Assembly (NCBI GenBank): GCA_050084515.1
Contig: CM114271.1
Location: 42,284,001 to 42,348,000, forward strand
Origin: Blasia pusilla
Taxonomy: Eukaryota
Direction: 5' to 3'
DNA length: 64,000 nucleotides
The translations under genes were made by a program, and so were the position numbers. Under the pieces are notes generated by a model that had not been told where the DNA came from, made no database searches, and saw only the letters and a program-made list of their open reading frames with translations. How positions within the stretch are numbered: position 1 is the first letter of the stretch; every line of letters begins with the position of its first letter. Shown here piece by piece: positions 1 through 64,000 of the stretch.

Positions 1-1182
1 TAAAGATGCGAGGGGGCAGGGGGGATTTGTTGTTTGCAAGTAGGCAAGCCAATTGCCTTGGTTGGGAGCCCTTGGAGACACTAGTTGGAGTTTTCTTTAT
101 TAGTTTTTTGTTTGGAAGGTCGTGCGTGGAAGCGCTGTCCATTTTTCGTAGATTTCAACGATATTGATTGTGAAGAGAAAGCAGTAGAGTGTAGCACGGA
201 GTGTGGCGGCAAGTGTAGCCTCATCAAATAGCGGGAATGTCATGAGTGTCGAAAAGGAGAGTCACATCTTGCAATCGTTGGGGGTCTATTTAGTAAACCA
301 GTTGGGCTTGGTTACAAGATTGTATCTAGTGCAGGTCCAGGCAGAAGAGAGAAAGCAGGAGATCCAAGGGAGCCCGGATCGAGTGAGGACACGGAGGTAG
401 CCATGGTTATGATAGACAGAGGCCCGAGGTCGTAGAGAGTGTAAAAAATGGGGCCAAGTGTGAAAGAAGGGAGTTGGGAGCGTTCAGCTTCAAGTGGGGT
501 TGAGAGGAATTCAGGTTCGGGTTTCCTAGGTACGTGTAAGTCTGAGGGTATAGCAAGCATATGGAGCCATGTCCATAAGGATGCGTGCCAAGCTAAGAAT
601 TTGGATTGAGGCGCACCCATGTAGAGAGAAGAATGGACAAAGAAGCAACTAGGTTAGGCTGTAGAAGCTCAAAGAAAGGGGCGCGAAAAGGCCATGTGGG
701 GTCACCGTACCCGGCCACACATGGCAGCATGCATGGAGTAGGCGCGCCCACGGGGTTAAGGAGGAACTACGTTATTAACAACTAGAAAGAAGCTAAAGGG
801 CATCGTAAATAAGAGGTGTGCGCGTGTAGATAGAGGTCCTGGCCCATTTGTAAAACAAGTAGCCGAAGTTGGGAAGGAGGAGACGAGTACATGTGGAGAG
901 AGTGGGTTGCATATGCCTTTGTATAGGGAGGCGTGTCCACACCACACGTGGAAAAAGCTACGGACGTAATTGATAGCCGTAAAGTTGGGAAGAAAGAGGG
1001 GTTTTGCCTAGGGATGAAAAGAGAGAGCCATTATGGCTTGTAAGAGAAGACGTGTGCCTAAGGAAGCACAATATGCGGGAGTTTGGGGCCGAGAAAGGCA
1101 GAGCTGGGAGAGCACGGATGAGTTGGGGGTGGAGATAATAAAGGAACACCCAAAGGAGATAGCCACGAGCTACAGGGAACGG

Positions 1183-2164
1183 TGTCTTGTTGAGAGTTTT
1201 CCTTTGAGTAAAGATAAACCTTATAGCTGCGGCATACATGGTTAATGCAAGGTGATCAAACTCCCTAAGAAGTTCTTCTTTTTAAGTACAGAATTATTAT
1301 ATACACTCTCCATTCTCTCATGACAGGAATCACGAATGGTAGTGCCGAGGAGATCATTTCTTCATAATATCGAACCCCAAAATTCCTAACTATAAAGTCC
1401 CTGTAAACGAATTTACACTTGTACACAAGAAAAATAGCACAACTAGTGTTAAACCCTATCCAAGCAGGCCTATTAACATCCATGGATTGGTATATAAGGA
1501 TATACAAAGTACAATCCCATGTCTTTTCATACGTGATAATAGAAAGAATCATCGGAGTTGGAGTTGTATGACCTTGTTCATGAATTCCTCCCCAAAGTGG
1601 TAAACTAGATAGAGAGTAAACTAGTGTCTATCTACGAAGAGAATCTTGAGGTGGTAAGGATTAATGATAGGAAAATCATATACGACTCGTGCTCCATCCC
1701 TATCCATACTTAACGAACATCCTCTACTCTCCTAAAGAATGGGTTTTGGCAGAGTTGTTCTCCCAATAGGGATAATCCACTCTCATTGGGAAAATAACGA
1801 GCCAAAATCATCCACTACCCCTCGCATGACAAAACTCCCCTAAAACTATAAGTCTCCCCAAATCACTATCTCATACCAGACTCTTGAAACTCTCAAAGAA
1901 TAGAACTCAACCAAGTTACTCTCCCAAGAGGGGTAATCCACTCTCATTGGAAGAGCAAGCAAGTCAATTCCATCCACTCAAGATCAACAAGGGAGACCCA
2001 AGAAATGAAGTAGAAGGTGATGAACCCTTGAAGGTCCCTCTTCTTTATACACTCTCAAGGGATCCACAAGAGTAAAAAATAGGGCTAATCTTATTTTGTG
2101 CCACATGGCTTCCTCTCAAGGCTTAACCAATCCTATTTTGACACAAGTAGATTACATGTTATCT
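1183..2164. mobile_element. Solo-LTR-like repeat family A, copy 1 (truncated on the right)
   Basis: Starts TGTCTTGTTGAGAG and aligns by eye with 44203-45455, 48741-49507 and 50399-51286. Contains the internally duplicated motif CTCCCAA(G/T)AGGG(G/A)TAATCCACTCTCATTGG. Homology ends near 2164. Confidence 0.6.
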
Positions 2165-3674
2165 AGTTTCTGAACCTAAGGGAAATTTTAAAGGTCTTTA
2201 CAGGGAAATACTAAGTGACTTGTGTCTTCATCGAGAAGATATCTTTGCGAGGATAGCCATTGGAAGAAGAAGAACTAGTCGCCACAAATCGGCAAGCCCA
2301 TCCGCTGGAGGGTCACAGCGCTTCATCACAAAACGCTAAGAGATTTGGGTTTAGGGTCACGACGCTTCATCACGAAACGCTTCGAGGGATCTATCGTGCA
2401 CAGGAGTAGATTAGACTGTCAAGGAGGAAGAACTGATCCAACATGCACCATGACGAGAAAGGAAACACAAGCAACCAAGGTAGGGAGCATCACTCCCAAG
2501 TCCATCACGACTCTTGCGTCATCATCTCCAAGTCCTCGTTCGGCGAATAAGATAAGGCAACAAGAAATAAAGGAGCGGGAATGATATGCACAGGCACGAG
2601 GTTCTAGAAAAATGTGTTCTGGAGGAGCTCCTTCGGAGCAAAATGCCAAGGCTAAGGCATCGAAGGCCTTGAAGAAAAGAGTCGCAAATGAGACACGCGA
2701 GAAGAAGCGTCTTGACGCCTCTGTCAGAAGAGTAGAATTGGCGAAAGCTCGAAGGGAAAAAACAATCGCCAGTGAAGAAAGCCTTGCTTGTCCAACAGAG
2801 AGTGTTGAGATGCAGGAAATGTCTTCGATGAGGTCTGGGGACACCATGAATCTAAAATTGGCTGAGGAAACGGCCAAATTTCAAGTGACGGATGATGAGG
2901 TCATGAGAACAGCAAGTGTGGAGATGGTGGACATCTTTGAAGAAGCAAGAGAAGAGTCTTTTTCATCTTTGAGCCCAATGGAAGAAATCGACCTTTATTA
3001 GATCGATGAGTTTCTCGTGGACTTGCCAGCTGTTGTCCCAGAGCAGCTAGCGGGCTTGGATACTGACCCAATCTTTGAGCGGGTAAGAAAAATTTGGGTT
3101 ATGTGAAGGCTCATTATGCAACTCATTGGCAAAACATTGTATTTTATTGACTTGGTCCCCATTATGGCAGGTTGTTAAGCAGATGGCACTGATGGATGGC
3201 TAGAAGGCCCCAAGAATTCCACTTTTTCGATTGCGAACAATGGAGTCCGTCCGTGAAATTCAATTGGAAGAGGACATTGCAAAGCTCAAACAATCGGCAG
3301 CAACTGCATCCTACATCGACAGCTTCCCTTCGTTCTATGTTCAGCCTTACGATGAACATGGAATCCAGCTCTGGTGATGGAAGAGGACTTGGAGGCGTTG
3401 GATACTTTCTGGAGGATGAGAGATCAGGAGTTCAGAAGAGCGATTGAAGGAACCCAATTTAGCTGGATACGGAACCTTTACTTGTTCATGTGGGATGGAA
3501 ACCACATGTACATGGTGTGGACACAGTTTGCAGAGGAGTGACTAAATTCATTGGAGGCGCATTTTTGCGTGAAGGCAGTCGTGCTCCATCCATTTCCTCA
3601 TCACATGGCAACGGTGGAAATGGCAATGCATGCGATGAATACGTAAGTTTCCTCTTCCTTAAGTTTGATTCCTT

Positions 3675-4487
3675 CAACCCGTCGTTGTCCGACGGGTTGC
3701 ATAATTGGAAAGCTTAAAGATGGGCAAGAATGATTTGAGTCTCTTGCCACCATCCTATTTGTGGTCAATGTCATAGTCAAGCAAACCGTCGGAGACCGAC
3801 GGGTTGCCTACTGGCCAAGCACACCACATTAATCCGGGATACTAAAACCAATCGAACATCGACGGGTGGAAAAATGATAGCATGATTTATTTTTTCTTCA
3901 ATCCGTCCCACTCCAACGAGTTGTACAATGAGAGGTAACAAATCATCGGACGCCTAAAAGCAACTCGTCGGAGTCCGACGAGTTGCTGGACTGTTCGCTA
4001 TTTTTTGGATACTTTAGGCCGAAAGCAACTCGTCGGACTCCGACGGGTTGCATTTCCCCGCCAGGGTAGGTGGTTCGAAACCGATAACTCGCTTTTAGGC
4101 GTCCAATTCCAGCTTTACAGGGCCATTGCGCAACCGGTCGGACTCCGACGGGTTGATATGTGGAGTTTTTAACCTGGAAACCAAGGAATAAGAGGAACCG
4201 ATCGGTTGGACCAGAGAGTCACAAAAAGAGAGTGCAACCCGTCGGACTTTGATGGGTTGCAATTCTCTCAAGAGTGTTGCAATAAGTGTAACACAAAGAT
4301 AAGTGTTGCGACTCGTCGGACTCTGACACGTTGCAACATTTACCTATGTGTTACGATTTGGACCCCGATGGATTGACAGAATTACGATCCGTCTGAGTCC
4401 GACAGGTTGCAACACTTATCTCTGTGCTACCATTTTGACCCCCATGGGTTGACAGAATTACGACTCGTCAGAGTCCGACGGGTTGTA
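3675..4487. repeat. About 11 copies of the 27-29 bp palindrome in intron 2 of copy A
   Basis: Examples: 3960 GCAACTCGTCGGAGTCCGACGAGTTGC, 4025 GCAACTCGTCGGACTCCGACGGGTTGCA, 4233 TGCAACCCGTCGGACTTTGATGGGTTGCA. Confidence 0.9.
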
Positions 4488-6633
4488 GGAACCCGATAGC
4501 TTGGAGTATTCTTACCTTGTGTTTGGATGTGCAGGATTGTATCCGAGGGGAACGTCAGCCATCACTCGATCCAGTATTGCGATAGGGTGAGGAAGGTGCT
4601 TACGACGCACCCGGCAGAGTACAACAGATTCCTGGGCGACGATCTGGTAAATGAGATGTTGGCGAAGGGAGCTCAAATAAAAAAGAAGACCTGGGCAAAT
4701 ACCTTCATTTCCCAAGATGCAGACGTCACAATGCTATGTTGGTCCAAGATCCAGGCCGCCAAGAAGAGTGCTTTGTTGGAACTGGAGCGAAGAGAGAACG
4801 CATCAGCGTTGGAATGTGCAAAGTTTATTCAAGCTGCCGTATCTGCAGCTACAAAGTACACTGCAAGCAAGATGCAGCATTACATTGCGATTCTTAACCC
4901 CGATTTTGGCTCGGAGTTTTACAAGTAGCTCAAGGCGATAATCAAGCGCCAGCGGAAGAGAGATGAAGATCCACAGGGTCGGATCGGAGAAACAGTGTCT
5001 CTGGACCATGTGCCCAGGTTTGCGCTATCTGGGATATCCGAGTTTAGGCAAATCCGACTGATGAAAATCAGTCTCGAGGGCACTGAGGCCCAAAATTGGG
5101 TGGCACACGGGTACCCTCCGGGAGTTTCATATCCAGTGATCTCCCATTGGCTACGGGAATGGTCATTCTGGGACGCATTGCGCCTTCTCAGGAAGTTCAT
5201 AATCCTGGGTCTACAAGCGGAGCTGAAGAAGATTGAGCCAGTTCCAGAGGAAGCAAACCAAGAGGTTGCACAAGATTTTGAACTATGGCTTGATGACATC
5301 AGAGATAAGCCCATGAAAAACTCAGGATTCAGGATGATGTTCAAGAATCACATCCTCCCTCAGGCAGACCTGGATGAGGAAAGAGACACCAAAAAATGGG
5401 ATTTTGCAAAGAAGAAGCGGGATCTTCACGACCAGGAGGCCGAGTCATCTCGACAAAGAGTTGGCTAGCGGATGGTGTATAGGTACCTCATCAATTGTAT
5501 GAATGCAGGTACCTGGCAAAAATTACCGGCAGCCTGCAAATTGTGGGCTTCTCTACTTGATGGAGAGGGATTCTCCATGTACGACATGGAGATGGGACAT
5601 GGAATGTTTGACTGGGAGGTTATCAATTGTCTAATCTGGTCGGACTTCAACAACCTAGAGGACATTACAGAAAAAAATCTATGCGTGATGTATGATGCAA
5701 TGGTCGCAGGTAGGGATGACATTCCGAACTGTCGACATTCCGAACTTCCGAATCGTGAAGCCTGACAATTTTTTCCAAGGAGATGTGGAGGAGCAAGCCC
5801 TCAAGACAGTGGAGTTGGTGGCAAAGGTCGTCACCGCCAAAGACAAATCCACAGCAGGTTTGAAAGCCAAGGTGAGGGGATCGAGGAATTCCGAGCCCGA
5901 GTCTTCTAGAAAAGAGGCTGAGTCCTCAAGGCCAGAGGCGGAATCGTCCGGGCAAGCGAGGCGAGAGGGCCAACCCAGGTCCTCATCCAAGAAAACTCTT
6001 ATGGAGTCTGAGGTAACAGAGACTCCCACAAGCCTAAAGAGAAGCGAAAGCGGGAGGCGCCTCGTTCGTCCGAGGGAGGAGATAAGGATGTGGAATACAC
6101 TCCTTCATCCTTGGGCATGCATAGGGAAACAACCACCGGGGAAAATGTCCTTATTCACTTGACTCATCTTGTCAATGAGCTGCAGAGTTTCACTTCTCAT
6201 GAGTCGACACCTGCCATCGACAAATTGATCGTGTTGGTACGAAAACTCCTTCGAAACGGGCACGTCCCCTATACGGTGCATGGGGTTGTTGAGGAGGTGG
6301 CAATGGACCTCCTCATTGTGGATTTTCATTTTGGGTTTCACTTGTGGGACAACAATCCGTCTGACACTATCCCTGACTGGAATATCCTGCTTTTGTATGA
6401 TCAGATCGTGATGTTGTTTTCTTTTGCCGACGCGTATCTGAGTGACAGGGATTGTTTCTTGGTCCTCACTGGAGGGAGCGAAGAGAGCTCTTCAACCTTC
6501 AGTGCGTGAAGAGGTCGCTGAAGTGGAGGACGGCGCAATCATGGGTCATTAAAAACAAGTATCCACTCAGATCAGCGACGATTCGAGTCCGGGTAAGTCC
6601 TCTTTTTCAACAAATTGAGTTGGAACATAAATT

Positions 6634-7141
6634 CAACCCGTCGAACTCCGACGGGTTGCATCTCTGCATGCAACCCGTCGGATCCCAACAGCTTGTGTCT
6701 TTCGCTGTTGCAATGTGTCTGAAAATGACGGGTTGCAAATTCACCAACAAGTCTCCATTGACTCCAACCCGTCAGAACACAACGTGTTGCAAGTAGCACT
6801 GCTTTTCCACATGTTTCTGGAGTCATGCAACCCATCTGAAAGCAACAAGTTGTTCTCATATTTGGAAATTCTCAATTCTAAACAATTGTATTCAGTTGTA
6901 AGCCAACCATCGGACTCCGACAGGTGGAGGTTTTGTCCAGCAAGATGAGCAACCTGTCGGCTTCCGACGTGTTGCTCATGGCCAACTCGTCGAACTCCGA
7001 CAGGTTGCTATTCTGTCAGGCCTATAGGCTAAGTTCATAGGGATTGGTAATCACTATGGACTAGTATGATGGGTTGAAAAGCAACCCGTCGGACTCCAAC
7101 AGGTTGCTCCTCTGTCTAGCCAAATGAGCAACCCGTCGGAT
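6634..7141. repeat. Palindrome cluster in intron 3 of copy A
   Basis: Examples: 6634 CAACCCGTCGAACTCCGACGGGTTGCA and 7081 GCAACCCGTCGGACTCCAACAGGTTGC, plus several degenerate or half copies. Confidence 0.85.
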
Positions 7142-8267
7142 CCTCACGTCTACTAGCTTTTTCTTTTTGCTGACATTATTTTCCACCGGCTTGTTTATAG
7201 ATGGATCACTCATTTGTCTATTGCTTTGTAAGGCCCGAGCACAACTTCCAAGTGTTCAAGATCCCGGATCCAGTGGATCCATGCTCTAATGGGTACAGCT
7301 TAGATAGTCTCTACAATTCCCCCCCAGGAATTTACATGCAGGATGGGACCCCCTTACTTGGAGGAAGGGAGAAGTCACCTACCTTGATGCAAACGCTCAT
7401 CAAGCTCTGCTTGAGGCCGGGTGACTTGGTCTTTGACTTAGTGGGCCCATCAAGGGCGAGTATCAAAGGCGCCTAGCATAGTGGCAGGAACATTCTCTGC
7501 CTTGAGGGAAGGCCAGAACTTTTTGACCTTTGCAAAGAGGCAAAGGCGGATTACGAGAGGCTAGTGGGAGTATACAACTCTCCTCCAAAGCCAATAGCTC
7601 CAGTTCCAGAACCACCATTGATATTGACACCATCATCACTTCCTACTATTCCAAAAATTGGGAGGGCAAAGCCGACAATAATTCTGGAAGAGCTATCAAA
7701 TGATGACGAGTGAGTTCAAAGATTTATTGGACCCAGCTTGAGTGAAGCATTTTGGAGTAGGAATTTAGTGCTTTCCAAGGACGGAGCACATATTGATACT
7801 GCATGGGTGTCACCTTGCAGAGCACACAAGATTTACTGTCGAGGAAGGCGTTGGGAATCAAATCATGTTACATGGGACCATTATGGTGTATCTAGGGGGC
7901 GGCCAAGGCTCTCAAATTCCCCAATATTTATGATCCCCGTCTACAATCGGCCAGAGGAGCCACTTGTATCCCAAGACATTCCTTTTGTACAGGAACCTAG
8001 GAGAGTTAGGAGTAAATTTGTAGATGACAAGGTTGAAGAAATCATAAACTATATTTCCAAGCTTCCCTCGGATGTAATAAAGGACAAGAAGTTTTTGAAC
8101 CATGATGGTTTTTGTAAACTTTTTCTGAATTGTTTTTCGTTCTTGTCGATTGTAACCTGTCGATTCCGACGGGTTGCTTTACCTACCTAATTTGCAACCT
8201 GTAGGATTGCGACGGGTTGCAACCTTACACTTGGACCACATACTTGGAAAAAATGGACAAAACTCAC

Positions 8268-10277
8268 TTGCCGCATAAAGTTTTCCCATTGCCTCATACA
8301 CACGGTCCACCAACTGAGCCACCAACACAACTCTTTGTATTTCCCCTCAATCTCATGTTTTCTCCACCACAAATGAAGCTCTTCTTGGCACTCCATGGCT
8401 TGTTTCAAGGTTTTGCTATCCTTGCAGCGTTGAAGTAGAGCTACATGCTCTATTTTCTTAGTCTCCTTGATGGAGGATTTTGTGTAGCGAATCACAGACT
8501 ATTGCCAATTGAAACCATCCGATCTTTCCCTTTCTAGTTGAACCCCCAAAAAAAAAAAACACTTCCCTGATCCCAATCCATCCCGGTTTGGCATTTTCCA
8601 CCATGAAACCATATATTTCAGGAGGAGGTCTTTTGTTTTCCATCACCACCTCCAGTAAGAGTAACCAACACATCTTCAATTTGCCAACATCTGCCGCTTT
8701 CACCTCACCCAAAAAAATGGTTTTGAGACCCTTTTCCACATGGTTGTAAACGTATGCACGCATGGTCAACCATCCATTTAACACCCTGTAGCAAATATCA
8801 AAGCTAACCCAGCTCCCAGATCTTCTCCCTCCTTCATTCTGTCAATAAGATCCAGGCTGCTAGACGGGCCTGTAGTAGACATTTTGAAGACATAAGCTCT
8901 AGATCCCTCGCCTCCTTGGCCCATGAACTCCCATCTCTCGATGGATGGAAACCGTGAGTTGGCCTTGATCCTGGAAATGGCATTCATTTCTGCGCTCTTT
9001 CCATCAAGTATTCGTATTTGATGCAGTAAGTTCTTGAAGCTTTCATGATCAGCCAAGAATGCAAATTTTCCCACAATTGCTTCTCCTCAACTGGGGTGAT
9101 CTCCCCTTGGCCAAGGATACCCAGCTGTTGTTCACAAACTTTTGATGTAGTTGTCAATTTGATCACTCGTGGCTTTGATCCTGGAGAATTTTTATACATC
9201 TCGGCCACTTTCTATGCCACATCCTCCTTGATGTGTCTCTAAATTGCACCCGTGATAGGATGAGTGTGAGACCCAACATGAATTTCCAACCTTTTATACT
9301 CACACGTAGAATTGGAGTCGTGCACTATGAAAAAAATATAAGCCGGAAAAGCTCTAAAATAGAAAGAGGAGGCTTGACAGTGCGGATATCGATGGCCACC
9401 CGGAAATATGGTCGTACCCACAACGTAAGGAGTTTTTGCATTTTTGGGAGGGAATTGGGAAGTATTCACGACTCTGTTCCTCTGGAGGAAGGGGCATCCT
9501 AGAATTTTTCACTCCAATGCTCCAAAGCATTGGCAACGAGACACAATCCAAGGACCACCTAGGATTGAAGCGCTCGTCCGCTGCAGTGTGCACCATCGAT
9601 GACAGTCCAATTTTTCGGTCCATACCCTTCAGGCCGCCTCCATCTTTCTTCTGAGCTGGAGCGACAAGTGGAGGCAGCTCAAAAATGCAGTCTCCATCAT
9701 ACGTTGCGGGTAGCTCATCCACGATAATGTGCTTGAACAATTTCAAGGGGGGAGAAGAAAGCAAAGAATTCCCTGAAACTTGAAGCAGGAAAGAGTCAGC
9801 AGATGTTGAGTTAGACATGTTTCCAACAAATCCTATGAGATCGACGATATCCGAGATGTCCACAGCTTCAACTGTGACATTTTGTGCTTGTGAAATTGGA
9901 GTTGATGTTGGATCGGCCAAAGCAGCCGTGCCAAAGATGGAGCATGGAGCACTCAAAGGTCTCGGACCATCTTCATGTGTCGAAGTGGTGATCAGAAGTA
10001 AGCCATAAACTCTGAATTGTCCATTGGAGTAGGGAAAGAGGTTCCACACTTTGGAGCCTCCAATCTCCGGTTGGATTGTTTCACCAATGATATCATCTTG
10101 CCCATCAACCTTGACATCCTTGGATACAAAGATGGTTTTAATCTGGAGAAGAAATCGGAGTGAGAGGAAATGTTCTTCGACAATTACATGAATGTCACTA
10201 GATTGGGCTCGAATTATCTCCGATTGAGGAAGGCCCGCTAGATGACTGCCACATGTGAGCTTCACATAATTGTCCAT
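8268..10277 (-). pseudogene. MULE-type transposase, copy B (GCM-like Zn domain plus N-terminal DDE part; 3' part missing)
   Basis: Reads MDNYVKLTCGSHL...FKHIIVDELPATYDGDCIFELPP...HVGSHTHP, then RAYVFKMSTTGP...FDICYRVLNGWLTM...GFMVENAKPGWIGIREV. Ends at a GT donor (8267). Homologous to 13199-17167. Confidence 0.75.
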
Positions 10278-10526
10278 TTGGTAAGACCAAGAATGATTGC
10301 CAAGATAGAGGAATAAGAATAAGAATAAAAATAAAAATGTTGAATTTATAGTGAATAGTGCCTGTTTAAATTCTGACAGAATATGTCTGACATGGTGTTG
10401 GTAGTTAGGTGACTAGACTTTCCAGAAAGGAATATTCGAACATGTTGCTAGTGGGAAAGGATTTGCATGGCTTCCTTGAACCTGTGGAAGCCAGACCGGT
10501 TGGAATATCGACTCAAGGGAAAGGTC

Positions 10527-11285
10527 AACCCGTCAGAGTTCGACGGGTTGGAAACCGTCGGCAGGGATGTCGAAGGAACGAACCCTGAACTCATGTTGTC
10601 AAGTTGAATCGAGTTTGGGGAGGGCCGGTTCAACCCTTCGGAGTCCGACGGATTGCAAATTCTTGCACTCAAAATGGCGCTCCCTTAGGTTCAGTGTCTG
10701 GGTTCCGCAATCCCTTAGGTTCCGTGCAACTCGTCGGAGTCCGAAGGGTTGCACGAATCAGGCTGAATGGTCCTTGTCAAAGCCGTTGGAGTCAGATGGG
10801 TTGCACGGGATACAAGTTGAGGGAGCCCGTGCAAGCCTTTGTGGTGTGACGGATTGCAAACGTGGGCATGATCAATGGTCCCCATACAACCCGTGGGAGT
10901 CCAACGGGTTGCATAAGAACCAGGCTAGATGGAGGAACGGGTTGCAGGAATTGTGAACGATGAACGGTCCACGTGAAACCCATCGGAGTCCAACAGGTTG
11001 CAGGTTACCCAGGCTGGATGGGCCCTCTGCAACCTGTCGGGATTCGACGGGTTGCAGGATCTGAGCAGGATGACTTCCTACAACCCGTCGGGGTCCGACG
11101 GGTTGCAAGAACTGAGCAGGATGACTGCGTGCAACCCGTCAGAGTCCGACGGGTTGCACGTCGAGTCCTGGGCATTGCAATTGCAACCTGTTAGGCTCCG
11201 ACATGTTGCAGGCAGACCACGCATAACTTGTACCGTAAGGGTTCACCATCGTACAGCTGATTCCCTGTCGGACACCAACGGTTGA
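10527..11285. repeat. Regularly spaced palindrome array (51-55 bp period) between divergent transposase and ParB-MTase genes, copy B
   Basis: Palindrome starts at about 10725, 10776, 10830, 10885, 10974, 11028, 11079, 11130 and 11182, with roughly 22-26 bp spacers that are partly related to each other. Confidence 0.9.
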
Positions 11286-11517
11286 GTCCAACAGCTCCGA
11301 AAGTATACAAGGACGAGTTTCAAGGCTTTTCACTATTCCATTCTATACTTTTCTGCACTGCTTTCAAATCCCCTGTTCACACAAATACAAAAACTGAGTT
11401 TCCAATTACTCGGACATTTCGACGGTCATTGTCTCTTCATTTTGGGGCTATAACGGTTCGAGTTGAATCGATTCTTTTCAGAGGAAAAGAATCAATTCAA
11501 TTCTCAACTTATTTCAG

Positions 11518-12372
11518 GATGATTTGAAAAAAAATCCAAGCAAGCAAGGTTGGGAGCTTCTAGCCCAAGTCAGGCGGAACTCCATCTTCTGTTACGCAAC
11601 GCACGCCCGTAGATGTACCGCGAGCGGGAAATTGAAATGAGGAAGCACGAAACGTTGGCAAAACTTGCTTTGGAGAAGCTCGAAAAGCAAGAGGAGAAAC
11701 GAGAAGTGAAATTTCTCGCAGATGCAGAGAAGGACGAGAAGAAATGCATGGAGCCCAAGATCAAGCAGAAGAAGAGGCACGATACCGCCTTCCGGGAAGT
11801 CGAACTGGCAAAAGCAAGGAAGGAAAAGGCAGTCGCTGTAGAAGAAGAACCCTCCCAACGACCCACCAAGAGTGTGGAAATGGAGGATGTGTCATCCATG
11901 AGATTGAGTGGTCCAATGCAAGAGACCAATATTGATGAGCTTCCAGCGACCAACAAGGAAGGTGTTAGAACCCCGACTGTCGAGATCATGGAGATCTCGG
12001 AAGGAGAAGGAGAAGAGTCTTCTGGATCTCAAAAGCCTGTTGAAGACTTCAATCTCTTTGAAATTGAAGAGTTTCAAGAAGACTTGCCGGATGAGGCTCC
12101 AGATCTAGAGTAGCTCGTTGGACTTGATATGGACCCAATTTTCAAGCGGGTAAGCATTGTTCTACAATTCTCTCTTCATTGCATTAGTGCCAGTCATTTT
12201 GGAAATTGTGCATTGATTGTGTGACATTCGTGCAGGTGGTGAAGGAGATGGCACTGGTTGATTGCCCGAATGCCCCGAGGATTCCTCTATGCCGACTCCG
12301 AACGATGGAATACATCAAAGAAATCCAATCAGAGGAAGACATTGACAAGTTAAAGCAGTGTGTGGCAACAGC
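11518..12372 (+). pseudogene. ParB-MTase fusion gene copy B, 5' part only (divergent subfamily), cut off in exon 2 by a TIR
   Basis: The ORF at 11613-12113 is homologous to exon 1 of copies A and C (ELAKARKEKA, SVEM..SSMR). It has the same intron position (AAGCGG|GTAAG ... GCAG|GTG) and exon 2 VVKEMALVDCPNAPRIPLCRLRTMEYIKEIQSEEDIDKLKQ. Confidence 0.8.
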
Positions 12373-12381
12373 TTTAGAGCT

Positions 12382-12801
12382 GCGGTAAGAGGAGAGGAAG
12401 AGAGGAAGAGAGGAAGAGAGGAGAGAGGAAACTAGGGTTTGCAGGAGTAGCAAGTGGAGGCAACTCAAAAATGCAATTACCATCATACGTGGGCGGCAGC
12501 TCGTCGGCAAGAATGTGCTTGAACATTTTCAAGGCCAGAGACGATAGCAAACTATTGCCTGATACTCGCAAGAGGAACGAGTATGCGCACAGAGGGCCCG
12601 GCTAGTGTCCGATAGATCCATTGAGGTTGACGACATCCGGAATGTCTTCAGGAAGTACAACATTGTTACGAACATGTGAAGTTGGAGTCGATGTCAGATC
12701 TACTGAGCTAGGGGTTGCAAACGTAGAGCTCGGTGCACTAGGAAATTCTCGACCGTCTACTTGGGAAATAGAGGAATTCAGTGGCAAGCCGTAAACAAGG
12801 T
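12382..12801. mobile_element. Deleted derivative: left TIR joined to an about 360 bp transposase fragment
   Basis: GCGGTAAGAGGAGAGGAAGAGAGG... at 12382 is followed by 12441-12796, a near-identical direct copy of about 16546-16901. Confidence 0.65.
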
Positions 12802-13198
12802 GCCGTAAGAGGAGAGGAAGAGAGGAGGGAGGAGAGAGGAAACTACCTTCAACCCAAAGAGATACTTTTTTTTTACGAGAGTTTCCTATGATTTGAAGAG
12901 AGTTTCCGTTGGGTTGAAGAGAGGAAACTTTTTGTGTGATTTTTTTTGCACTTTTCTTCTCAGTTCTTAAGCACTCCCACAGATTTATTTTTCTCTTCCA
13001 CATTTTAGCAACCCATGTGAGTCCAACAAGTTGCAATTTGAACAAAATTTAGAAAACTGAAAAATCAGTGGAATCATAAATGTGGAACCAATCACTTTTT
13101 TCCATCCAAGGTCTGGAAAAAATAAATCATTGCCTCAGGCTGAATAGAGCTCAAGCTCAAAGTGAAGGTTTTGGAAAATGAAAGTACAATCTAAAATC

Positions 13199-16100
13199 TC
13201 ATTTTGCATCCTCAAAGTGGTTTTTTAGATTACTTTGCACTTCTTTGAAGGACAGAATTGGTTGGTGGATTCCTACTCCTACCTCCGACTCTCTTAAAAC
13301 TACAAGCAACACATAGTACATGTGCTTACAAGGGAAATACCTTTTGCCACTTGTCTCTCTTTGGACAAAGTCATCACATGAACATGTGGGAAAGCAACAG
13401 ATGTGCACCACATACACCCCTATGACACTTGAACTTACAGTGTTGTTCTTGACCCAATACATCCTTCCTATTCCATTGCCACTGTGGACATCTTTGGTGG
13501 CGATGATCTCCATTTTTGCCTCTCGAGCTAATGCAATTTGCTTTGCTCTCTCCACCGTTGGCCTACACATTCTCTTTCTCAACACCCCATTTCTAGACTC
13601 AAACAGAAATAGTGGATTGAGATCATCCACCTTCTCCGGGTATATGTTGACATCAATCTTGGGTTGAATACGAAATGCGAAGGTCTCTTTAATGCAAACA
13701 TGCTCCAAACTTTCTCCGTCTACGACTTTGAAATCGGCACTTATAAGATTGTCCATTTCGTCTTGAGTGCAATTCGTACATGCGACAATGAGCCAAATCA
13801 TGGGGATATTCCCCGGAGCTCCAATGGCAGCCGGTTAAGACTTCCGGAAAGCGCAAGATTCATTTGGGCAGAAGAAGTACTTCAATTGATCCCCGATCCT
13901 CGTGAAACGATCAAAGGTTTTGAGTCCCCAAAATCCAGGCAGTGGTTGTCCAATCCTTGTACAGTTCTTATTTAGGAAAGTGCTGCATGCTCTCCTAATG
14001 CCATCAGATCCTGCCCTGCAAGTGGGTCCACCTCCAAGGTTGCTCCGAGATATATGCCACTGTTTCAGGTTGCAATCCACCTCCATGACCGGAATCCCAT
14101 ACTGTTGAATCACCCCAGTGACCGGATGTTGCGAACTTCCAGCAACGGAGGGCTTTTGAAATAAAACACTCACTGATTTTGGAGAAGTTACTCCATCACG
14201 GATTTGGGAGCAATCCAGGGTCCCCAAATACCTGGGCGGCATGATTTCCTCATCCAAATCAATCACCGTGTTTGTTCCTCGATGTTGCCTCTTCACCTGC
14301 CTGAAGTCAAGATACTTATCTGGTCTCCACGAGTCTCACTCGGACTGCTCTACCACCATCTGTATGGGACGTCTTGAAACGCGCCCACAAATATCCCCAC
14401 CAATGTGTACGTCTTGCTCGAGGGAAGTTCCTGCTACGCACCGGTTGAAGGCTTCCACATAGAGTTTCTCATCACCAGATCTCACAGCCGCCCTGACATA
14501 GAGCTCGTAGATTGAAGGCCCCCTTCCTTTTGTTATGCCTTTTGTGAGGAAGATATGGGATGTTGCAGACTGTAGCATTGCTCTTGCTTGGTCTTGTTGG
14601 CATGCCTCCACAAGTGAAATTCTTTGGCATGCTTGTGACAACCTCCACGAGGAATGAACACTTTGTGCTCCACTTGTGTTGGGGTAGAGGGCATTTTCAT
14701 GAATGTTCAATCCCTGCAACGACCCCAATCTGAGAAGGGAACGAAAATAGCTCAGAAGTCAAAGAAATAAGCTACCTGTCAGAACCAGACGGGTGCAAGG
14801 CCGAGGCATCCCATGAACGACTTTGCGACCTGTCGGTTCCTGACGTGTTGCAACACCCAGGAACCACCTAGTGCAACCCGTCTGATTTCGACCGGTGCAA
14901 GTAAATTTGGCCATGCAACTTTAGTGCCCTGTCCTTTTCCAACCGGTTGCACACTCACGCAACCCGTCAACCCGTCAGATTCCAACAGGTTGCAAGTAAA
15001 TTTGACCGTGCGACTTGCAACCCATTGATTTCCGACTGGTTGCACACTTAGGAAACCAGTCCGTTTCCGACGGGTTGCACACTTAGGCAACCTGTCGCAT
15101 CCGACAAGTTGCTTGGTTTCTTTGGTTTGAAATCCCTATAGTGCGCACACTTCTCAACTTGAGCTGCAACTTTTCAAACAATTCTCAGGGTGAGCTCGAC
15201 AAGACGAAATAGTGAACTCATATGCCGCATGAAGTTTCCCCATTGTCTCATTCGTATAGTCCACCGACTCAGCCAAGAGCACAGTTCTTTGTACTTCCCC
15301 TCAATCGCATGAGAACCCTAAACCCTTCCTCCACCACCCATGAAGTTCTTCTTGGCATTCCATGGCCTGTTTCAAGGTTATGCTGTCCTTGCAACATTGG
15401 AGTAGAGTGACATGTTGTGTCCTCTTATTCTCCTTGATGCAAGATTTGGTGTACCGAGTCAGAGACTGTTACCAATGGAAAGCATGTGACCTTTCCCTCT
15501 CCAGTTGAACCTCTCCACCCCATAACACTTCCCTGATAGCAATCCACCTATGTTGTGCATCTTCAAACTGCCAACATCTTCTGCTTTTACTTCATAGACG
15601 AATATAGTTTTGAGTCCCTTCTCCACATGGTCATAAACGTGAGCACCCATTGTCAACCATCCGTTCAGCACTCTGTAGCAAATATCAAATCTTACCCAGC
15701 TGCCGTAAAGATCTTCCTCTTCCCTCCTTCGATCTATAAGATTGAGGCCACTCGGCGGACCTGTCGTTGACATTTTGAAGACATAGGCCCTAGATCCTTC
15801 GCCTCCCTGGCCCATGAACTGCCATCTCTGAATGAATGGAAATTTGGAGTTGGCCTTGATTTTGGCAATGGCATCCATTTCGGCCGTCTTTCCATCCTGT
15901 ACCCGTATTTGACACAGCAAATTCCGGAAGCATTCAGGATCAGCAAGAAATGCGAGATTTTCCTCGAGTTGTTTCTCCTTAGCAACCATGATCTCGCCCT
16001 GTCCAGGGATTCCAAGCAATTGTTCACAAATTTGTGATGCTGTTGTGAGCTTGATCACTCCGGGCTTTGAACCCGGAGAGTTTCTATAGACCTCAGCCAC

Positions 16101-17167
16101 TTTATTCGCCACATCCTCCTTGATGTGTCTCTAAATTGCATCGGTCACAGGATGAGTGTGGGAGCCAACATGAACTGCCAGCCTTGTGTACTTTGACGTG
16201 GAGCCCAAGTCGTGGACAATGAAAAATATGTATGCAGGACACGCTCCAACCCAGAAAGGGGATGCATGACAATGAGGACATCGATGGCCTCCCGGCGGTA
16301 TGGTGGCACCGACCTCATATGGAGTTTCTACATTCTTGGGGGGGAATTGTGACGTATTGACCCGCCCGTTACGCTCTAGATACGGGCATGCTGGACTTCT
16401 ACACTCCAAGGCTCCAACGCATTGGCGGCGGGAGACAATCCAAGGACCATCTGGAGCTGAAGCACTAGTCCGTTGAAGGCTGCACCATCGATGACAATCA
16501 GACTTTTTGTCCATACCCTTCAAGCGTCCTCCATCCTACTTTTGAGCAGGAGCAGCAAGTGGAGGCAACTCAAAAATGCAATTACCATCGTACGTGGGCG
16601 GAAGCTCGTCGACAAGAATGTGCTTGAACATTTTCAAGGCCAGAGACGATAGCAAACTATTGTCTGATACTTGCAAGAGGAACGAGTAGGCGCACAAAGG
16701 GTCCGGTTGGTGTTCGACAGATCCACTGAGATTGACGACATCCGGAATGTCTTTAGGAAGTACAACATTGTTATGAACGTATGAAGTTGGAGTCAATGTC
16801 GGATCTACTAAGCTAGGAGTTGCAAACGTAGAGCTCGGTGCACTAGGAAATTCTTGACCGTCTACTTGGAAAACTGAGAAATTCAGAGGCAAGCCGTAAA
16901 CTCTGTATTGACCATTTGCTAGAGGTAGGAGATTCCATACTTTACGGTCTGCAATCACTGGCTAGATTGTCTCACCTATTATGTCCTCCGTACCGTCCAC
17001 CCTAACATCCTTGGACACAAAGATGGTTCCAATTTGGAGAAGAAATCAAACTGATTTTCATCCACTGGTATGAAAGACTCACGAGCTTGCGGCCGAACGA
17101 TTTTTGATTGAGGAAGGGCCGCAAGATGACTGCCACAAGTGAGCTTCACATAACTATCCATTCCCAT
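13199..17167 (-). pseudogene. MULE transposase copy C: GCM-like Zn domain, DDE domain and SWIM zinc finger (near full length, disrupted)
   Basis: GCM/WRKY-type Cys/His pattern: RRQCVGALECRSPACP...CPHC...CPAY...HVGSHTHP. DDE region: WVRFDICYRV (first D), HAFHW (C/DxxH position) and NTSGAQSVHSSW (third acidic position). SWIM: CSCDDF...PCKHMYYV. A palindrome-filled intron lies at about 14730-15220. Confidence 0.8.
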
Positions 17168-17243
17168 AAGATTCCACCAGGAGGCGACTGAGAATAAGAA
17201 TGAGGATAAGAACGGGAATGGGTATGAGAATGAGAATGTTTAA

Positions 17244-17249
17244 TTTATA
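17244..17249 (-). promoter_or_regulatory. Candidate TATA box of the transposase gene (also 10345-10350 in copy B)
   Basis: CTATTCACTATAAAT on the minus strand is conserved in both copies, about 70-80 bp upstream of the ATG. Confidence 0.5.
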
Positions 17250-17341
17250 GTGAATAGGGACTCAGATTCTCCTGACACAATTTGACTGACAAGATGAAGT
17301 TTGGTAGGAGAGATTTTCTGACATGATGGATTCAATTATGT

Positions 17342-18270
17342 TGCAACCTTTCGGAGTCCGATGGGTTGCAGAATTTGGGAATCACATACGTGGGTTGCGA
17401 AGCACCCAGTTCCATTTTTTGTTTCCGTGTCCAAATGCAAGTTGAAACCCGTCGGAGTCCGTTAGGTTGGTATCCCCTTCTTGCCGACCAATGGTCTTTT
17501 GAGTCGATTTTGCTAGCATCAAACACGAGACATCGCTTGCATTTGCTAAGGCAACCAATCATGGGGGACTGTTACGGGATTGTCCAACTCAGGGTAGACC
17601 TTGTGACCCGTCGGATTGCAAGGGGTTGCCTCGGAACTATGCGTTGCCGCATTGTTACCCGAGGGATAGAAAAGCGTGCAACCTGTTGGTAACCAACGGG
17701 TTGCCCAGGTACCTCGCCTATTACCCCAAGATGAGGGAAGCTTGCAACCCGTCGGCCTCCGACGGGTTGCGCAAGTGCCTTGCCTTGAAAGCTTACATGA
17801 AGGAAGTGTTTAACTCGTCGGCCTCCGATGAGTTGCGCGGGTAGCCCGCTTTGTTATCCCAAGATGAGGGAAGTGTGCAACCCATCGACCTCCGACGGGT
17901 TGTGCAAGTGCCTTGCCTTGAAACGCTTACTTGAAGGAAGCGTGCAACCCGTCGGCCTCCGACGAGTTGCGCAGTTCCCCACCTTGTTATCCCAAGATGA
18001 GGGAAGCATGCAACCCCCCGGTCTCCGACGGGTTGTATGGGTACCTCGCGTTCTTGCCCAAAGACGGCGGAGGCACGCAACCTATCGGTCTCCGACGGGT
18101 TGCCAGGATAGCTCGGCTTTTTAACCCAAGGAGGATGGATGCCGACAACCTACGGGAAGCGTGCAACCCGTCGAAGCCCTCGAGTTGGTTTTTTTCACGT
18201 CCAGACTTCCATAACGGCCGACACATCGCCGTCCGAACGACGATGCAACCCAACGGTCAGCCCAACGGCT
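17342..18270. repeat. Palindrome array (66-67 bp period, alternating spacers) between divergent genes, copy C
   Basis: Starts at 17677, 17743, 17809, 17876, 17943, 18009 and 18076. Spacers alternate between ...TTATCCCAAGATGAGGGAAG and GCAAGTGCCTTGCCTTGAAA...TGAAGGAAG types. Confidence 0.9.
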
Positions 18271-18277
18271 CGAAAAG

Positions 18278-18285
18278 TATAAATA
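18278..18285 (+). promoter_or_regulatory. Candidate TATA box of the ParB-MTase gene (also about 11304 in copy B)
   Basis: CAACGGTCAGCCCAACGGCTCGAAAAGTATAAATAGG in copy C versus CAACGGTTGAGTCCAACAGCTCCGAAAGTATACAAGG in copy B; both lie immediately downstream of the array. Confidence 0.5.
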
Positions 18286-18547
18286 GGCAAGGGTTCGCTC
18301 ATTTCTGGTTTTTCGTGTCGTGATATTGATTGCTCTTCCGCGCAGCAGCTGACCAGATACCAAGGGGCACTTTACACAGTGACTCATCGCGAGACTCATC
18401 GCAAGACGATTCGAGCGAACGATCACGAGATGATTCAAGCGACTCATAAAGGATACACTTCACGACATCAGCAAGGCGACTCATCAAGGCGACTCATTGT
18501 GCACAGAAAGTAACTTTGTTGTCGAGGAGGAGGCATTTTTTGGAACA

Positions 18548-21500
18548 ATGACGAGGAAAAAATCTCAAGCAAGCAAGGGTGAGAGCTTCACTCCTAGGTC
18601 CATGAGGACTCCTACGTCACCATCTCCAGGGCCTTGTTCGGCCAATGAGATAAGGCAACAAGAGATCGAGGAGCGGGAAAGGGAAGCGGAGATGCACAGG
18701 CAGGAGCTTCTTGCAAAATGTGTTTTGGAGGCGCTTGAAAAACAGAATGCAGAGGTTGAGGCGTTGCAAGCCTTGAAGAAAAGGATCATCGAGGAAAAGC
18801 TTGAAAAGAAGCATCTGGATGCATCGGTGAGGAGAGCAAAATTGGCAAAAGCTCGAAGGGAAAAAAGCGATTGCTATTGAAGAAAGCCCGGCCAAACCAA
18901 AGTGTTGAGATGCGGGAAATGTCCCCGATGAAGTCCGGGGACACGATCAATATAAAATTATCTGAGGAAACGGCCGAGGTTCAAGTGACGGACGATGAGG
19001 TCATGGGGACCGCCAGCGTGGAGATGGTGGAGATCTCTGAAGAAGCAGGAGAGCAGTCTTCATGGTCTCTGAGCCCGGCGGAAGAAATCTACCTCTGTCG
19101 GATCGACGAGTTTCCAGTGGACTTGCCAGCTATTGCCCCAGAGAAGTTGGCGGGCCAAGACACCGATCCAATCTTTGAGCGGGTAAGAAACGATCTTGGA
19201 TCTTTGAGTTATGTGAAGGCCCATGTTTCAATTCCTTGGCAATTCAGTGTAGTTTATTGACTTTGTCCCCGTTGTGACAGGTTGTAAATCAGATGGCACT
19301 GATGGAGGGCAAGAACGCCCCAAGAATTCCACTTTTCGGATTGCGAACAATGGAGTACGTCCACAAAATTTAGTCTGACAAGGATATTGCGAAGCTGAAA
19401 TAGTCGACAGCGACAGCATCTTCCGTAGACAGTTTCCCTCCGTTCTATGTCCAGCCTTACGATCAACATGGAACCCAAGCGTTGGTCACGGAGGAGGACT
19501 TGGAAGCGCTCGACACATTCTGGAGGATGAGAGATCATGAATTCATAAGAGCGATTGAGGGTACGGAATTCAGTTGGATGCGGAACCTCTATTTCTTCAT
19601 CTGGGATGGAAACCACAAGTTCATGGCGTGGACTTAGTTTGTAGAGGAGCGCCTAAATTCATTGGAGGCGCATTTTTGCATGAAGGCACTCGTGCTAAAT
19701 CCATACCCTCATCACATGGCGACGGTGGAAATGGCCATGCATGCCATGAACACGTAAGTTTCCTCTTCCTTTTTTTATGATTGCTGCAAACCGTCGGACT
19801 CTGACGAGTTCTTTAACTAGTGGTAACAAAACATCGGATGCCTTAAAGCGACTCGTCAGAGTCTGACAAGTTGCTTGAATGGCCGCTCTTGTTAGGATGT
19901 TTTTGGCCGAAAGCAACTTGTCAGAGTCCGAAGAGTTGCTTGACTGGCCGCTCTTTTAGGATGGTTTTGGCCAAAAGCAACTCGTCGTAGTCTGACAAGT
20001 TGCTTGACTGGCCGCTATTTTTTGGATGTTTTTGGCCGAAAGTATTGCATTCGCCGCCATGGGCAGGTGATCGGTGTAGGGGAGCTTGATTTTTGGCGTC
20101 AAATTGCAGCTTTACTTGAAATTGCGCAACCTATCGGACTCCAACGAGTTGGTATGTTCACTTTTTCCGCGGAAACCACTCTCTCAATACAAATCATCTG
20201 ACAACCTGTCGGAGTCCGACGGGTTGTAACCAGGCAATCACAAATCTGAATGCAATCCGTCGGACTCCGATGGGTTGTAATATTTAGCTCTTAGCTACCA
20301 TTTCGACCATGAGTTGTAGCGACCTGACGGAGTCCGACGGGTTGCAAGAACCCATGTAGCTTGCAAAAATTCTTATAGTGTGTTTGGATATGCAGGATTG
20401 TATCCGAGGGGAACGTCACCCACCACTGGATCCAGGATTGCGATCGAGTGAAGAAAGTGCTAACGACGCACTGGCAGAGTACAAGGGGTTCTTGGGCAAC
20501 GCTCTTGTTAATGAGATGTTGGGAAAGGGGGCTCAAATCAAAAAAAAAGACTTGGGCAAATATATTTATTTCACAAGATGCAGCCGTGACAATCCTTTGC
20601 TGGTCGAGGATACAGGCCGCCAAGAAGAGCGCTTCATTGGAGATGGAGCGGAAGGAGAACCTGAGTGCGTCTGAGCATGCTAAGTTCATCCAAGCTGCAG
20701 TGTCTGCAGCTACAAAGTACACTACAAGCAAGATACAACACTACATTGCCATTCTCAACCCCAAACTTGGCCCCGATTTCTACAAGGAGCTGAAGGCCAT
20801 AATCAAGCACCAGTAGAAGAGGGATGAAGATCTGCAACGTCGGATTGGGGAGAAAGTGTCTCTTGACCGCGTCCATAGATTTTCCTTGTCTAGAATTTCG
20901 GAATTTAGGAGAATCAGACTGATGAAAATCAGTCTCGAGGGCACATAGGCCCAAAAGAGGGCGGCACACCATCCTCCGGGTGTCTCTAATCCAGTGATCT
21001 CCCACTGGCTTTGTGAATGGTCATTCTGGGACGCGTTGCGGCTTCTCGGGAAGTCCATGCTTGTGGGTCTCCAAGAGGAGCTGAAAAAAATAGAGCCAGT
21101 TCTGGAGGAAGCAAACCTGGAGAGTGCTGAAGATTTTTAACTTTGGCTTGATGACATCTGGGACAAGCCCGATCTTGCTAGACTTGAACGACCCCAAGGA
21201 CATCATCGACAAAAATCTTCGACGGGTGTATGATGCAGTGGCTAAAGGTAGGGACGACATCCCAAATTTCGTGCACCTTGAAGAATTTTTTGAAGGAGAT
21301 GCGGAGGAGCAAGCCCTCGAGACAGTGGAGCTGATGTCCAAGGTCGTCACCGCCAAGGACAAATCTACAGCGGGTCTGAAAGCAAAGGCGAGGGGATCGA
21401 AGAATTCCGAGGCCAAGTCTTCCAAAAAAGAGGCTGAGAATTCAAGGCGAGAGGCAGAATCGTCGAGCGAGCAGGGAGAGAGGGCTGGACCAGGTCCTCC

Positions 21501-22118
21501 ACCAAGAAAACTCCAAGAGAGTCCTAGGTAATAGAGACCCCAACAAGCCGACCGCAGACTCGGGAAAAACGGAAGCAAGAGGCGCCAGGTTTGTCCGAAG
21601 GAGCAAACCAGGATGTGGAATACACTCCATCATCCTTGGGAAGACATAGACAAACAATGATCCGGACGAGAGTCATCATTCCTTACACGAATCTTCTCGA
21701 TGAGCTGCAAAGTTTCAATTCCCAAAAGTCGACACCCGCCATCGACAAATTGACAATGCTAGGACAGAAGCTTCAACGAAACAGGAAAGCTCCCTGGACG
21801 GTCCATAGGGAGGTCGAGGAGGTGGCGGTGGATCTCCTCGTCGCTAATTTTCCCTCTGGGTTGCGCTTGTGGGACGACAATCCGTCTGACAGTGTCCCAG
21901 ATTGGAAGGTCCCTCTTACCTATGACCAGATCGCGCTCCTGTTTTCCTTTGCAGATGCTTATCTCAGTGACAGGGGTTGTTTCTTGATCTTGACTGGAGG
22001 GATCGAGGATGAGCTCTTCAACCTGCAGTGCGTGAAGAGTTTGCTGAAGTGGAGGACATGGCAATCGTGGGTCCTCAAGAATGAGTTTCCACTCCGATCA
22101 GCGACGAGTCAAATCCAG
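18548..22118 (+). pseudogene. ParB-MTase fusion gene copy C (internal deletion near 21170; last exon missing)
   Basis: Same exon/intron layout as copy A, with a palindrome-filled intron at 19754-20395. Reads YFFIWDGNHKFMAW (19602), VDLLVANFPSG (21846), YLSDRGCFLILTG and WQSWVLKNEFP, then a GT donor followed by palindromes. Confidence 0.75.
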
Positions 22119-22305
22119 GTAAGGGCTCTAAATCCATATACAATTTGTCCTCGTCTGACGGGTTGCATCTCTGCATGCAACCCATCAGATCGTCTGAGCT
22201 CGTGACTGCGATGTTGCAATCCGTCTAAAAGCGACGGGTTGCAAATTTACCACAAGTCTCCATTGGGTAAATGCGACCCGTCGGAAACCGACGGGTTGCA
22301 TTTCA

Positions 22306-22850
22306 AAGACCTTCGCATTTTGGATCCAACCAAAGATTGATGTCAACATGTATCCGTAGAAGGTAGATGATCTCAATCCACTATTTTTGTTCGAGTCTAG
22401 GAATGGGATGAAGCGAAACAGAATGTGTAGGCTAACGGTGGAAAGAGCAAAGCGAATCGTATCAACTCGAGAGGCAAGCATGGAAATCATCGCCACAAAA
22501 GATGTTCATAGTGGCAATGGAATAGGAAGGATGTATTGGGTCAGGAACAACATTGTGAATTCAAGTGTCACAGGGGTGTATGTGGTACACATCTATTGCT
22601 TTCCCACATGTTCCTGTGATGACTTTGTCCAAAGAGAGACAAGTGGGAAAAGGTATTTCCCTTGTAAGCACATGTACTATGTGTTGCTTGTAGTTTTATG
22701 AGAGTCGGAGGTAGGAGTAGGAATCCACCAACCAATTTTGTCCCTAAAATAAGTGCAAAGTATCCTGAACAAACCACTCTAAGGATGCAACATGAGGTCT
22801 TACTATGTACTTTGAAGTGCCAAAATGTCCACTATGAGCTTCAACTCTAA
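22306..22850 (+). pseudogene. Inverted copy of the transposase SWIM-finger 3' end
   Basis: ORF 22387-22701 (FESRNG...CSCDDFVQRETSGKRYFPCKHMYYV) is nearly identical to the reverse complement of about 13150-13685. Confidence 0.85.
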
Positions 22851-22879
22851 TCAGCAAGGGAAAAATGATGCATTACTCA

Positions 22880-23133
22880 AGAAACTAGGGTTTCTTACCT
22901 ATTTTTCTTTATTTCTATTAATAGAAAAAAATTCCATCTATCTAACCCTATATTGCATCAGGATACAATATAGGGTTAGATAATCCTAGTAACGCTACTC
23001 CATAAACCACCGACGTCATATTACTATGACTCCTTCGATGTCTAAGTCCGAACCATCAATCTAGGCTTTTCCTCACACAAGGGGGCCGATCAGATTAACG
23101 ATGCTCAGAGAAGTGGATGTTAAGAATCCAACA
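22880..23133. repeat. Dispersed repeat fragment, inverted homolog of 51937-52170
   Basis: Shares GAACCATCAATCTAGGCTTTTCCTCA and GAGAAGTGGATGTT..GAATCCAACAC with the reverse complement of 51937-52170. Confidence 0.8.
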
Positions 23134-23169
23134 CAAAATCTGTCGTGAGGGGACAAAGGAGGAGGAGAA

Positions 23170-25070
23170 GTTTGCACACCACCCACAAAGAGTTTCGGAC
23201 CCCGTCCTCTCTCAATGGCTAAGAGAATGGTCCTTCTAGGATGCGTTGCGGCTTCTCAGCAAGTCCATTATTGGGAGTCTTCAAGCCAAGCTTAGGAAGA
23301 TTGAGCCAGTTTTGGAGGAGGCTAGCCTAGAATCAATTGAGGAGTACGAACTGTGGTTGAAAGAGGTGCATGATAAGCCAGTCAAGAACCTAGGATTTTG
23401 GATCATGTTCGTGAAACACATTCTACGATAATGGAATGTCGACGAGGAGGAGATTAGCGACCCCAAACAAAGAGATTTTTCCAAGAAGAAGAGAGATCTT
23501 CTTGAGCAAACGGCCAAGTCCTCCCACCAATGAGCCACACAGGGGATGGTGTACAGGTTCTTCGTGTACAATGTGAATGCAATACATGGAGAAAGTATCC
23601 AACCACCTCAAAAGTATGGGCTACGCGTCCAGATGGTGAATGATTCTCCATGTACAACGTGGAGATGGCTCAGGAGATAACGGGATGGGAGGTTCTCAAT
23701 TGTGCACTCTAGTTGGACTAGAACGAACAAGGGGAGATAAATGACTACACCTTGATAGCCTTCCATGAGGCTGTTGTGGGTGGCGAGGAGGACATACCCA
23801 ACTTCTTGATGGTTGAGGAGTTCTTTGAGGTTGATGTAGAGAAGTAAGCCCTTGAGACCACAGATCTGGTGTCCAAGATGGTCACAGCCAAGGATAAGTC
23901 AATGGCGGGCCCCTTGGAGAAGGCCAAGGGGTCCATGCAGTGTGAAGCTAGATGCTCAAGGCGGGAAGGATGGGCAAGGGGGGGCCCAAAACAAATTCTT
24001 GTTGATTCGGAGGTTATAGAGACCTTGACAAGCATGCATCAAATTCATGAGAAGCAAAAACACGAGACCATAGTTCCTCGAAAGGAGGAAAAACATATGC
24101 TAAATACCCCCCTTTCTCTTTAGGCAAGCAAAGGGATGGCACGAGTAGGAGCACAATCCTCCTCCATCAAGCCTCTCTGTTGGATGAACTTCAGAAATTC
24201 TTGAGTGAGGAGTCCACAGTTGCCTTGGAGAAGGTGACATTGTTAGGACGAAAGCTTAGAAGAAACGGCCACGCCCCATGGACTATGAATGGGGAAGTTG
24301 AGGATGTTGCAATGGATCTCCTCATTGCAAATTTTCCATCCGGATTCAGGTTGTTCCTTGATGATCCACTCAACCTTGTCCCGGACTGGAACTTGCCACT
24401 CACGTACGATCAGATCGCGTTGTTGTTCTCCTTCGCAAACGCGTACATGAGTGATAAGGGATGTTTCCTTGTTTGACTAGAGGAAGCGCAGACGAGAGTT
24501 AGATCTGCTTTTCAAAGCTGACAAAACATTGTCTTCCTTGAGTCAAGGACATAAATTTTTGCACTCTCCCATGAGGTCTACGCGGATTACTAGAGGCAAT
24601 TGAGAGTGTTCTAGTCGCCTCCACACCAAAATGCACCTGTAAAAGAGCCATTTGTGGTGATACCATCGTCACTACCTGTAATTCCAAAAATTGTGTGGCA
24701 AAGTGAGCGATGATTTTGGAAGGGCTCTCACATGTTAACAAGTGAGTGCATTTAAGCGTTGGTTTAAAAGCGTTTTGGAGCTAGGCACTAGTGGTTTGAA
24801 GTGGAGGAATACATATTGATTCTGAATGGCTGTCACTTTGCATAGCATACAAGATAACTTGTTAGGGAAATTTTTGGAAAAAATCTCCGATTACATGGGA
24901 TCAATATGGTGCACCCAGGGGCAAGACTCTCAAATTCCCCTTCTTTTTCAATCCCCATCTACAATTGTCAAGATAAGCCACTGTTTAGCCCAAAAAAGTC
25001 CAATGTACAGGAATCCATGAGAGTTAGGAACAATTTTGTAGATAACGAGGCAGAAGAGATCATAGACTAA
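23170..25070 (+). pseudogene. ParB-MTase gene copy D fragments (older, more diverged)
   Basis: KIEPVLEEASLESIEEYELWL..DKPVKNLGFWIMF and MDLLIANFPSG...YMSDKGCFLV are homologous to about 5110-6500. About 24880-25070 is homologous to about 7870-8060. Confidence 0.75.
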
Positions 25071-28000
25071 AGTTTCCATTATAAATAAGCGAGTTCCAAA
25101 AAAATTTTAATAAAACATTTGGATGTATTTATTAAACTTTGATGGCTCTAGTTTTGAATGGTGAAGTTTTTTGGGTATTTTTGGAGTTTTTGAAACTTTG
25201 AAACTTGTTGTTTTGGAATCCATGTATGGTTTTTAAGACCGCCTATAACTCGTCAGATTCCAACATGTTAAAACTTGATCTTACCCCTAAGAGTCATGTC
25301 TCACGACTGTTCCTCTTGATGTCATGTCTTGCAACCTATTGGATTCTGATAGGTTGCATGTCTAAATGGAACCTCGGTATTTCCTAATATTTCTTCATAT
25401 GGATGTTTCCTTCTTCTTACCCCTTTTTGCTTACATCCTAACATGCAACCTGTCTGATCTTGACAGATTGTGGGTCCGAATGATTGCCTCCTATTAATTT
25501 TACTCGCTCTTTCTTTTTTCTAAACTCTGATCCGAATGGGACCTGTAGATTTCTTGTCATAACTTCACATGAATGCCAGGTTTTTTCCTTCAATTTTTCA
25601 GTGGTCATGTCTTTTCTCTTATTCCTTGTTTTTTTCTTCTCTTTGATGAGTCGTATCTTCCAACTCTTCCTCTACTTGTCATATCATGCAACTTGTTGGA
25701 TTCCGACAGATTGGTGGGATGAATGCTCATCTTTTTTCCTCTTATTCCTCCATTTACTTCAAACCATACTTTTCCAACATCTGATTTTCTAAGAGGTCGG
25801 AAACTTCTCTTCCCTTCTAATATCCTGCAACTTTTGGCATTCGGACAAGTTGCACGAATGACTTCTGGGATCTGTCATTTATCAAAATTTATTTGTAATT
25901 TTACATTATGACAAATTTTTTTTGCAACTCCCAACACAAGTTCTCATTTCCTTCATCTTGTTGGCTTCCTTCACTTCTGAGATATGTGTTTAACCAGAGT
26001 TGTCAAACATCCATCAACCTAATAAAGGACTCCATATAGCCATTACTTAGCCAAGTCTTGTATGTCATCTGTGGCCTCCAAATCTTTTGAGTCATTTGTG
26101 GCAATATTGAAATCCTCATTTTATACCAACCTCACATCCACACTATTTCCTTACTACTTTGTGTACCCTCTCCTTCCAAGTTCAAGTCCATCTTTAGTAT
26201 CCATTTTTTGCATGTAGGTTTCTAACAAACTATAGTGAAGGAATAAAGGAGTTTGTGAGACTCAATGAACCTATCAGAAAATCACCTCTCTCTTTTAATT
26301 CCTTCATCTCCAAGACTATCATCACTTATTGACTGCAATAATAATATACCCTCGTGTTGGCTTACAAAGAAATTTGATAAAAATCTGGATTACACAAAGT
26401 GTGATGTAAGCATGTTTGAAGTGGTCTTCATATTTCTATCTTCAAATCCTAGTCTCAAAAAAATAAGGCTAGTTTTTTTCCCAATCTGGTCCACTTGTAA
26501 CTCTCTTGTAAACCTTTCTTGCATTTGAAGTAGAGGAGCATATTAAGAAATAGAATGAAGTTTTGAAGGGAGGGAGCGGATTTGGCCCTATTTTTAGAGG
26601 ATAGACTCTCCTCTCTTCCTCTCTCCTCCTAGAATACAAGCCTCCATCCCATTCCCAAATGTCGTGCCATTTGTAGTCATTTTGTGCCGCCAATGTCGTA
26701 CCGTACCGCTAAACCCGCACCGCACATCGATCACATTCGAGTATCTTCAATACCAGAGGAGTACAACTTGTTAATTGGAGAAGTTTGTCTTCAAGACTGA
26801 GTTGGTATCGAGTTTGCACTTGCAAAGGAGCGACACCAACACTCTTCAAGTTATCCATTATGGTCTTTTGCCCTACACGTGTGAGGGGAATTCTAGGTAT
26901 TGGGTAGTTATTTGGGATATTGGGTTTTTTTGCAGATATTGTGAGTACCTCTGATGTATATGGTTTATGAGACATAGACCTCTGTGGGATATCTAGCGTT
27001 GAGGATAATTTTTCAATGAGATGATAGGATAGTAGCGATCTGCGGCACCACGCCGCTTGCTGCCACATAATACACGTCTCAATGAGAGGGAGTGTAAGTT
27101 GAGTGTCGCATGTTTAGACTAATTGCAGTATTACTCGCAAGATTGAGAGTGATCGTGGAAGAGGGGCACGAGGGTCATTGTGGCTTCCTTTCGAGACTTT
27201 GAGAGGCAAGGCGGAGTGGCACGAGGTTTCGAGGATCTCCACCTGAGGGACCGCCCCGATCTCTTTCAAAATAGTCCTCATACAAGAGGGAGGGTGTAGA
27301 GGCGTGTCTTGGTGCATTACCGTACATATTGAGCGGTCCTACCACTTGGGCATATGAGATGGACGAACTGGGTACCATAGAGTTATACGACTTCATTGCT
27401 TTTGGATTTCAAAGCAATCCATCAAAATCTAACGGATCGTTTTGATGCCTAAAAAGAAACCCATCGGATTTCGACGGGTTGAAAAGGTAAAAAAAATTTC
27501 CAAAAAAAATTTCACCACAAAAAATATATATGTATTCTGCCTTCGCAACTCATCAAAATTTTCCTTTCTCCAACTTGATAGAAACCCTCTTCAAATTAAG
27601 AGAGCCCTAGGGGTTGCAAATATGTTCCTCTCTACTCCCTCCTCTTTGCCTCTCTCCTCTCTCCTCTCTTCCTCCCCTCCTACCGCTCCTCGCTAGGAAC
27701 TCTAGAGAGTTCAAACCATTCACGGCAAGGAACGGCATGTTCCATCACTTAGAGGGGGCATCCATGGACGATAACCATGACTTTTCTCAAAGATATGCGC
27801 CTGAGATTGAGGCTGGAGACTCTACTATAACTCGCATTATGTGTCATGGACTAAGCCCTTCCCAAATGAGGAGGAGCTAGGATAGGCTACTTCTTTTGCT
27901 ACTACTGATGTTCTAGGAGGGGTGAGTTGGATTGGGGGGCAGTTGAATTGTCCGGTTCGTTTTGCCTTAGGTTCAAACTCGTGGTTGAATTCTTTACAAA

Positions 28001-30096
28001 GTTGTAGAGGAACTACCAAGGGGTGCGGATTGAGAAGTTGCGTAGCATCCACGGCTTCCATAGGTGCACGGAAGAGAGTTTTCATGGAGCATTCACTCGC
28101 ATGCATTGGTTGATTAGTGTCACTCAAGGGATGATAGATGTCTGGGATGTACAGGCATGCTACAACGAGACCTGCAGAGTGGGGTGAGGCATGTTGTACT
28201 GTTGATGCGTACCTCACCTACGTTGAGAGACTTTTTTGAGATGGCAGAGTGTATTGAGCACAACATGTTTGAGGAGAGTGTAGCAGCCATAAGTCACAGG
28301 CACGAGCAATCACAATAGCCTGCACCACCAGTGTAGCAACATGGATTATGAGAGAGGAGTGTAGCACCACGAGCTCGGGGAGGTTATCGTGAGCATATGC
28401 CACAAAAAGCTACGCCATCATATGCGGCGCAACAGCTACCACCAATAGTTATGTGTTGGGCATGTGGCAGAGCCCATCAGCAGGTTTGCATCCATCACGA
28501 TAGTGGACACGTGCCTCAGCCTAGAGGAGGAGATGGGCCCGCATCAAGAGTCTATTAGGGTGACCAATTTCAATAGTATGGTCATACACATGCGCGATTT
28601 TTCATACTACACCTTGAGTTACATTCGGAGAGAGGGCCAAAGAAGGCACTAGAGTGAGTTGGGGGTCCCGCCTAGATGTGCCTAGAGGTCGTGCGCCAAG
28701 TGGTCCCGTTGGAGGACGAGGAGTTGGATTTTCTCGAGGGGATGGTGAATAGCGTGTAGAGGAGGTAAAGGTGCGCCACCTAGACGCGTCAAGGGAGACG
28801 TAGGGCGTGAGGTTGGGATGGCTGCTTAGATAGAACAATTACAATAACAGATTGTTGCTATGGCATTGCCGTTATCCAATGTTGGATCAATGGCATCCAC
28901 ATCTTATGGAATAACCAAAGACATGGAGGATCCTGGTTGGATATGCAGGGTTGCATAGATGGAGGCAACCGTTGTTGTTACTCGCGGAGCAGCTGCAGAG
29001 TTGGATCCACAAATAGGGGAAGCCAAGAAATACACGACGCTCCCTCAGTCTTTTACTTTATCCAAGGCGATAAGCCCAATAACGGGCCTTAATCAAAGTT
29101 CTCAGATGGTCGATATTTTTGGTGTGTAGGCCCGTAGGGCGATAGGAGAAGTGAGTGCGACAACTCATATTTTTATTGCTCAGGTGGAGCCCGTTTCGAG
29201 TATGTTGTTGGGGCGACCAATGCGACGTACCACATCCCATACTTTTCACTTTCGATGTTAGGACGTCATGCAGTACTCCCGTCGAGGTTTTCTAGCTAGT
29301 CGCTACGCTATATGAGCGTGGAGTTGGTGTTACTGCATCACGTTCAGAGGTGGTGAACCTGCCCTTGGAGCCTATGCTCACACTATCCACCTCATATTCA
29401 TGGCAGATTGTGGCTCCTAGGATGTCAGAGATGCTAGCTAGACTTACATATCATAGTCTCTCCTGGTGTTGTGTTGTTTGATAACTAGGAAGAGGTTTTC
29501 CATTTGGTAAGTCCAAGAGGTACAATACTTTTCCTGTTGCGAGTCTTGTTGGTTTCAAGAGTCCAACCCTTGATGTTGGGGAAAGTGGCGTTTACAATAT
29601 TGGATGTGACGAGGGCGGATGTGGAGCATTGTCCATTCACGATACAGATATCCTCGGATGAAGCGAGTACGACCTAGTTTATCTCCGACATGAGATCGTA
29701 GTGAGGATTAGCACGTAACATCTATCAGATGAGTCTCTAATATGAGCCAAGGCCAAGAATAACGCGAGAAAGTAGGTTTCCCCTTCGTTTCGGCTCATTC
29801 GAAATCATCTAGATAAACTTACTATTTATAGCATATTTCCTTTTTCAGTATAGTTGAATTTTCACTTTGGGAAGTGGCCCTTGACCTCCTACAGCAGGTC
29901 AAAATCCAAAGAGGTGACCTGCGAGCATAGGTTACTATAGAAAGAGCTTGGGTGAGGAAAAGGAATAACCCAAAGAGAGAGAGCTATGGAACTCATTCTC
30001 TATTTGTTGAGCCTCTTGGCATGAGTTGGCGGAGCTATGGTCCTCCTTGGATTGTTTGTGTAACCCAAGCCTCTCATTAGGAGAGTGGGTTTGGTT

Positions 30097-30098
<2 letters not shown>

Positions 30099-30151
<53 letters not shown>
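30099..30151. repeat. (GA)n microsatellite
   Basis: Direct reading of the sequence. Confidence 0.95.
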
Positions 30152-30155
<4 letters not shown>

Positions 30156-32199
30156 TTTTTTTAGTCCACGGGAAGCCGATCTGGCTTATGGGACCCCTTC
30201 CACATATGTGAAATTGACATCGCATCCGACGGGCACCTTCACATCTAGATTTGGGGTTTTTCACTGAGGAGATTTGGTTTTTGTTTTTGTTTTTTTTGTT
30301 GTTTTTTTTCTTTGTGAAGGCCTGGAATTTCATTCATATTTTTAATCACGGGAGCATCGTCAAGGCACACAAGGCGTTCTCTATCTCGAACATGGACCAT
30401 CCATGCCCTAGGTAGGCGACGCCACTGCCCTGGGGTTGAGACCGCCCCCCATTGTCCAAGGGCAGAGTTGAACCCAAGACCTCTTCAAAATGATCTTATG
30501 TTTGTTCAGCTAACCTCTTGGTCATCTACCGCTTGATTTGTGTGCATCATGGATAGACGTTGTGAGAGTGTTACTTTGACTGGATATTTTTTCGTACTTA
30601 TCATTTTGATATTTGGATGTCATGAGTTAGCATGGGATCGCGTGTGTGCATTCGGTAACATCGATGTAGCGATGTGTATGCGTACGATAGATAGAATACA
30701 CCCGTCAGACTTGTAATAAGGTTTGTATGCTCACACTATCTCATATAATATTTGTAATTGAAAGAGAGTTCGTAGTATTCTTCAACATCAAAACTATATG
30801 TGTGACTAGGTATAGAGAGAACAAGAAAGAACAATAGTCATCCCTTGACAACTTGTGTGCAAAAGTCACTCTTTAGGATATGTTTTGGAACTTATTGGTG
30901 GATTTTTAATATTCTTGATTTTTTGAAAACTTTATATGTATGTTGACATAACATTTGTGTCCCGCTCGAAGTCTTACTATTTGAAGAAAAATATACCCTT
31001 CATAGAGGTTTGGAAAGATTTATTTCCATCATCCAACCTTCCAAGCATAGACTACATCGAAGTGTTTCTCACGTGCATTAGACAAATACGAATTTGATTG
31101 CAAGATTGCAATCAAAATCTTATGCATAGAACTTGTTAAAAATCTGTTTAATATCATAGACGTAGATATCACACATTTATTATTTAATATTATTATACAT
31201 ATATGTTCACTTGATTTTTCTTATAAACCTATTTTATAGGATAGACGTAGACATCAAGTTAAAACTCTCGACCTATTGCCATTTGAGACCAAAAGACACA
31301 TTTATACTTCAGATAATTTCATGAACGCGACTCCCTCGATTGGTTCGTACCAGATGAGAAGGATGCAAGCTCTATACAAATGCACGTTATTCATTTAAAG
31401 GTACACTTTGATATTAGGTGACCATGAAAAGTACCCGGAGAATGAAAGATCCTAAAAATAGAATAAGCAGGATGTTGTGGCTGTGATCCTGAAACAGAGT
31501 TGGTTGTCCATCCTAAACTTGAAGAATAGCCATCTACACTTTTAATGTTCAAATGCTTTAAATGATGCCACCGCTGGCAGGCAACGGCACCATGTCAATG
31601 CAGTGCTGGACATGACAATTTCTGTGAAGTCAATCCCCTGGGTCACCTGGTCTCGAATCTCGGAAGGATAAGGACAGTTAAACCCTCACCACAGAGCCAA
31701 AGATATGGTATGACTTTCCATGCTGGTTCCATAGGTTGAGCATAAAACTGACAATTGTAAAGTTGTGATTGATTGGTCAAATATTGAGTTCAGGAGGTTC
31801 CTACTGGGGTCATACCTCCAAATGGTTTACAAGACTTTGCTTGCTATGATACTAGAAGACGTAGTCAACATTCTGGGACCTGTACTTTGCTTGGTTGCCC
31901 ACTCGCGAAAAAAGTTTCTACCTTGGATCTTGAAATCCACATTCCCGTATATATCCAAGATTGAACGATATACGTTCCAAAACTGTGTCAGAGTCCAGCA
32001 CCAATTATTCTAACAGGGTCATCAAGGTTATGTGAGTTCCAAGACCACAACTAAACTGTTTCTCTGTCCAACAGCAGTTATTCTAACTGGACCATCAACA
32101 CATCTAGTACCTAGGCCACATCCCAATCCTGGAATTGAAGACTATTCGACTATACAGGGGCCAGGTCTGAGAAAACAGAGAGCTGTGACAAATTCTTTT

Positions 32200-35100
32200 C
32201 TAGTACACGCGGGCCTTCGGGGGGAAACTCTCGACCTCGTCATCAAGAGTGTTCATGTGCACTGGTCGGTACTCCAGTCGGACTTTACCATCCTCCCAAT
32301 ATCTGCCAACAGAAAAGAAAAAATAGTGCTATCAAGTTTGTGAGATGACTATGAAGGTGCTCTTCACAAGTGGTGGCAAACACACCACCAATTGACAGCA
32401 GTATTTCTCTGGGAATAGTTATGAATCACTACAATTCAGCTTCATGCACTAACTGCGATGTCAAAATGCAACGAATGTACTGGAAGCCTGTCACACTGAG
32501 AAAGGAATGCCTATGCTAAGTTGTACTGCTGCGTGAGTTCCCCAAGAACTCCAATACTTACCCACAAGTGTGTTTCATCCAGTTCACATCATCGCGCGTC
32601 TGCCAAAATAGCAAGAGAATATTAGCACTACAATACCTGTGATAGCTTTCTCCTTTGTTGCTAAAACCAACAGAAAACAAAACCAAAGTTTGTAGTAGAG
32701 ATATACTAGCAGTTTAATGCTCAAGTGACAGCATGCTTACTTTGAAGTCTTCACGTGCGTGAGCACCTCGACTTTCTTTCCGGGCCTCTGCTGAATGCAT
32801 TGTAATCACAGCGTTGATCAAAAGGTTCTCCAACTCAATGGTCTCAGTCAAATCAGTATTCCTGTAGGCATTTCGAAAAAAGAATCACTTTCAGCAAAAA
32901 TACTTTGTTCACAATGATGGTGAATAATCAAAACACTGCAGGCATGAATCTAAACACTGATGAGCGAGACAATGCAAGTAGGCACAAAGTAATTCCACAA
33001 GTTTACCATATGAGACTTCTATCACTGATGTTGACCCGTTCAAACATTTTCCAGACATCGTCAATTTGATGGACACCTGATACACACAGCACTATCATGT
33101 AAGCAGAAATACATGGTCATGGAGTGGACATGGATATAGCTGTTTGAAGTAGCAGTTATCTTCAAGTACAAACACAACATAATCATGGAAGTCAAAATTA
33201 TCCACATCACAAGACATGTAAAGATACACAGACATGTAAAGAACTTAGAGACGAGAATCCCCCTTCATATCCCTCCAACCACAAAGATACCCTAAGGTGA
33301 ACAGGCATAACATGCATGCATAGTACCAATTCAAATTCTTTCCATAACAAGACAAGTGATGCTTCCAAGTCTGAATCACAAAACGTGTATGCTTTGCATT
33401 GTGGCAAGCCTAAGTAAACAGGGACAACAGATATGTCAGGAAATTGATGAAAAGAATCCTTTTCAAAGACCTAGTCCTAAAAACATAGCATAAGGAGAAC
33501 AGGCATTACATGCATACTGATTGAAGTTCTTTCCATAACAAGATTGATGTGGTCGAGGAAGAGAGCATGCTTTGCATTCTGATAAGCCTAAGTAGACAGG
33601 GACTACATATATGTGTGGAAATTAGTGACAAGAATCCATGATCAGACCCCTGATCATGTAAACAAAAGGCATAAGGAGACTAGGCATAACATCCATGCAG
33701 AGTACCAATTGAATTTCTTTTCATAAATTGGCGAGATTCATGAGACTTCCACATTTGGACTAGCAAGAGTCTGCGAGTTGCATTTCTGGCAAGAATGAAT
33801 GCCTCATCTTGGAGTTTCATAGATAGATTAACGTTTCTGGCACTCACATGCAATTTGGACTCAGAAAGGGTCATAACAGTAGATGAAGGGGTAGGAGAGG
33901 TTTAGAAAAAATCAACAAAGGTAACAAGAGGTATCTAGAAGCTCTAAAGTAAATTACCTTCTTCCAGTGTTTCCTGTGTACGGAACACTGCAGCATTATT
34001 CTGCATGACCCTCTGCATTTTGTCACGGATCTGTGCAGTAGATAGATCACCCTTTGCATATCTAAGGGAATCCAACCATGCTATTGTCGCCTCTCCAGCA
34101 TTGCTTGGTAAAGGCTTGTGTGCTTGCCCTGAACACTCTCCAAAAAACTCTCGTCACAGAGGGCCCACAATACGAAGACTTCCATGTCAATTGAGTTCAT
34201 GCTTTCACCTGATGAGTAGTAAGACGTGCTCAATCCCATCTTGAAGTCAAAACCAAGGATCCAGGCGTAATAATTCTTACTGGCCAAGATGATTGGTACT
34301 TGAAAGTCTCCCTGGAGACCATGAAAGCCCCCCAGGTTTTCCAACCAGATCGAACAGGGAAAACCACAGCTTCAATATTGATAGAGTTCCTACAAAGAAT
34401 GCTCAAATTAGCTTCAGAGTGATCTCACCTGGCTTGTAGATCTCAGACACCCTGTTTGCACAAGCCCGCCCGAAAACAACGATGTCCAGAAGTGAATTTG
34501 CTCCTAGACGATTAGCGCCATGAACAGATGCACATGCTGCCTCACCAGCAGCCATCAAGCCTGGAACTACATAGTCTGGATTTCCATCTTTGATAGTCAC
34601 AACCTGTACAAAAGTTCACTACGAATTCAATCACATTTAAAAGCTCTTGCATTCAAAAATAAAATGCTTCAGATAAGAGCCACTATGAGGAGTACATAGT
34701 ACAATCCTGATCATTTCCACCACTGCCAAACATAAAGAGCTAAAAATGCAAAATAAAACTGCATAATCTAGGATGCAGATGTACACTGCTTGCAGATCAA
34801 GAATGATGCTCCACCTCTCCATGATAATTGGTAGGGATACCACCCATGTTGTAATGAACAGTTGGCAATACTGGAATTGGTTCCTTGGTAACATCCACTC
34901 CTGCAAAAATAGCGGCTGTCTCTGAAATTCCGGGCAACCTTTCCTTTAATACTTCAGGAGGTAAATGGTTCAAATGAAGATAGATATGGTCCTTCATTGG
35001 TCCTGCAAGAAAGAAACATCACTTATTATCAAAATAATCTGCACATTCTCAGAATTTTGGCTGTCACCGCATGAAAACATATCAGAGAAGATAGTGACAT

Positions 35101-38100
35101 ACCTACTCCTCGACCTTCGCGTATCTCCATGGTCATTGATCGAGAGACCACATCCCGAGATGCTAAATCTTTGGCTGTTGGTGCATATCTCTCCATGAAC
35201 CTCTCACCCTCACTATTCCTCAGGATACCTCCTTCTCCTCGCGAACCTGCCAGGACCCCAAACTTCAGAGCTCCTTTCCTTTGAAGGAAGAATTGAACAA
35301 GTTTTAAACACCAAATAATGGAATGTTCCTGGGTATTTTGATCCCTCTTATTTAGAACAGTAATCACACAAGGCACATTTAAACACAACCTTCAGTGATG
35401 AGACAGCCTGCTCCATAGATTCCTGTAGGATGGAATTGGACAAACTCCAAATCCTAGCAAACAACACAGTATGAAAGTCCAGTATTCAGCATGTAAGGAA
35501 ATTTTAACATCATTACCTCATCAATCAAGACACATAGAATAGAACACACTGTAACTGGAAACAGACATCAACACACAGGCAAGATTCTAAAAATATCATA
35601 CCCATTGAAAGTTAACATGTCATTAATTGTTAGTTCCCACACCCACTCAGACACCACATCTGAACACTTTTTGGTGCCCCAACTGCCTAGAAAAGGAAGA
35701 GCTACAGAGGTTTGTCCAAGTCACCTCCAAAGGAACTCCAGCACGGGCCGCCATAGCATTGCCATCACCAGTGCAGGTGTGGGCTGACGTAGCTGAAAAG
35801 TATGCCCTCCCATAACCCTAAATGAGCAGGATCAATACATGCACATACGCCAATCAAAACCATGAATGCATGCTGGATGTTCTGCTTAATTATTACAAAG
35901 ATCCTAAAAAACCAGCCCAACTCAAATACTCAATGAAAGTGTTTCATGTTATTAGTCTGACATTCAGCTCTTTCATTCATCTATCTCTAGAGAGCAGACT
36001 TTGCTCCTATGATTGCCAGTTAAAAGGGAAAAGAATACTCCAGGAACCATGTGAATCGCATGATATTACCCCGGTTGCTAATATTGTGGAATGTCCTTTG
36101 AATCGATGAAGTGTCCCATCCTCCATGTTCAATGCAATCACACCTCGGCAGGAACCTGGGGCACAGAAAAGTTTCAGATCTCTAAGATATCACAGCTAGG
36201 TTTTGCAGTTCTTAACCACTCCGATGATTTAAGGGATAAACAGTTTTAAAAGTAACTCCTTAGTTGGTAATAAACTGTGGATGTTCAAGTCAAAGCTCCT
36301 ATTCTTAGGCGAAATTCAAATTCATTAAAATGCTTAACTTAGAGCAGATGAGTAAGTTTAGTCACACAATAAACAAAAGTCACAGTTTAGTACCTTACCA
36401 TCAGTATCCATAATCAGATCTAGGGCCAGATACTCCACGAAAAACTGTGTATTGTGTTTCATAGCCTGACCATAGAGTGTGTGGAGCAAGGCATGGCCAG
36501 TTCTATCCGCAGCACATGCACACCGATATGCTTGTCCACCTATAAATTCAACCGGAAGATATAGCTATAAATAGAATATTGTTCTGTATTAAATTGAAGT
36601 CCAAGCTAATGAAAGCCAGGACCAGAGAGCTTTCACCTTCTCTGGAACATTCTGTTATCCCAAATCGTTTACAAAAAATGTGTGGGAAAATCCATGAAGC
36701 TACCTGGAGTGATAACCATACCTTTTCCAAAGTTAAGACTCTGCCCACCAAATGCACGCTGATAGATCTTACCCTCTTCAGTCCTAGAAAAAGGAAGGCC
36801 ATAATTTTCGAGTTCAAAGACAGCCTTGGGAGCTTCTCTGCACATATACTGAATGGCATCTTGATCACCTGCTCTGCCCACAACACAGTGAATGAATTAG
36901 TGCCAAAACTTTCCTTCAAGTGTGTGAAATGCAAAGGATAATGTACAACTACTGATCAGTTGTCAGGAAAGAGGCAGTCTCCAGAGAAAAACTTGCATTA
37001 GTGATGGAACAGACACTTTTTTTCTCTCTGTCCTTTAAAACGGGTCATTATTGTGTGATAATTAACACCAAAGCCATCTGCAAGAAGTGTGGCAAGTGCG
37101 TCTGAATAAGGTTCTTCTGTTTGAAACTTACCCAACCAATCACTTCCTTTTACTGTATCATACATGTGCCACCTCCAATCATCCTCTGACATATTGCCAA
37201 GTGCTGCATTAATCCCGCCCTTTGCAGATGGAAGTTGGGTTAGTTCCAAGTCAGAAAGCTGAAGTAGAGGCAATTTGCACAACTGAAAAAACCACACCGG
37301 ATGTACACTCTAGTAACTTACATACGAAGCTTTACTTGCTGTGAGACAGATGCTAGGAACTGATAAGATTCCAGCAGGCAGCCAAGTGCCTGCTCAACGT
37401 TGGATACTTCAAGCACTCAAGATCATGAAGAGGCTGTAACTGTAAAATTTTTAAAAATCTGACCCTCTCCCTGGTCGTTGTCCAATTTAGCACTCAGGGT
37501 TCTTTCACAGGCACACTATGTACTGTGAAAGTCACGCCTTGCCCTACACTGTATAATAGATGAGGGAGTTAAAAAGCATAAAGATTCACAACTCCTCAAC
37601 ATCATGAGTAAGCACTACAATCCGACCCAGAAACACCAGCAGGTGTTCACTTACTCGTGTACCTGTGCAGCAACAGTGTGTGATCGGGTTGGAAAAAGCT
37701 TGGTGATGCAGGCAGTGTTGAAGCCGTACTCCGACAGTCCAATTGCAGCTCTGAGTCCAGCTCCACCCGCACCTACAACAATAGCATCATACGTATGATC
37801 CACAATTGGATATGATGCTGGTGACCCTGCCTGTAAACACAATTACGCACCAAAAAATGAGGGGATTATCAAAATGTATAAGAAATCAATCCAGGCCCTA
37901 TTCCAAACTTTAGAACAAATAGCTGACAACATGGCCAACCTAAGAAATGATCACATGCAACTCCCCATGCTGATTCAAAAGTAATCAAAATCAGTGAAGG
38001 TGTTTCAGAGGTATAATAACACTTCAGAACTATTAATTCTGAAGGGACTCATTAGAACTGTGGCTCCTGAGTACATAAGAGTCCAGAGGACAAATGAGGT

Positions 38101-38582
38101 AAAATTGAACATCATGGTCATCCATGTGTCAAAAGCCTGGCACCAAGTCATTCCAATCCTTCAGTTACACATCCTAGAGACGTGACCTGCCAGATTCTAT
38201 AAGGGTGCATTCTTTTACGTTTGCCCTCTTTAGGAACGAGAGGTTGAACGCAACCGTCAAGATTTTGAAGTTGAGGATCATGTGAACGTGTATCTGTGCC
38301 AGAGTCTATACTACCACCAGCTAAAATCATGAGGATGAGAGGACTCTAGAGAAGATAACTTTGGCCTTCCAGACCCCTGTATGAAGCAGTCTGAAGCATA
38401 CACATTGTAGTAAGCTGTATGAAAGAGAGCATTAGAAGGCCAACCTCTCCCATAGTTGTCCCGGTAGGCGCTTGATTTGACAAAATTCGAGAACCTCGCC
38501 TAGCTGCATGGTATTGAGCAACTCTCCTTGATCCACCACTCGTGAGGGCGCCGGCCACCCCCTTCACAACCCTTCTCAGCAT
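32200..38582 (-). CDS. SDH1: Succinate dehydrogenase flavoprotein subunit, mitochondrial (about 16 coding exons)
   Basis: Transit-peptide-like start MLRRVVKGV. Exons encode [128 protein letters not shown] and the C-terminus FPPKARVY* (stop 32200-32202). A probable 5' UTR intron lies at 38585-39818. Confidence 0.97.
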
Positions 38583-41500
38583 TTCTACAAAAAGAAATCC
38601 AATCCCAGCATTGTCAAATCAGAAATAAGACAACCTAGTCACTTATCACGGATGAATATGCTATGACAGATACATGGTGTCAATGTCTATCTTCTTTGTG
38701 CCTCATTCCAAATTGTCTACATGGGATAACCTTTCAAGTATCTCATCCCTTTCTTCAGCTCCACACTCATTTCATGTAAGACCTGACCTTACAATACAGC
38801 TGCATAGCTGCATTCAAAACGCGTTTTCTATTAGTATCTGATTTTTAGGCCAGACCAAAATCTCCATAGCTAAGCAGATCCCTTTCTCAAGGACTTCCTA
38901 CAACTATTAAGCGTTCCTCATTCATTGACCTAGATCAACATCAAATGTTTACTATTAAGGGGGGATAGCTTCTTAATTTGTGAACACCTCATTGCTTGAC
39001 ATATCGAAGTGCGACAGCAAGAAACGTATTCACACCGCTGGCAGCAAAAAACCTTTTTCTGGTTTTGGGGCAGAACGCAGCAAGATTATTGGCTCCATGC
39101 AAAGCGCGAGCTATACACTAGTCTTTAATAATGATTGCTTTCAATTCGCTTCATCACTCAGGGTCCGACTTGCTGTTGAGATTGAAAATTGACCTCCGTA
39201 CAGAGATTCGATTCATAGTTGAGACCAGTCATTTCACCCTAAGATTTCTGTAAGATTTGCCTGACTTTATTGATTCGTGAGCATTTTCCTACAACTGCGA
39301 TGTAGTTGAATTCTTTCTTCTGATACTCCCAGTACTGAATCCAGAGGGATTTTCCGCTTCAGGAAATTTCAGATTTAGAGACGTAGGAACTTAATCTCGT
39401 TCGATCTTGTCTGTAGGAAGGAGGATTCAAGTACAAATCGTGCTCACAATCGTGGTTTGGACGAATGTTCTTTTAAAACCCACGGCATCCACATCAACCT
39501 CCACTGACATGACCGACCAAGAGTAGAAATCTAAGTTTCAGAACTGCGAAACGGCTACAACATCCTTGTGATTGTGTCTGACTGAGTCCAAGTGTCTCAA
39601 CTAAAACAAAATGGGGAACCAGAGGAGAATGTCCATCCAGGGTTCCTAGGACACAGAGAAACCTCGATTCGGATCGAAGTCAAATTCGAAAGTGAATCCC
39701 AAAGACAGACTGACGCCAATTCGCTGAATACTAAGCTTCCAAATTTCCGACTGCAATGGAGATTCGGAGCATAGTAGAACTTGAAGAGAAATCTGAAAAG
39801 AAGGGAGAAGAACCGCACCTGCTTGCGTCCGGATTACTCACTCCGACTTATACCGTGTACCCAAACCCCAGGGCATCCAACTATCGACCGATGGAGTCTG
39901 CAACCACAGGATCCGAAGCTCCCATATCTAAGTCCTTAAGCAGAACCACCTAACTCAGATTCAGAGCACGGCTCCCTCGGAACTCTAACGCTCTGACGAC
40001 AAAACACTCAGCGCTCAAGAAAGGGAAAATCCATCGCGAACTGGACATATTCGATAGTAAAGACAAGTAAGCCAAACTTCATGTGCCTAGCACTCACCTA
40101 ATCGAACTGTGGGCATCTGTCACTTACCTCCTCTGCCCTGATCCGATCCGATCGGAGCTCGCGTTTCAAATTTCCCGCAACCGCAAGAAACTCTCGAGGT
40201 CAAGCTGCAGGTGCAGGACTGCGTTCACACATATTGATTCGTTCGTCTTGCCTCGGACTCTCAGTTCACCAATGAAAGAATATAAAAATAAATATATTAA
40301 CCTGTTTCTCCTTTCTATTTTCCTCAGAACACTAAATGGCGTATCTGACTAGGCTCGCCTAGCATAGCATACGGGGGACTCCACGGGTTTAGAAACCCTT
40401 GCGAAACGTGGCCAGCAAAGCCACGTTTAGCATGGCTGATGTGGACGTGGGGAAGCCTTGGAATGCGAATGTAACAAAGCCTTATAATATCGACTACTTC
40501 AGTCTCCTGTGTTCTCTTTCCGGATTCGGGTAAAAGTGGAAACGTCCCATAACCACATGCAGAAACCTACCTTTAAAATTCCAATTGGCGAAATTTTATT
40601 TTTGCAACAAACAAAACATGAGAAAAGCATGAAGAAATTTGATTATGGTATCAAAGAACAAGAATGCGACCATGTAGGACTAATCCGATCTTTGTTATTA
40701 CACATGAGCGATTGATACATTAGGTTTGGGGTCGTGGTTGTGTTATTGTGAACTAGGTAGTAGGCACTAATGTAATTGAATATTTAGGTAATAGACACTA
40801 ATTTAACTGAATATTTATGAATGGGCACATAAGAGATTCTACCAACATTAACAATATATGTGTACGAAGCTAGTCCAACCACCGACAACGAAATGTGCGT
40901 GTTACACGAAAGTTTTTGGGTTAAACAATAGAGACATTATAGCTTTTTTTATAGTAGTCAACGAATGTTGGGAACTTTTAGTTTCAAAAGTTTGCAAAAA
41001 CCTACATACAATTGCCTTTTGCTCATAAATCAAGAACGTATGTGCGTGACTGCAAATTTTGTGTCATGAATAGAGACATTGCATGAAGATAACGTAATAT
41101 TTTCCAGAAAGATCATGACCACAATTGTGGTGCAGCCATGCTAATATATCACTTACTATGTATTCAATACATTTCTATTCACTTATGTAAGACTCATGTG
41201 AAGTGAGAAGAGCCTTTTGTGAGATGTATACTTTGAAGCTCAGAATTTTGAAGATATTCGGTTCGTGGAATTACATATTACATGGACTACCGAACAAAAA
41301 GAATTTCACATTTTTCCCTGGCTATTTAGAAAGGAAAGAAAAACAAACACTAAAGGCTAGACGAAGTTCAATAGCTGCAAAATGGAGTTGGTACTTGCTT
41401 GTCAACATTGAATGTAAAATTTGCTGACTTGTAAACGCCGAAGGCAAAATGTGAAAACATTTCTAATATGTATACTAAAGCTTGACCAAAGCCGGATTAG

Positions 41501-44202
41501 GCCGAGCAAAGCAAAGGAGTAGGTGATACTAAAGATATAACTACTTCATAATGGACAGGTACTCCAATTGTTTAATATACATATCAAGCTCAATGTCAGT
41601 AGGATAGTGATGTGCACAATGTTGGCCAAGTACACATAGCTCTGCACATATGTTCCTTCGTTGTTGATGTACTCGTATGATTTTGTCCACTCGATGGCCA
41701 TTACCTGCATACTCCATTACTTCTCTCAAAATTTGTTATGTTCCTCAGCACGGACAAGCTAACCCTATACAACCTGATTTTTTTCAGTGCTTCTTCAAAT
41801 AAGAAGGTTAGAACTATATCAATAGAAGATGTCGGGTCCGCTATGTCTGATATGCGTGATTTGTTTATGCACAAGCGCTGTTTTTTGTGACGCCCATCAT
41901 GAACTCAAGTCGGGTTCGGTAGTCGCTGCTAGTAGAGTCTTGTGGAGTTGCAATCTTTTATACATTACAACACACCATTATGTCAACATACTTAATTTTC
42001 CAACAATGTAATGGTAGACAACTAAAACTATTATGTTTACTACTAAACTATGTATAGTCCTTTTTTATTACTAATGTAAAAGTCAAACAAAAAAAAGATA
42101 TCCAGATTAATAACCTTTTGAATATTGAATACAGAGAACAAACATAAAGACCATTAGAGTGTCCACAAGAAAATCACACGGCGCAAAAAATAACTAATTA
42201 AATGAAATAAAGCACACCAGGTATCAGAATGATTTCACTGCAAGTGCTCAATAGGGTATATAATGCAACTTAACATAAGGTTTAATTTTCCACAAATAAA
42301 ATTTTGTTTCAAAAGTGAGAAAAAATTAGGTTGGAAGTCGTGTTTAGGCTAATAAGCTTGGTTGGTGGTAGAAAAGTTTAATAAGGCAAAAAAAACCTTA
42401 TAATGTAGTGAGATATATATATATCAATGAATACATAATGAGTAGGGAAATATCTTCAAATACCTGCGCAACAGTTGTGTTAATTGCACTTGCGTTTATA
42501 GGGTGACTCAAGCAGTACAGCTCCTTGATATGATGTACTTTCGTTGTGAAACTGAAATGTAGTTGGGCCTCTAGTTGCTAGGATAGTGTCATCATATGGT
42601 AGGGTAATAGGTGTTTGTTGGCTTTCAATGGCGTTTTGACGCTCTATTTTTGGTGCATCATAGATAGTTCCATTGTCATGAATGTTTTTCAGACGTGTGA
42701 GTAAATGAGCAACTTTGGCAGATGATAATGAAATTATCATGTCAATAGGCAACTTCATAATAACTCTCAACTCTTGGAATTGGTTTGGCTTTATCCCCCT
42801 ATTAATAGAGCATAGTGTACTACAGTCTGTTGAGGAGTCAGTTCGTCCTCGTTGAACTGAACTCCTTTGTATAACATCACTTCCTTCTGGATGTCTTTTG
42901 TGCACAAAAAAGTAGCATTTAGATGTTTCAGGCTAATTCAATTTTAGTTAAACTATTGATTAAATGATTGATTAATAAATAAATCGGAAAGTACATACCG
43001 TGGTCGGAGATTGCTTCCTTAAATCTCTGAAGAAAGTTGCCCATATCTCCTTTGATCAATCATTTGACTCATCTGACTGCTGGAGACATGCTCAACCCAA
43101 TGAGAGTGGTGAAGTACTAAATTGTTTGCATACTTTAATTGAGTGTCCATTGGTGGAATTATAGGGATATGAATTTCGTCGGGTAGCTCAACCATATCAA
43201 AATCATCTTGGAAAAATTAACAAACAACTTTGGTACATGAGAGTGACATTGTTAGCACTATTACTTAGATGTATAAAAAGGTAACATCATTGGGGCAGAT
43301 TTTGCAAGCCGATTTGTTGTTGAGTGGTTGGTTTATTGGTGGGGAGATGTTTAAGAAGATGTAGATTAGTATGTAAAAGGTGTTTTCTGAAAAGTGTTAT
43401 ACAAACTTGAGTAGTTCGCTAAACTTGGTTGTTGGTATTGTGAACCAAGTATTGTGGTGTGATGATAGGATTTTGGTAGTCATCCGAGTTGCTTCCGTTG
43501 AACAAAATGGTATTTGGTTGTGCTACTAGAGTTGGAGTGATAGTCTGTGTCAAATTTGGCATGTGTGGATTTGAAGTAGATTGCCTTCTTCCCTGGACTC
43601 TTGTTGATCCTTCACTAGTCGCCGTACTACTTACACACGGTCAACATTATCTATAAGTATGGAAGACATTCCAAAGTGAGTCACGTTAGTTGCCCAAATA
43701 CATTAAAATCCGCATGCTGCAGTGAACCAATGATATGCAGTTTAGCTCTGGTTTTGACCCTCGACAACATAACATATACAAGAGCTAGGGCAAAAGCAGT
43801 CTCTATGACCAAAAGGCACTTCCCACTCAAAGTTAGATCTTGGCTCTTATGTGTTGTTCAAGCATACCCTAAAATAAGGGGGAAAGGTATGGTTTTTTTT
43901 GTTGGGACCATGTCGGAGAGTAGCAAAGTTGGTTATACTAATCTTAATTACCTTGTTATTTGAGTGTAGCATAAATGTTATAGTCACAACCTCACAACCC
44001 TTATAACTTCAATCTATAATTGTTGTTGATGTGTCATTTTCCGCCTAGATTTATAAATCTACATTAGAAGTAAGGAGTACTCTTCAACCAATTGCTGCAA
44101 ACTGAAGTTGATGAAAAGTAGAATCAAATATCCATTGAGGAAATTGTGAATTAGAAAGAGCCTCGGTAGAAATATGTATAGGAAAGATGTCAGCCGAACC
44201 CT

Positions 44203-45455
44203 TGTTGTGTCGAGAGCCTTTCTTCAAGTAAGGACGGACCTTCTAGCTATAGTGGACGTAGTTGATGCAAGTCGAACTTTATAAGAAGTTATCTTTTTTC
44301 AGTACAAAATTCTTATGTAAACCCTCCATTATTTCACGACAAGAATCACGAATGGTAGTGCCGAGGCGATCACTTCTTCATAACATGGAATCCTGAAATT
44401 CCTAACTATGAAATCCCTCTAAACTACTTTATGTATGTACACAAGGAAAATAGCATAACTAGTGTTAAACCCTACTTAAGAAAGCCTATTGACGTCCATG
44501 GATTGCTATATTAGGACATACAAAGCACAATCCCATGTCCTTTCGTACGTGACTATAGGAAGACTCACCGGAGTTGGAGATTGCATGACTTGGTTCATGA
44601 AGCCTCCCCAAAGTGTTAAACTAGATAGTGAGTGAACCAATGCCTATCTACAAAGATAATTTTGACATAATACGCATTAAGGAAAGGAAAATCGTGCACA
44701 CTCGTGCTCCATCCCTTTCCATACTTGATAGACATCCTCTACCTTCCTCTAGAATAGAGTTTGGCGAAGTTGCTCTCCCAAGAGGGGTAATCCACTCTCA
44801 TTGGGAAAAATAACAAGCCAAACCATCCACTATTTCTAGTATGACTAAACTCCTTAAGATGACAAGTGTCTCATCTCTACACATACCACACTCTAAAATC
44901 ATTTTGAAGAACAGACCATGGTCAAGTTATTCTCCGAAGAGGGATAATCCACTCTCATTGGAAGAGCAAGAAATCCCAAAGCCATACACTCAAGAGTGAC
45001 ACGAGAGACTCAAGATGTGAAGTAGAATGTGATGAACCTTTAAAGGTCCCTCCTCTTTATATACTCACAAGGGATCCACAAGAGTACAAAATAGGGCTAA
45101 TCTTATCTTGTGCCACATGGCTTCCTCTCAAGGCTTAGCCAATCACATTTTGACACAAGTAGATTACCTCTTATCTCTTCCAAAATATCTTCTTTTACTC
45201 ACTTCCTATCTTCCAAACTACCCCTACTACCCTAGCCACCAACCAAGACTACTATTTTTTTCTTTCATTAAAGCACCAACCCCATTACTTTAATTCTTTA
45301 ATCCTATTATTATTTATTATCTCTTTTTCCTAAAGTTGGGCCAACACAAATGAACCATCCTAAAGAGGTTTAAACCTGGGAATTTTATTTTCCTAGGCTA
45401 ATATAATTAATACTAATAAAACTTTCTCTAACACTTAATGATAGAGGAGTTTACA
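44203..45455. mobile_element. Solo-LTR-like repeat family A, full-length copy (about 1.25 kb, TGT...ACA)
   Basis: TGTTGTGTCGAGAG...GAGGAGTTTACA; both ends coincide with those of the 48741-49507 copy. No TSD was recognised. Confidence 0.65.
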
Positions 45456-45462
45456 TAGTAGG

Positions 45463-46493
45463 TGTCGTGCGCCTACTCTCCTAGAACGTTAATCTTTGTT
45501 GTTACGGAAGCGTACGTTCAGTAGGTCACGCTCTCAACGCTGATCTGCATCCAAACACGCACTTTGGTTACTCGGGTCTTGGATCATTCAGCGGGCTAAC
45601 TTTTTGAGTTCTCTTCTCGATCTCTCACCAAGCTCAACCTTCCTAGTTTAGCGGTTTACAACACGGGCAAGTCTCGAAAGACTTGGGACAGACTTTCTGG
45701 TCGGTTCAAGAACCTCAAACGACGCGTTTCGCGCTTGACGGTTCCAACTTTCCGATGGACATCCAATGAGTTTCTAAATGAGACTCGCACAAAGTGAATC
45801 TCGGGTCGGAATCCAAGTGTGGTGTACAAAGTCCATTCCCTTGGATCAGGTTTGGGTTTCAAGTTCCAACGTCAAACTCTCATTCCATCCCGTGCCTTTG
45901 AGACGCCATTTGATGCTTAAAGTGGGGATTCATGTTCTAAGATATCTTGGAGAGACTCCTCCCTTACTAGTACTTTTGGGGATCTCCGGGGTTCCCTACA
46001 CATAGGGAAAGACACCCGGGCCTCTCCAATTTGCCCTCAACCCGATTGCTCTCACAGTTATTTTCGGCTAATATCTCAATCTATACTTATGCGTTTGCTG
46101 AGCTCTTTGGTGCGTTGGAAGCGTCTCAAGATAATTTTTCAATGCTTCCTTATTTGTCTCAAACTCATCTTGGGGCTAAACTTTATGGTCCAAAACATAG
46201 TCAAATTCCCCAAACGCTAGTCGTGTTCCAAAACTGGTTCTCACCTCTTTGACAACCAACCTTCCAAGACTCAACTCATCTCAAGTCTTGGCTCGCGTTT
46301 GGTCTAGGTTTCTTGGTCGTGACCACTAGTGCATGAAATGCATAACTCTATTCCGCGTTTCGTCTCTTGGACTTTTTGAAGAGACCTTCCCAAAAGCCTT
46401 TCCAAAGCGCGATCATCGAAGTGTGAGTCTACTTGAGTTCTGATTTTCAGCTTGGCGCATATTTACTGTTGTTTGGTTATGAGGGTCGCGACA
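45463..46493. mobile_element. Solo LTR family B (1031 bp)
   Basis: Imperfect inverted termini TGTCGTG...CGCGACA, flanked by GTAGG and CTAGG (4 of 5 matching TSD). Confidence 0.7.
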
Positions 46494-48740
46494 CTAGGTG
46501 ATTTTATTATTTGACACCGTATATTCTCTGAAGAGCAACAACGTTGTAGAGTTGAACATCAACACGATGGGAACATATGATTTTGGTATCTTGTTGGATA
46601 AAGTCTATGCCAACATCTTCCTCAATAAAAAAAATCTCCAAAATAAGTATCTATTTCCTCATCCGTAGGTATTTTTACTCTCACTTGAGATAGGAATTTG
46701 AGGAGCCCACAATCCTAACGTACTATGCGTCATGGGAGTACTTAGCTCATACTTACATGTAGTCTTACAAAATGGTGATGAAGAGATGTGACACAATAGG
46801 CACATTGGAACAATGTTGTGTTGACAAACTAGTGGTAATTGACAAAGATCACCTAATAATAAAATAAAATTTGTTGAGAAGGGATCCAAATATGAAGATG
46901 GACTTACTTGAAGTAACCTCATCCCAATTATTTGGAGCAACCGAGGTGTTAGCATTGAACACTCGTCTATAACTATAACTTTAGCATTCTTAAGGCGACT
47001 CTACTGATCATATTCAATATGCATTGATGGCAAGTCTTCTTTCACAAGTCTGGCAGATGCAAAAAGGACAATTGTCGCTTTCCCATGAAGTCTTACAACA
47101 ACGATACCAATCGTGGCTCTTAACAATGTAGGAATGGAGTTCAATGACCAATACTTCTACGTAAAGTGAATAAACAACGTCTTACCACAGGCTGGTGGGT
47201 CAATTATAATAACCAAACGAGAAGGTATTTTTCTGTTGGATTGATATAGATATGCTTGCTCTTCATTTAGGAGATGAAAAGGCAATGCCTCCTCTTTGTT
47301 AAGATGAATGTCTTATGAATCACAAGAAAGTTGCTATTGATTGCTAGAAAATGAGTTGGGACAAATATTGAATAAGAGATCTAGACCAATAATATCCATA
47401 ACAATTTGATCACAATTTCACTTGTGTGAACTTCACTCCACAAGTTCATCACAATGTGCCGCTTTTTTTTCCTCTACAACAGAGCTGGGATCCTGAAAAA
47501 AAATTCTATAGATTCACTCATGCAAATACATCCACTTGGGAGATAGTACTGTAAGAATTTTAGACTCAGACTTGAATGTTATCTTGTAGAGTAAGATATT
47601 ATAGAAGAACTTATTTGACTGGTGTAAGGGATGGAACTCAGTAAAGCGCACCACCCAATTTGTTCTATACACTAAGTTCCCAATGGAGTCAAATCCAACG
47701 AAGTTTTCAGAGTTTCTTGTATTTGTTCTCAACACTTCATATCCAGTCTAGAAGTCAATAAATGTTAAATCATGAAGGCATGGAGGGCGATGGTAGTACA
47801 ATATTATAGTATGTATATACAACAAGGTCCGCCTATGAGGAGGACTTGAATCAATATATTCAACACTTTGAGATCTCTGAATGATGGGAATTTCAATGCC
47901 GTTAAGGCCGCTTCACTTGATGATACTGATTTATTTAGCACCAAGCCAAAAACAAGGCGTAGTTTTATCTCATCCAACCATTCAGGGACCAAGCACCTTG
48001 CACATTCTGTAGTAATGTTGAGATAACCTTGTGGTTCTAATTTCAGGGCATATTTCAACAAGTAAAATGCCCACTAAATATTGGTTACACGTTGTAGATT
48101 CATGTGTGCACTCCAAAGCTGCAGTACACTCGAGTGGTAAGGGATGACATTTCGGTGTTCATAATCAGGTTTGTAGTACCTCCATTTCATGTTCTTTGGA
48201 TCTATGGAAGGTTGTATATCCAAGTTTGGGCCCATATGGCATTTTGGAAGATGGTCTTTTGTCCCCCTATTAACACAAACACCTTGCTTAGATATATGCA
48301 ATTTCTTGGTGGTAGCATACTCATATACTGTATTTATAACATCAACCTTTTCGCTTGACAAACTAGGCTAGTTATTCTTTTAAGGATTGTAGCAACAAAT
48401 TTCTGATGTAACCTGATCAATATATGTCTTGTCAATCCAAAGTATTATGTAACAATGTAGGCTACCCCGACCTTATAAATCATATCGAACTAAATAGTTG
48501 TGTATCTGTCCTATTATTTATAAACCACAAAAAATATAGTCACGCACAAAGAGTTTCAGTCTGGTGTGAAATAGAACAGCGGATTCAACATGTGTGTCTC
48601 TCCATGTGAAAGAAGGATTAAACGAGAAGCTCTATATCTCCAATTTCTAGCTATCTTGTTTCAAATACTTCATCGAAAGTAAGTGTCAAAAAGAAGTCAG
48701 TTAGCCCCCATTTTTTAACCATTGCTTTAAGGGTTGCAAG

Positions 48741-49507
48741 TGTCGTGTCGAGAGATTTTCTTCGAGTAAGGGCGGACCTTCCAACTGCGGCAAACGTGAT
48801 TGATGCAAGTTAAACTCTTAAAGAAGTCTTACTTTTTCAATAAAGAATTATTATATACACTCTCCATTCTCTCACGATAGGAATCACGAATGGTAGTGCC
48901 CTAAGACGATAAGTCTCCCCAAATAACCATATCATATTAGACTTTTGAAACTCTCGAAGAATAGAACTCAATCGAGAACTCAACCAAATCAATCTCCTAA
49001 GAGGGATAATCCACTCTCATTGGAAGAGCAAGCAAGCTAATTCCATCCACTCAAGAGCAAGAAGGGAGACTCAAAAAATTAAGTAGAAGATGATGAACCC
49101 TTAAAGGTCTCTCTTCTTTATATACTTTCAAGGGATCCACAAGAGTACAAAATATGGCTAATCTTATCTTGTGCCATATGGCTTCCTCTCAAGGCTTAGC
49201 AAATCCCATTTTGACACAAGTAGATTTCATGTTATCTCCAAAATATTCTCATCAACTCATTTCATATCCTCTTAACTACCCCAACTATTCTAGCCACCAA
49301 CTCAGACTACTTTTACTTTTCTTTCGTTAATACATTCACCCCATTACTTTCCTTTATACTCCCATATCTTATTTATGACCTTTTAAGTTGGACCCGCACA
49401 AATGAGCCACCCTAAAGATGTTTAAACATGTAAATTTTATTTTCCTAAGCTAATTTACTTAGTAGTAATAAAACTCTCTCTGACACTTTATAAGAGAGGA
49501 GTTTACA
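48741..49507. mobile_element. Solo-LTR-like family A copy with an internal deletion at 48900/48901
   Basis: TGTCGTGTCGAGAG...GAGTTTACA; lacks about 490 bp present in 44203-45455. Inserted next to Helitron Rep motif 1. Confidence 0.65.
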
Positions 49508-50398
49508 TACATGATGATTTTACTATACGACACCGGTGCGAAGAGGGGTTGCCTAATATGTGAGCACTTATGCTATATTTTTTACAGTTCGGCATATGAG
49601 TCTTCATCAGGAAGAGTAGGGTTTTTTTTCAGCTAGTCCAATTCACGATTCAGGATATAAGATTGATTGGACAAAGAAAGTGCAATAGAGTGATGGAGTT
49701 GATGCATTATGAGAATGTACGGCTTGTACAAGGTAAAAATACTAAACATTTGTTCAGAGCAGTTCCGAATATAGTATGTGAAGGAGCATTATTCAATAAA
49801 GTATCCCCTAAGTTATGGGAAAAGAAAAGGAAAGATATATGTCTATGTGGTATGTTTCACATCTACAGATATATCATCCTTGTCACTTAGAAACTGCTTT
49901 CTAGTCTGTGCTTGGTCCCTAAGCTATACGTTATCGTTGTCAAAGATATCATATAATTACCTTCTTTTCACCATCAGCAAGTACTGCACATCTTGCAAAA
50001 CATTGAGCTTTGTACTGTACGGATCTATTGCCATGCTATGGGTTAGTTGTCCCTTATCTTGGGATGCCTTTAAAATAACTTCTACATTGAATGATGGAAG
50101 AATAACAAGCCCATATGTTGGCCTAGGCACCTCAATCAAGGGAACGTAATACGAGTAGAGTTCTTTCACTTTCAAATTTAGTGGTTGGATATTACACACA
50201 TATCTATATAGAAAGTCAGGATATGTAGACGTGGGCGGGTCAATATCCATCCTACTAGTGGGCAATCAAGAAGGGAATCAACAAAGTACAATGGGTTACT
50301 ATCGAACCCATTGTACTTTGTTTCAATCCCTTATTCAACAAGTGAAAGAAGTTGTAGGTAGAGTGGTGTACGAATATACAAAGTTGTCATGTACAAGT

Positions 50399-51286
50399 TG
50401 TCTTATCGAGAGCTTTTCTTTCAGTAAGGACGGACCTTCTAGTTAAGGCACACATTGATGCAAGATGAACTCTCTAAGAAGTTCTCCTTTCTGGTACATA
50501 ATTACTATATACACTCTCCATTCTCTCAAGACAAGAATCACGAATGGTAGTGCCGAGGCGATCACTTCTTCATAGTATCTAGCCCCAAAATTCTTAACTT
50601 TAAAGTCTCTGTAAACTACTTTACGCTTATACACAAGAAAAATGACACAATTAGTGTTAAACCCTACTCGAGCACACCTATTAATATCCATGGATGGCTA
50701 TATAAGGACATACAAAATTCAATCCCATGTCCTTCCTTACGTGACAATAGGCATTATCATCGGAGTTGGAGATTGCATGACTTGGTTTACGAATCCCTCC
50801 TCACAATCATAGACTAGATAACGAGTAAACCAATACCTATCAACGAAGAGAACCTTTACGTGGTATGGTTTGAAAAAAGGAAAATCGAGTATGATTCGTG
50901 CTCCATCCCTATCTATAATTGACGGACATCCTCTATTGTCCTCAAGAAGAGGTTTTGGCAGAGTTGCTCTCCCAAGAGGGGTAATCCAGTCTCATTGGGA
51001 AAATAACAAGCCAAAACCATACACTATCCCTGGTATAACAAAATTCCCCTAAGATGACAAGTCTCTCCAAATAACCATCTCCACTTATATTAGACTCTAG
51101 AAAAATTTCCAAGAATAGACTGTGGTTAAATTACTCTCCCAAGAGGGGTAATCCACTCTTATTGGAAGAGCAAGCAAGCCTAGTGCTATCCACTCAAGAG
51201 TGATATGAGAAAACTCAAGAAATGAAATGAAGGTGATAAAACCTTGAAGGTCCCTCGTCTTCATATACTCATAAAGGATCCACAAG
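50399..51286. mobile_element. Solo-LTR-like family A copy (truncated on the right)
   Basis: Starts TGTCTTATCGAGAG; homology ends at GGATCCACAAG. Confidence 0.6.
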
Positions 51287-54200
51287 ATTGATCTCATGAT
51301 AGAGGGTTGAGGGCTTCTCCGATTATTCAAGAGCCACCTAGGATGATCCCATCCCAATTGCAAGGTGACCATTATCACCGATATGATCATACTAGAGATA
51401 GATATTTTGATCTTCATTGAGGGCTATATCCAAACATAGGCCAAGGATTTGGAGACGAGAGATTTGGTGGAGGTCATGGAATTGATGTTCATGGTTTTCT
51501 TGGCCCTCATAACCAAACAAGCGGCAAGCGAAACATTGGAACTCTAGCGGGCTCACGCTACGATGCTTTGCGCTTTGGAGAGGTCTCAAGAAGCGACAAG
51601 TCACTCTTCACCATTTTTGGGTACGAGTATTGATTTGTAGAGGTGTACATGTGCATATGAGCTCATGAGGTAGGCGTGGAGTCGTGCATGTGTACCAAAG
51701 CAAAAAGAATCAGGTGACGATCGCGCGTGCTCTTGATATCAGAAAACATAATGTGATGAAATCATCGAAATATGTTACAAATTTTGGAGATACAATGCAT
51801 CCATATGTCATCATGCAACAATGTACGTAGCAATCTTCGTGTTGATCCCACCCTAGAGATCTAACATTCTTGCAACCTTCTTCATATCTTGCCACAACAA
51901 GTGTGGTATCAAAGGATATCAAGTCTCCACTTCAAGTGTTGGATTCTCAACATCCACTTCTCTCATCATCATTAATTTGATCGGCCCCCTTATATGAGGA
52001 AAAGCCTAGATTGATGGTTCCGGCTTAGACGTCGAAGGAGTTATAGTAATATGACATAGTTGGTTTGTGGAGTAACATTACTAGGGTTATCTAACCCTAT
52101 ATTGCATCAGGGTGCATTTCTATGAATAGAAATAAAGAAAATAGGTTAAAAACCTTATTTTCTCAAGTAGTCAAATAGTCGGGAGCCGCAGCGGTAGCGC
52201 ATTCTTGTATGTTAAGTTATCTCCATGTTGAGGTTTCATCCAAGCTCTCTTTTGTAAGTGCTAGGACAATCTCTATGTAGAGATAGATGAGGTCTATCCA
52301 AGAACAAGCGTGTGTTTTGAGATGTTGCGGGTATGACAGCAATGACGTTGTAAGATGTGCATAAAGTAGTAGATCATGTCAAGTGAATGTGATGTTTGTT
52401 GTATAGAGTTAGGGAGACCCAACTGCCAACTAGGGGAACAGTTGTGTGATCTTAATGTATATAAATGAGTATATTTTGTTTGTGTATGGATCTATCCATA
52501 TGTTGGGAAGATCGATATTTTGTGGTATGGATGTGACCAACAATGTAGATTTTGTAGTAATGTGTGTCCGCACGACACTATCCTAAAGGTCATATTCTTT
52601 GATAACCTACACCAACCGTACTTGGCTTCACAATCTTCATCAAGAAGTTCTTTTCTCTTTGCTCTGAATCAGTCTTCACACGAAATACTCATAGTTTTTG
52701 CTAAAGATAGTACTGCAAAATACTTCTCTCTTCCTTATAAATTTTTCATTATGAAGATCTAATGTCTTTGTCTTCACTCTTTCTTCTTATATAATCCGCG
52801 AAGAATACGCCTTGATTAACTTCATCATTCTTTCTTCTCTTATATCATTCTTATAGAAAGAGTCTTCACCTTCTCTCACCTCGTTATCCTATCCTTGGAA
52901 TCCATTCCATTTTCTTTGTATTCTAATCATAAAAAATGTTGCTTCCAACTTTACTCCCTATATATATACCTTAACAAAAAAGGGTAATTGTCTTCTTTGC
53001 AATTGCGCGAGATCTTCACAAGCTGGACATTTCTAATCCTACTTTAAAGTTCTAATTAAAAAATTTTGAAATTTACAAAATTGGCAAGTATCACAACTAG
53101 CACTTGCCTTGACTTCCCATTTGGAGTCTCATGGTTATCTTACCACCCATTGCATTTCATGACTAGTCTCACAATCTCGCCCATCTTGACTACTTGCGCG
53201 TTCCTTATTTCTTGCCTTTAAATGGAGCTTGGCTCAGAGGTTTCATCTCTTGCTTGCCTTGCCCTTAACCTTTTGAGTACCGACGCCCCTTTCTTGGCTA
53301 ATGCTAGTCTCAAGGTGGGTGTACACCTCGCCTAGCATTAGTCTCACGGCCAATTCCACCACCGTTCCAAGTCTTTTGACTAGCTAGTCTAGGTTTTGAC
53401 TTTAGTGGACCACACCAATGTCTTTCATCCTTGACCCACAATCATGACTCGCTTTCCGGATCCCGGCTAGTATGAGCGCCATAGACTAAGATATTTGCAA
53501 CGATATTCTTCTTGCCCATGTTACAAAAATGTTCTCTTGTTGCTCAAATTACGATTTATGATTGTGTGTTTGGAAAGGGGGTTGATATCTTGGTGGGAGT
53601 TCTTATTTTACTTGCGTAAAGTTTGAAACTTTCGTATCTATTAAAATAAGGTTAGTATATTCAACCAAGTTGGGACTCTAAAATCACAATAAGGTTGGTG
53701 GAGATGGGCATAGCATTTTTGGTCTATTTTCGATGCAACCTAGGATGGAAGTTTTTTTGGGGCTAGGTGTATTAAAAGTGGTGCAAGAAGAGAATTTATC
53801 TTTCATAATAATATGTTACAATTGGATTTTATTCAATTCTTTGAAGATATATTATGAAAAACTAACTTCTTCATTTTTTAGAGTCTCCTTGCTTGACACA
53901 TGGCACTCATCCAACAAGAAAAAAAATTCCACAACATGAGCAACAAGAAAATTTGGCAATGTGATTACTCCATGTATAGCACATGCTCCACATTAGTCTT
54001 ATATATTTACTTTCTATATAAAATTTTGTTATTTTTTATAGAAAAAAATTCCTAGATGGATTTTGAATGCCCTCTTTTCCTTTAATGTCCTCTCATCTAC
54101 CACACTTTCAAATGACACAAGTTTGAGTGATGTGAATTCATATTTTGGTAATCTATATAATGAATCATTCAAAATTCTCCCTCTTCCCCTTAGATGTATA

Positions 54201-55867
54201 TTTCTATCTTTACTTCTCTTTCCACAAATCAATTACAACTAATCCACGCTTTTGGTTATCATTATTATAAGTGTTTATTGAAAATTTTCTCTTTATGCTC
54301 TAGCATCATAACTAATTTACAAACTAAATCATATTATTTATACATAATTCCAATCTACGATTCTACACTTGCATCTCTTCATGCCCTTTATAATATATTG
54401 AATTATTGGTGATCATTGGTGATTGACCAATCATCCAATGGCCCATATGGATCATAACTATTGCCATCATATACAATATCTTTATACAATCCAAAACCTA
54501 TTTGTTGAATAGGTCACAACTTCCTACTATATTTCCTCTTGAGCCCTTCTACAAACCTACAATATGACTAGACTCCATGATTTTCCATTTTTCAATTCAT
54601 TGGCATTGGTTCATTAACAATCACTAGTGAAGTGTTTTTGTTGAGCACGATCCCTCTTAACTTCTATTATTTTTTCCCACACCCGATTGGATCACCAACG
54701 TGAAAAATTAATTTTGAGGGACACATGGCAGCATGAGGAAAGGCACTAGAAAACTCAATTCTCCCATTAGTATAGAGATTATGAGTCATCATTAAATCGG
54801 AATTGATCTTATCTTGAATGGCCAAAACCTTAACTTCAATATTCCCACATTAATTAACTTTTCTGAGGGGTGGATTCCATGCGCGCAGCGTATCGGCAAC
54901 GATGGAGCGTCACAGAGTTTTTTGCGCCCAAAAGTTTTGGGCGCAGAATTCATCCAACGTCCTCACCACCTATTTAACTAAAATCCGTTAGAAACTAATT
55001 GAAACCAGTGGGTGTTTCCCTCGTGAACCATTGGATACAAATTTTCAGACCTAGAAAATAGGTCCTTGCAACCTCCACGCGTGCTCATGGAAGTGGGCCC
55101 AAATATCTGCCATCAATGTAGGTGTTTCCAATTCCCAAAAAAAAAACTAGTATCTTTTCGTGAGTCCGTGGTGTTGAATCAATTCACATCCTTAAGTTAG
55201 CAACGGCTTCTACTGAGCTCCACTAGATCTAGTATCCCTTCTATTCACCTTCAAATTCAAAACCTATGTATTTGTAATCTCAACCAATCTTAAGTGATGA
55301 GAATTTTGAGATTTTTAGGAAAGTATTTTGTCCTTCCTAAGGAACCAATGTCTTTTCAAAGTTTTCTATTCATGTCTTTGCAAGAATAATTGATCTCCGC
55401 GAATCTGATATGGTTAAGTTACCTAACATATTTCCATAGTATCTAATGTCTCTTCATAATACTCTTAACTACTCTTTAACTAGTTTGGTTTTTCCTTCGT
55501 CCACCTTCCACCATATTGGGTGTCCCTTCATTCCTAAATAATATCAAATATGGTGTATTCCTCTATCCTTTGTTTAACACACCTATCATTCCTTACTAGG
55601 TTAGTTATCTTCCTCCTTTACTCTATCTTTTTGCTCCCATGGACTCCTAACTTCTTTAGTGTTACCCTTCTCTACCTTTATTCAAGATGTCTTTATCTTT
55701 TAGCACAACTAAATCTTGTACCATATCCAAATGTCCAAGTGGCATGGAAAAACAATCCTTAGGTTACCCTTGAGTGCTAAGAGATTGCATGTAGTTTCTT
55801 TTGGAAGGGATTTTTTCCAAAGGTCACATTTTGGTCCTCCTTGTCTAAGAAACACAATTACTAGATA

Positions 55868-56101
55868 CTAGCATCTTGCCGCCCGATGCACGGGTGAAAA
55901 AATCCCTTAGTACCCTTAGTTCTTCTTGTTAGCACTTAGTTAAATACTCTTGTACACGTGTCTACACGTGGAGGCTTAAAAAAACTTACATGTCAACTCG
56001 TAACCTTTTTGAAGACCCATATATACACGTGTAAGTGAGGGCGGGGTTTGGGAAGCCTGGTGGAGGGCTTCCCAAACCCCGTTCGCTTTTAATAATATAG
56101 A
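55868..56101 (-). mobile_element. Non-autonomous Helitron (234 bp)
   Basis: On the minus strand it starts A|TCTATATTATTAAAAGC and ends with the hairpin CACCCG-TGCAT-CGGGCG, 8 nt, then CTAG|T. These are canonical Helitron termini at an A-T insertion site. Confidence 0.8.
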
Positions 56102-57643
56102 TTCCTTTTTCGTTCTTGTGAGACGCCAAATTGAAAAGCAATCTTCCTTAATCTAGAACTTTTCAAGTACATTTAATGAGGGCATCATTCTACACTTAAT
56201 CTTGGAGGTGAGGACGAATTGCATAGAACTTGGGGATAAAGTTTATGTGAGATGGAAATTGTGCTACACATTAAAGTCCTATTTCCCTTTTCTTCCATTC
56301 TTCGTGAGACACCTAGTAAGATTTCCGTAGAAGGCAAGTTCTACTCCCTTTTCTTCAATTCCTTGATGGAAAACTAGTAAGGTTTCCTTTTTCTTCTACC
56401 AAGTCAAGGGAAAAACTATGAAAAACCGATGGTGTGACCAAACCTACCACCAACACGCCTAACACAAAAGCTGTATTATGACGGACCACATGGGACCTCC
56501 CTTGCACACGCTTAAGTGCTATAGACTAACAGATGAAGTCCAGTAGGCTATATCTAAAAGTAGGCTCTTCACCGTTGCATGTGCACTTTCACTATGGGAT
56601 ATCAACGTGGGTCTTCAGCCACACTTGTGGGCCGTTAAATCATGAAAATGAAAGAAAAAAGCAACTAATCGTCGTTGAGGAATCGTAACTCGCCAGTTTC
56701 GTTCACAAGGTTGAGTGCTTAATTCTTCGAGTGATGGGTCCAGGAATTGGCAGTCACCTCGAAATAGGCACAACTTCACCAAAGGGGATGGCTAGTGAAG
56801 AGTGTGAATCTCTGGTGAGTAGCAGAGGGGATCTGCTGACAGTGTAGTGCACAACCCACCGCCTCCAATTGAGTCAAACCTGGGTCAAAAAATCCAATTC
56901 AAGCGGCACGTAGGTGGAGGACAAAGCAATTCAGGAAGCCCAGAAAGCATCGTGCAGAGTGCACTCCAAAGGTGTGTCTGGAAAGGAGAAAAGCACGGCC
57001 CTGAAGGCCCATAAGTGTCGTAGAGTGCCACCACTTTTAACCTTCCAATTCAGGCATCCAAAAGCTCTCCAGTGCTTCAAAAGTAGTGCATCCACAACAG
57101 TGTTGAGAAGGCTTCATATTCCATAAAAAAGCAATCCACCAGAGTTGGAGACCCAAAGCTCCAACAACGAGCATTCATCATGGGGCTGGAATTAACAGTG
57201 CGTATCACCCACAGATCTCGAGGGCTCACGCGCACCAAGAGCTTTCCGAGCAGTGCGACATCGTCCTGTCCCTCACACATTGAAGCAGTGAGCTTTATTT
57301 TATCGTCCCACTTCGGGAAAAAAGTACAACTGAAAATGGATGTCGTAGATCTCATTACTCTGACTACCGTTTTATGGATTTATTTACAGTATGAGAAAAG
57401 GGGAGAGCTCAACTTAAGCTGACTCGCGCTCCCTCTAACCTACAAGTTTCCAATCCACTTCTCTTGGTGAACTGGAGGAGTCTGCTACTCTTATAACGTA
57501 ATGTGGGGTTAGTGAGATAATTTAATTTGAGGTTGATCTTCCAACCGCAGGGATTTGCTACTCATATAATTTAATGTGGGGTTAGTGGGATAATTTAACT
57601 TGAAGTTGATCTTCGTAAGCATCCAGTGGGGGCTGATGAAGTC

Positions 57644-60600
57644 TCATAGCTCGAAGCTAACTGAGTGGAAGTGAAAATTAGTGTATGCTGAGGTTCGGCA
57701 GGAAGATCTATGGCGTCCACATTCAGCCGCTACATCAGCCTCTAAGGAGGACGGGCCCGAGACCAGAACTCCCACCTCTTGCCCTTCGAAACGTTTCGTC
57801 AGCTGACCAAAAACATCTGCAAGGCATACGATCCCGTAATAGAAGGTTAGCAAAATCACACGAGAAGCTTTGCTCTCAAACCACGAGTACTCGTCAGCTG
57901 TCTATCTGTATGATCATGTAATCGCTTGAGACTTTATCATGATGTACTGTCATCACTGGATTACCTCACCAAGTAAAACGCTCGGACATTATAAGGGTCC
58001 ACTTAGAGCGTTGCAGATTATGAAAACGAGAAGACGAATGCGTGAAGGACACTGACACTGGACTTGATGGGATGGTTCTCACCTTTCCAAACGGGTCTCA
58101 AGCCCAAGTGCAAAGATCCGGCCCATGGTGAGCGATGAGCAGGTTCGTACTCTGTTGAGGGTTGGGGGTAGATTCGGCCCTGGCTCTCTTCGCCTCCGAA
58201 ACAGCCAACTGAGGAGCGAGACCTATTACGGACACAGAAAGACCATAGCAGGACGGCAGTGCCCCCACACAGTACCACCCCCAAAAACAGACTGACCAAG
58301 AAAAGCACAGATTCCTTGTAGTTTTTGTAGTGCGAGCCACGGTGCTGAATGACCAGCACGTTGGACAAACCCCACAGGATCATGAATCCCAATGTTGCTG
58401 CACATGCAGCCGCTGCAGCCCACACTGCGTTGCCTGTCCCTGACACCAGGGAGACAGTTTGAGCTCCTGCCTCGATGGGAGCGGGAGTTACCATTTCGAC
58501 TATGGGTTTGGAATACACAAAGCTCCATCCTTCGTAAGTTTCCAGGTCCAGTGTGCCCGAGGGTTTGTTCTCCAGGCTCGCAGGGTAGTCTGCAATGGTC
58601 TTGGATGTGCAGTAAGCCTGAACGGAAATCTGCACTTTGCTGTTGAAGTCCGGAAGAATCTCTCTTGGGTCTAGTGTGTTGAGGATAGCGAGGTCCGAGG
58701 GTTTCCTCACGCAGTAGATGAGGGTGATGCTTTCGGGAAGACCTTCTCGCTCCAGATTGTAACGATGGAGTAGGTCTCTCAGGATAGCAAGGAAAGGAGT
58801 GATTCCAATACCACCAGCAACCAACACCAGTTGTTTGTAGCTGCAAGCCAACATTTCAATGGTCAAATCCGTGATGGACAAATTCGACCAACATTCTGAA
58901 ATGTACGATTCAAAATTCACAAACAGATCCAAATCGATCAATTGGGATATACTCACTTGAGATAGAAGTCGACCTCATCTCCGTAGGGACCCTCCAGAGA
59001 AGACTTGAACGAGAAGGGGCACTTGGATTTGACGAGAGATTTCGACTGCCTCGACCCTTCTGATAGAGCGTCCGTCAAGCCAAGAGTCCACCCACCCAAG
59101 GGTTTAATGCAGATAGAGAGTTGGTCTTTCCCGTCCAGCGGACTCGAAGTTAAACTGAACGGATGCCAATACACCCGTGACACGCTCGGGAGTAAAACGT
59201 ACACGATGCTCAGGGGATGATACACGAAATCTGATCAATGCAGAATAGAGCTGTCAGAAACCAAAACAACGCTCAAACTGGTGGAAAAAGAGGAGATGGG
59301 GACAAAATATTGGCAAGGGCTTAACGCAGACAACGCTCATGGGATGGCAGACGAAAACTAAGCATAGGACAAACGGAAATTCGCAGAAACCAAGAAGTTG
59401 GTAGCTCTGGAACAAACAGGAGATGGGGATTCGTGAACGAGAAGCAAACATTGCCTTTGGGATAGCAGACAGAATTTGTTTACAGGACTCCGAACCATCA
59501 GAGACAAAGACGAAGCTCAGGAAAAGACAGATGGCATCAAATGAGTGCGACGTAAACAATTCTCGGGGCATGCAGACGAAATTGGAGCAGAGGAGAATAT
59601 ACTGTCAGAAACCTAGGCGAAGCTCGAAAGTTCAGCAACAAAACGAGATGGGGACAGAACCAAGAGAAGTCAGAGGTTCAAGACAAGCCTCGAAGATCGA
59701 GAACCAGAGGAGATGGGAATCATTGAGTGTCACTTAGGGATAGCTCAGAGAATTGTAGACAAAACTTTAACTAAAATGAGACGGCAAGTAAGTGAACAGG
59801 ACGAGGGAGAAGTTAATTCGAGGTATGGCAGACGAAATCCCAACACAGAACAGCAGAAATGTCGGAAACCCAGATAAAACTGCAATTTCCGGAACAAAAA
59901 GGAGGTAGGGAGAGAAGTGACTGAGTATAAGAGACCTTCGATATGCTCAGAGAACTGTACGCGACCTCGGAACTACCAGAATGTGGGTAGTTTCTGACTA
60001 GGACGTAGACAATGCCGAGGACGGCAGACATAATCCTAACACAGGACAACCGAAATGCCAGAGATGAAGACGGAGCTGGAAGGCATGGATCAACAAAAAA
60101 AACACTTGGGGTTAGGATTGAACGACTTACTTTCAGGGGTGGGAAACTTGAGCTCCACCGCACCAGAGGGTAGCACTCTGGCCGACAACACGTCCACGGT
60201 TTGACGGGATTGAACGAGGCGAATGAAGCGATCCACAAAGAACAGCAGCACGGGGATGGCCACGTAGTACACCGCACCCACGAAATGGCACGCGAACAAC
60301 AGGAAGAACAGCACGTAAAACTGGTGCACGCTGTAAAACAAATCAAACAGCCTTCTACGCATGAAAGGCAGAGACGTGAACCACATCAGTAATCCCAAAA
60401 CCAACGCACAGAATCCGCACACGACCGCCGCTCCAGGCGTTGTCCTCCAGTTGAAAATCTGCACATCAAATTACAACTACTAGCTGCATCAGTACTTAGG
60501 GCCGTTCATTCCAGACGACACACGCTGCGGCAGAGCCTTGACTCACGGTTCTCGCGATGCACGGCAGTTTTCCACGGCCCAAAATGCGGTACTTACGTGA

Positions 60601-62053
60601 GACACTTCGTTGTTCGCCACGAAGAAGACGATGAAGGTTGCCCCGTGGCCAGCGAAGAGAAGCAGGGCCAGTTGAGCGAGCCATGTGTGATAGCGGACCG
60701 CCTGCTCCCAAGGAAGCCGGATGAAACGCAGCAGTGGCGACCCTCTTGTAACAGGAATCCACAGCAGCGAGAACGGTATGAGCCCCGCGCTGGCCAAGCT
60801 AACGGACGACTGCAGGAACTTGAGCGTCCACCTGAATCCCCCAAAAAAGGATGATCAGCACTCGCTTTTGATGGACTGGTTGATGTAAGAACTGTTTTTA
60901 TCAAGAGACTTCGCACGCCTCTCGTCACAGCACACGCAAAAACGTTTTTTTTTGCAAGGACGCCAACTGACTCATGAAAAGATATAGCCACAATCATAAT
61001 AATCGCAGGTCTCGCTCTACCGTGGGGAGCGAAAGATCAATTAGCGCCAAGGACAGTTGTTGCCGTCATCGATGCCTTTAAAAACAACCCTCTCGCTATG
61101 ATCAATTCTAATGAAAATCAAGAACCGGGTGCCAGCTTTGAGAGAGTCGACAGGTTTACTTTGGTGGAGCTCCGGGGAAGTTCGGTTGGCGATTGACCCC
61201 CTGAACTCCGACGTAGGTACTCTTGATGAAGTTCCACAGCACGAGGAAGAGAATCACACACAGGAAGAGGAGGTCTCCTACGGTGAGCACACCCAACGGA
61301 GTCTTTGCGAACACGACGACGTGCATGAGCGTCCTGAGATCTCGGAGGATTCCTTGGCGTTTACACCGGCTGCAAAATCCACATCCGGCACAGCCGAGTC
61401 AGGACAGCATGTCATGTTTGCAGACTCTGCACTGGAGCTGTAAACGAAACAGCGGACAATGCTCTCATGGACACACGTACGATCTCGACCCACTACCACT
61501 GGAGTATCCCTCGATCGGTCCATCCACCGCTCTTTTCGGGTGACAAGCATTTACGGCCGATCACAGCACCTCATCTCAAATTGCCGTCAGACAAAAGGAT
61601 CTCTCTAGCTCCTGCCGACTACTGAATAGCTACGCTGGGCTGTCGCTGAATGGTCCCGAGCGACTGAGACAGGAAGTTCGGTGGTTTGGGCCAGTTGCCG
61701 CTGGATACTGCCTACTGGTGGCCCCAGTTACAGGCGGGTGGTTAGCTATAGTGGATACGCATTGGACGTGAACGACAGACAAGGACTGGATGGGACGGGA
61801 GAGAATGAGTGTCGATCGATAATAGATGGTCGATCCAGACGTAGAATTGGCGTGAGAGGGACGACCGTCGCTGGGATCTGAAACCACCGGTTCCGAGGAT
61901 GTCTCTCCCACAAGTTGCGATTTGACACCAGTAACAAGAAGGCTATCTCTACTACGGCTACATGGGAACCCATATTCGAAACATTTTTGCTAGACTCCAC
62001 TGCCTGTTGGAGATATACCGACTAAACTTCAGCTCCGCTCGGTGAAAACATGA

Positions 62054-62106
<53 letters not shown>

Positions 62107-62156
62107 ATTACAAAAATGGCAGTGGAAATGAGTCACGCACCAGCTGGAGGCGGTTT

Positions 62157-62205
<49 letters not shown>

Positions 62206-62721
62206 ATTACAAAAATGGCAGTGGAAATGAGTCACGCACCAGCTGGAGGCGGTTTGTGTGTGTGTGTGTGTCTCTCTCTCTCTGTGATTACAAAAATGGC
62301 AGTGGAAATGAGTCACGCACCAGCTGGAGGCGGTTTGTGCTATCCTCAGCTCGATGAGGATGTAGCTGAGAATCGATGCCAGAAGGATCGGTGCAGCTTG
62401 GAAGATAAACACGGAACCTATACAGCACAAAAGACATGGTGAGTCTCAGCCTCCTTACCTCCCTCAAAACCTCGTCAAGTCATACCTAAGCCGTATGAGA
62501 ACGTTGCGCAACCTGCCTCTCTCACCCAAATGCCACGTTCAAATTGGGTGCAAACCTTGCGCTCCCAAGAATTTCGAGTCCAGATGGTCATCCACCCTTG
62601 CGAGAAACCTTCTGCCCGCTCCCAGAGGTTCGAGTATCCAGTAGGATACCCAAAACGCCAGCGAGAGTGCGATGAGCAGTTCCACAGTGCGCTTGGCTAC
62701 TACCACCACGATCGGGCCCAT
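57644..62721 (-). CDS. FRO: Ferric reduction oxidase (FRO family ferric-chelate reductase), 8 exons
   Basis: Approximate exons: 62721-62556, 62417-62322, 61369-61160, 60832-60597, 60458-60131, 59229-58957, 58840-58084 and 57818-57644. Motifs: PLGVLTVGDLLF, PVTRGSPLL..RYHTWL, FYSVHQFY, WHPFSLTS (FAD), EGPYG, LVAGGIGITPF (NADPH), VGVLVSGP and FHSVSFEL*. Confidence 0.93.
62058..62339. repeat. Three identical about 57 bp units separated by (CT)n/(GT)n microsatellites at the FRO exon 2/intron 2 junction
   Basis: CTGTGATTACAAAAATGGCAGTGGAAATGAGTCACGCACCAGCTGGAGGCGGTTTGTG at 62102, 62201 and 62282. Confidence 0.95.
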
Positions 62722-64000
62722 TCTTTCCCTGGAGATTTCCAGCTGCAGCGAAGAGTGTCGTGCTGCTACCGTCTTCCAGCGGTCCGCTCACGCACTCGTT
62801 CACCAGTGAGCCTTCACGAGCATGCCTCCCGAATTCTTGGACCCCATTTGTTCATCACACTCACTCGGAGTCGAGTCTCGAACTCGAACTCACGCGAGGA
62901 GGCAAAAACCTCCCGCGGTGCAGTAGAACTGTCATGCACTATGACCGGACGTACGGTCAGACAGATTGAGATTCGGCATTCCTCTCTGACTACCGTCACT
63001 ACCCACGAGCTCGAGTAATGGGAAGCAAGAAAGATATCAAGAAAGAGAAGCTCATAAGAGCGATTGAGCGGAAAGCGCTTCTTCACCAGACTGTTCACTG
63101 TTGCAGCGACCGCAAGATCCAGCAGAACCGAAATTGATTGACGCGCGGACAAATGCACAATCAATGCGGCTCGCCGCAGTTGCGAGCCCGACTCTGCCGA
63201 CTCTGCCCGAGTCCTTCGTCAGTCAGTCAGTCCGCTGCATCCGGATCCGCAGAAATTACTTCTATCCGCTCAGTCCACTCTCTAGTCAGAGAGAGAGCAC
63301 CATGCGCCGATCCCAAACTGCTCACCTCTCGTCTTGCGCGGCTCTTTATACCACCCGCTTCCCGGCGACGACCATCTCTGCCATAGCTCTTGCGAAGTTG
63401 GGAAATCTGTCGTGGTTTCGACATTGGTTATTATGTTTGAACTAGTGTGCGGCCCGTGCTTTCACGGGACTAATCTCGTTGGGAAAAAAAATTTCTTGTC
63501 GTCATTGTCAAAGATTTTTTCTTGTCCCTCCTCTTGCACTCCCTCCCATAATAATATAGAAAGATGTAGGATGACTTTTTTCATTTAACTATGGAAATCC
63601 ACCGTGCGTTCGTTTAGGTTTGACGGAGAAAATTCATGTCTATTTTTGGAATTTCCTATTTGAGAGGCAACGTTTCTTCTATGTATAGTGGGACGATTCA
63701 TAATAAAAAATTCAATTATTGTCCATGTTTTCAAAAGATTGTTTTTAGTTCGGTTGTCATGCGTCAAGTAGATGTATGGAAATGAACAAGGTATTCTCCC
63801 ATAACATGGAAAAAAATTAGATTATATTATAGATTTTCTTATAGGAAATATCTTTAATAAAAATTACTAATTCTTGATTTTTTGTATCAAAAGTAGTAAT
63901 TTGCTATCCATGGAATATAATGGATTACACCAATGACAAGAAGATATGTAAATCCAAAATTCAAACAAGAGGAAATAAAAAAGGGGGTTGATTATTTCTA

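Follow-up and report, generated by a model that had tools for sequence, protein, structure and literature searches.

The 64-kb window of Blasia pusilla analysed here (the whole stretch of DNA) contains a repeat unit made up of a minus-strand transposase-like gene, a palindrome array and a plus-strand accessory gene. The locus raises the question of whether these parts belong to one mobile element, and what the palindromes and the accessory protein would do for it. The initial annotation had proposed a MULE transposon with a ParB-DNA methyltransferase fusion as cargo. Our analysis favours, with a probability of roughly 0.6, the view that the region holds the remnants of a single family of cut-and-paste DNA transposons with two genes each, present in at least four copies that are broken and rearranged; the palindromes would be the element's own cis sites.

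Organization and past coding constraint of the copies

The full module was found twice in the window, and the accessory gene alone, without a transposase, was found at two further positions (copies A and D). The features were as follows.

2450-7710, plus strand: accessory copy A, near-full and the most complete; 74-80% identical to copy C (self-blastn), also recovered with P0002 and P0003 as tblastn queries; exons inferred at 2450-3082, 3171-3642, about 4535-6592 (disrupted by in-frame stop codons and by frameshifts) and 7201-7710
3171-3642, plus strand: exon 2 of copy A; equivalents at 19278-19754 (copy C) and 12188-12385 (copy B)
3674-4486: array in intron 2 of copy A, nine sites at up to six mismatches
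6012-6592, plus strand: first half of the methyltransferase (MTase)-like domain, copy A; copy C equivalent at 21528-22118
6633-7107: array in the last intron of copy A, eight sites at up to six mismatches
7201-7710, plus strand: last exon of copy A, with the motif I-like end 'KSPTLMQTLIKLCLRPGDLVFDLVGPS...' and one in-frame stop
8261-12385: module 1 (T1, array, copy B)
8261-10404, minus strand: transposase T1, exon 1 only, cut at the intron; 73-75% identical to 15215-17307, found by tblastn with P0001
10525-11209: array between T1 and copy B, ten sites at up to six mismatches
11613-12385, plus strand: accessory copy B, open reading frames; truncated after exon 1 and the first part of exon 2
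12441-12796, minus strand: transposase N-terminal fragment, a recent local duplicate 92% identical to 16546-16901
13199-22300: module 2 (T2, array, copy C)
13199-17307, minus strand: transposase T2, pseudogene; exon 1 about 15186-16961, intron 14759-15185, exon 2 13199-14758
14825-15078: palindromes in the T2 intron, five sites at up to six mismatches
17343-18103: array between T2 and copy C, including a 66-67 nt tandem repeat that contains the one perfect site
18548-22118, plus strand: accessory copy C, pseudogene, cut at about 22300 and without the last exon (self-blastn, tblastn)
19786-20345: array in intron 2 of copy C, eight sites at up to six mismatches
22296-22855, plus strand: inverted fragment of the SWIM-coding transposase end, 88-90% identical to 13139-13697
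23135-25078, plus strand: accessory copy D, partial, having lost most of the MTase-like domain's second half to an internal deletion

In total, this one 64-kb window held four accessory copies, two full modules and two extra transposase fragments (12441-12796 and 22296-22855). Every element copy in it was broken, and all were pseudogenes. The module had been described as present in at least four diverged copies; this held for the accessory gene, whereas the complete module occurred only twice.

The accessory exons were joined by splice sites that were conserved among copies A, B and C and phase-compatible, so that the frame was held across the palindrome-filled introns. Intron 2 of copy A had the donor AC/GTAAGT at 3643 and the acceptor ...TGTGCAG/G at 4534, and its last intron, in phase 0, had the donor CGG/GTAAGT at 6593 and the acceptor TTTATAG/ATG at 7200. 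Copy B kept the donor CGG/GTAAG. The T2 intron was placed where the homologies to L005 and to P0001 leave a gap.

We then compared the copies by dN/dS. The values were 0.10-0.34 in frame and 0.5-3.2 out of frame, indicating that the copies descend from once-coding lineages. Exon 2 was the most constrained accessory exon (0.10-0.28 for A against C, 0.13-0.16 for B against A or C). Copy B gave 0.13-0.25 against A and C, with 0.16-0.25 at a dS of about 1.4-1.7 against C, and T1 against T2 gave 0.18. The fragment at 12441-12796 was near neutral (0.64). Since two units diverged under coding constraint share the same gene order and orientation, the two-gene arrangement predates the dead copies.

These data also bear on the possibility that the accessory gene is a host gene or a Pack-MULE-type captured fragment, lying beside transposase remnants through nested insertion or local duplication, with the arrays as an unrelated satellite or MITE-like repeat. 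The only database relatives of the accessory protein, P0002 and P0003, are annotated as ordinary hypothetical proteins on Riccia chromosomes; the region is strongly rearranged, with local duplicates 92% and 90% identical; and a search of the 64-kb window for TIRs and target-site duplications found none, and no TIR-bounded copies. However, the order of transposase, array and gene recurs in two units whose genes were both under purifying selection as they diverged to a dS near or above 1, which is better explained by separate insertions of diverged lineages than by duplication of a dead segment. Moreover, four copies of the gene, all pseudogenes, lie within 25 kb, and the palindrome, present in introns of the transposase and accessory genes alike, is missing from the rest of the window (36 kb). 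We therefore regard this explanation as improbable. The claim that these parts form a transposon-like unit, which combines a transposase gene and a large accessory gene with non-coding arrays of one palindrome, is supported.

The palindrome and its arrays

The palindrome has a 27-nt consensus, GCAACCCGTCGG-N3-CCGACGGGTTGC, with 24 specified positions and four CpGs. Allowing three mismatches, we found 28 sites, where 100 shuffles averaged 0.00; allowing six of 24, we found 57 sites, against none in each of five shuffles. All sites were confined to 3674-27456, and the remaining 36 kb of the window had none. The divergent gene pair shares an intergenic array of 0.7-0.9 kb, and the palindrome also fills one transposase-gene intron and two accessory-gene introns, confirming the earlier observation that it recurs in introns of both genes (accessory, 3674-4486, 6633-7107 and 19786-20345; transposase, 14825-15078). 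The arrays have tandem periods of about 51 and of 64-67 nt, and a single site, 17744-17770 in the array between T2 and copy C, matches the consensus perfectly.

Among the 204 mismatches at the 57 sites (six mismatches or fewer), 128 were C>T or G>A. The eight CpG positions, of 24 specified, carried 98 of the 204, and 78 of these 98 were C>T or G>A. The palindrome was absent from all five short metagenome loci searched, of which only L004 and L005 are transposase relatives.

The palindromes might instead act through a hairpin or cruciform, as a source, in intronic transcripts, of hairpin RNA and of small RNAs or as replication or recombination hot spots behind array turnover, or they might be functionless self-propagating tandem repeats. 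As DNA, the hairpins were stable (-12.8 to -16.2 kcal/mol, z -5.4 to -6.7), the lowest value being in the array at 17343-18103. A palindrome was found at three rearrangement junctions (8194-8220, 13008-13034 and 22273-22299), at the last of which the fragment at 22296-22855 meets accessory copy C, and the period and length of the arrays vary among copies. However, the palindrome sequence was kept while the spacers were unrelated, across lineages with dS above 1, which points to selection on the sequence beyond self-complementarity alone. The position of the arrays, in the region of the divergent promoters, suits a cis-regulatory or binding role, and Rfam gave no family match for the palindrome. 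A purely structural role thus appears unlikely.

The transposase and the accessory protein

The transposase-like protein is about 1,100 aa long, with a conserved Cys/His-rich N-terminus, a DDE-like layout of acidic motifs and a C-terminal CxC...CxH (SWIM-type) motif. In T2, exon 1 encodes the Cys/His-rich domain and the first and second acidic motifs, and exon 2 the E-motif region and SWIM. P0001 matched T2 at E 4.6e-58, and one tblastn segment with it spans 16748-15186; relatives were found on metagenome contigs L004 (E 1e-43) and L005 (E 3e-69). The alignments conserved the motifs WV.FD, GFM.(D/E)(N/E)A..W, RERS and TNLAES. The profile libraries gave no match to MULE, GCM, Transposase_mut, hAT or any other transposase family, and a purpose-built HMM and hhalign gave none to IS256. 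From the SWIM-DDE-GCM MULE assignment, SWIM retains a weak, below-cut-off Pfam match in T2 (E 0.012); the labels 'MULE' and 'GCM' have architecture and motifs behind them and no profile match.

The accessory protein, also about 1,100 aa, consists of a Lys/Glu-rich N-terminus, the constrained exon, a long, mostly helical middle and an MTase-like C-terminus. Its closest relatives are two Riccia (liverwort) proteins, P0002 and P0003, which share the helical middle and which phmmer matched to the first half of the MTase-like domain. A palindrome-filled intron interrupts this domain in copy A. The last exon matched Pfam N6_N4_Mtase (PF01555) below threshold (E 0.013, 15.9 bits; cut-off 26.7), its residues 57-112 falling at 165-220 of the 221 profile positions, at the C-terminal end with motif I. 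A purpose-built N6_N4 HMM scored it at 7.0 bits, which none of 500 shuffles reached. For the exon of the first half, 29 of 30 Atlas matches fell in the MT-A70 set (top score 0.90); this half drew no signal from a purpose-built MT-A70 HMM or from hhalign. The claim of a beta-class MTase-like gene is thus sustained in part, by domain order, the PF01555 match, the shuffles and the MT-A70 lead, and lacks an above-threshold match. The sequence suggests that the C-terminal domain derives from a beta-class (N6_N4 / MT-A70-like) amino-methyltransferase, with a motif IV-like part first and a motif I-like part last.

Copy A has a motif IV-like 'DFHF' in the first half, followed by 'DCFLVLTGG' and 'WVIKN', and copy C has 'ANFPS'. 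At the position of (D/N/S)PP(Y/F/W), the copies in the window have NFPS or DFHF and the Riccia relatives have DLPT or DLPK, so that all five aligned sequences deviate. Motif I reads LVGPS in copy A, the only copy carrying it; its exon is whole only in this pseudogene and present in part in copy D. With the catalytic tetrapeptide replaced, the MTase-like domain is probably inactive, and the proposed writing of 4mC/6mA is weakened.

The ParB half of the proposed fusion obtained no statistical support. The accessory gene had no ParB match in Pfam, NCBIfam, PHROGs, PADLOC or PDB sequences; in the Atlas there was none either, the best exon 2 score (0.80) being to an unnamed cluster; and neither an HMM of 30 ParB proteins nor hhalign gave a signal. 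Exon 2 matched no other protein family in these searches either. Two AlphaFold models, with mean pLDDT of 41.9 and 43.5, gave no fold support for any domain. Exon 2, under strong constraint, contains 'IPL..L....' and 'WDGNH' stretches that we take to be reminiscent of ParB/Srx. About 450 mostly helical residues lie between exon 2 and the MTase-like domain, whereas prokaryotic ParB-MTase fusions are compact. A true fusion, which would load on the palindromes in the manner of ParB at parS and write 4mC/6mA to mark the element or shield it from 5mC silencing, would fit the beta-class C-terminal domain, the four CpGs per palindrome and the CG 4mC of liverwort sperm (bioRxiv 10.1101/2021.02.12.428880), and the pairing of ParB_N with N6_N4_Mtase is real in prokaryotes (one of 30 N6_N4 ORFs also matched the ParB HMM; phage ParB-Tls loci with MTases are described in PMC4738411). 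Given the missing ParB signal, the intervening helical residues, the altered tetrapeptide and LVGPS as motif I, we consider it very unlikely.

Comparison with known systems and a proposed role

We compared the two-gene transposon with described systems. VANDAL21 (Hiun) MULEs of Arabidopsis likewise combine a transposase, accessory gene(s) and short motifs as tandem repeats in non-coding DNA, and VANC targets form tandem repeats that vary between related VANDAL elements (PMC5735166). However, VANC is not methylase-like, whereas the C-terminus of the Blasia accessory protein is a degenerate MTase-like domain of the beta class; the Blasia motif is a 27-nt palindrome with four CpGs, its arrays are also intronic, and binding and anti-silencing are putative here. 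En/Spm (CACTA) is also a two-protein system (TNPD and TNPA) with many copies of a short motif, and TNPA recognizes many subterminal copies needed for transposition and regulation (PMC2613891). In the Blasia element, where binding is putative, the proteins come from two divergent genes and not from alternative splicing, the sites are intergenic and intronic and not demonstrably subterminal, and we found no CACTA termini and no Transposase_21/24-type Pfam match.

Prokaryotic and phage ParB_N + N6_N4_Mtase fusions and ParB-Tls methylases share the beta-class amino-MTase domain order. The Blasia gene differs in its lack of a detectable ParB, its lost catalytic tetrapeptide, its helical insert, its introns and its place within a eukaryotic transposon. 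Iyer, Zhang and Aravind (2016) described a chlorophyte-type Dam with a ParB-type HTH, an inactive MTase of a DIRS1 retrotransposon and Trichomonas Dam near transposons (PMC4738411). These lineages show that amino-MTase domains of bacterial type have precedents in eukaryotes, in some cases in association with mobile elements and in some without catalytic activity, although none of the cases compared here is a land-plant DNA transposon with such a domain or palindrome arrays. Marchantia MpDN4MT1a/b, sperm N4-cytosine methyltransferases acting at CG sites (bioRxiv 10.1101/2021.02.12.428880), are, by description, also prokaryote-type amino-MTases of the liverwort lineage; they are host genes expressed in spermiogenesis and keep TSPPY, which the Blasia domain lacks.

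It is reasonable, by analogy, to liken the Blasia palindromes to the sites of VANDAL/VANC or of En/Spm TNPA. The palindromes would be multi-copy cis sites for an element-encoded protein, for which the transposase Cys/His domain and accessory exon 2 are candidate binders. The MTase-like domain would more likely be a DNA- or cofactor-binding module than a writer of 4mC/6mA, and host methylation of the CpG-rich palindromes may have led to their decay through C-to-T changes. As modelled on the action of TNPA at the subterminal repeats of En/Spm and of VANC at repeats in VANDAL21, binding to the palindromes may assemble the transposition complex, control the divergent promoters and confer resistance to silencing, or some of these.

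Two genes in diverged copies

We compared the first 28 kb of the window with itself. The results showed two genes in diverged copies, an accessory gene on the plus strand (copies A to D) and a transposase-like gene on the minus strand (T1 and T2).

Copies and fragments of the two genes
2450-7710, plus strand, accessory copy A (self-comparison)
11613-12385, plus strand, accessory copy B, an N-terminal piece
18548-22118, plus strand, accessory copy C, 74-80% identity to copy A
23135-25078, plus strand, accessory copy D, a fragment with an internal deletion
8261-10404, minus strand, transposase-like T1 (self-comparison)
13199-17307, minus strand, transposase-like T2, 73-75% identity to T1
12441-12796, transposase fragment, 92% identity to part of T2
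22296-22855, transposase fragment, the inverted 3' end of T2, 88-90% identity

The initial annotation had described a repeated module of transposase, palindrome array and plus-strand gene in at least four copies. The unit order held in two units (T1 with copy B, T2 with copy C) and the plus-strand gene has four copies, but the complete arrangement was found only twice. Stop codons or frameshifts were present in every copy of both genes.

Coding constraint was measured as dN/dS. Between copies A and C, the ratio was 0.10-0.34 in frame over six segments, versus 0.59-1.77 in the two other frames, and an independent protein-guided count gave 0.11-0.33. Copy B compared with A or C gave 0.13-0.25 at a dS of about 1.4-1.7. 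For T1 versus T2, one segment gave 0.18 and another 0.42, the latter not clearly apart from one off-frame value. On this sequence evidence, both genes were once truly coding. The transposase fragment with 92% identity had a near-neutral dN/dS of 0.64, indicating that it is a recent local duplicate.

Splice sites of the accessory gene were shared between copies (a slash marks the junction). The short first intron kept the donor CGG/GTAAG in A, B and C and the acceptor CAG/GTTGT in A and C. The first palindrome-filled intron had AC/GTAAGT and TGCAG/GATTGT in A and C with the frame kept, and the second, of phase 0, had G/GTAAG in A and C and TTTATAG/ATG in A. These shared sites indicate that the accessory gene was most likely a single gene, some 1,100 codons long, with the predicted splicing. 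An extra exon at 7201-7710, downstream of the second array of copy A, contained '...KSPTLMQTLIKLCLRPGDLVFDLVGPSRASIKGA*HSGRNILCLEG...'.

The larger accessory ORFs matched no Pfam family. When the 225-aa ORF at 21528-22205 was run exhaustively with phmmer against 1.84 billion representatives, it found two relatives, P0002 (E 3.8e-11) and P0003 (E 3.7e-6). Both come from the genus Riccia (R. sorocarpa and R. fluitans) and are annotated as hypothetical; their gene models begin after exon 2 and end before the last exon. A word-index protein search with the same ORF gave no match. We also used a profile of alignment A2, which covers the first half of the methyltransferase-like domain in copies A, C and D, P0002 and P0003; it retrieved P0002 alone and found no relative among viral contigs. 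An AlphaFold model from the P0002 alignment (5 sequences) had a mean pLDDT of 41.9.

Outside the two genes, the minus-strand ORF at 58018-58974 carried the NAD-binding domain of ferric reductases (PF08030, E 1.4e-12; PF00175, E 5e-5) and probably belongs, as an exon, to a host oxidoreductase gene of the FRO/RBOH type. Self-comparison also showed short local tandem duplications at 33228-33726 (69% identity) and 62061-62339 (88%).

Palindrome arrays and unit ends

The palindrome, GCAACCCGTCGG-N3-CCGACGGGTTGC, occurred at 28 sites with at most 3 mismatches, versus a mean of 0.00 in 100 dinucleotide shuffles, and at 57 sites with at most 6 mismatches over 24 specified positions, versus 0 in each of 5 shuffles. 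All 57 sites lay inside 3674-27456, with none in the other 36 kb of the window. The common spacer was AGT or ACT, so that the site is in effect a 13+1+13 palindrome. These counts and the following positions bore out the initial annotation of palindrome arrays with sites in the introns of both genes.

Palindrome arrays
10525-11209, intergenic, between divergent genes
17343-18103, intergenic, between divergent genes
3674-4486, plus-strand gene intron, copy A
6633-7107, plus-strand gene intron, copy A
19786-20345, plus-strand gene intron, copy C
14825-15078, transposase-gene intron

A host or captured gene lying beside an unrelated satellite appears improbable next to this distribution over introns and divergent intergenic regions; one point on its side is the pair of Riccia proteins related to the accessory gene. 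The tandem periods were about 51 and 64-67 nt, and arrays of different units could not be aligned outside the palindrome. The DNA hairpin predicted for the palindrome had an energy of -12.8 to -16.2 kcal/mol, and Rfam gave no match on window positions 1-30000. Palindromes driven by such structure, with no protein partner, are an unlikely explanation of the arrays.

We then classified the mismatches to the consensus. C>T or G>A changes made up 128 of the 204; 98 of the 204 fell at the eight CpG positions, 78 of them as C>T or G>A. Methylated cytosines that deaminate in a silenced repeat would be expected to leave such a pattern, which would point to host methylation of the element.

Long terminal inverted repeats (TIRs) and target-site duplications (8-11 bp) are given for Mutator-superfamily elements in passages of a survey (PMC6446971). 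Neither was found at the approximate unit ends within the window; blastn-short between unit ends returned palindrome and low-complexity matches only. Two candidate TIRs were rejected. The 477-nt inverted repeat 13221-13697 / 22296-22772 flanking unit C copies the SWIM exon to another place, starting mid-ORF, and is absent from the other copies. The 45-nt inverted pair 12798-12842 / 27646-27690 is AG/CT-rich low complexity, and it may have set the end coordinate of the initial annotation. AG/CT-rich tracts at 12798-12842, 17230-17290, 27646-27690 and 29935-30333 translate as SLSL/FLFL runs.

Three inter-unit junctions fell on a palindrome (8194-8220, 13008-13034 and 22273-22299), suggesting recombination between arrays, which would act as recombination hot spots. 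Two other repeats were seen. Four partial copies of a family unrelated to the palindrome element (1182-2164, 44202-45457, 48737-49509 and 50394-51287) shared about 78-86% identity, and the one at 1182-2164 adjoins copy A at its 5' end, where it has probably cut the unit short. A 261-nt repeat at 22874-23134, between the inverted SWIM fragment and copy D, matched 51936-52169 in reverse (78.5% identity) and probably represents part of another repeat family.

Domains of the two proteins

To characterize the transposase-like gene, we searched its read-throughs against protein and metagenome sequences. The read-through 15459-16961 (minus strand) matched P0001, a transposase relative of 690 aa, at E 4.6e-58 and 33% identity, and the metagenome scan found related transposases on the short contigs L004 (E 1e-43) and L005 (E 3e-69), neither of which has informative flanking sequence. 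L005, of 3.5 kb, carried a seemingly intact relative at 359-3397 (plus strand), as ORFs of 396, 120 and 462 aa with short gaps between them, and no palindrome array in its 3.5 kb. Pfam gave no match of any family, the MULE core (PF10551 / PF00872) included, to P0001 and the ORFs of L004 and L005 (E up to 10) or, SWIM apart, to the window ORFs of this gene (most searched at E up to 0.1), and neither our IS256 HMM (17 prokaryote ORFs) nor hhalign gave a signal for the transposase. SWIM (PF04434) matched 13199-13834 (minus strand) at E 0.012 and 15.6 bits, under the cut-off of 19.6, with the CxC...CxH pattern present. No Pfam match to GCM, FAR1 or DBD_Tnp_Mut was obtained in 16131-16535 (minus strand), P0001 or the L004 and L005 ORFs; P0001 and T2 shared a conserved Cys/His-rich block (C226, H227, C252, C258, C263, C300, H302, C303, C313, H340, H344 and H346).

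The transposase alignments contained 'WV.FD' and 'GFM.(D/E)(N/E)A..W' about 67 residues apart, and 'RERS' followed by a variable D/C-x-x-H/Q/N and a helical stretch. 'TNLAES' in L005 corresponds to 'NTSGAQS' in the dead copy T2; at the putative Glu, we take it to recall MULE/IS256. About 26 residues after the putative second Asp, P0001 had D-C-F-H, L005 C-L-F-Q and T1 D-G-F-N, with His, and hence the C/D(2)H signature, retained in only one of the three. In sections of PMC3942029, the C/D(2)H of Mutator-superfamily transposases lies 11-19 aa beyond the second Asp, and the Glu is preceded by a long helical insert; a C-terminal SWIM zinc finger is given as common, not universal, in a table of PMC6446971. 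The AlphaFold model of the L005 transposase part (5 sequences) was poor (mean pLDDT 43.5), with helices after the second Asp at about 78-92; the VIA wide fold search with it gave generic helical matches only (best Z 6.6), which we treated as meaningless. The motif layout and the sub-threshold SWIM match resemble Mutator-superfamily transposases, and the minus-strand gene is, by its sequence, a DDE-type transposase-like gene possibly of this superfamily. Of the SWIM-DDE-GCM MULE transposase first proposed, the DDE-like layout and a sub-cut-off SWIM remain, but no MULE or GCM profile matched.

The only Pfam match of the last accessory exon was N6_N4_Mtase (PF01555), at E 0.013 and 15.9 bits, under the cut-off of 26.7; residues 57-112 aligned to positions 165-220 of the 221-position profile, at its cofactor-binding end. 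With our own HMM of 30 bacterial N6_N4 ORFs, this exon scored 7.0 bits, a value reached by 0 of 500 shuffles (top -0.2), and it was unscored by our MT-A70, ParB and IS256 HMMs. The first half of the domain was not recognized by the N6_N4 HMM (-0.4 and -3.3 bits). In the feature-based cluster search Atlas, 29 of the 30 matches of the 225-aa ORF belonged to the MT-A70 set (top score 0.90, 170 of 256 features in common). MT-A70 (PF05063) had no Pfam match to the larger accessory ORFs, and neither hhalign nor an HMM built from 30 bacterial MT-A70 ORFs recognized the family in the first half of the domain.

The stretch '(I/V/M)D(L/A)(L/M)(L/I/V)..(D/N)(L/F)(P/H)' lay about 190 codons upstream of '(P)GDLVFDLVGPS', with a phase-compatible intron between them. 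We labelled the first stretch motif IV from our own reading and the Atlas lead to MT-A70. The motif IV-like region thus comes first and the motif I-like region last, which is the order of the beta class, and the C-terminal domain likely descends from a methyltransferase. The catalytic (D/N/S)PP(Y/F/W) was canonical in none of the five A2 sequences, which had NFPS (copies C and D), DFHF (A), DLPT (P0002) and DLPK (P0003), and motif I read LVGPS in the single copy having it. Because of these residues, catalytic activity is doubtful, and the domain has probably lost the ability to transfer methyl groups. The beta-class methyltransferase originally read here is thus retained in its domain order and sub-cut-off PF01555 match, but lacks an above-cut-off match and the catalytic tetrapeptide.

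Exon 2, which the initial annotation called ParB-like, was the most constrained part of the accessory gene and was interrupted in every window copy.

Exon 2 of the accessory gene
3171-3642, plus strand, copy A
12188-12385, plus strand, copy B
19278-19754, plus strand, copy C

Some of its stretches recall, as we see it, ParB/Srx. ParB_N (PF02195) had no Pfam match at E up to 10 to the exon 2 read-through or its stop-free ORFs, and no ParB match for exon 2 was found in NCBIfam, PHROGs, PADLOC or PDB sequences. All 1,353 window ORFs, and exon 2 directly, were then scored with an HMM built from 30 bacterial ParB proteins; the copy C read-through was unscored and three other exon 2 pieces scored -0.6 to -2.5 bits. 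Comparison of exon 2 with ParB by hhalign gave a probability of 0.2%, the best Atlas match of a 77-aa stop-free exon 2 ORF (0.80) was an unnamed Streptophyta cluster, and no homologue of exon 2 was found. With every one of these sequence tests negative, the ParB claim is unsupported, although exon 2 may still have such a fold. An active ParB-methyltransferase writer, as first proposed, is very unlikely, its beta-class domain order standing beside a lost catalytic tetrapeptide and an unmatched exon 2.

A possible two-gene transposon and its significance

From the observed anatomy, palindrome statistics, coding constraint and weak family matches, we infer binding, domain role and mobility as follows. 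The copies would belong to a two-gene cut-and-paste transposon family whose palindromes are its own cis sites, bound by an element protein (probability about 0.6). The multiple palindromes of the divergent promoter region and of the introns would all be such sites, and binding of the element protein to them would build the transposition complex, regulate or protect transcription, or both. Passages of the literature describe TNPA as acting likewise at En/Spm subterminal repeats (PMC2613891) and VANC targets as forming tandem repeats in VANDAL elements (PMC5735166).

A more specific version, taken as a whole, is decidedly unlikely: intact members would encode a sequence-directed epigenetic module, in which the accessory protein docks on the CpG-rich palindromes through its constrained N-terminal exon, ParB fold or not, and the methylase-derived domain writes an amino-methyl mark, or reads or occludes one. 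The divergent promoters would thereby be kept free of 5mC silencing, and the cargo may share ancestry with the prokaryote-type amino-methyltransferases responsible for 4mC in liverwort sperm.

In full-text literature searches, no plant DNA transposon was found described with cargo of this kind. The main text of a MULE survey contains 'methyltransferase' 0 times and gives accessory ORFs of other kinds (PMC6446971). A catalogue of eukaryotic amino-methyltransferases describes, in part of its text, ParB-HTH-linked Dam in chlorophytes and chytrids, inactive methyltransferase domains in DIRS1 elements and, in Trichomonas, Dam linked to transposons; the same portion, supporting information aside, does not mention palindrome-array plant transposon cargo (PMC4738411).

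Two-gene plant DNA transposons with a motif-recognizing accessory protein (En/Spm TNPA, VANDAL VANC) are key models for self-regulation of mobile elements and escape from silencing. Three features are new here: the accessory gene probably comes from an amino-methyltransferase of bacterial type, the repeated site is a CpG-rich palindrome of great regularity, and sites are placed in introns of both genes. This cargo and site architecture is unusual, but all copies are dead, the ParB part is not established and the catalytic motif has been lost. The window has only dead copies, from whose sequence the functional roles are predicted. If intact copies exist in this or related bryophyte genomes, they would provide a testable case of a transposon with a methylase-derived module, and could bear on the origin of liverwort amino-methylation systems.

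Follow-up and report, generated by a model that had tools for sequence, protein, structure and literature searches.

Accessory genes with a ParB-like domain are known from giant transposons of algae. In Ectocarpus, the element Sola1-1_Ec32 is described as carrying an accessory gene that combines a ParB-like and a methyltransferase (MTase) domain and lies in the orientation opposite to the transposase (PMC12477816), and in the Plavaka elements of Bostrychia (PAG2/PAG3) tandem inverted-repeat arrays are reported beside a ParB-domain gene (10.1101/2025.02.11.637652). Prokaryote-type amino-MTase folds also occur in eukaryotes as the bdelloid N4CMT and as MpDN4MT1a/b of Marchantia, itself a liverwort. 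As described, these enzymes are active and have a TSPPY catalytic motif (for Marchantia DN4MT1: 10.1101/2021.02.12.428880).

Here, we analyse a window of 64,000 nucleotides from Blasia pusilla (contig CM114271.1, positions 42,284,001 to 42,348,000, forward strand; coordinates below are positions in this window). The layout of the gene under study, copy A, recalls the ParB-domain accessory genes of the giant algal transposons. Compared by description, it is likewise eukaryotic and equipped with DNA-modification domains of prokaryotic type, and it is convergent with a SWIM gene amid palindrome arrays. In contrast to the algal elements as they are described, the window has no recognised transposase or confirmed ParB domain, its copies are dead, and its lineage is allied to liverworts and not to algae. 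It also differs from MpDN4MT1a/b and N4CMT, since the TSPPY motif is absent from the window family and these enzymes are not retrieved by a HMMER search with the N-terminal MTase half of the family. Copy A belongs to a small family of multi-exon, methyltransferase-like genes in decay, most likely what is left of a large DNA transposon or of a nest of them, and we consider this explanation as a whole to be the probable one.

Gene architecture and decay

Copy A is located on the plus strand and has four exons. Exon 1 (2447..3082), found by blastn to copy C and tblastn to copies B and C, encodes a Lys/Glu-rich N-terminal region, a putative coiled coil in the first-pass annotation, while exon 2 (3171..3642) holds the sequence WDGNHM in the proposed ParB/Srx region, which is without family support. 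Exon 3 (4535..6592) encodes a long region and, after it, the N-terminal MTase half, and exon 4 (7201..7713) the C-terminal half followed by a Pro-rich tail. The first-pass annotation had begun the gene at 3171; its start has to be moved upstream, into exon 1 from about 2447, and it ends at the TGA stop at 7711-7713. The junctions 3082/3171, 3642/4535 and 6592/7201 are correct as annotated, having GT...AG ends and keeping the frame. Intron 1 (3083..3170) is in phase 0; intron 2 (3643..4534), in phase 2, contains eight copies of a 27-bp palindrome; and intron 3 (6593..7200), in phase 0, contains six and splits the MTase fold. Intron 1 is kept with its GT-AG ends in copies B (12150-12235) and C (19183-19280), and copy C also keeps the donors of introns 2 and 3 and the start of exon 3. 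The long region of exon 3, earlier read as a helical linker, has no family match, and its helices appear in an unusable model only.

Substitutions between copies A and C were tallied by codon position (1, 2, 3) for each exon or intron segment. They amount to 30, 23 and 52 in exon 1, to 10, 5 and 19 in one segment of exon 2 and 8, 7 and 27 in another (2b), and to 33, 28 and 86 (segment 3a) and 20, 17 and 36 (segment 3d) in exon 3. Third positions of the exons thus show 2-3 times more change, an excess that is not seen in the introns, where the counts are flat (56, 57 and 52 in intron 2; 11, 10 and 13 in intron 3). These frames have thus been under coding selection in the past. The exon-intron path holds and is that of a multi-exon eukaryotic gene.

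The single open reading path that had been proposed for copy A does not exist. It is interrupted by at least six in-frame stops (2999 in exon 1; 3201 and 3539 in exon 2; 4926 and 5466 in exon 3; TAG at 7474 in exon 4) and by about four frame changes (near 3367/3368, 5690-5765, 6012-6160 and 6446-6509). Four gene copies (A-D), differing by 20-34%, lie within 25 kb, all on the plus strand. Copy B (11519..12373) runs through exon 1 and intron 1 and is truncated after codon 46 of exon 2. Copy C (18434..22265) comprises exon 1 (to 19182), exon 2 (19281-19753) and exon 3 (20396-22118), breaks off in intron 3 and has stops at 19371, 19401, 19635, 20814, 20946 and 21138. Copy D (23033..25078) is 5'-truncated and retains parts of exon 3 and the tail of exon 4; a deletion has taken out the last part of exon 3, intron 3 and 83 codons at the beginning of exon 4. 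All four are pseudogenes, broken or truncated; they are dead, and presumably no product is made from them.

The methyltransferase fold

Judged by sequence comparison, the 3' part of the gene corresponds to a phage/bacterial beta-class N6/N4 amino-MTase fold whose two halves come in the expected order. Motifs X-I-II of copy A (7363..7539, plus strand; exon 4 residues 55-113) were located by hhalign, PDB and tblastn searches, with GDLVFDLVGPS (7420-7452) in the region of motif I. With an X at the stop, exon 4 matches Pfam N6_N4_Mtase at E 0.013 over profile positions 165-220 of 221, the 15.9 bits being below the gathering score of 26.7. It also matches phrog_3008, 'DNA methyltransferase' (E 7.8e-6), two further MTase PHROGs and six type II MTase models of PADLOC (E 0.005-0.04), and the best PDB match of the region is M.RsrI (E 0.4). 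By tblastn, this half hits 150 phage and 173 plasmid records; among the matches listed, 24 of 25 and 38 of 40, respectively, fall on annotated DNA methylase genes. Aligned by hhalign to five phage PF01555 proteins, motifs X-I-II give 95.4% and E 1.8e-8, a score reached by none of 40 column shuffles. Motif I and motifs X-II are known from one copy (A) only, with a fragment in copy D.

The N-terminal half, from motif IV to about motif VIII (6255..6598 in copy A, plus strand), was found by tblastn with Riccia proteins and by hhalign. When compared to 20 viral ParB-MTase fusions from IMG/VR, the two MTase halves of the family match in collinear order (P 0.0024 and 6.6e-4). The match of the N-terminal half lies on the TDPPY block and the next strand, with a score of 31.4, whereas the 40 shuffles reach 17.0 at most; with a smaller reference set, P is only 0.063. 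In the ESM Atlas, the Riccia protein has UPF0020/N6_N4_Mtase clusters as neighbours at 0.85, which is no more than a lead. The proposal of MTase motifs in beta order is thereby upheld, with a motif IV-like block upstream and X-I downstream (hhalign), as is that of an amino-MTase of prokaryote or phage type for the 3' part, unrelated to the C5 enzymes and with a spliceosomal intron splitting the fold.

Phage and plasmid PF01555 MTases, such as Gordonia phage Hollow gp43, Yersinia phage PY54 gp60, phage SfV orf48 and M.RsrI, have the same motif order IV...X-I and share 33% identity with the window gene over 57 columns of X-I-II. In contrast to them, the window gene has introns and an N-terminal extension of roughly 900 residues, scores below the Pfam gathering score and is degenerate in both motif IV (DFHF/NFPS instead of DPPY/F) and motif I (VGPSR instead of FGGSG).

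Relatives are few. Among 1,835,955,588 protein representatives, HMMER with the N-terminal half found two matches at E <= 0.001, both hypothetical proteins of Riccia: KAL3687003.1 of Riccia sorocarpa (488 aa, E 3.8e-11) and KAL2653794.1 of Riccia fluitans (305 aa, E 3.7e-6). Both run collinearly with exon 3 in copies A, C and D, across the motif IV-like block as well, and stop at the boundary of that exon. Their identity is 24-36%, and they are uninterrupted predicted proteins without equivalents of exons 1, 2 and 4. At the motif IV position, copy A has DFHF (6321-6332), copies C (21846-21857) and D (24330-24341) have NFPS, and the two relatives have DLPT/DLPK, as read from predicted gene models ending at the exon 3 boundary. 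The canonical (D/N/S)PP(Y/F/W) is absent from every copy showing that position and from both Riccia relatives. Since motif IV is D-L-P-T/K or N-F-P-S, even in the uninterrupted Riccia proteins, the fold is more likely to belong to a pseudo-enzyme that binds SAM or DNA, or to an enzyme whose chemistry has changed, than to a standard 6mA/4mC writer.

The domain encoded by exon 2

The readings WDGNHM, with ATG, in copy A (3491-3508) and WDGNHK, with AAG, in copy C (19602-19619) are correct. The ParB/Srx domain deduced from them was not recovered: the resemblance is at the level of the motif WDGNH[M/K], and profile, hhalign and fold tests are at noise. Nevertheless, a true phage-like ParB/Srx-MTase fusion, in which exon 2 would be the ParB N-terminal (CTPase-fold) domain with the Box II arginine changed to M/K, captured by a transposon from a prokaryote or phage and supplied with introns later, is a possibility to be taken seriously, though a doubtful one. 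Such an architecture is common in viruses, ParB_N and N6_N4_Mtase domains occurring together in 20 of the 23 N-terminally extended MTase frames at 80 viral loci, and a survey preprint also reports these fusions as common (10.1101/2025.10.10.680097). Algal transposons are described with ParB-like and MTase accessory genes (PMC12477816). The exon 2 domain, like the unrelated-looking domain of the viral fusions, is N-terminal to the MTase, and the palindrome arrays recall parS. Moreover, when exon 2 is compared to the 20 viral fusions by hhalign, the top alignment (query 32-45 to template 69-82; P 0.041 over 14 columns) falls inside the ParB part, in the helix before the GxxR box, and is collinear with the two MTase matches.

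However, the score of this alignment (20.5) is equalled by 1 of 40 shuffles, the half of exon 2 with WDGNH[M/K] gives no alignment with the ParB box (P 0.32), and P is 0.38 against three plasmid ParB_N domains. Profile searches found no match to exon 2 in Pfam (E <= 10), PHROGs, NCBIfam or PADLOC (E <= 1), the PDB search found no ParB or Srx (best match SET/NAP, E 0.09), and none of the four phage records hit by tblastn is ParB. The arginine needed for NTP binding is missing in A and C, the two copies that extend to the motif, and the AlphaFold2 model is unusable (pLDDT 37). The viral fusions, at 415-517 residues, have no long linker.

Companion gene, palindromes and repeat nest

A companion gene, T, lies on the minus strand. 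Its longest copy, T2 (13139..17162), has two exons (a, 16961-15462; b, 14758-13202), each with two in-frame stops, and a SWIM zinc finger near its end. Copy T1 (8261..10412), an N-terminal part only, is tail-to-tail with copy A. Differences between T2 and T1 at codon positions 1, 2 and 3 number 85, 75 and 181. SWIM is the only match of the companion gene (best E 5.6e-4), with no other Pfam, PHROGs or PDB family. Inverted companion-gene fragments are interleaved with the copies, for example 13139-13697 and 22855-22296 (minus strand), at 88% identity.

The 27-bp palindrome gives 64 strand matches where 0 are expected. Its 41 sites are confined to gene introns and upstream spacers, with none in exons, and its core is conserved while the flanks are not. 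Two unstranded arrays of eight units each lie between T1 and copy B (10526..11156; GCAACCCGTCGGA-N-TCCGACGGGTTGC) and between T2 and copy C (17344..18102; tandem period 66/133). Other repeat families and a PIF1-helicase fragment are found nearby.

As the gene is repeated within a repeat nest, the mobile-element origin suggested earlier is plausible. That the family was transposon-borne is what we infer, because neither terminal inverted repeats nor target-site duplications nor a recognisable transposase domain turned up in the window. Alternatively, a host two-gene cassette (MTase-like and SWIM) could have been duplicated locally and be decaying in a repeat-rich region, with the palindromes as an unrelated satellite. 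The lack of termini and target duplications would fit, as would the annotation of the Riccia relatives, ordinary hypothetical proteins encoded on contigs of 49 and 77 Mb, and the divergence of the copies, which are therefore old. Yet the copies are cut at different points and interleaved with inverted companion fragments, which is typical of nested insertions and not of tandem duplication; the palindromes follow the gene copies, 40 of the 41 sites lying between 3675 and 22298; and the neighbouring repeat families and helicase fragment likewise speak against a host cassette, which we consider unlikely. An expressed, functional host N4C or N6A DNA methyltransferase gene comparable to Marchantia DN4MT1, which has a fold of the same superfamily and shows that enzymes of this kind can function in liverworts (10.1101/2021.02.12.428880), is highly improbable and already contradicted for this window, given the stops and several frameshifts of copy A, the breaks in the other copies, the SPPY/DPPY motif IV in no copy and an exhaustive HMMER search with the N-terminal half that retrieved the two Riccia proteins and no DN4MT1-like protein. 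The gene family is not an active methyl writer in this window.

The ancestral protein

Under the preferred explanation, a decayed transposon-borne family, the ancestral protein would have consisted of a Lys/Glu-rich N-terminus, a domain of roughly 160 residues and unestablished fold with DGNH[K/M], a region of about 550 residues without family match and a phage/bacterial-type beta-class N6/N4 amino-MTase fold halved by intron 3. Each gene copy is paired or interleaved with fragments of the SWIM-zinc-finger gene on the opposite strand. The tail end of the gene has its origin in a DNA methyltransferase of bacteria or phages. In intact relatives, the protein may have bound the palindrome arrays of its own element, unless the palindromes belong to the product of the companion gene or are a small satellite, and the MTase-like fold may have been used on the DNA of these arrays.

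Gene structure and past coding selection

The gene studied here, copy A, occupies 2447-8059 on the forward strand and recurs three more times in the same orientation within the first 25 kb of the window, which is eukaryotic. Copy B (11519-12373) is limited to exon 1 and the beginning of exon 2. Copy C (18434-22265) shares 77-80% identity with positions 2447-6760 of copy A, and copy D (23033-25078), which is truncated at its 5' side, shows 66-75%. Copy A consists of four exons (2447-3082, 3171-3642, 4535-6592 and 7201-7713) separated by three introns (3083-3170, 3643-4534 and 6593-7200), with phases 0, 2 and 0. The junctions proposed for it in the first-pass annotation, 3082/3171, 3642/4535 and 6592/7201, are exact, since every intron has GT and AG at its ends and its removal preserves the reading frame. 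Intron 1, with its GT and AG ends, is also found in copies B and C, and copy C keeps the start of exon 3 and, for introns 2 and 3, the donor sites.

In the exons of copies A and C, substitutions at third positions are two to three times commoner than at the other codon positions. The numbers at positions 1, 2 and 3 are 30, 23 and 52 for exon 1; 10, 5 and 19 for exon 2a; 8, 7 and 27 for exon 2b; 33, 28 and 86 for exon 3a; and 20, 17 and 36 for exon 3d. The corresponding numbers are 56, 57 and 52 in intron 2 and 11, 10 and 13 in intron 3. Third-position bias is also missing in the Ser/Glu/Lys stretch of low complexity within exon 3 (24, 28 and 24) and in the comparison of copies A and D from 7450 on. 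Together, the conserved introns and the bias in the exons indicate that the gene model is real and that coding selection acted while the copies diverged. An explanation in terms of chance open reading frames is rejected on account of this codon-position pattern and of the homologues in other species.

All copies are decayed. In copy A, the reading frame is interrupted by stops at 2999, 3201, 3539, 4926, 5466 and 7474, and it shifts near 3367/3368, 5690-5765, 6012-6160 and 6446-6509. In copy C, stops occur at 19371, 19401, 19635, 20814, 20946 and 21138, and this copy breaks off in intron 3, where it abuts an inverted fragment of gene T, a SWIM-zinc-finger companion gene on the opposite strand. 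Copy B is cut off after 46 codons of exon 2, and copy D is missing the last part of exon 3, all of intron 3 and the initial 83 codons of exon 4. The single reading path claimed in the first-pass annotation can be followed only by disregarding all of these stops, frame changes and truncations. Judged by these lesions, copy A and the other copies in the window are dead, and the gene is non-functional here, a fossil.

A methyltransferase fold interrupted by an intron

Single open reading frames of the gene give almost no match to Pfam, and those of the N-half, the part of the methyltransferase fold on the motif IV side of intron 3, give none. Exon 4 of copy A, which carries the C-half with motifs X-I-II, was searched with X replacing its one stop. 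It matches Pfam N6_N4_Mtase (PF01555) at profile positions 165-220 of 221 with an E-value of 0.013 and 15.9 bits, below the gathering score of 26.7 bits; the two halves cannot be scored jointly because an intron separates them. Among the PHROGs, exon 4 matches phrog_3008, 'DNA methyltransferase' (E 7.8e-6), and two more methyltransferase families, and in PADLOC it matches six type II methyltransferase models (E 0.005-0.04). The top match in the PDB is M.RsrI (E 0.4). In tblastn searches, 150 phage records were retrieved. Of the 25 matches listed, 24 fall on genes annotated as DNA methylases, and the remaining one is the same SfV gene, termed 'unknown' in an older record. Similarly, 173 plasmid records were retrieved, with 38 of the 40 among the matches listed lying on methyltransferase genes and the other two unannotated there.

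Five phage genes from the tblastn matches, verified with PF01555 (E 1e-24 to 2e-42), were used as a reference set. Exon 4 (copy A together with the fragment of copy D) aligns with these five methyltransferases in hhalign with a probability of 95.4% (E 1.8e-8) over motifs X-I-II. Upon shuffling of the columns, the best score was 19.0, as compared to 59.5 for the real alignment, and none of 40 shuffles reached the latter. The same holds for the C-half and a set of viral proteins in which a ParB domain is fused to a methyltransferase (real 32.1, best shuffle 18.3, 0 of 40). This set derives from 80 viral loci, 26 of which have a long N-terminal extension; 23 of these were scanned, leaving out two with stops in the extended frame and one bearing the frame coordinates and length of another locus. 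Both ParB_N and N6_N4_Mtase are present in 20 of the 23 scanned frames, and 16 of the 20 exceed the Pfam cut-off for ParB_N.

Relatives of the N-half were sought by an exhaustive HMMER search with the intact 225-codon open reading frame of copy C as query. Among 1,835,955,588 representatives, only two proteins were found, both hypothetical, from the liverworts Riccia sorocarpa (KAL3687003.1) and Riccia fluitans (KAL2653794.1). They align along exon 3 of copies A, C and D. Word-index protein searches gave no match beyond the query's own Riccia protein, and a PDB profile search with the N-half family gave no relevant match. In hhalign, the five-row alignment of this family matches the 20 viral fusions on the TDPPY block and the next strand (P 0.0024) and, more weakly, the smaller set of five phage proteins in the same register (P 0.063). 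Here too, none of 40 column shuffles against the viral fusions reaches the real score (31.4, best shuffle 17.0).

Since both halves score above their shuffle controls, the alignments identify a methyltransferase fold in beta order (IV ... X-I), with intron 3 inside the fold. This is the motif order that had been proposed from the sequence, and it is borne out by hhalign for each half (0 of 40 shuffles in both cases). The alignable methyltransferase domain amounts to only about 120 residues, from pseudogenes, and an AlphaFold2 model of the Riccia protein, built from 8 alignment rows, has a pLDDT of 47.1 and is unusable.

Catalytic motifs

The sequence (D/N/S)PP(Y/F/W) is the defining signature of catalysis by amino-methyltransferases, and DPPY/F is present in all reference methyltransferases used here. 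It is absent from copies A, C and D and from both Riccia proteins. At the position of motif IV, copy A has DFHF (6321-6332), copies C (21846-21857) and D (24330-24341) have NFPS, and the two uninterrupted Riccia proteins have DLPT and DLPK. As to motif I, seen in copy A alone, a pseudogene, VGPSR is found opposite FGGSG (F-x-G-x-G), with the preceding Asp retained; this difference may reflect either late decay or the ancestral state. Because even the intact Riccia relatives are without the catalytic signature of motif IV, we infer that this family had a non-catalytic or chemically altered fold before the copies decayed.

In this respect, the family differs from DN4MT1, reported in Marchantia (10.1101/2021.02.12.428880), and from N4CMT of bdelloid rotifers, which, as described, have a TSPPY or SPPY catalytic motif. 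Furthermore, no close kinship to DN4MT1 or N4CMT was found with the N-half, for which the HMMER search of 1.84 billion representatives returned the two Riccia proteins only.

The identity of exon 2

The first-pass annotation read a ParB/Srx domain in exon 2, fused to the methyltransferase. The peptides WDGNHM (with ATG, copy A) and WDGNHK (with AAG, copy C), which it took as the ParB motif, are indeed present. The proposed position of the Box II arginine (GxxR / DGxHR) is occupied by Met in copy A and by Lys in copy C; this arginine is reported to be needed for NTP binding (10.1101/2025.10.10.680097).

Exon 2 matches no Pfam family at E <= 10, PF02195 ParB_N included, and nothing at E <= 1 in PHROGs, NCBIfam and PADLOC; in NCBIfam, this extends to every piece of the gene. 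Neither ParB nor sulfiredoxin is found among PDB sequences, and a tblastn search of phages retrieved four records, with ParB in none. The top-scoring alternative to ParB is a weak resemblance to SET/NAP histone chaperones, the best PDB match of exon 2 (residues 31-95, at 3261-3455 in copy A and 19371-19565 in copy C), which is non-significant (E 0.09) and was taken as chance, given that Pfam NAP gave no match.

The best hhalign alignment of exon 2 with the 20 viral fusions has a P-value of 0.041 over 14 columns and is equalled by one of 40 shuffles. It falls within the ParB domain of the fusions and is collinear with the methyltransferase matches. The half of exon 2 with WDGNH[M/K] does not align with the ParB box (P 0.32), and exon 2 has no similarity to a plasmid ParB_N set of three sequences, two of them distinct (P 0.38). 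None of the other exons matches the ParB portion of the viral fusion proteins. For exon 2, AlphaFold2 yielded an unusable model, with a mean pLDDT of 37.0. The power of these tests is low for a query that is decayed and comprises just two to three sequences; in addition, an insertion of about 35 residues seems to be present in exon 2.

Of the proposed fusion, therefore, the methyltransferase part stands, as both of its halves match, and the ParB part is unproven, all tests of it lying within noise. We regard a ParB domain in exon 2 as possible, if distinctly the less probable outcome. This estimate is mostly due to the prior, since fusions of ParB and methyltransferases have been reported in algal transposons and are described as common in phages (10.1101/2025.10.10.680097).

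The companion gene and the palindrome arrays

One copy of gene T (8261-10412, reverse strand) lies tail-to-tail with copy A. The longest copy (17162-13139, reverse strand) has two large exons, each with two in-frame stops, and further pieces are found at 12441-13048 (reverse strand) and 22296-22855 (forward strand). Fragments of gene T interrupt copies B and C. The SWIM zinc finger near the end of the longest copy (best E 5.6e-4) is the sole match of this gene in Pfam, PHROGs and the PDB, where neither a transposase nor any other family was recognised; a search of the ESM Atlas with a gene T reading frame gave no usable match. The N-terminal region is rich in Cys and His, and the copies display a third-position excess (85, 75, 181), a mark of past coding selection.

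A perfect palindrome of 27 bp, GCAACCCGTCGGA-N-TCCGACGGGTTGC, occurs mainly over 3675-22298. Allowing up to three mismatches, there are 64 strand matches, with 0 expected by chance; allowing up to four substitutions, there are 41 sites in the window. None of the sites lies in any exon. Introns 2 and 3 of copies A and C contain 21 and the two spacers upstream of copies B and C contain 16, some sites of A and C being orthologous and hence not independent; two more lie in the gene T intron and one each at 8195 and 27457. The units form tandem arrays, for example at 10526-11156 and 17344-18102, with periods of 51, 65-66, 76 and 133 bp, and their information content, high throughout the palindrome core, is only about 0.1 bit in the flanking sequence. 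This looks like the pattern expected for the sites of a dimeric DNA-binding protein, and the arrays are candidate binding arrays.

Genomic setting and comparable genes

The gene exists in several copies, is nested and converges with the SWIM-finger gene; the window revealed neither element termini nor target duplications, and no domain of a transposase. It can be described as a spliced, repeated gene with a prokaryote-type amino-methyltransferase fold, which is probably mobile. The 5' side of copy A adjoins a member of a dispersed repeat family (80-92% identity) found at 1182-2164, 44203-45457, 48737-49509 and 50394-51287, and the repeat at 1182-2164 probably marks the point where the upstream region of copy A is cut off. 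Elsewhere in the window, a reading frame fragment at 46659-47000 (reverse strand) matches PIF1-like helicases just under the Pfam cut-off (E 2.9e-5) and may be a Helitron remnant. Exons of a host gene of the ferric reductase/NADPH-oxidase type (Ferric_reduct, NAD_binding_6) lie at 58018-60470 (reverse strand), and an exon at 35029-35391 (reverse strand) matches FAD_binding_2, as in flavoproteins of the succinate dehydrogenase/fumarate reductase type. A unit of about 100 bp is duplicated in tandem at 62026-62442, with (CT)n tracts, and similar (CT)n-rich sequence occurs near 30000-30300. No Rfam family was found in the window.

Giant transposons of brown and red algae were recently found to contain accessory genes in which ParB-like and DNA-modifying domains are paired. 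Sola1-1_Ec32 of Ectocarpus is reported to carry accessory genes of the type ParB-like plus N4C/N6A-methyltransferase, in a paper that also mentions green and red algal transposons (PMC12477816). PAG2 and PAG3 are described in Bostrychia (10.1101/2025.02.11.637652), and Dam-type methyltransferases fused to ParB-HTH in chlorophytes and chytrids (PMC4738411). The present gene is likened by description to the algal accessory genes, which reside inside transposons (Ectocarpus Sola1, Bostrychia/Chondrus Plavaka and Mutator). In a literature search of full texts, ParB-like, methyltransferase, transposon and land plants occurred together only in the Ectocarpus paper, and among the papers listed by a broader search ParB was not found together with bryophytes.

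Implications

Prokaryote-type amino-methyltransferases are rare in eukaryotes, and the active cases, in bdelloid rotifers and in Marchantia sperm, make unusual epigenetic marks. The family described here shows that a liverwort-related plant lineage, too, has received a phage-type methyltransferase fold. In this lineage it gained spliceosomal introns, including one that interrupts the fold itself, multiplied as a repeat and was left without the canonical catalytic motif.

It could be imagined, as an unlikely reading, that large DNA transposons of this liverwort-related lineage carry a self-recognition module. This would combine the arrays of 27-bp palindromes in introns and upstream spacers with an accessory protein in which a very divergent ParB-like clamp or binder of DNA is joined to an amino-methyltransferase fold that derives from phages and has been remodelled catalytically. 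By these means the element would mark or shield its own DNA. If true, the design of a ParB-domain accessory gene with an inverted-repeat array, which is only algal in the literature searched, would extend to embryophytes. The interest of the family rests on the palindrome arrays and on possible intact relatives. Should there be intact members, transposon self-recognition and modification by means of such proteins and intronic palindrome arrays could be tested directly.
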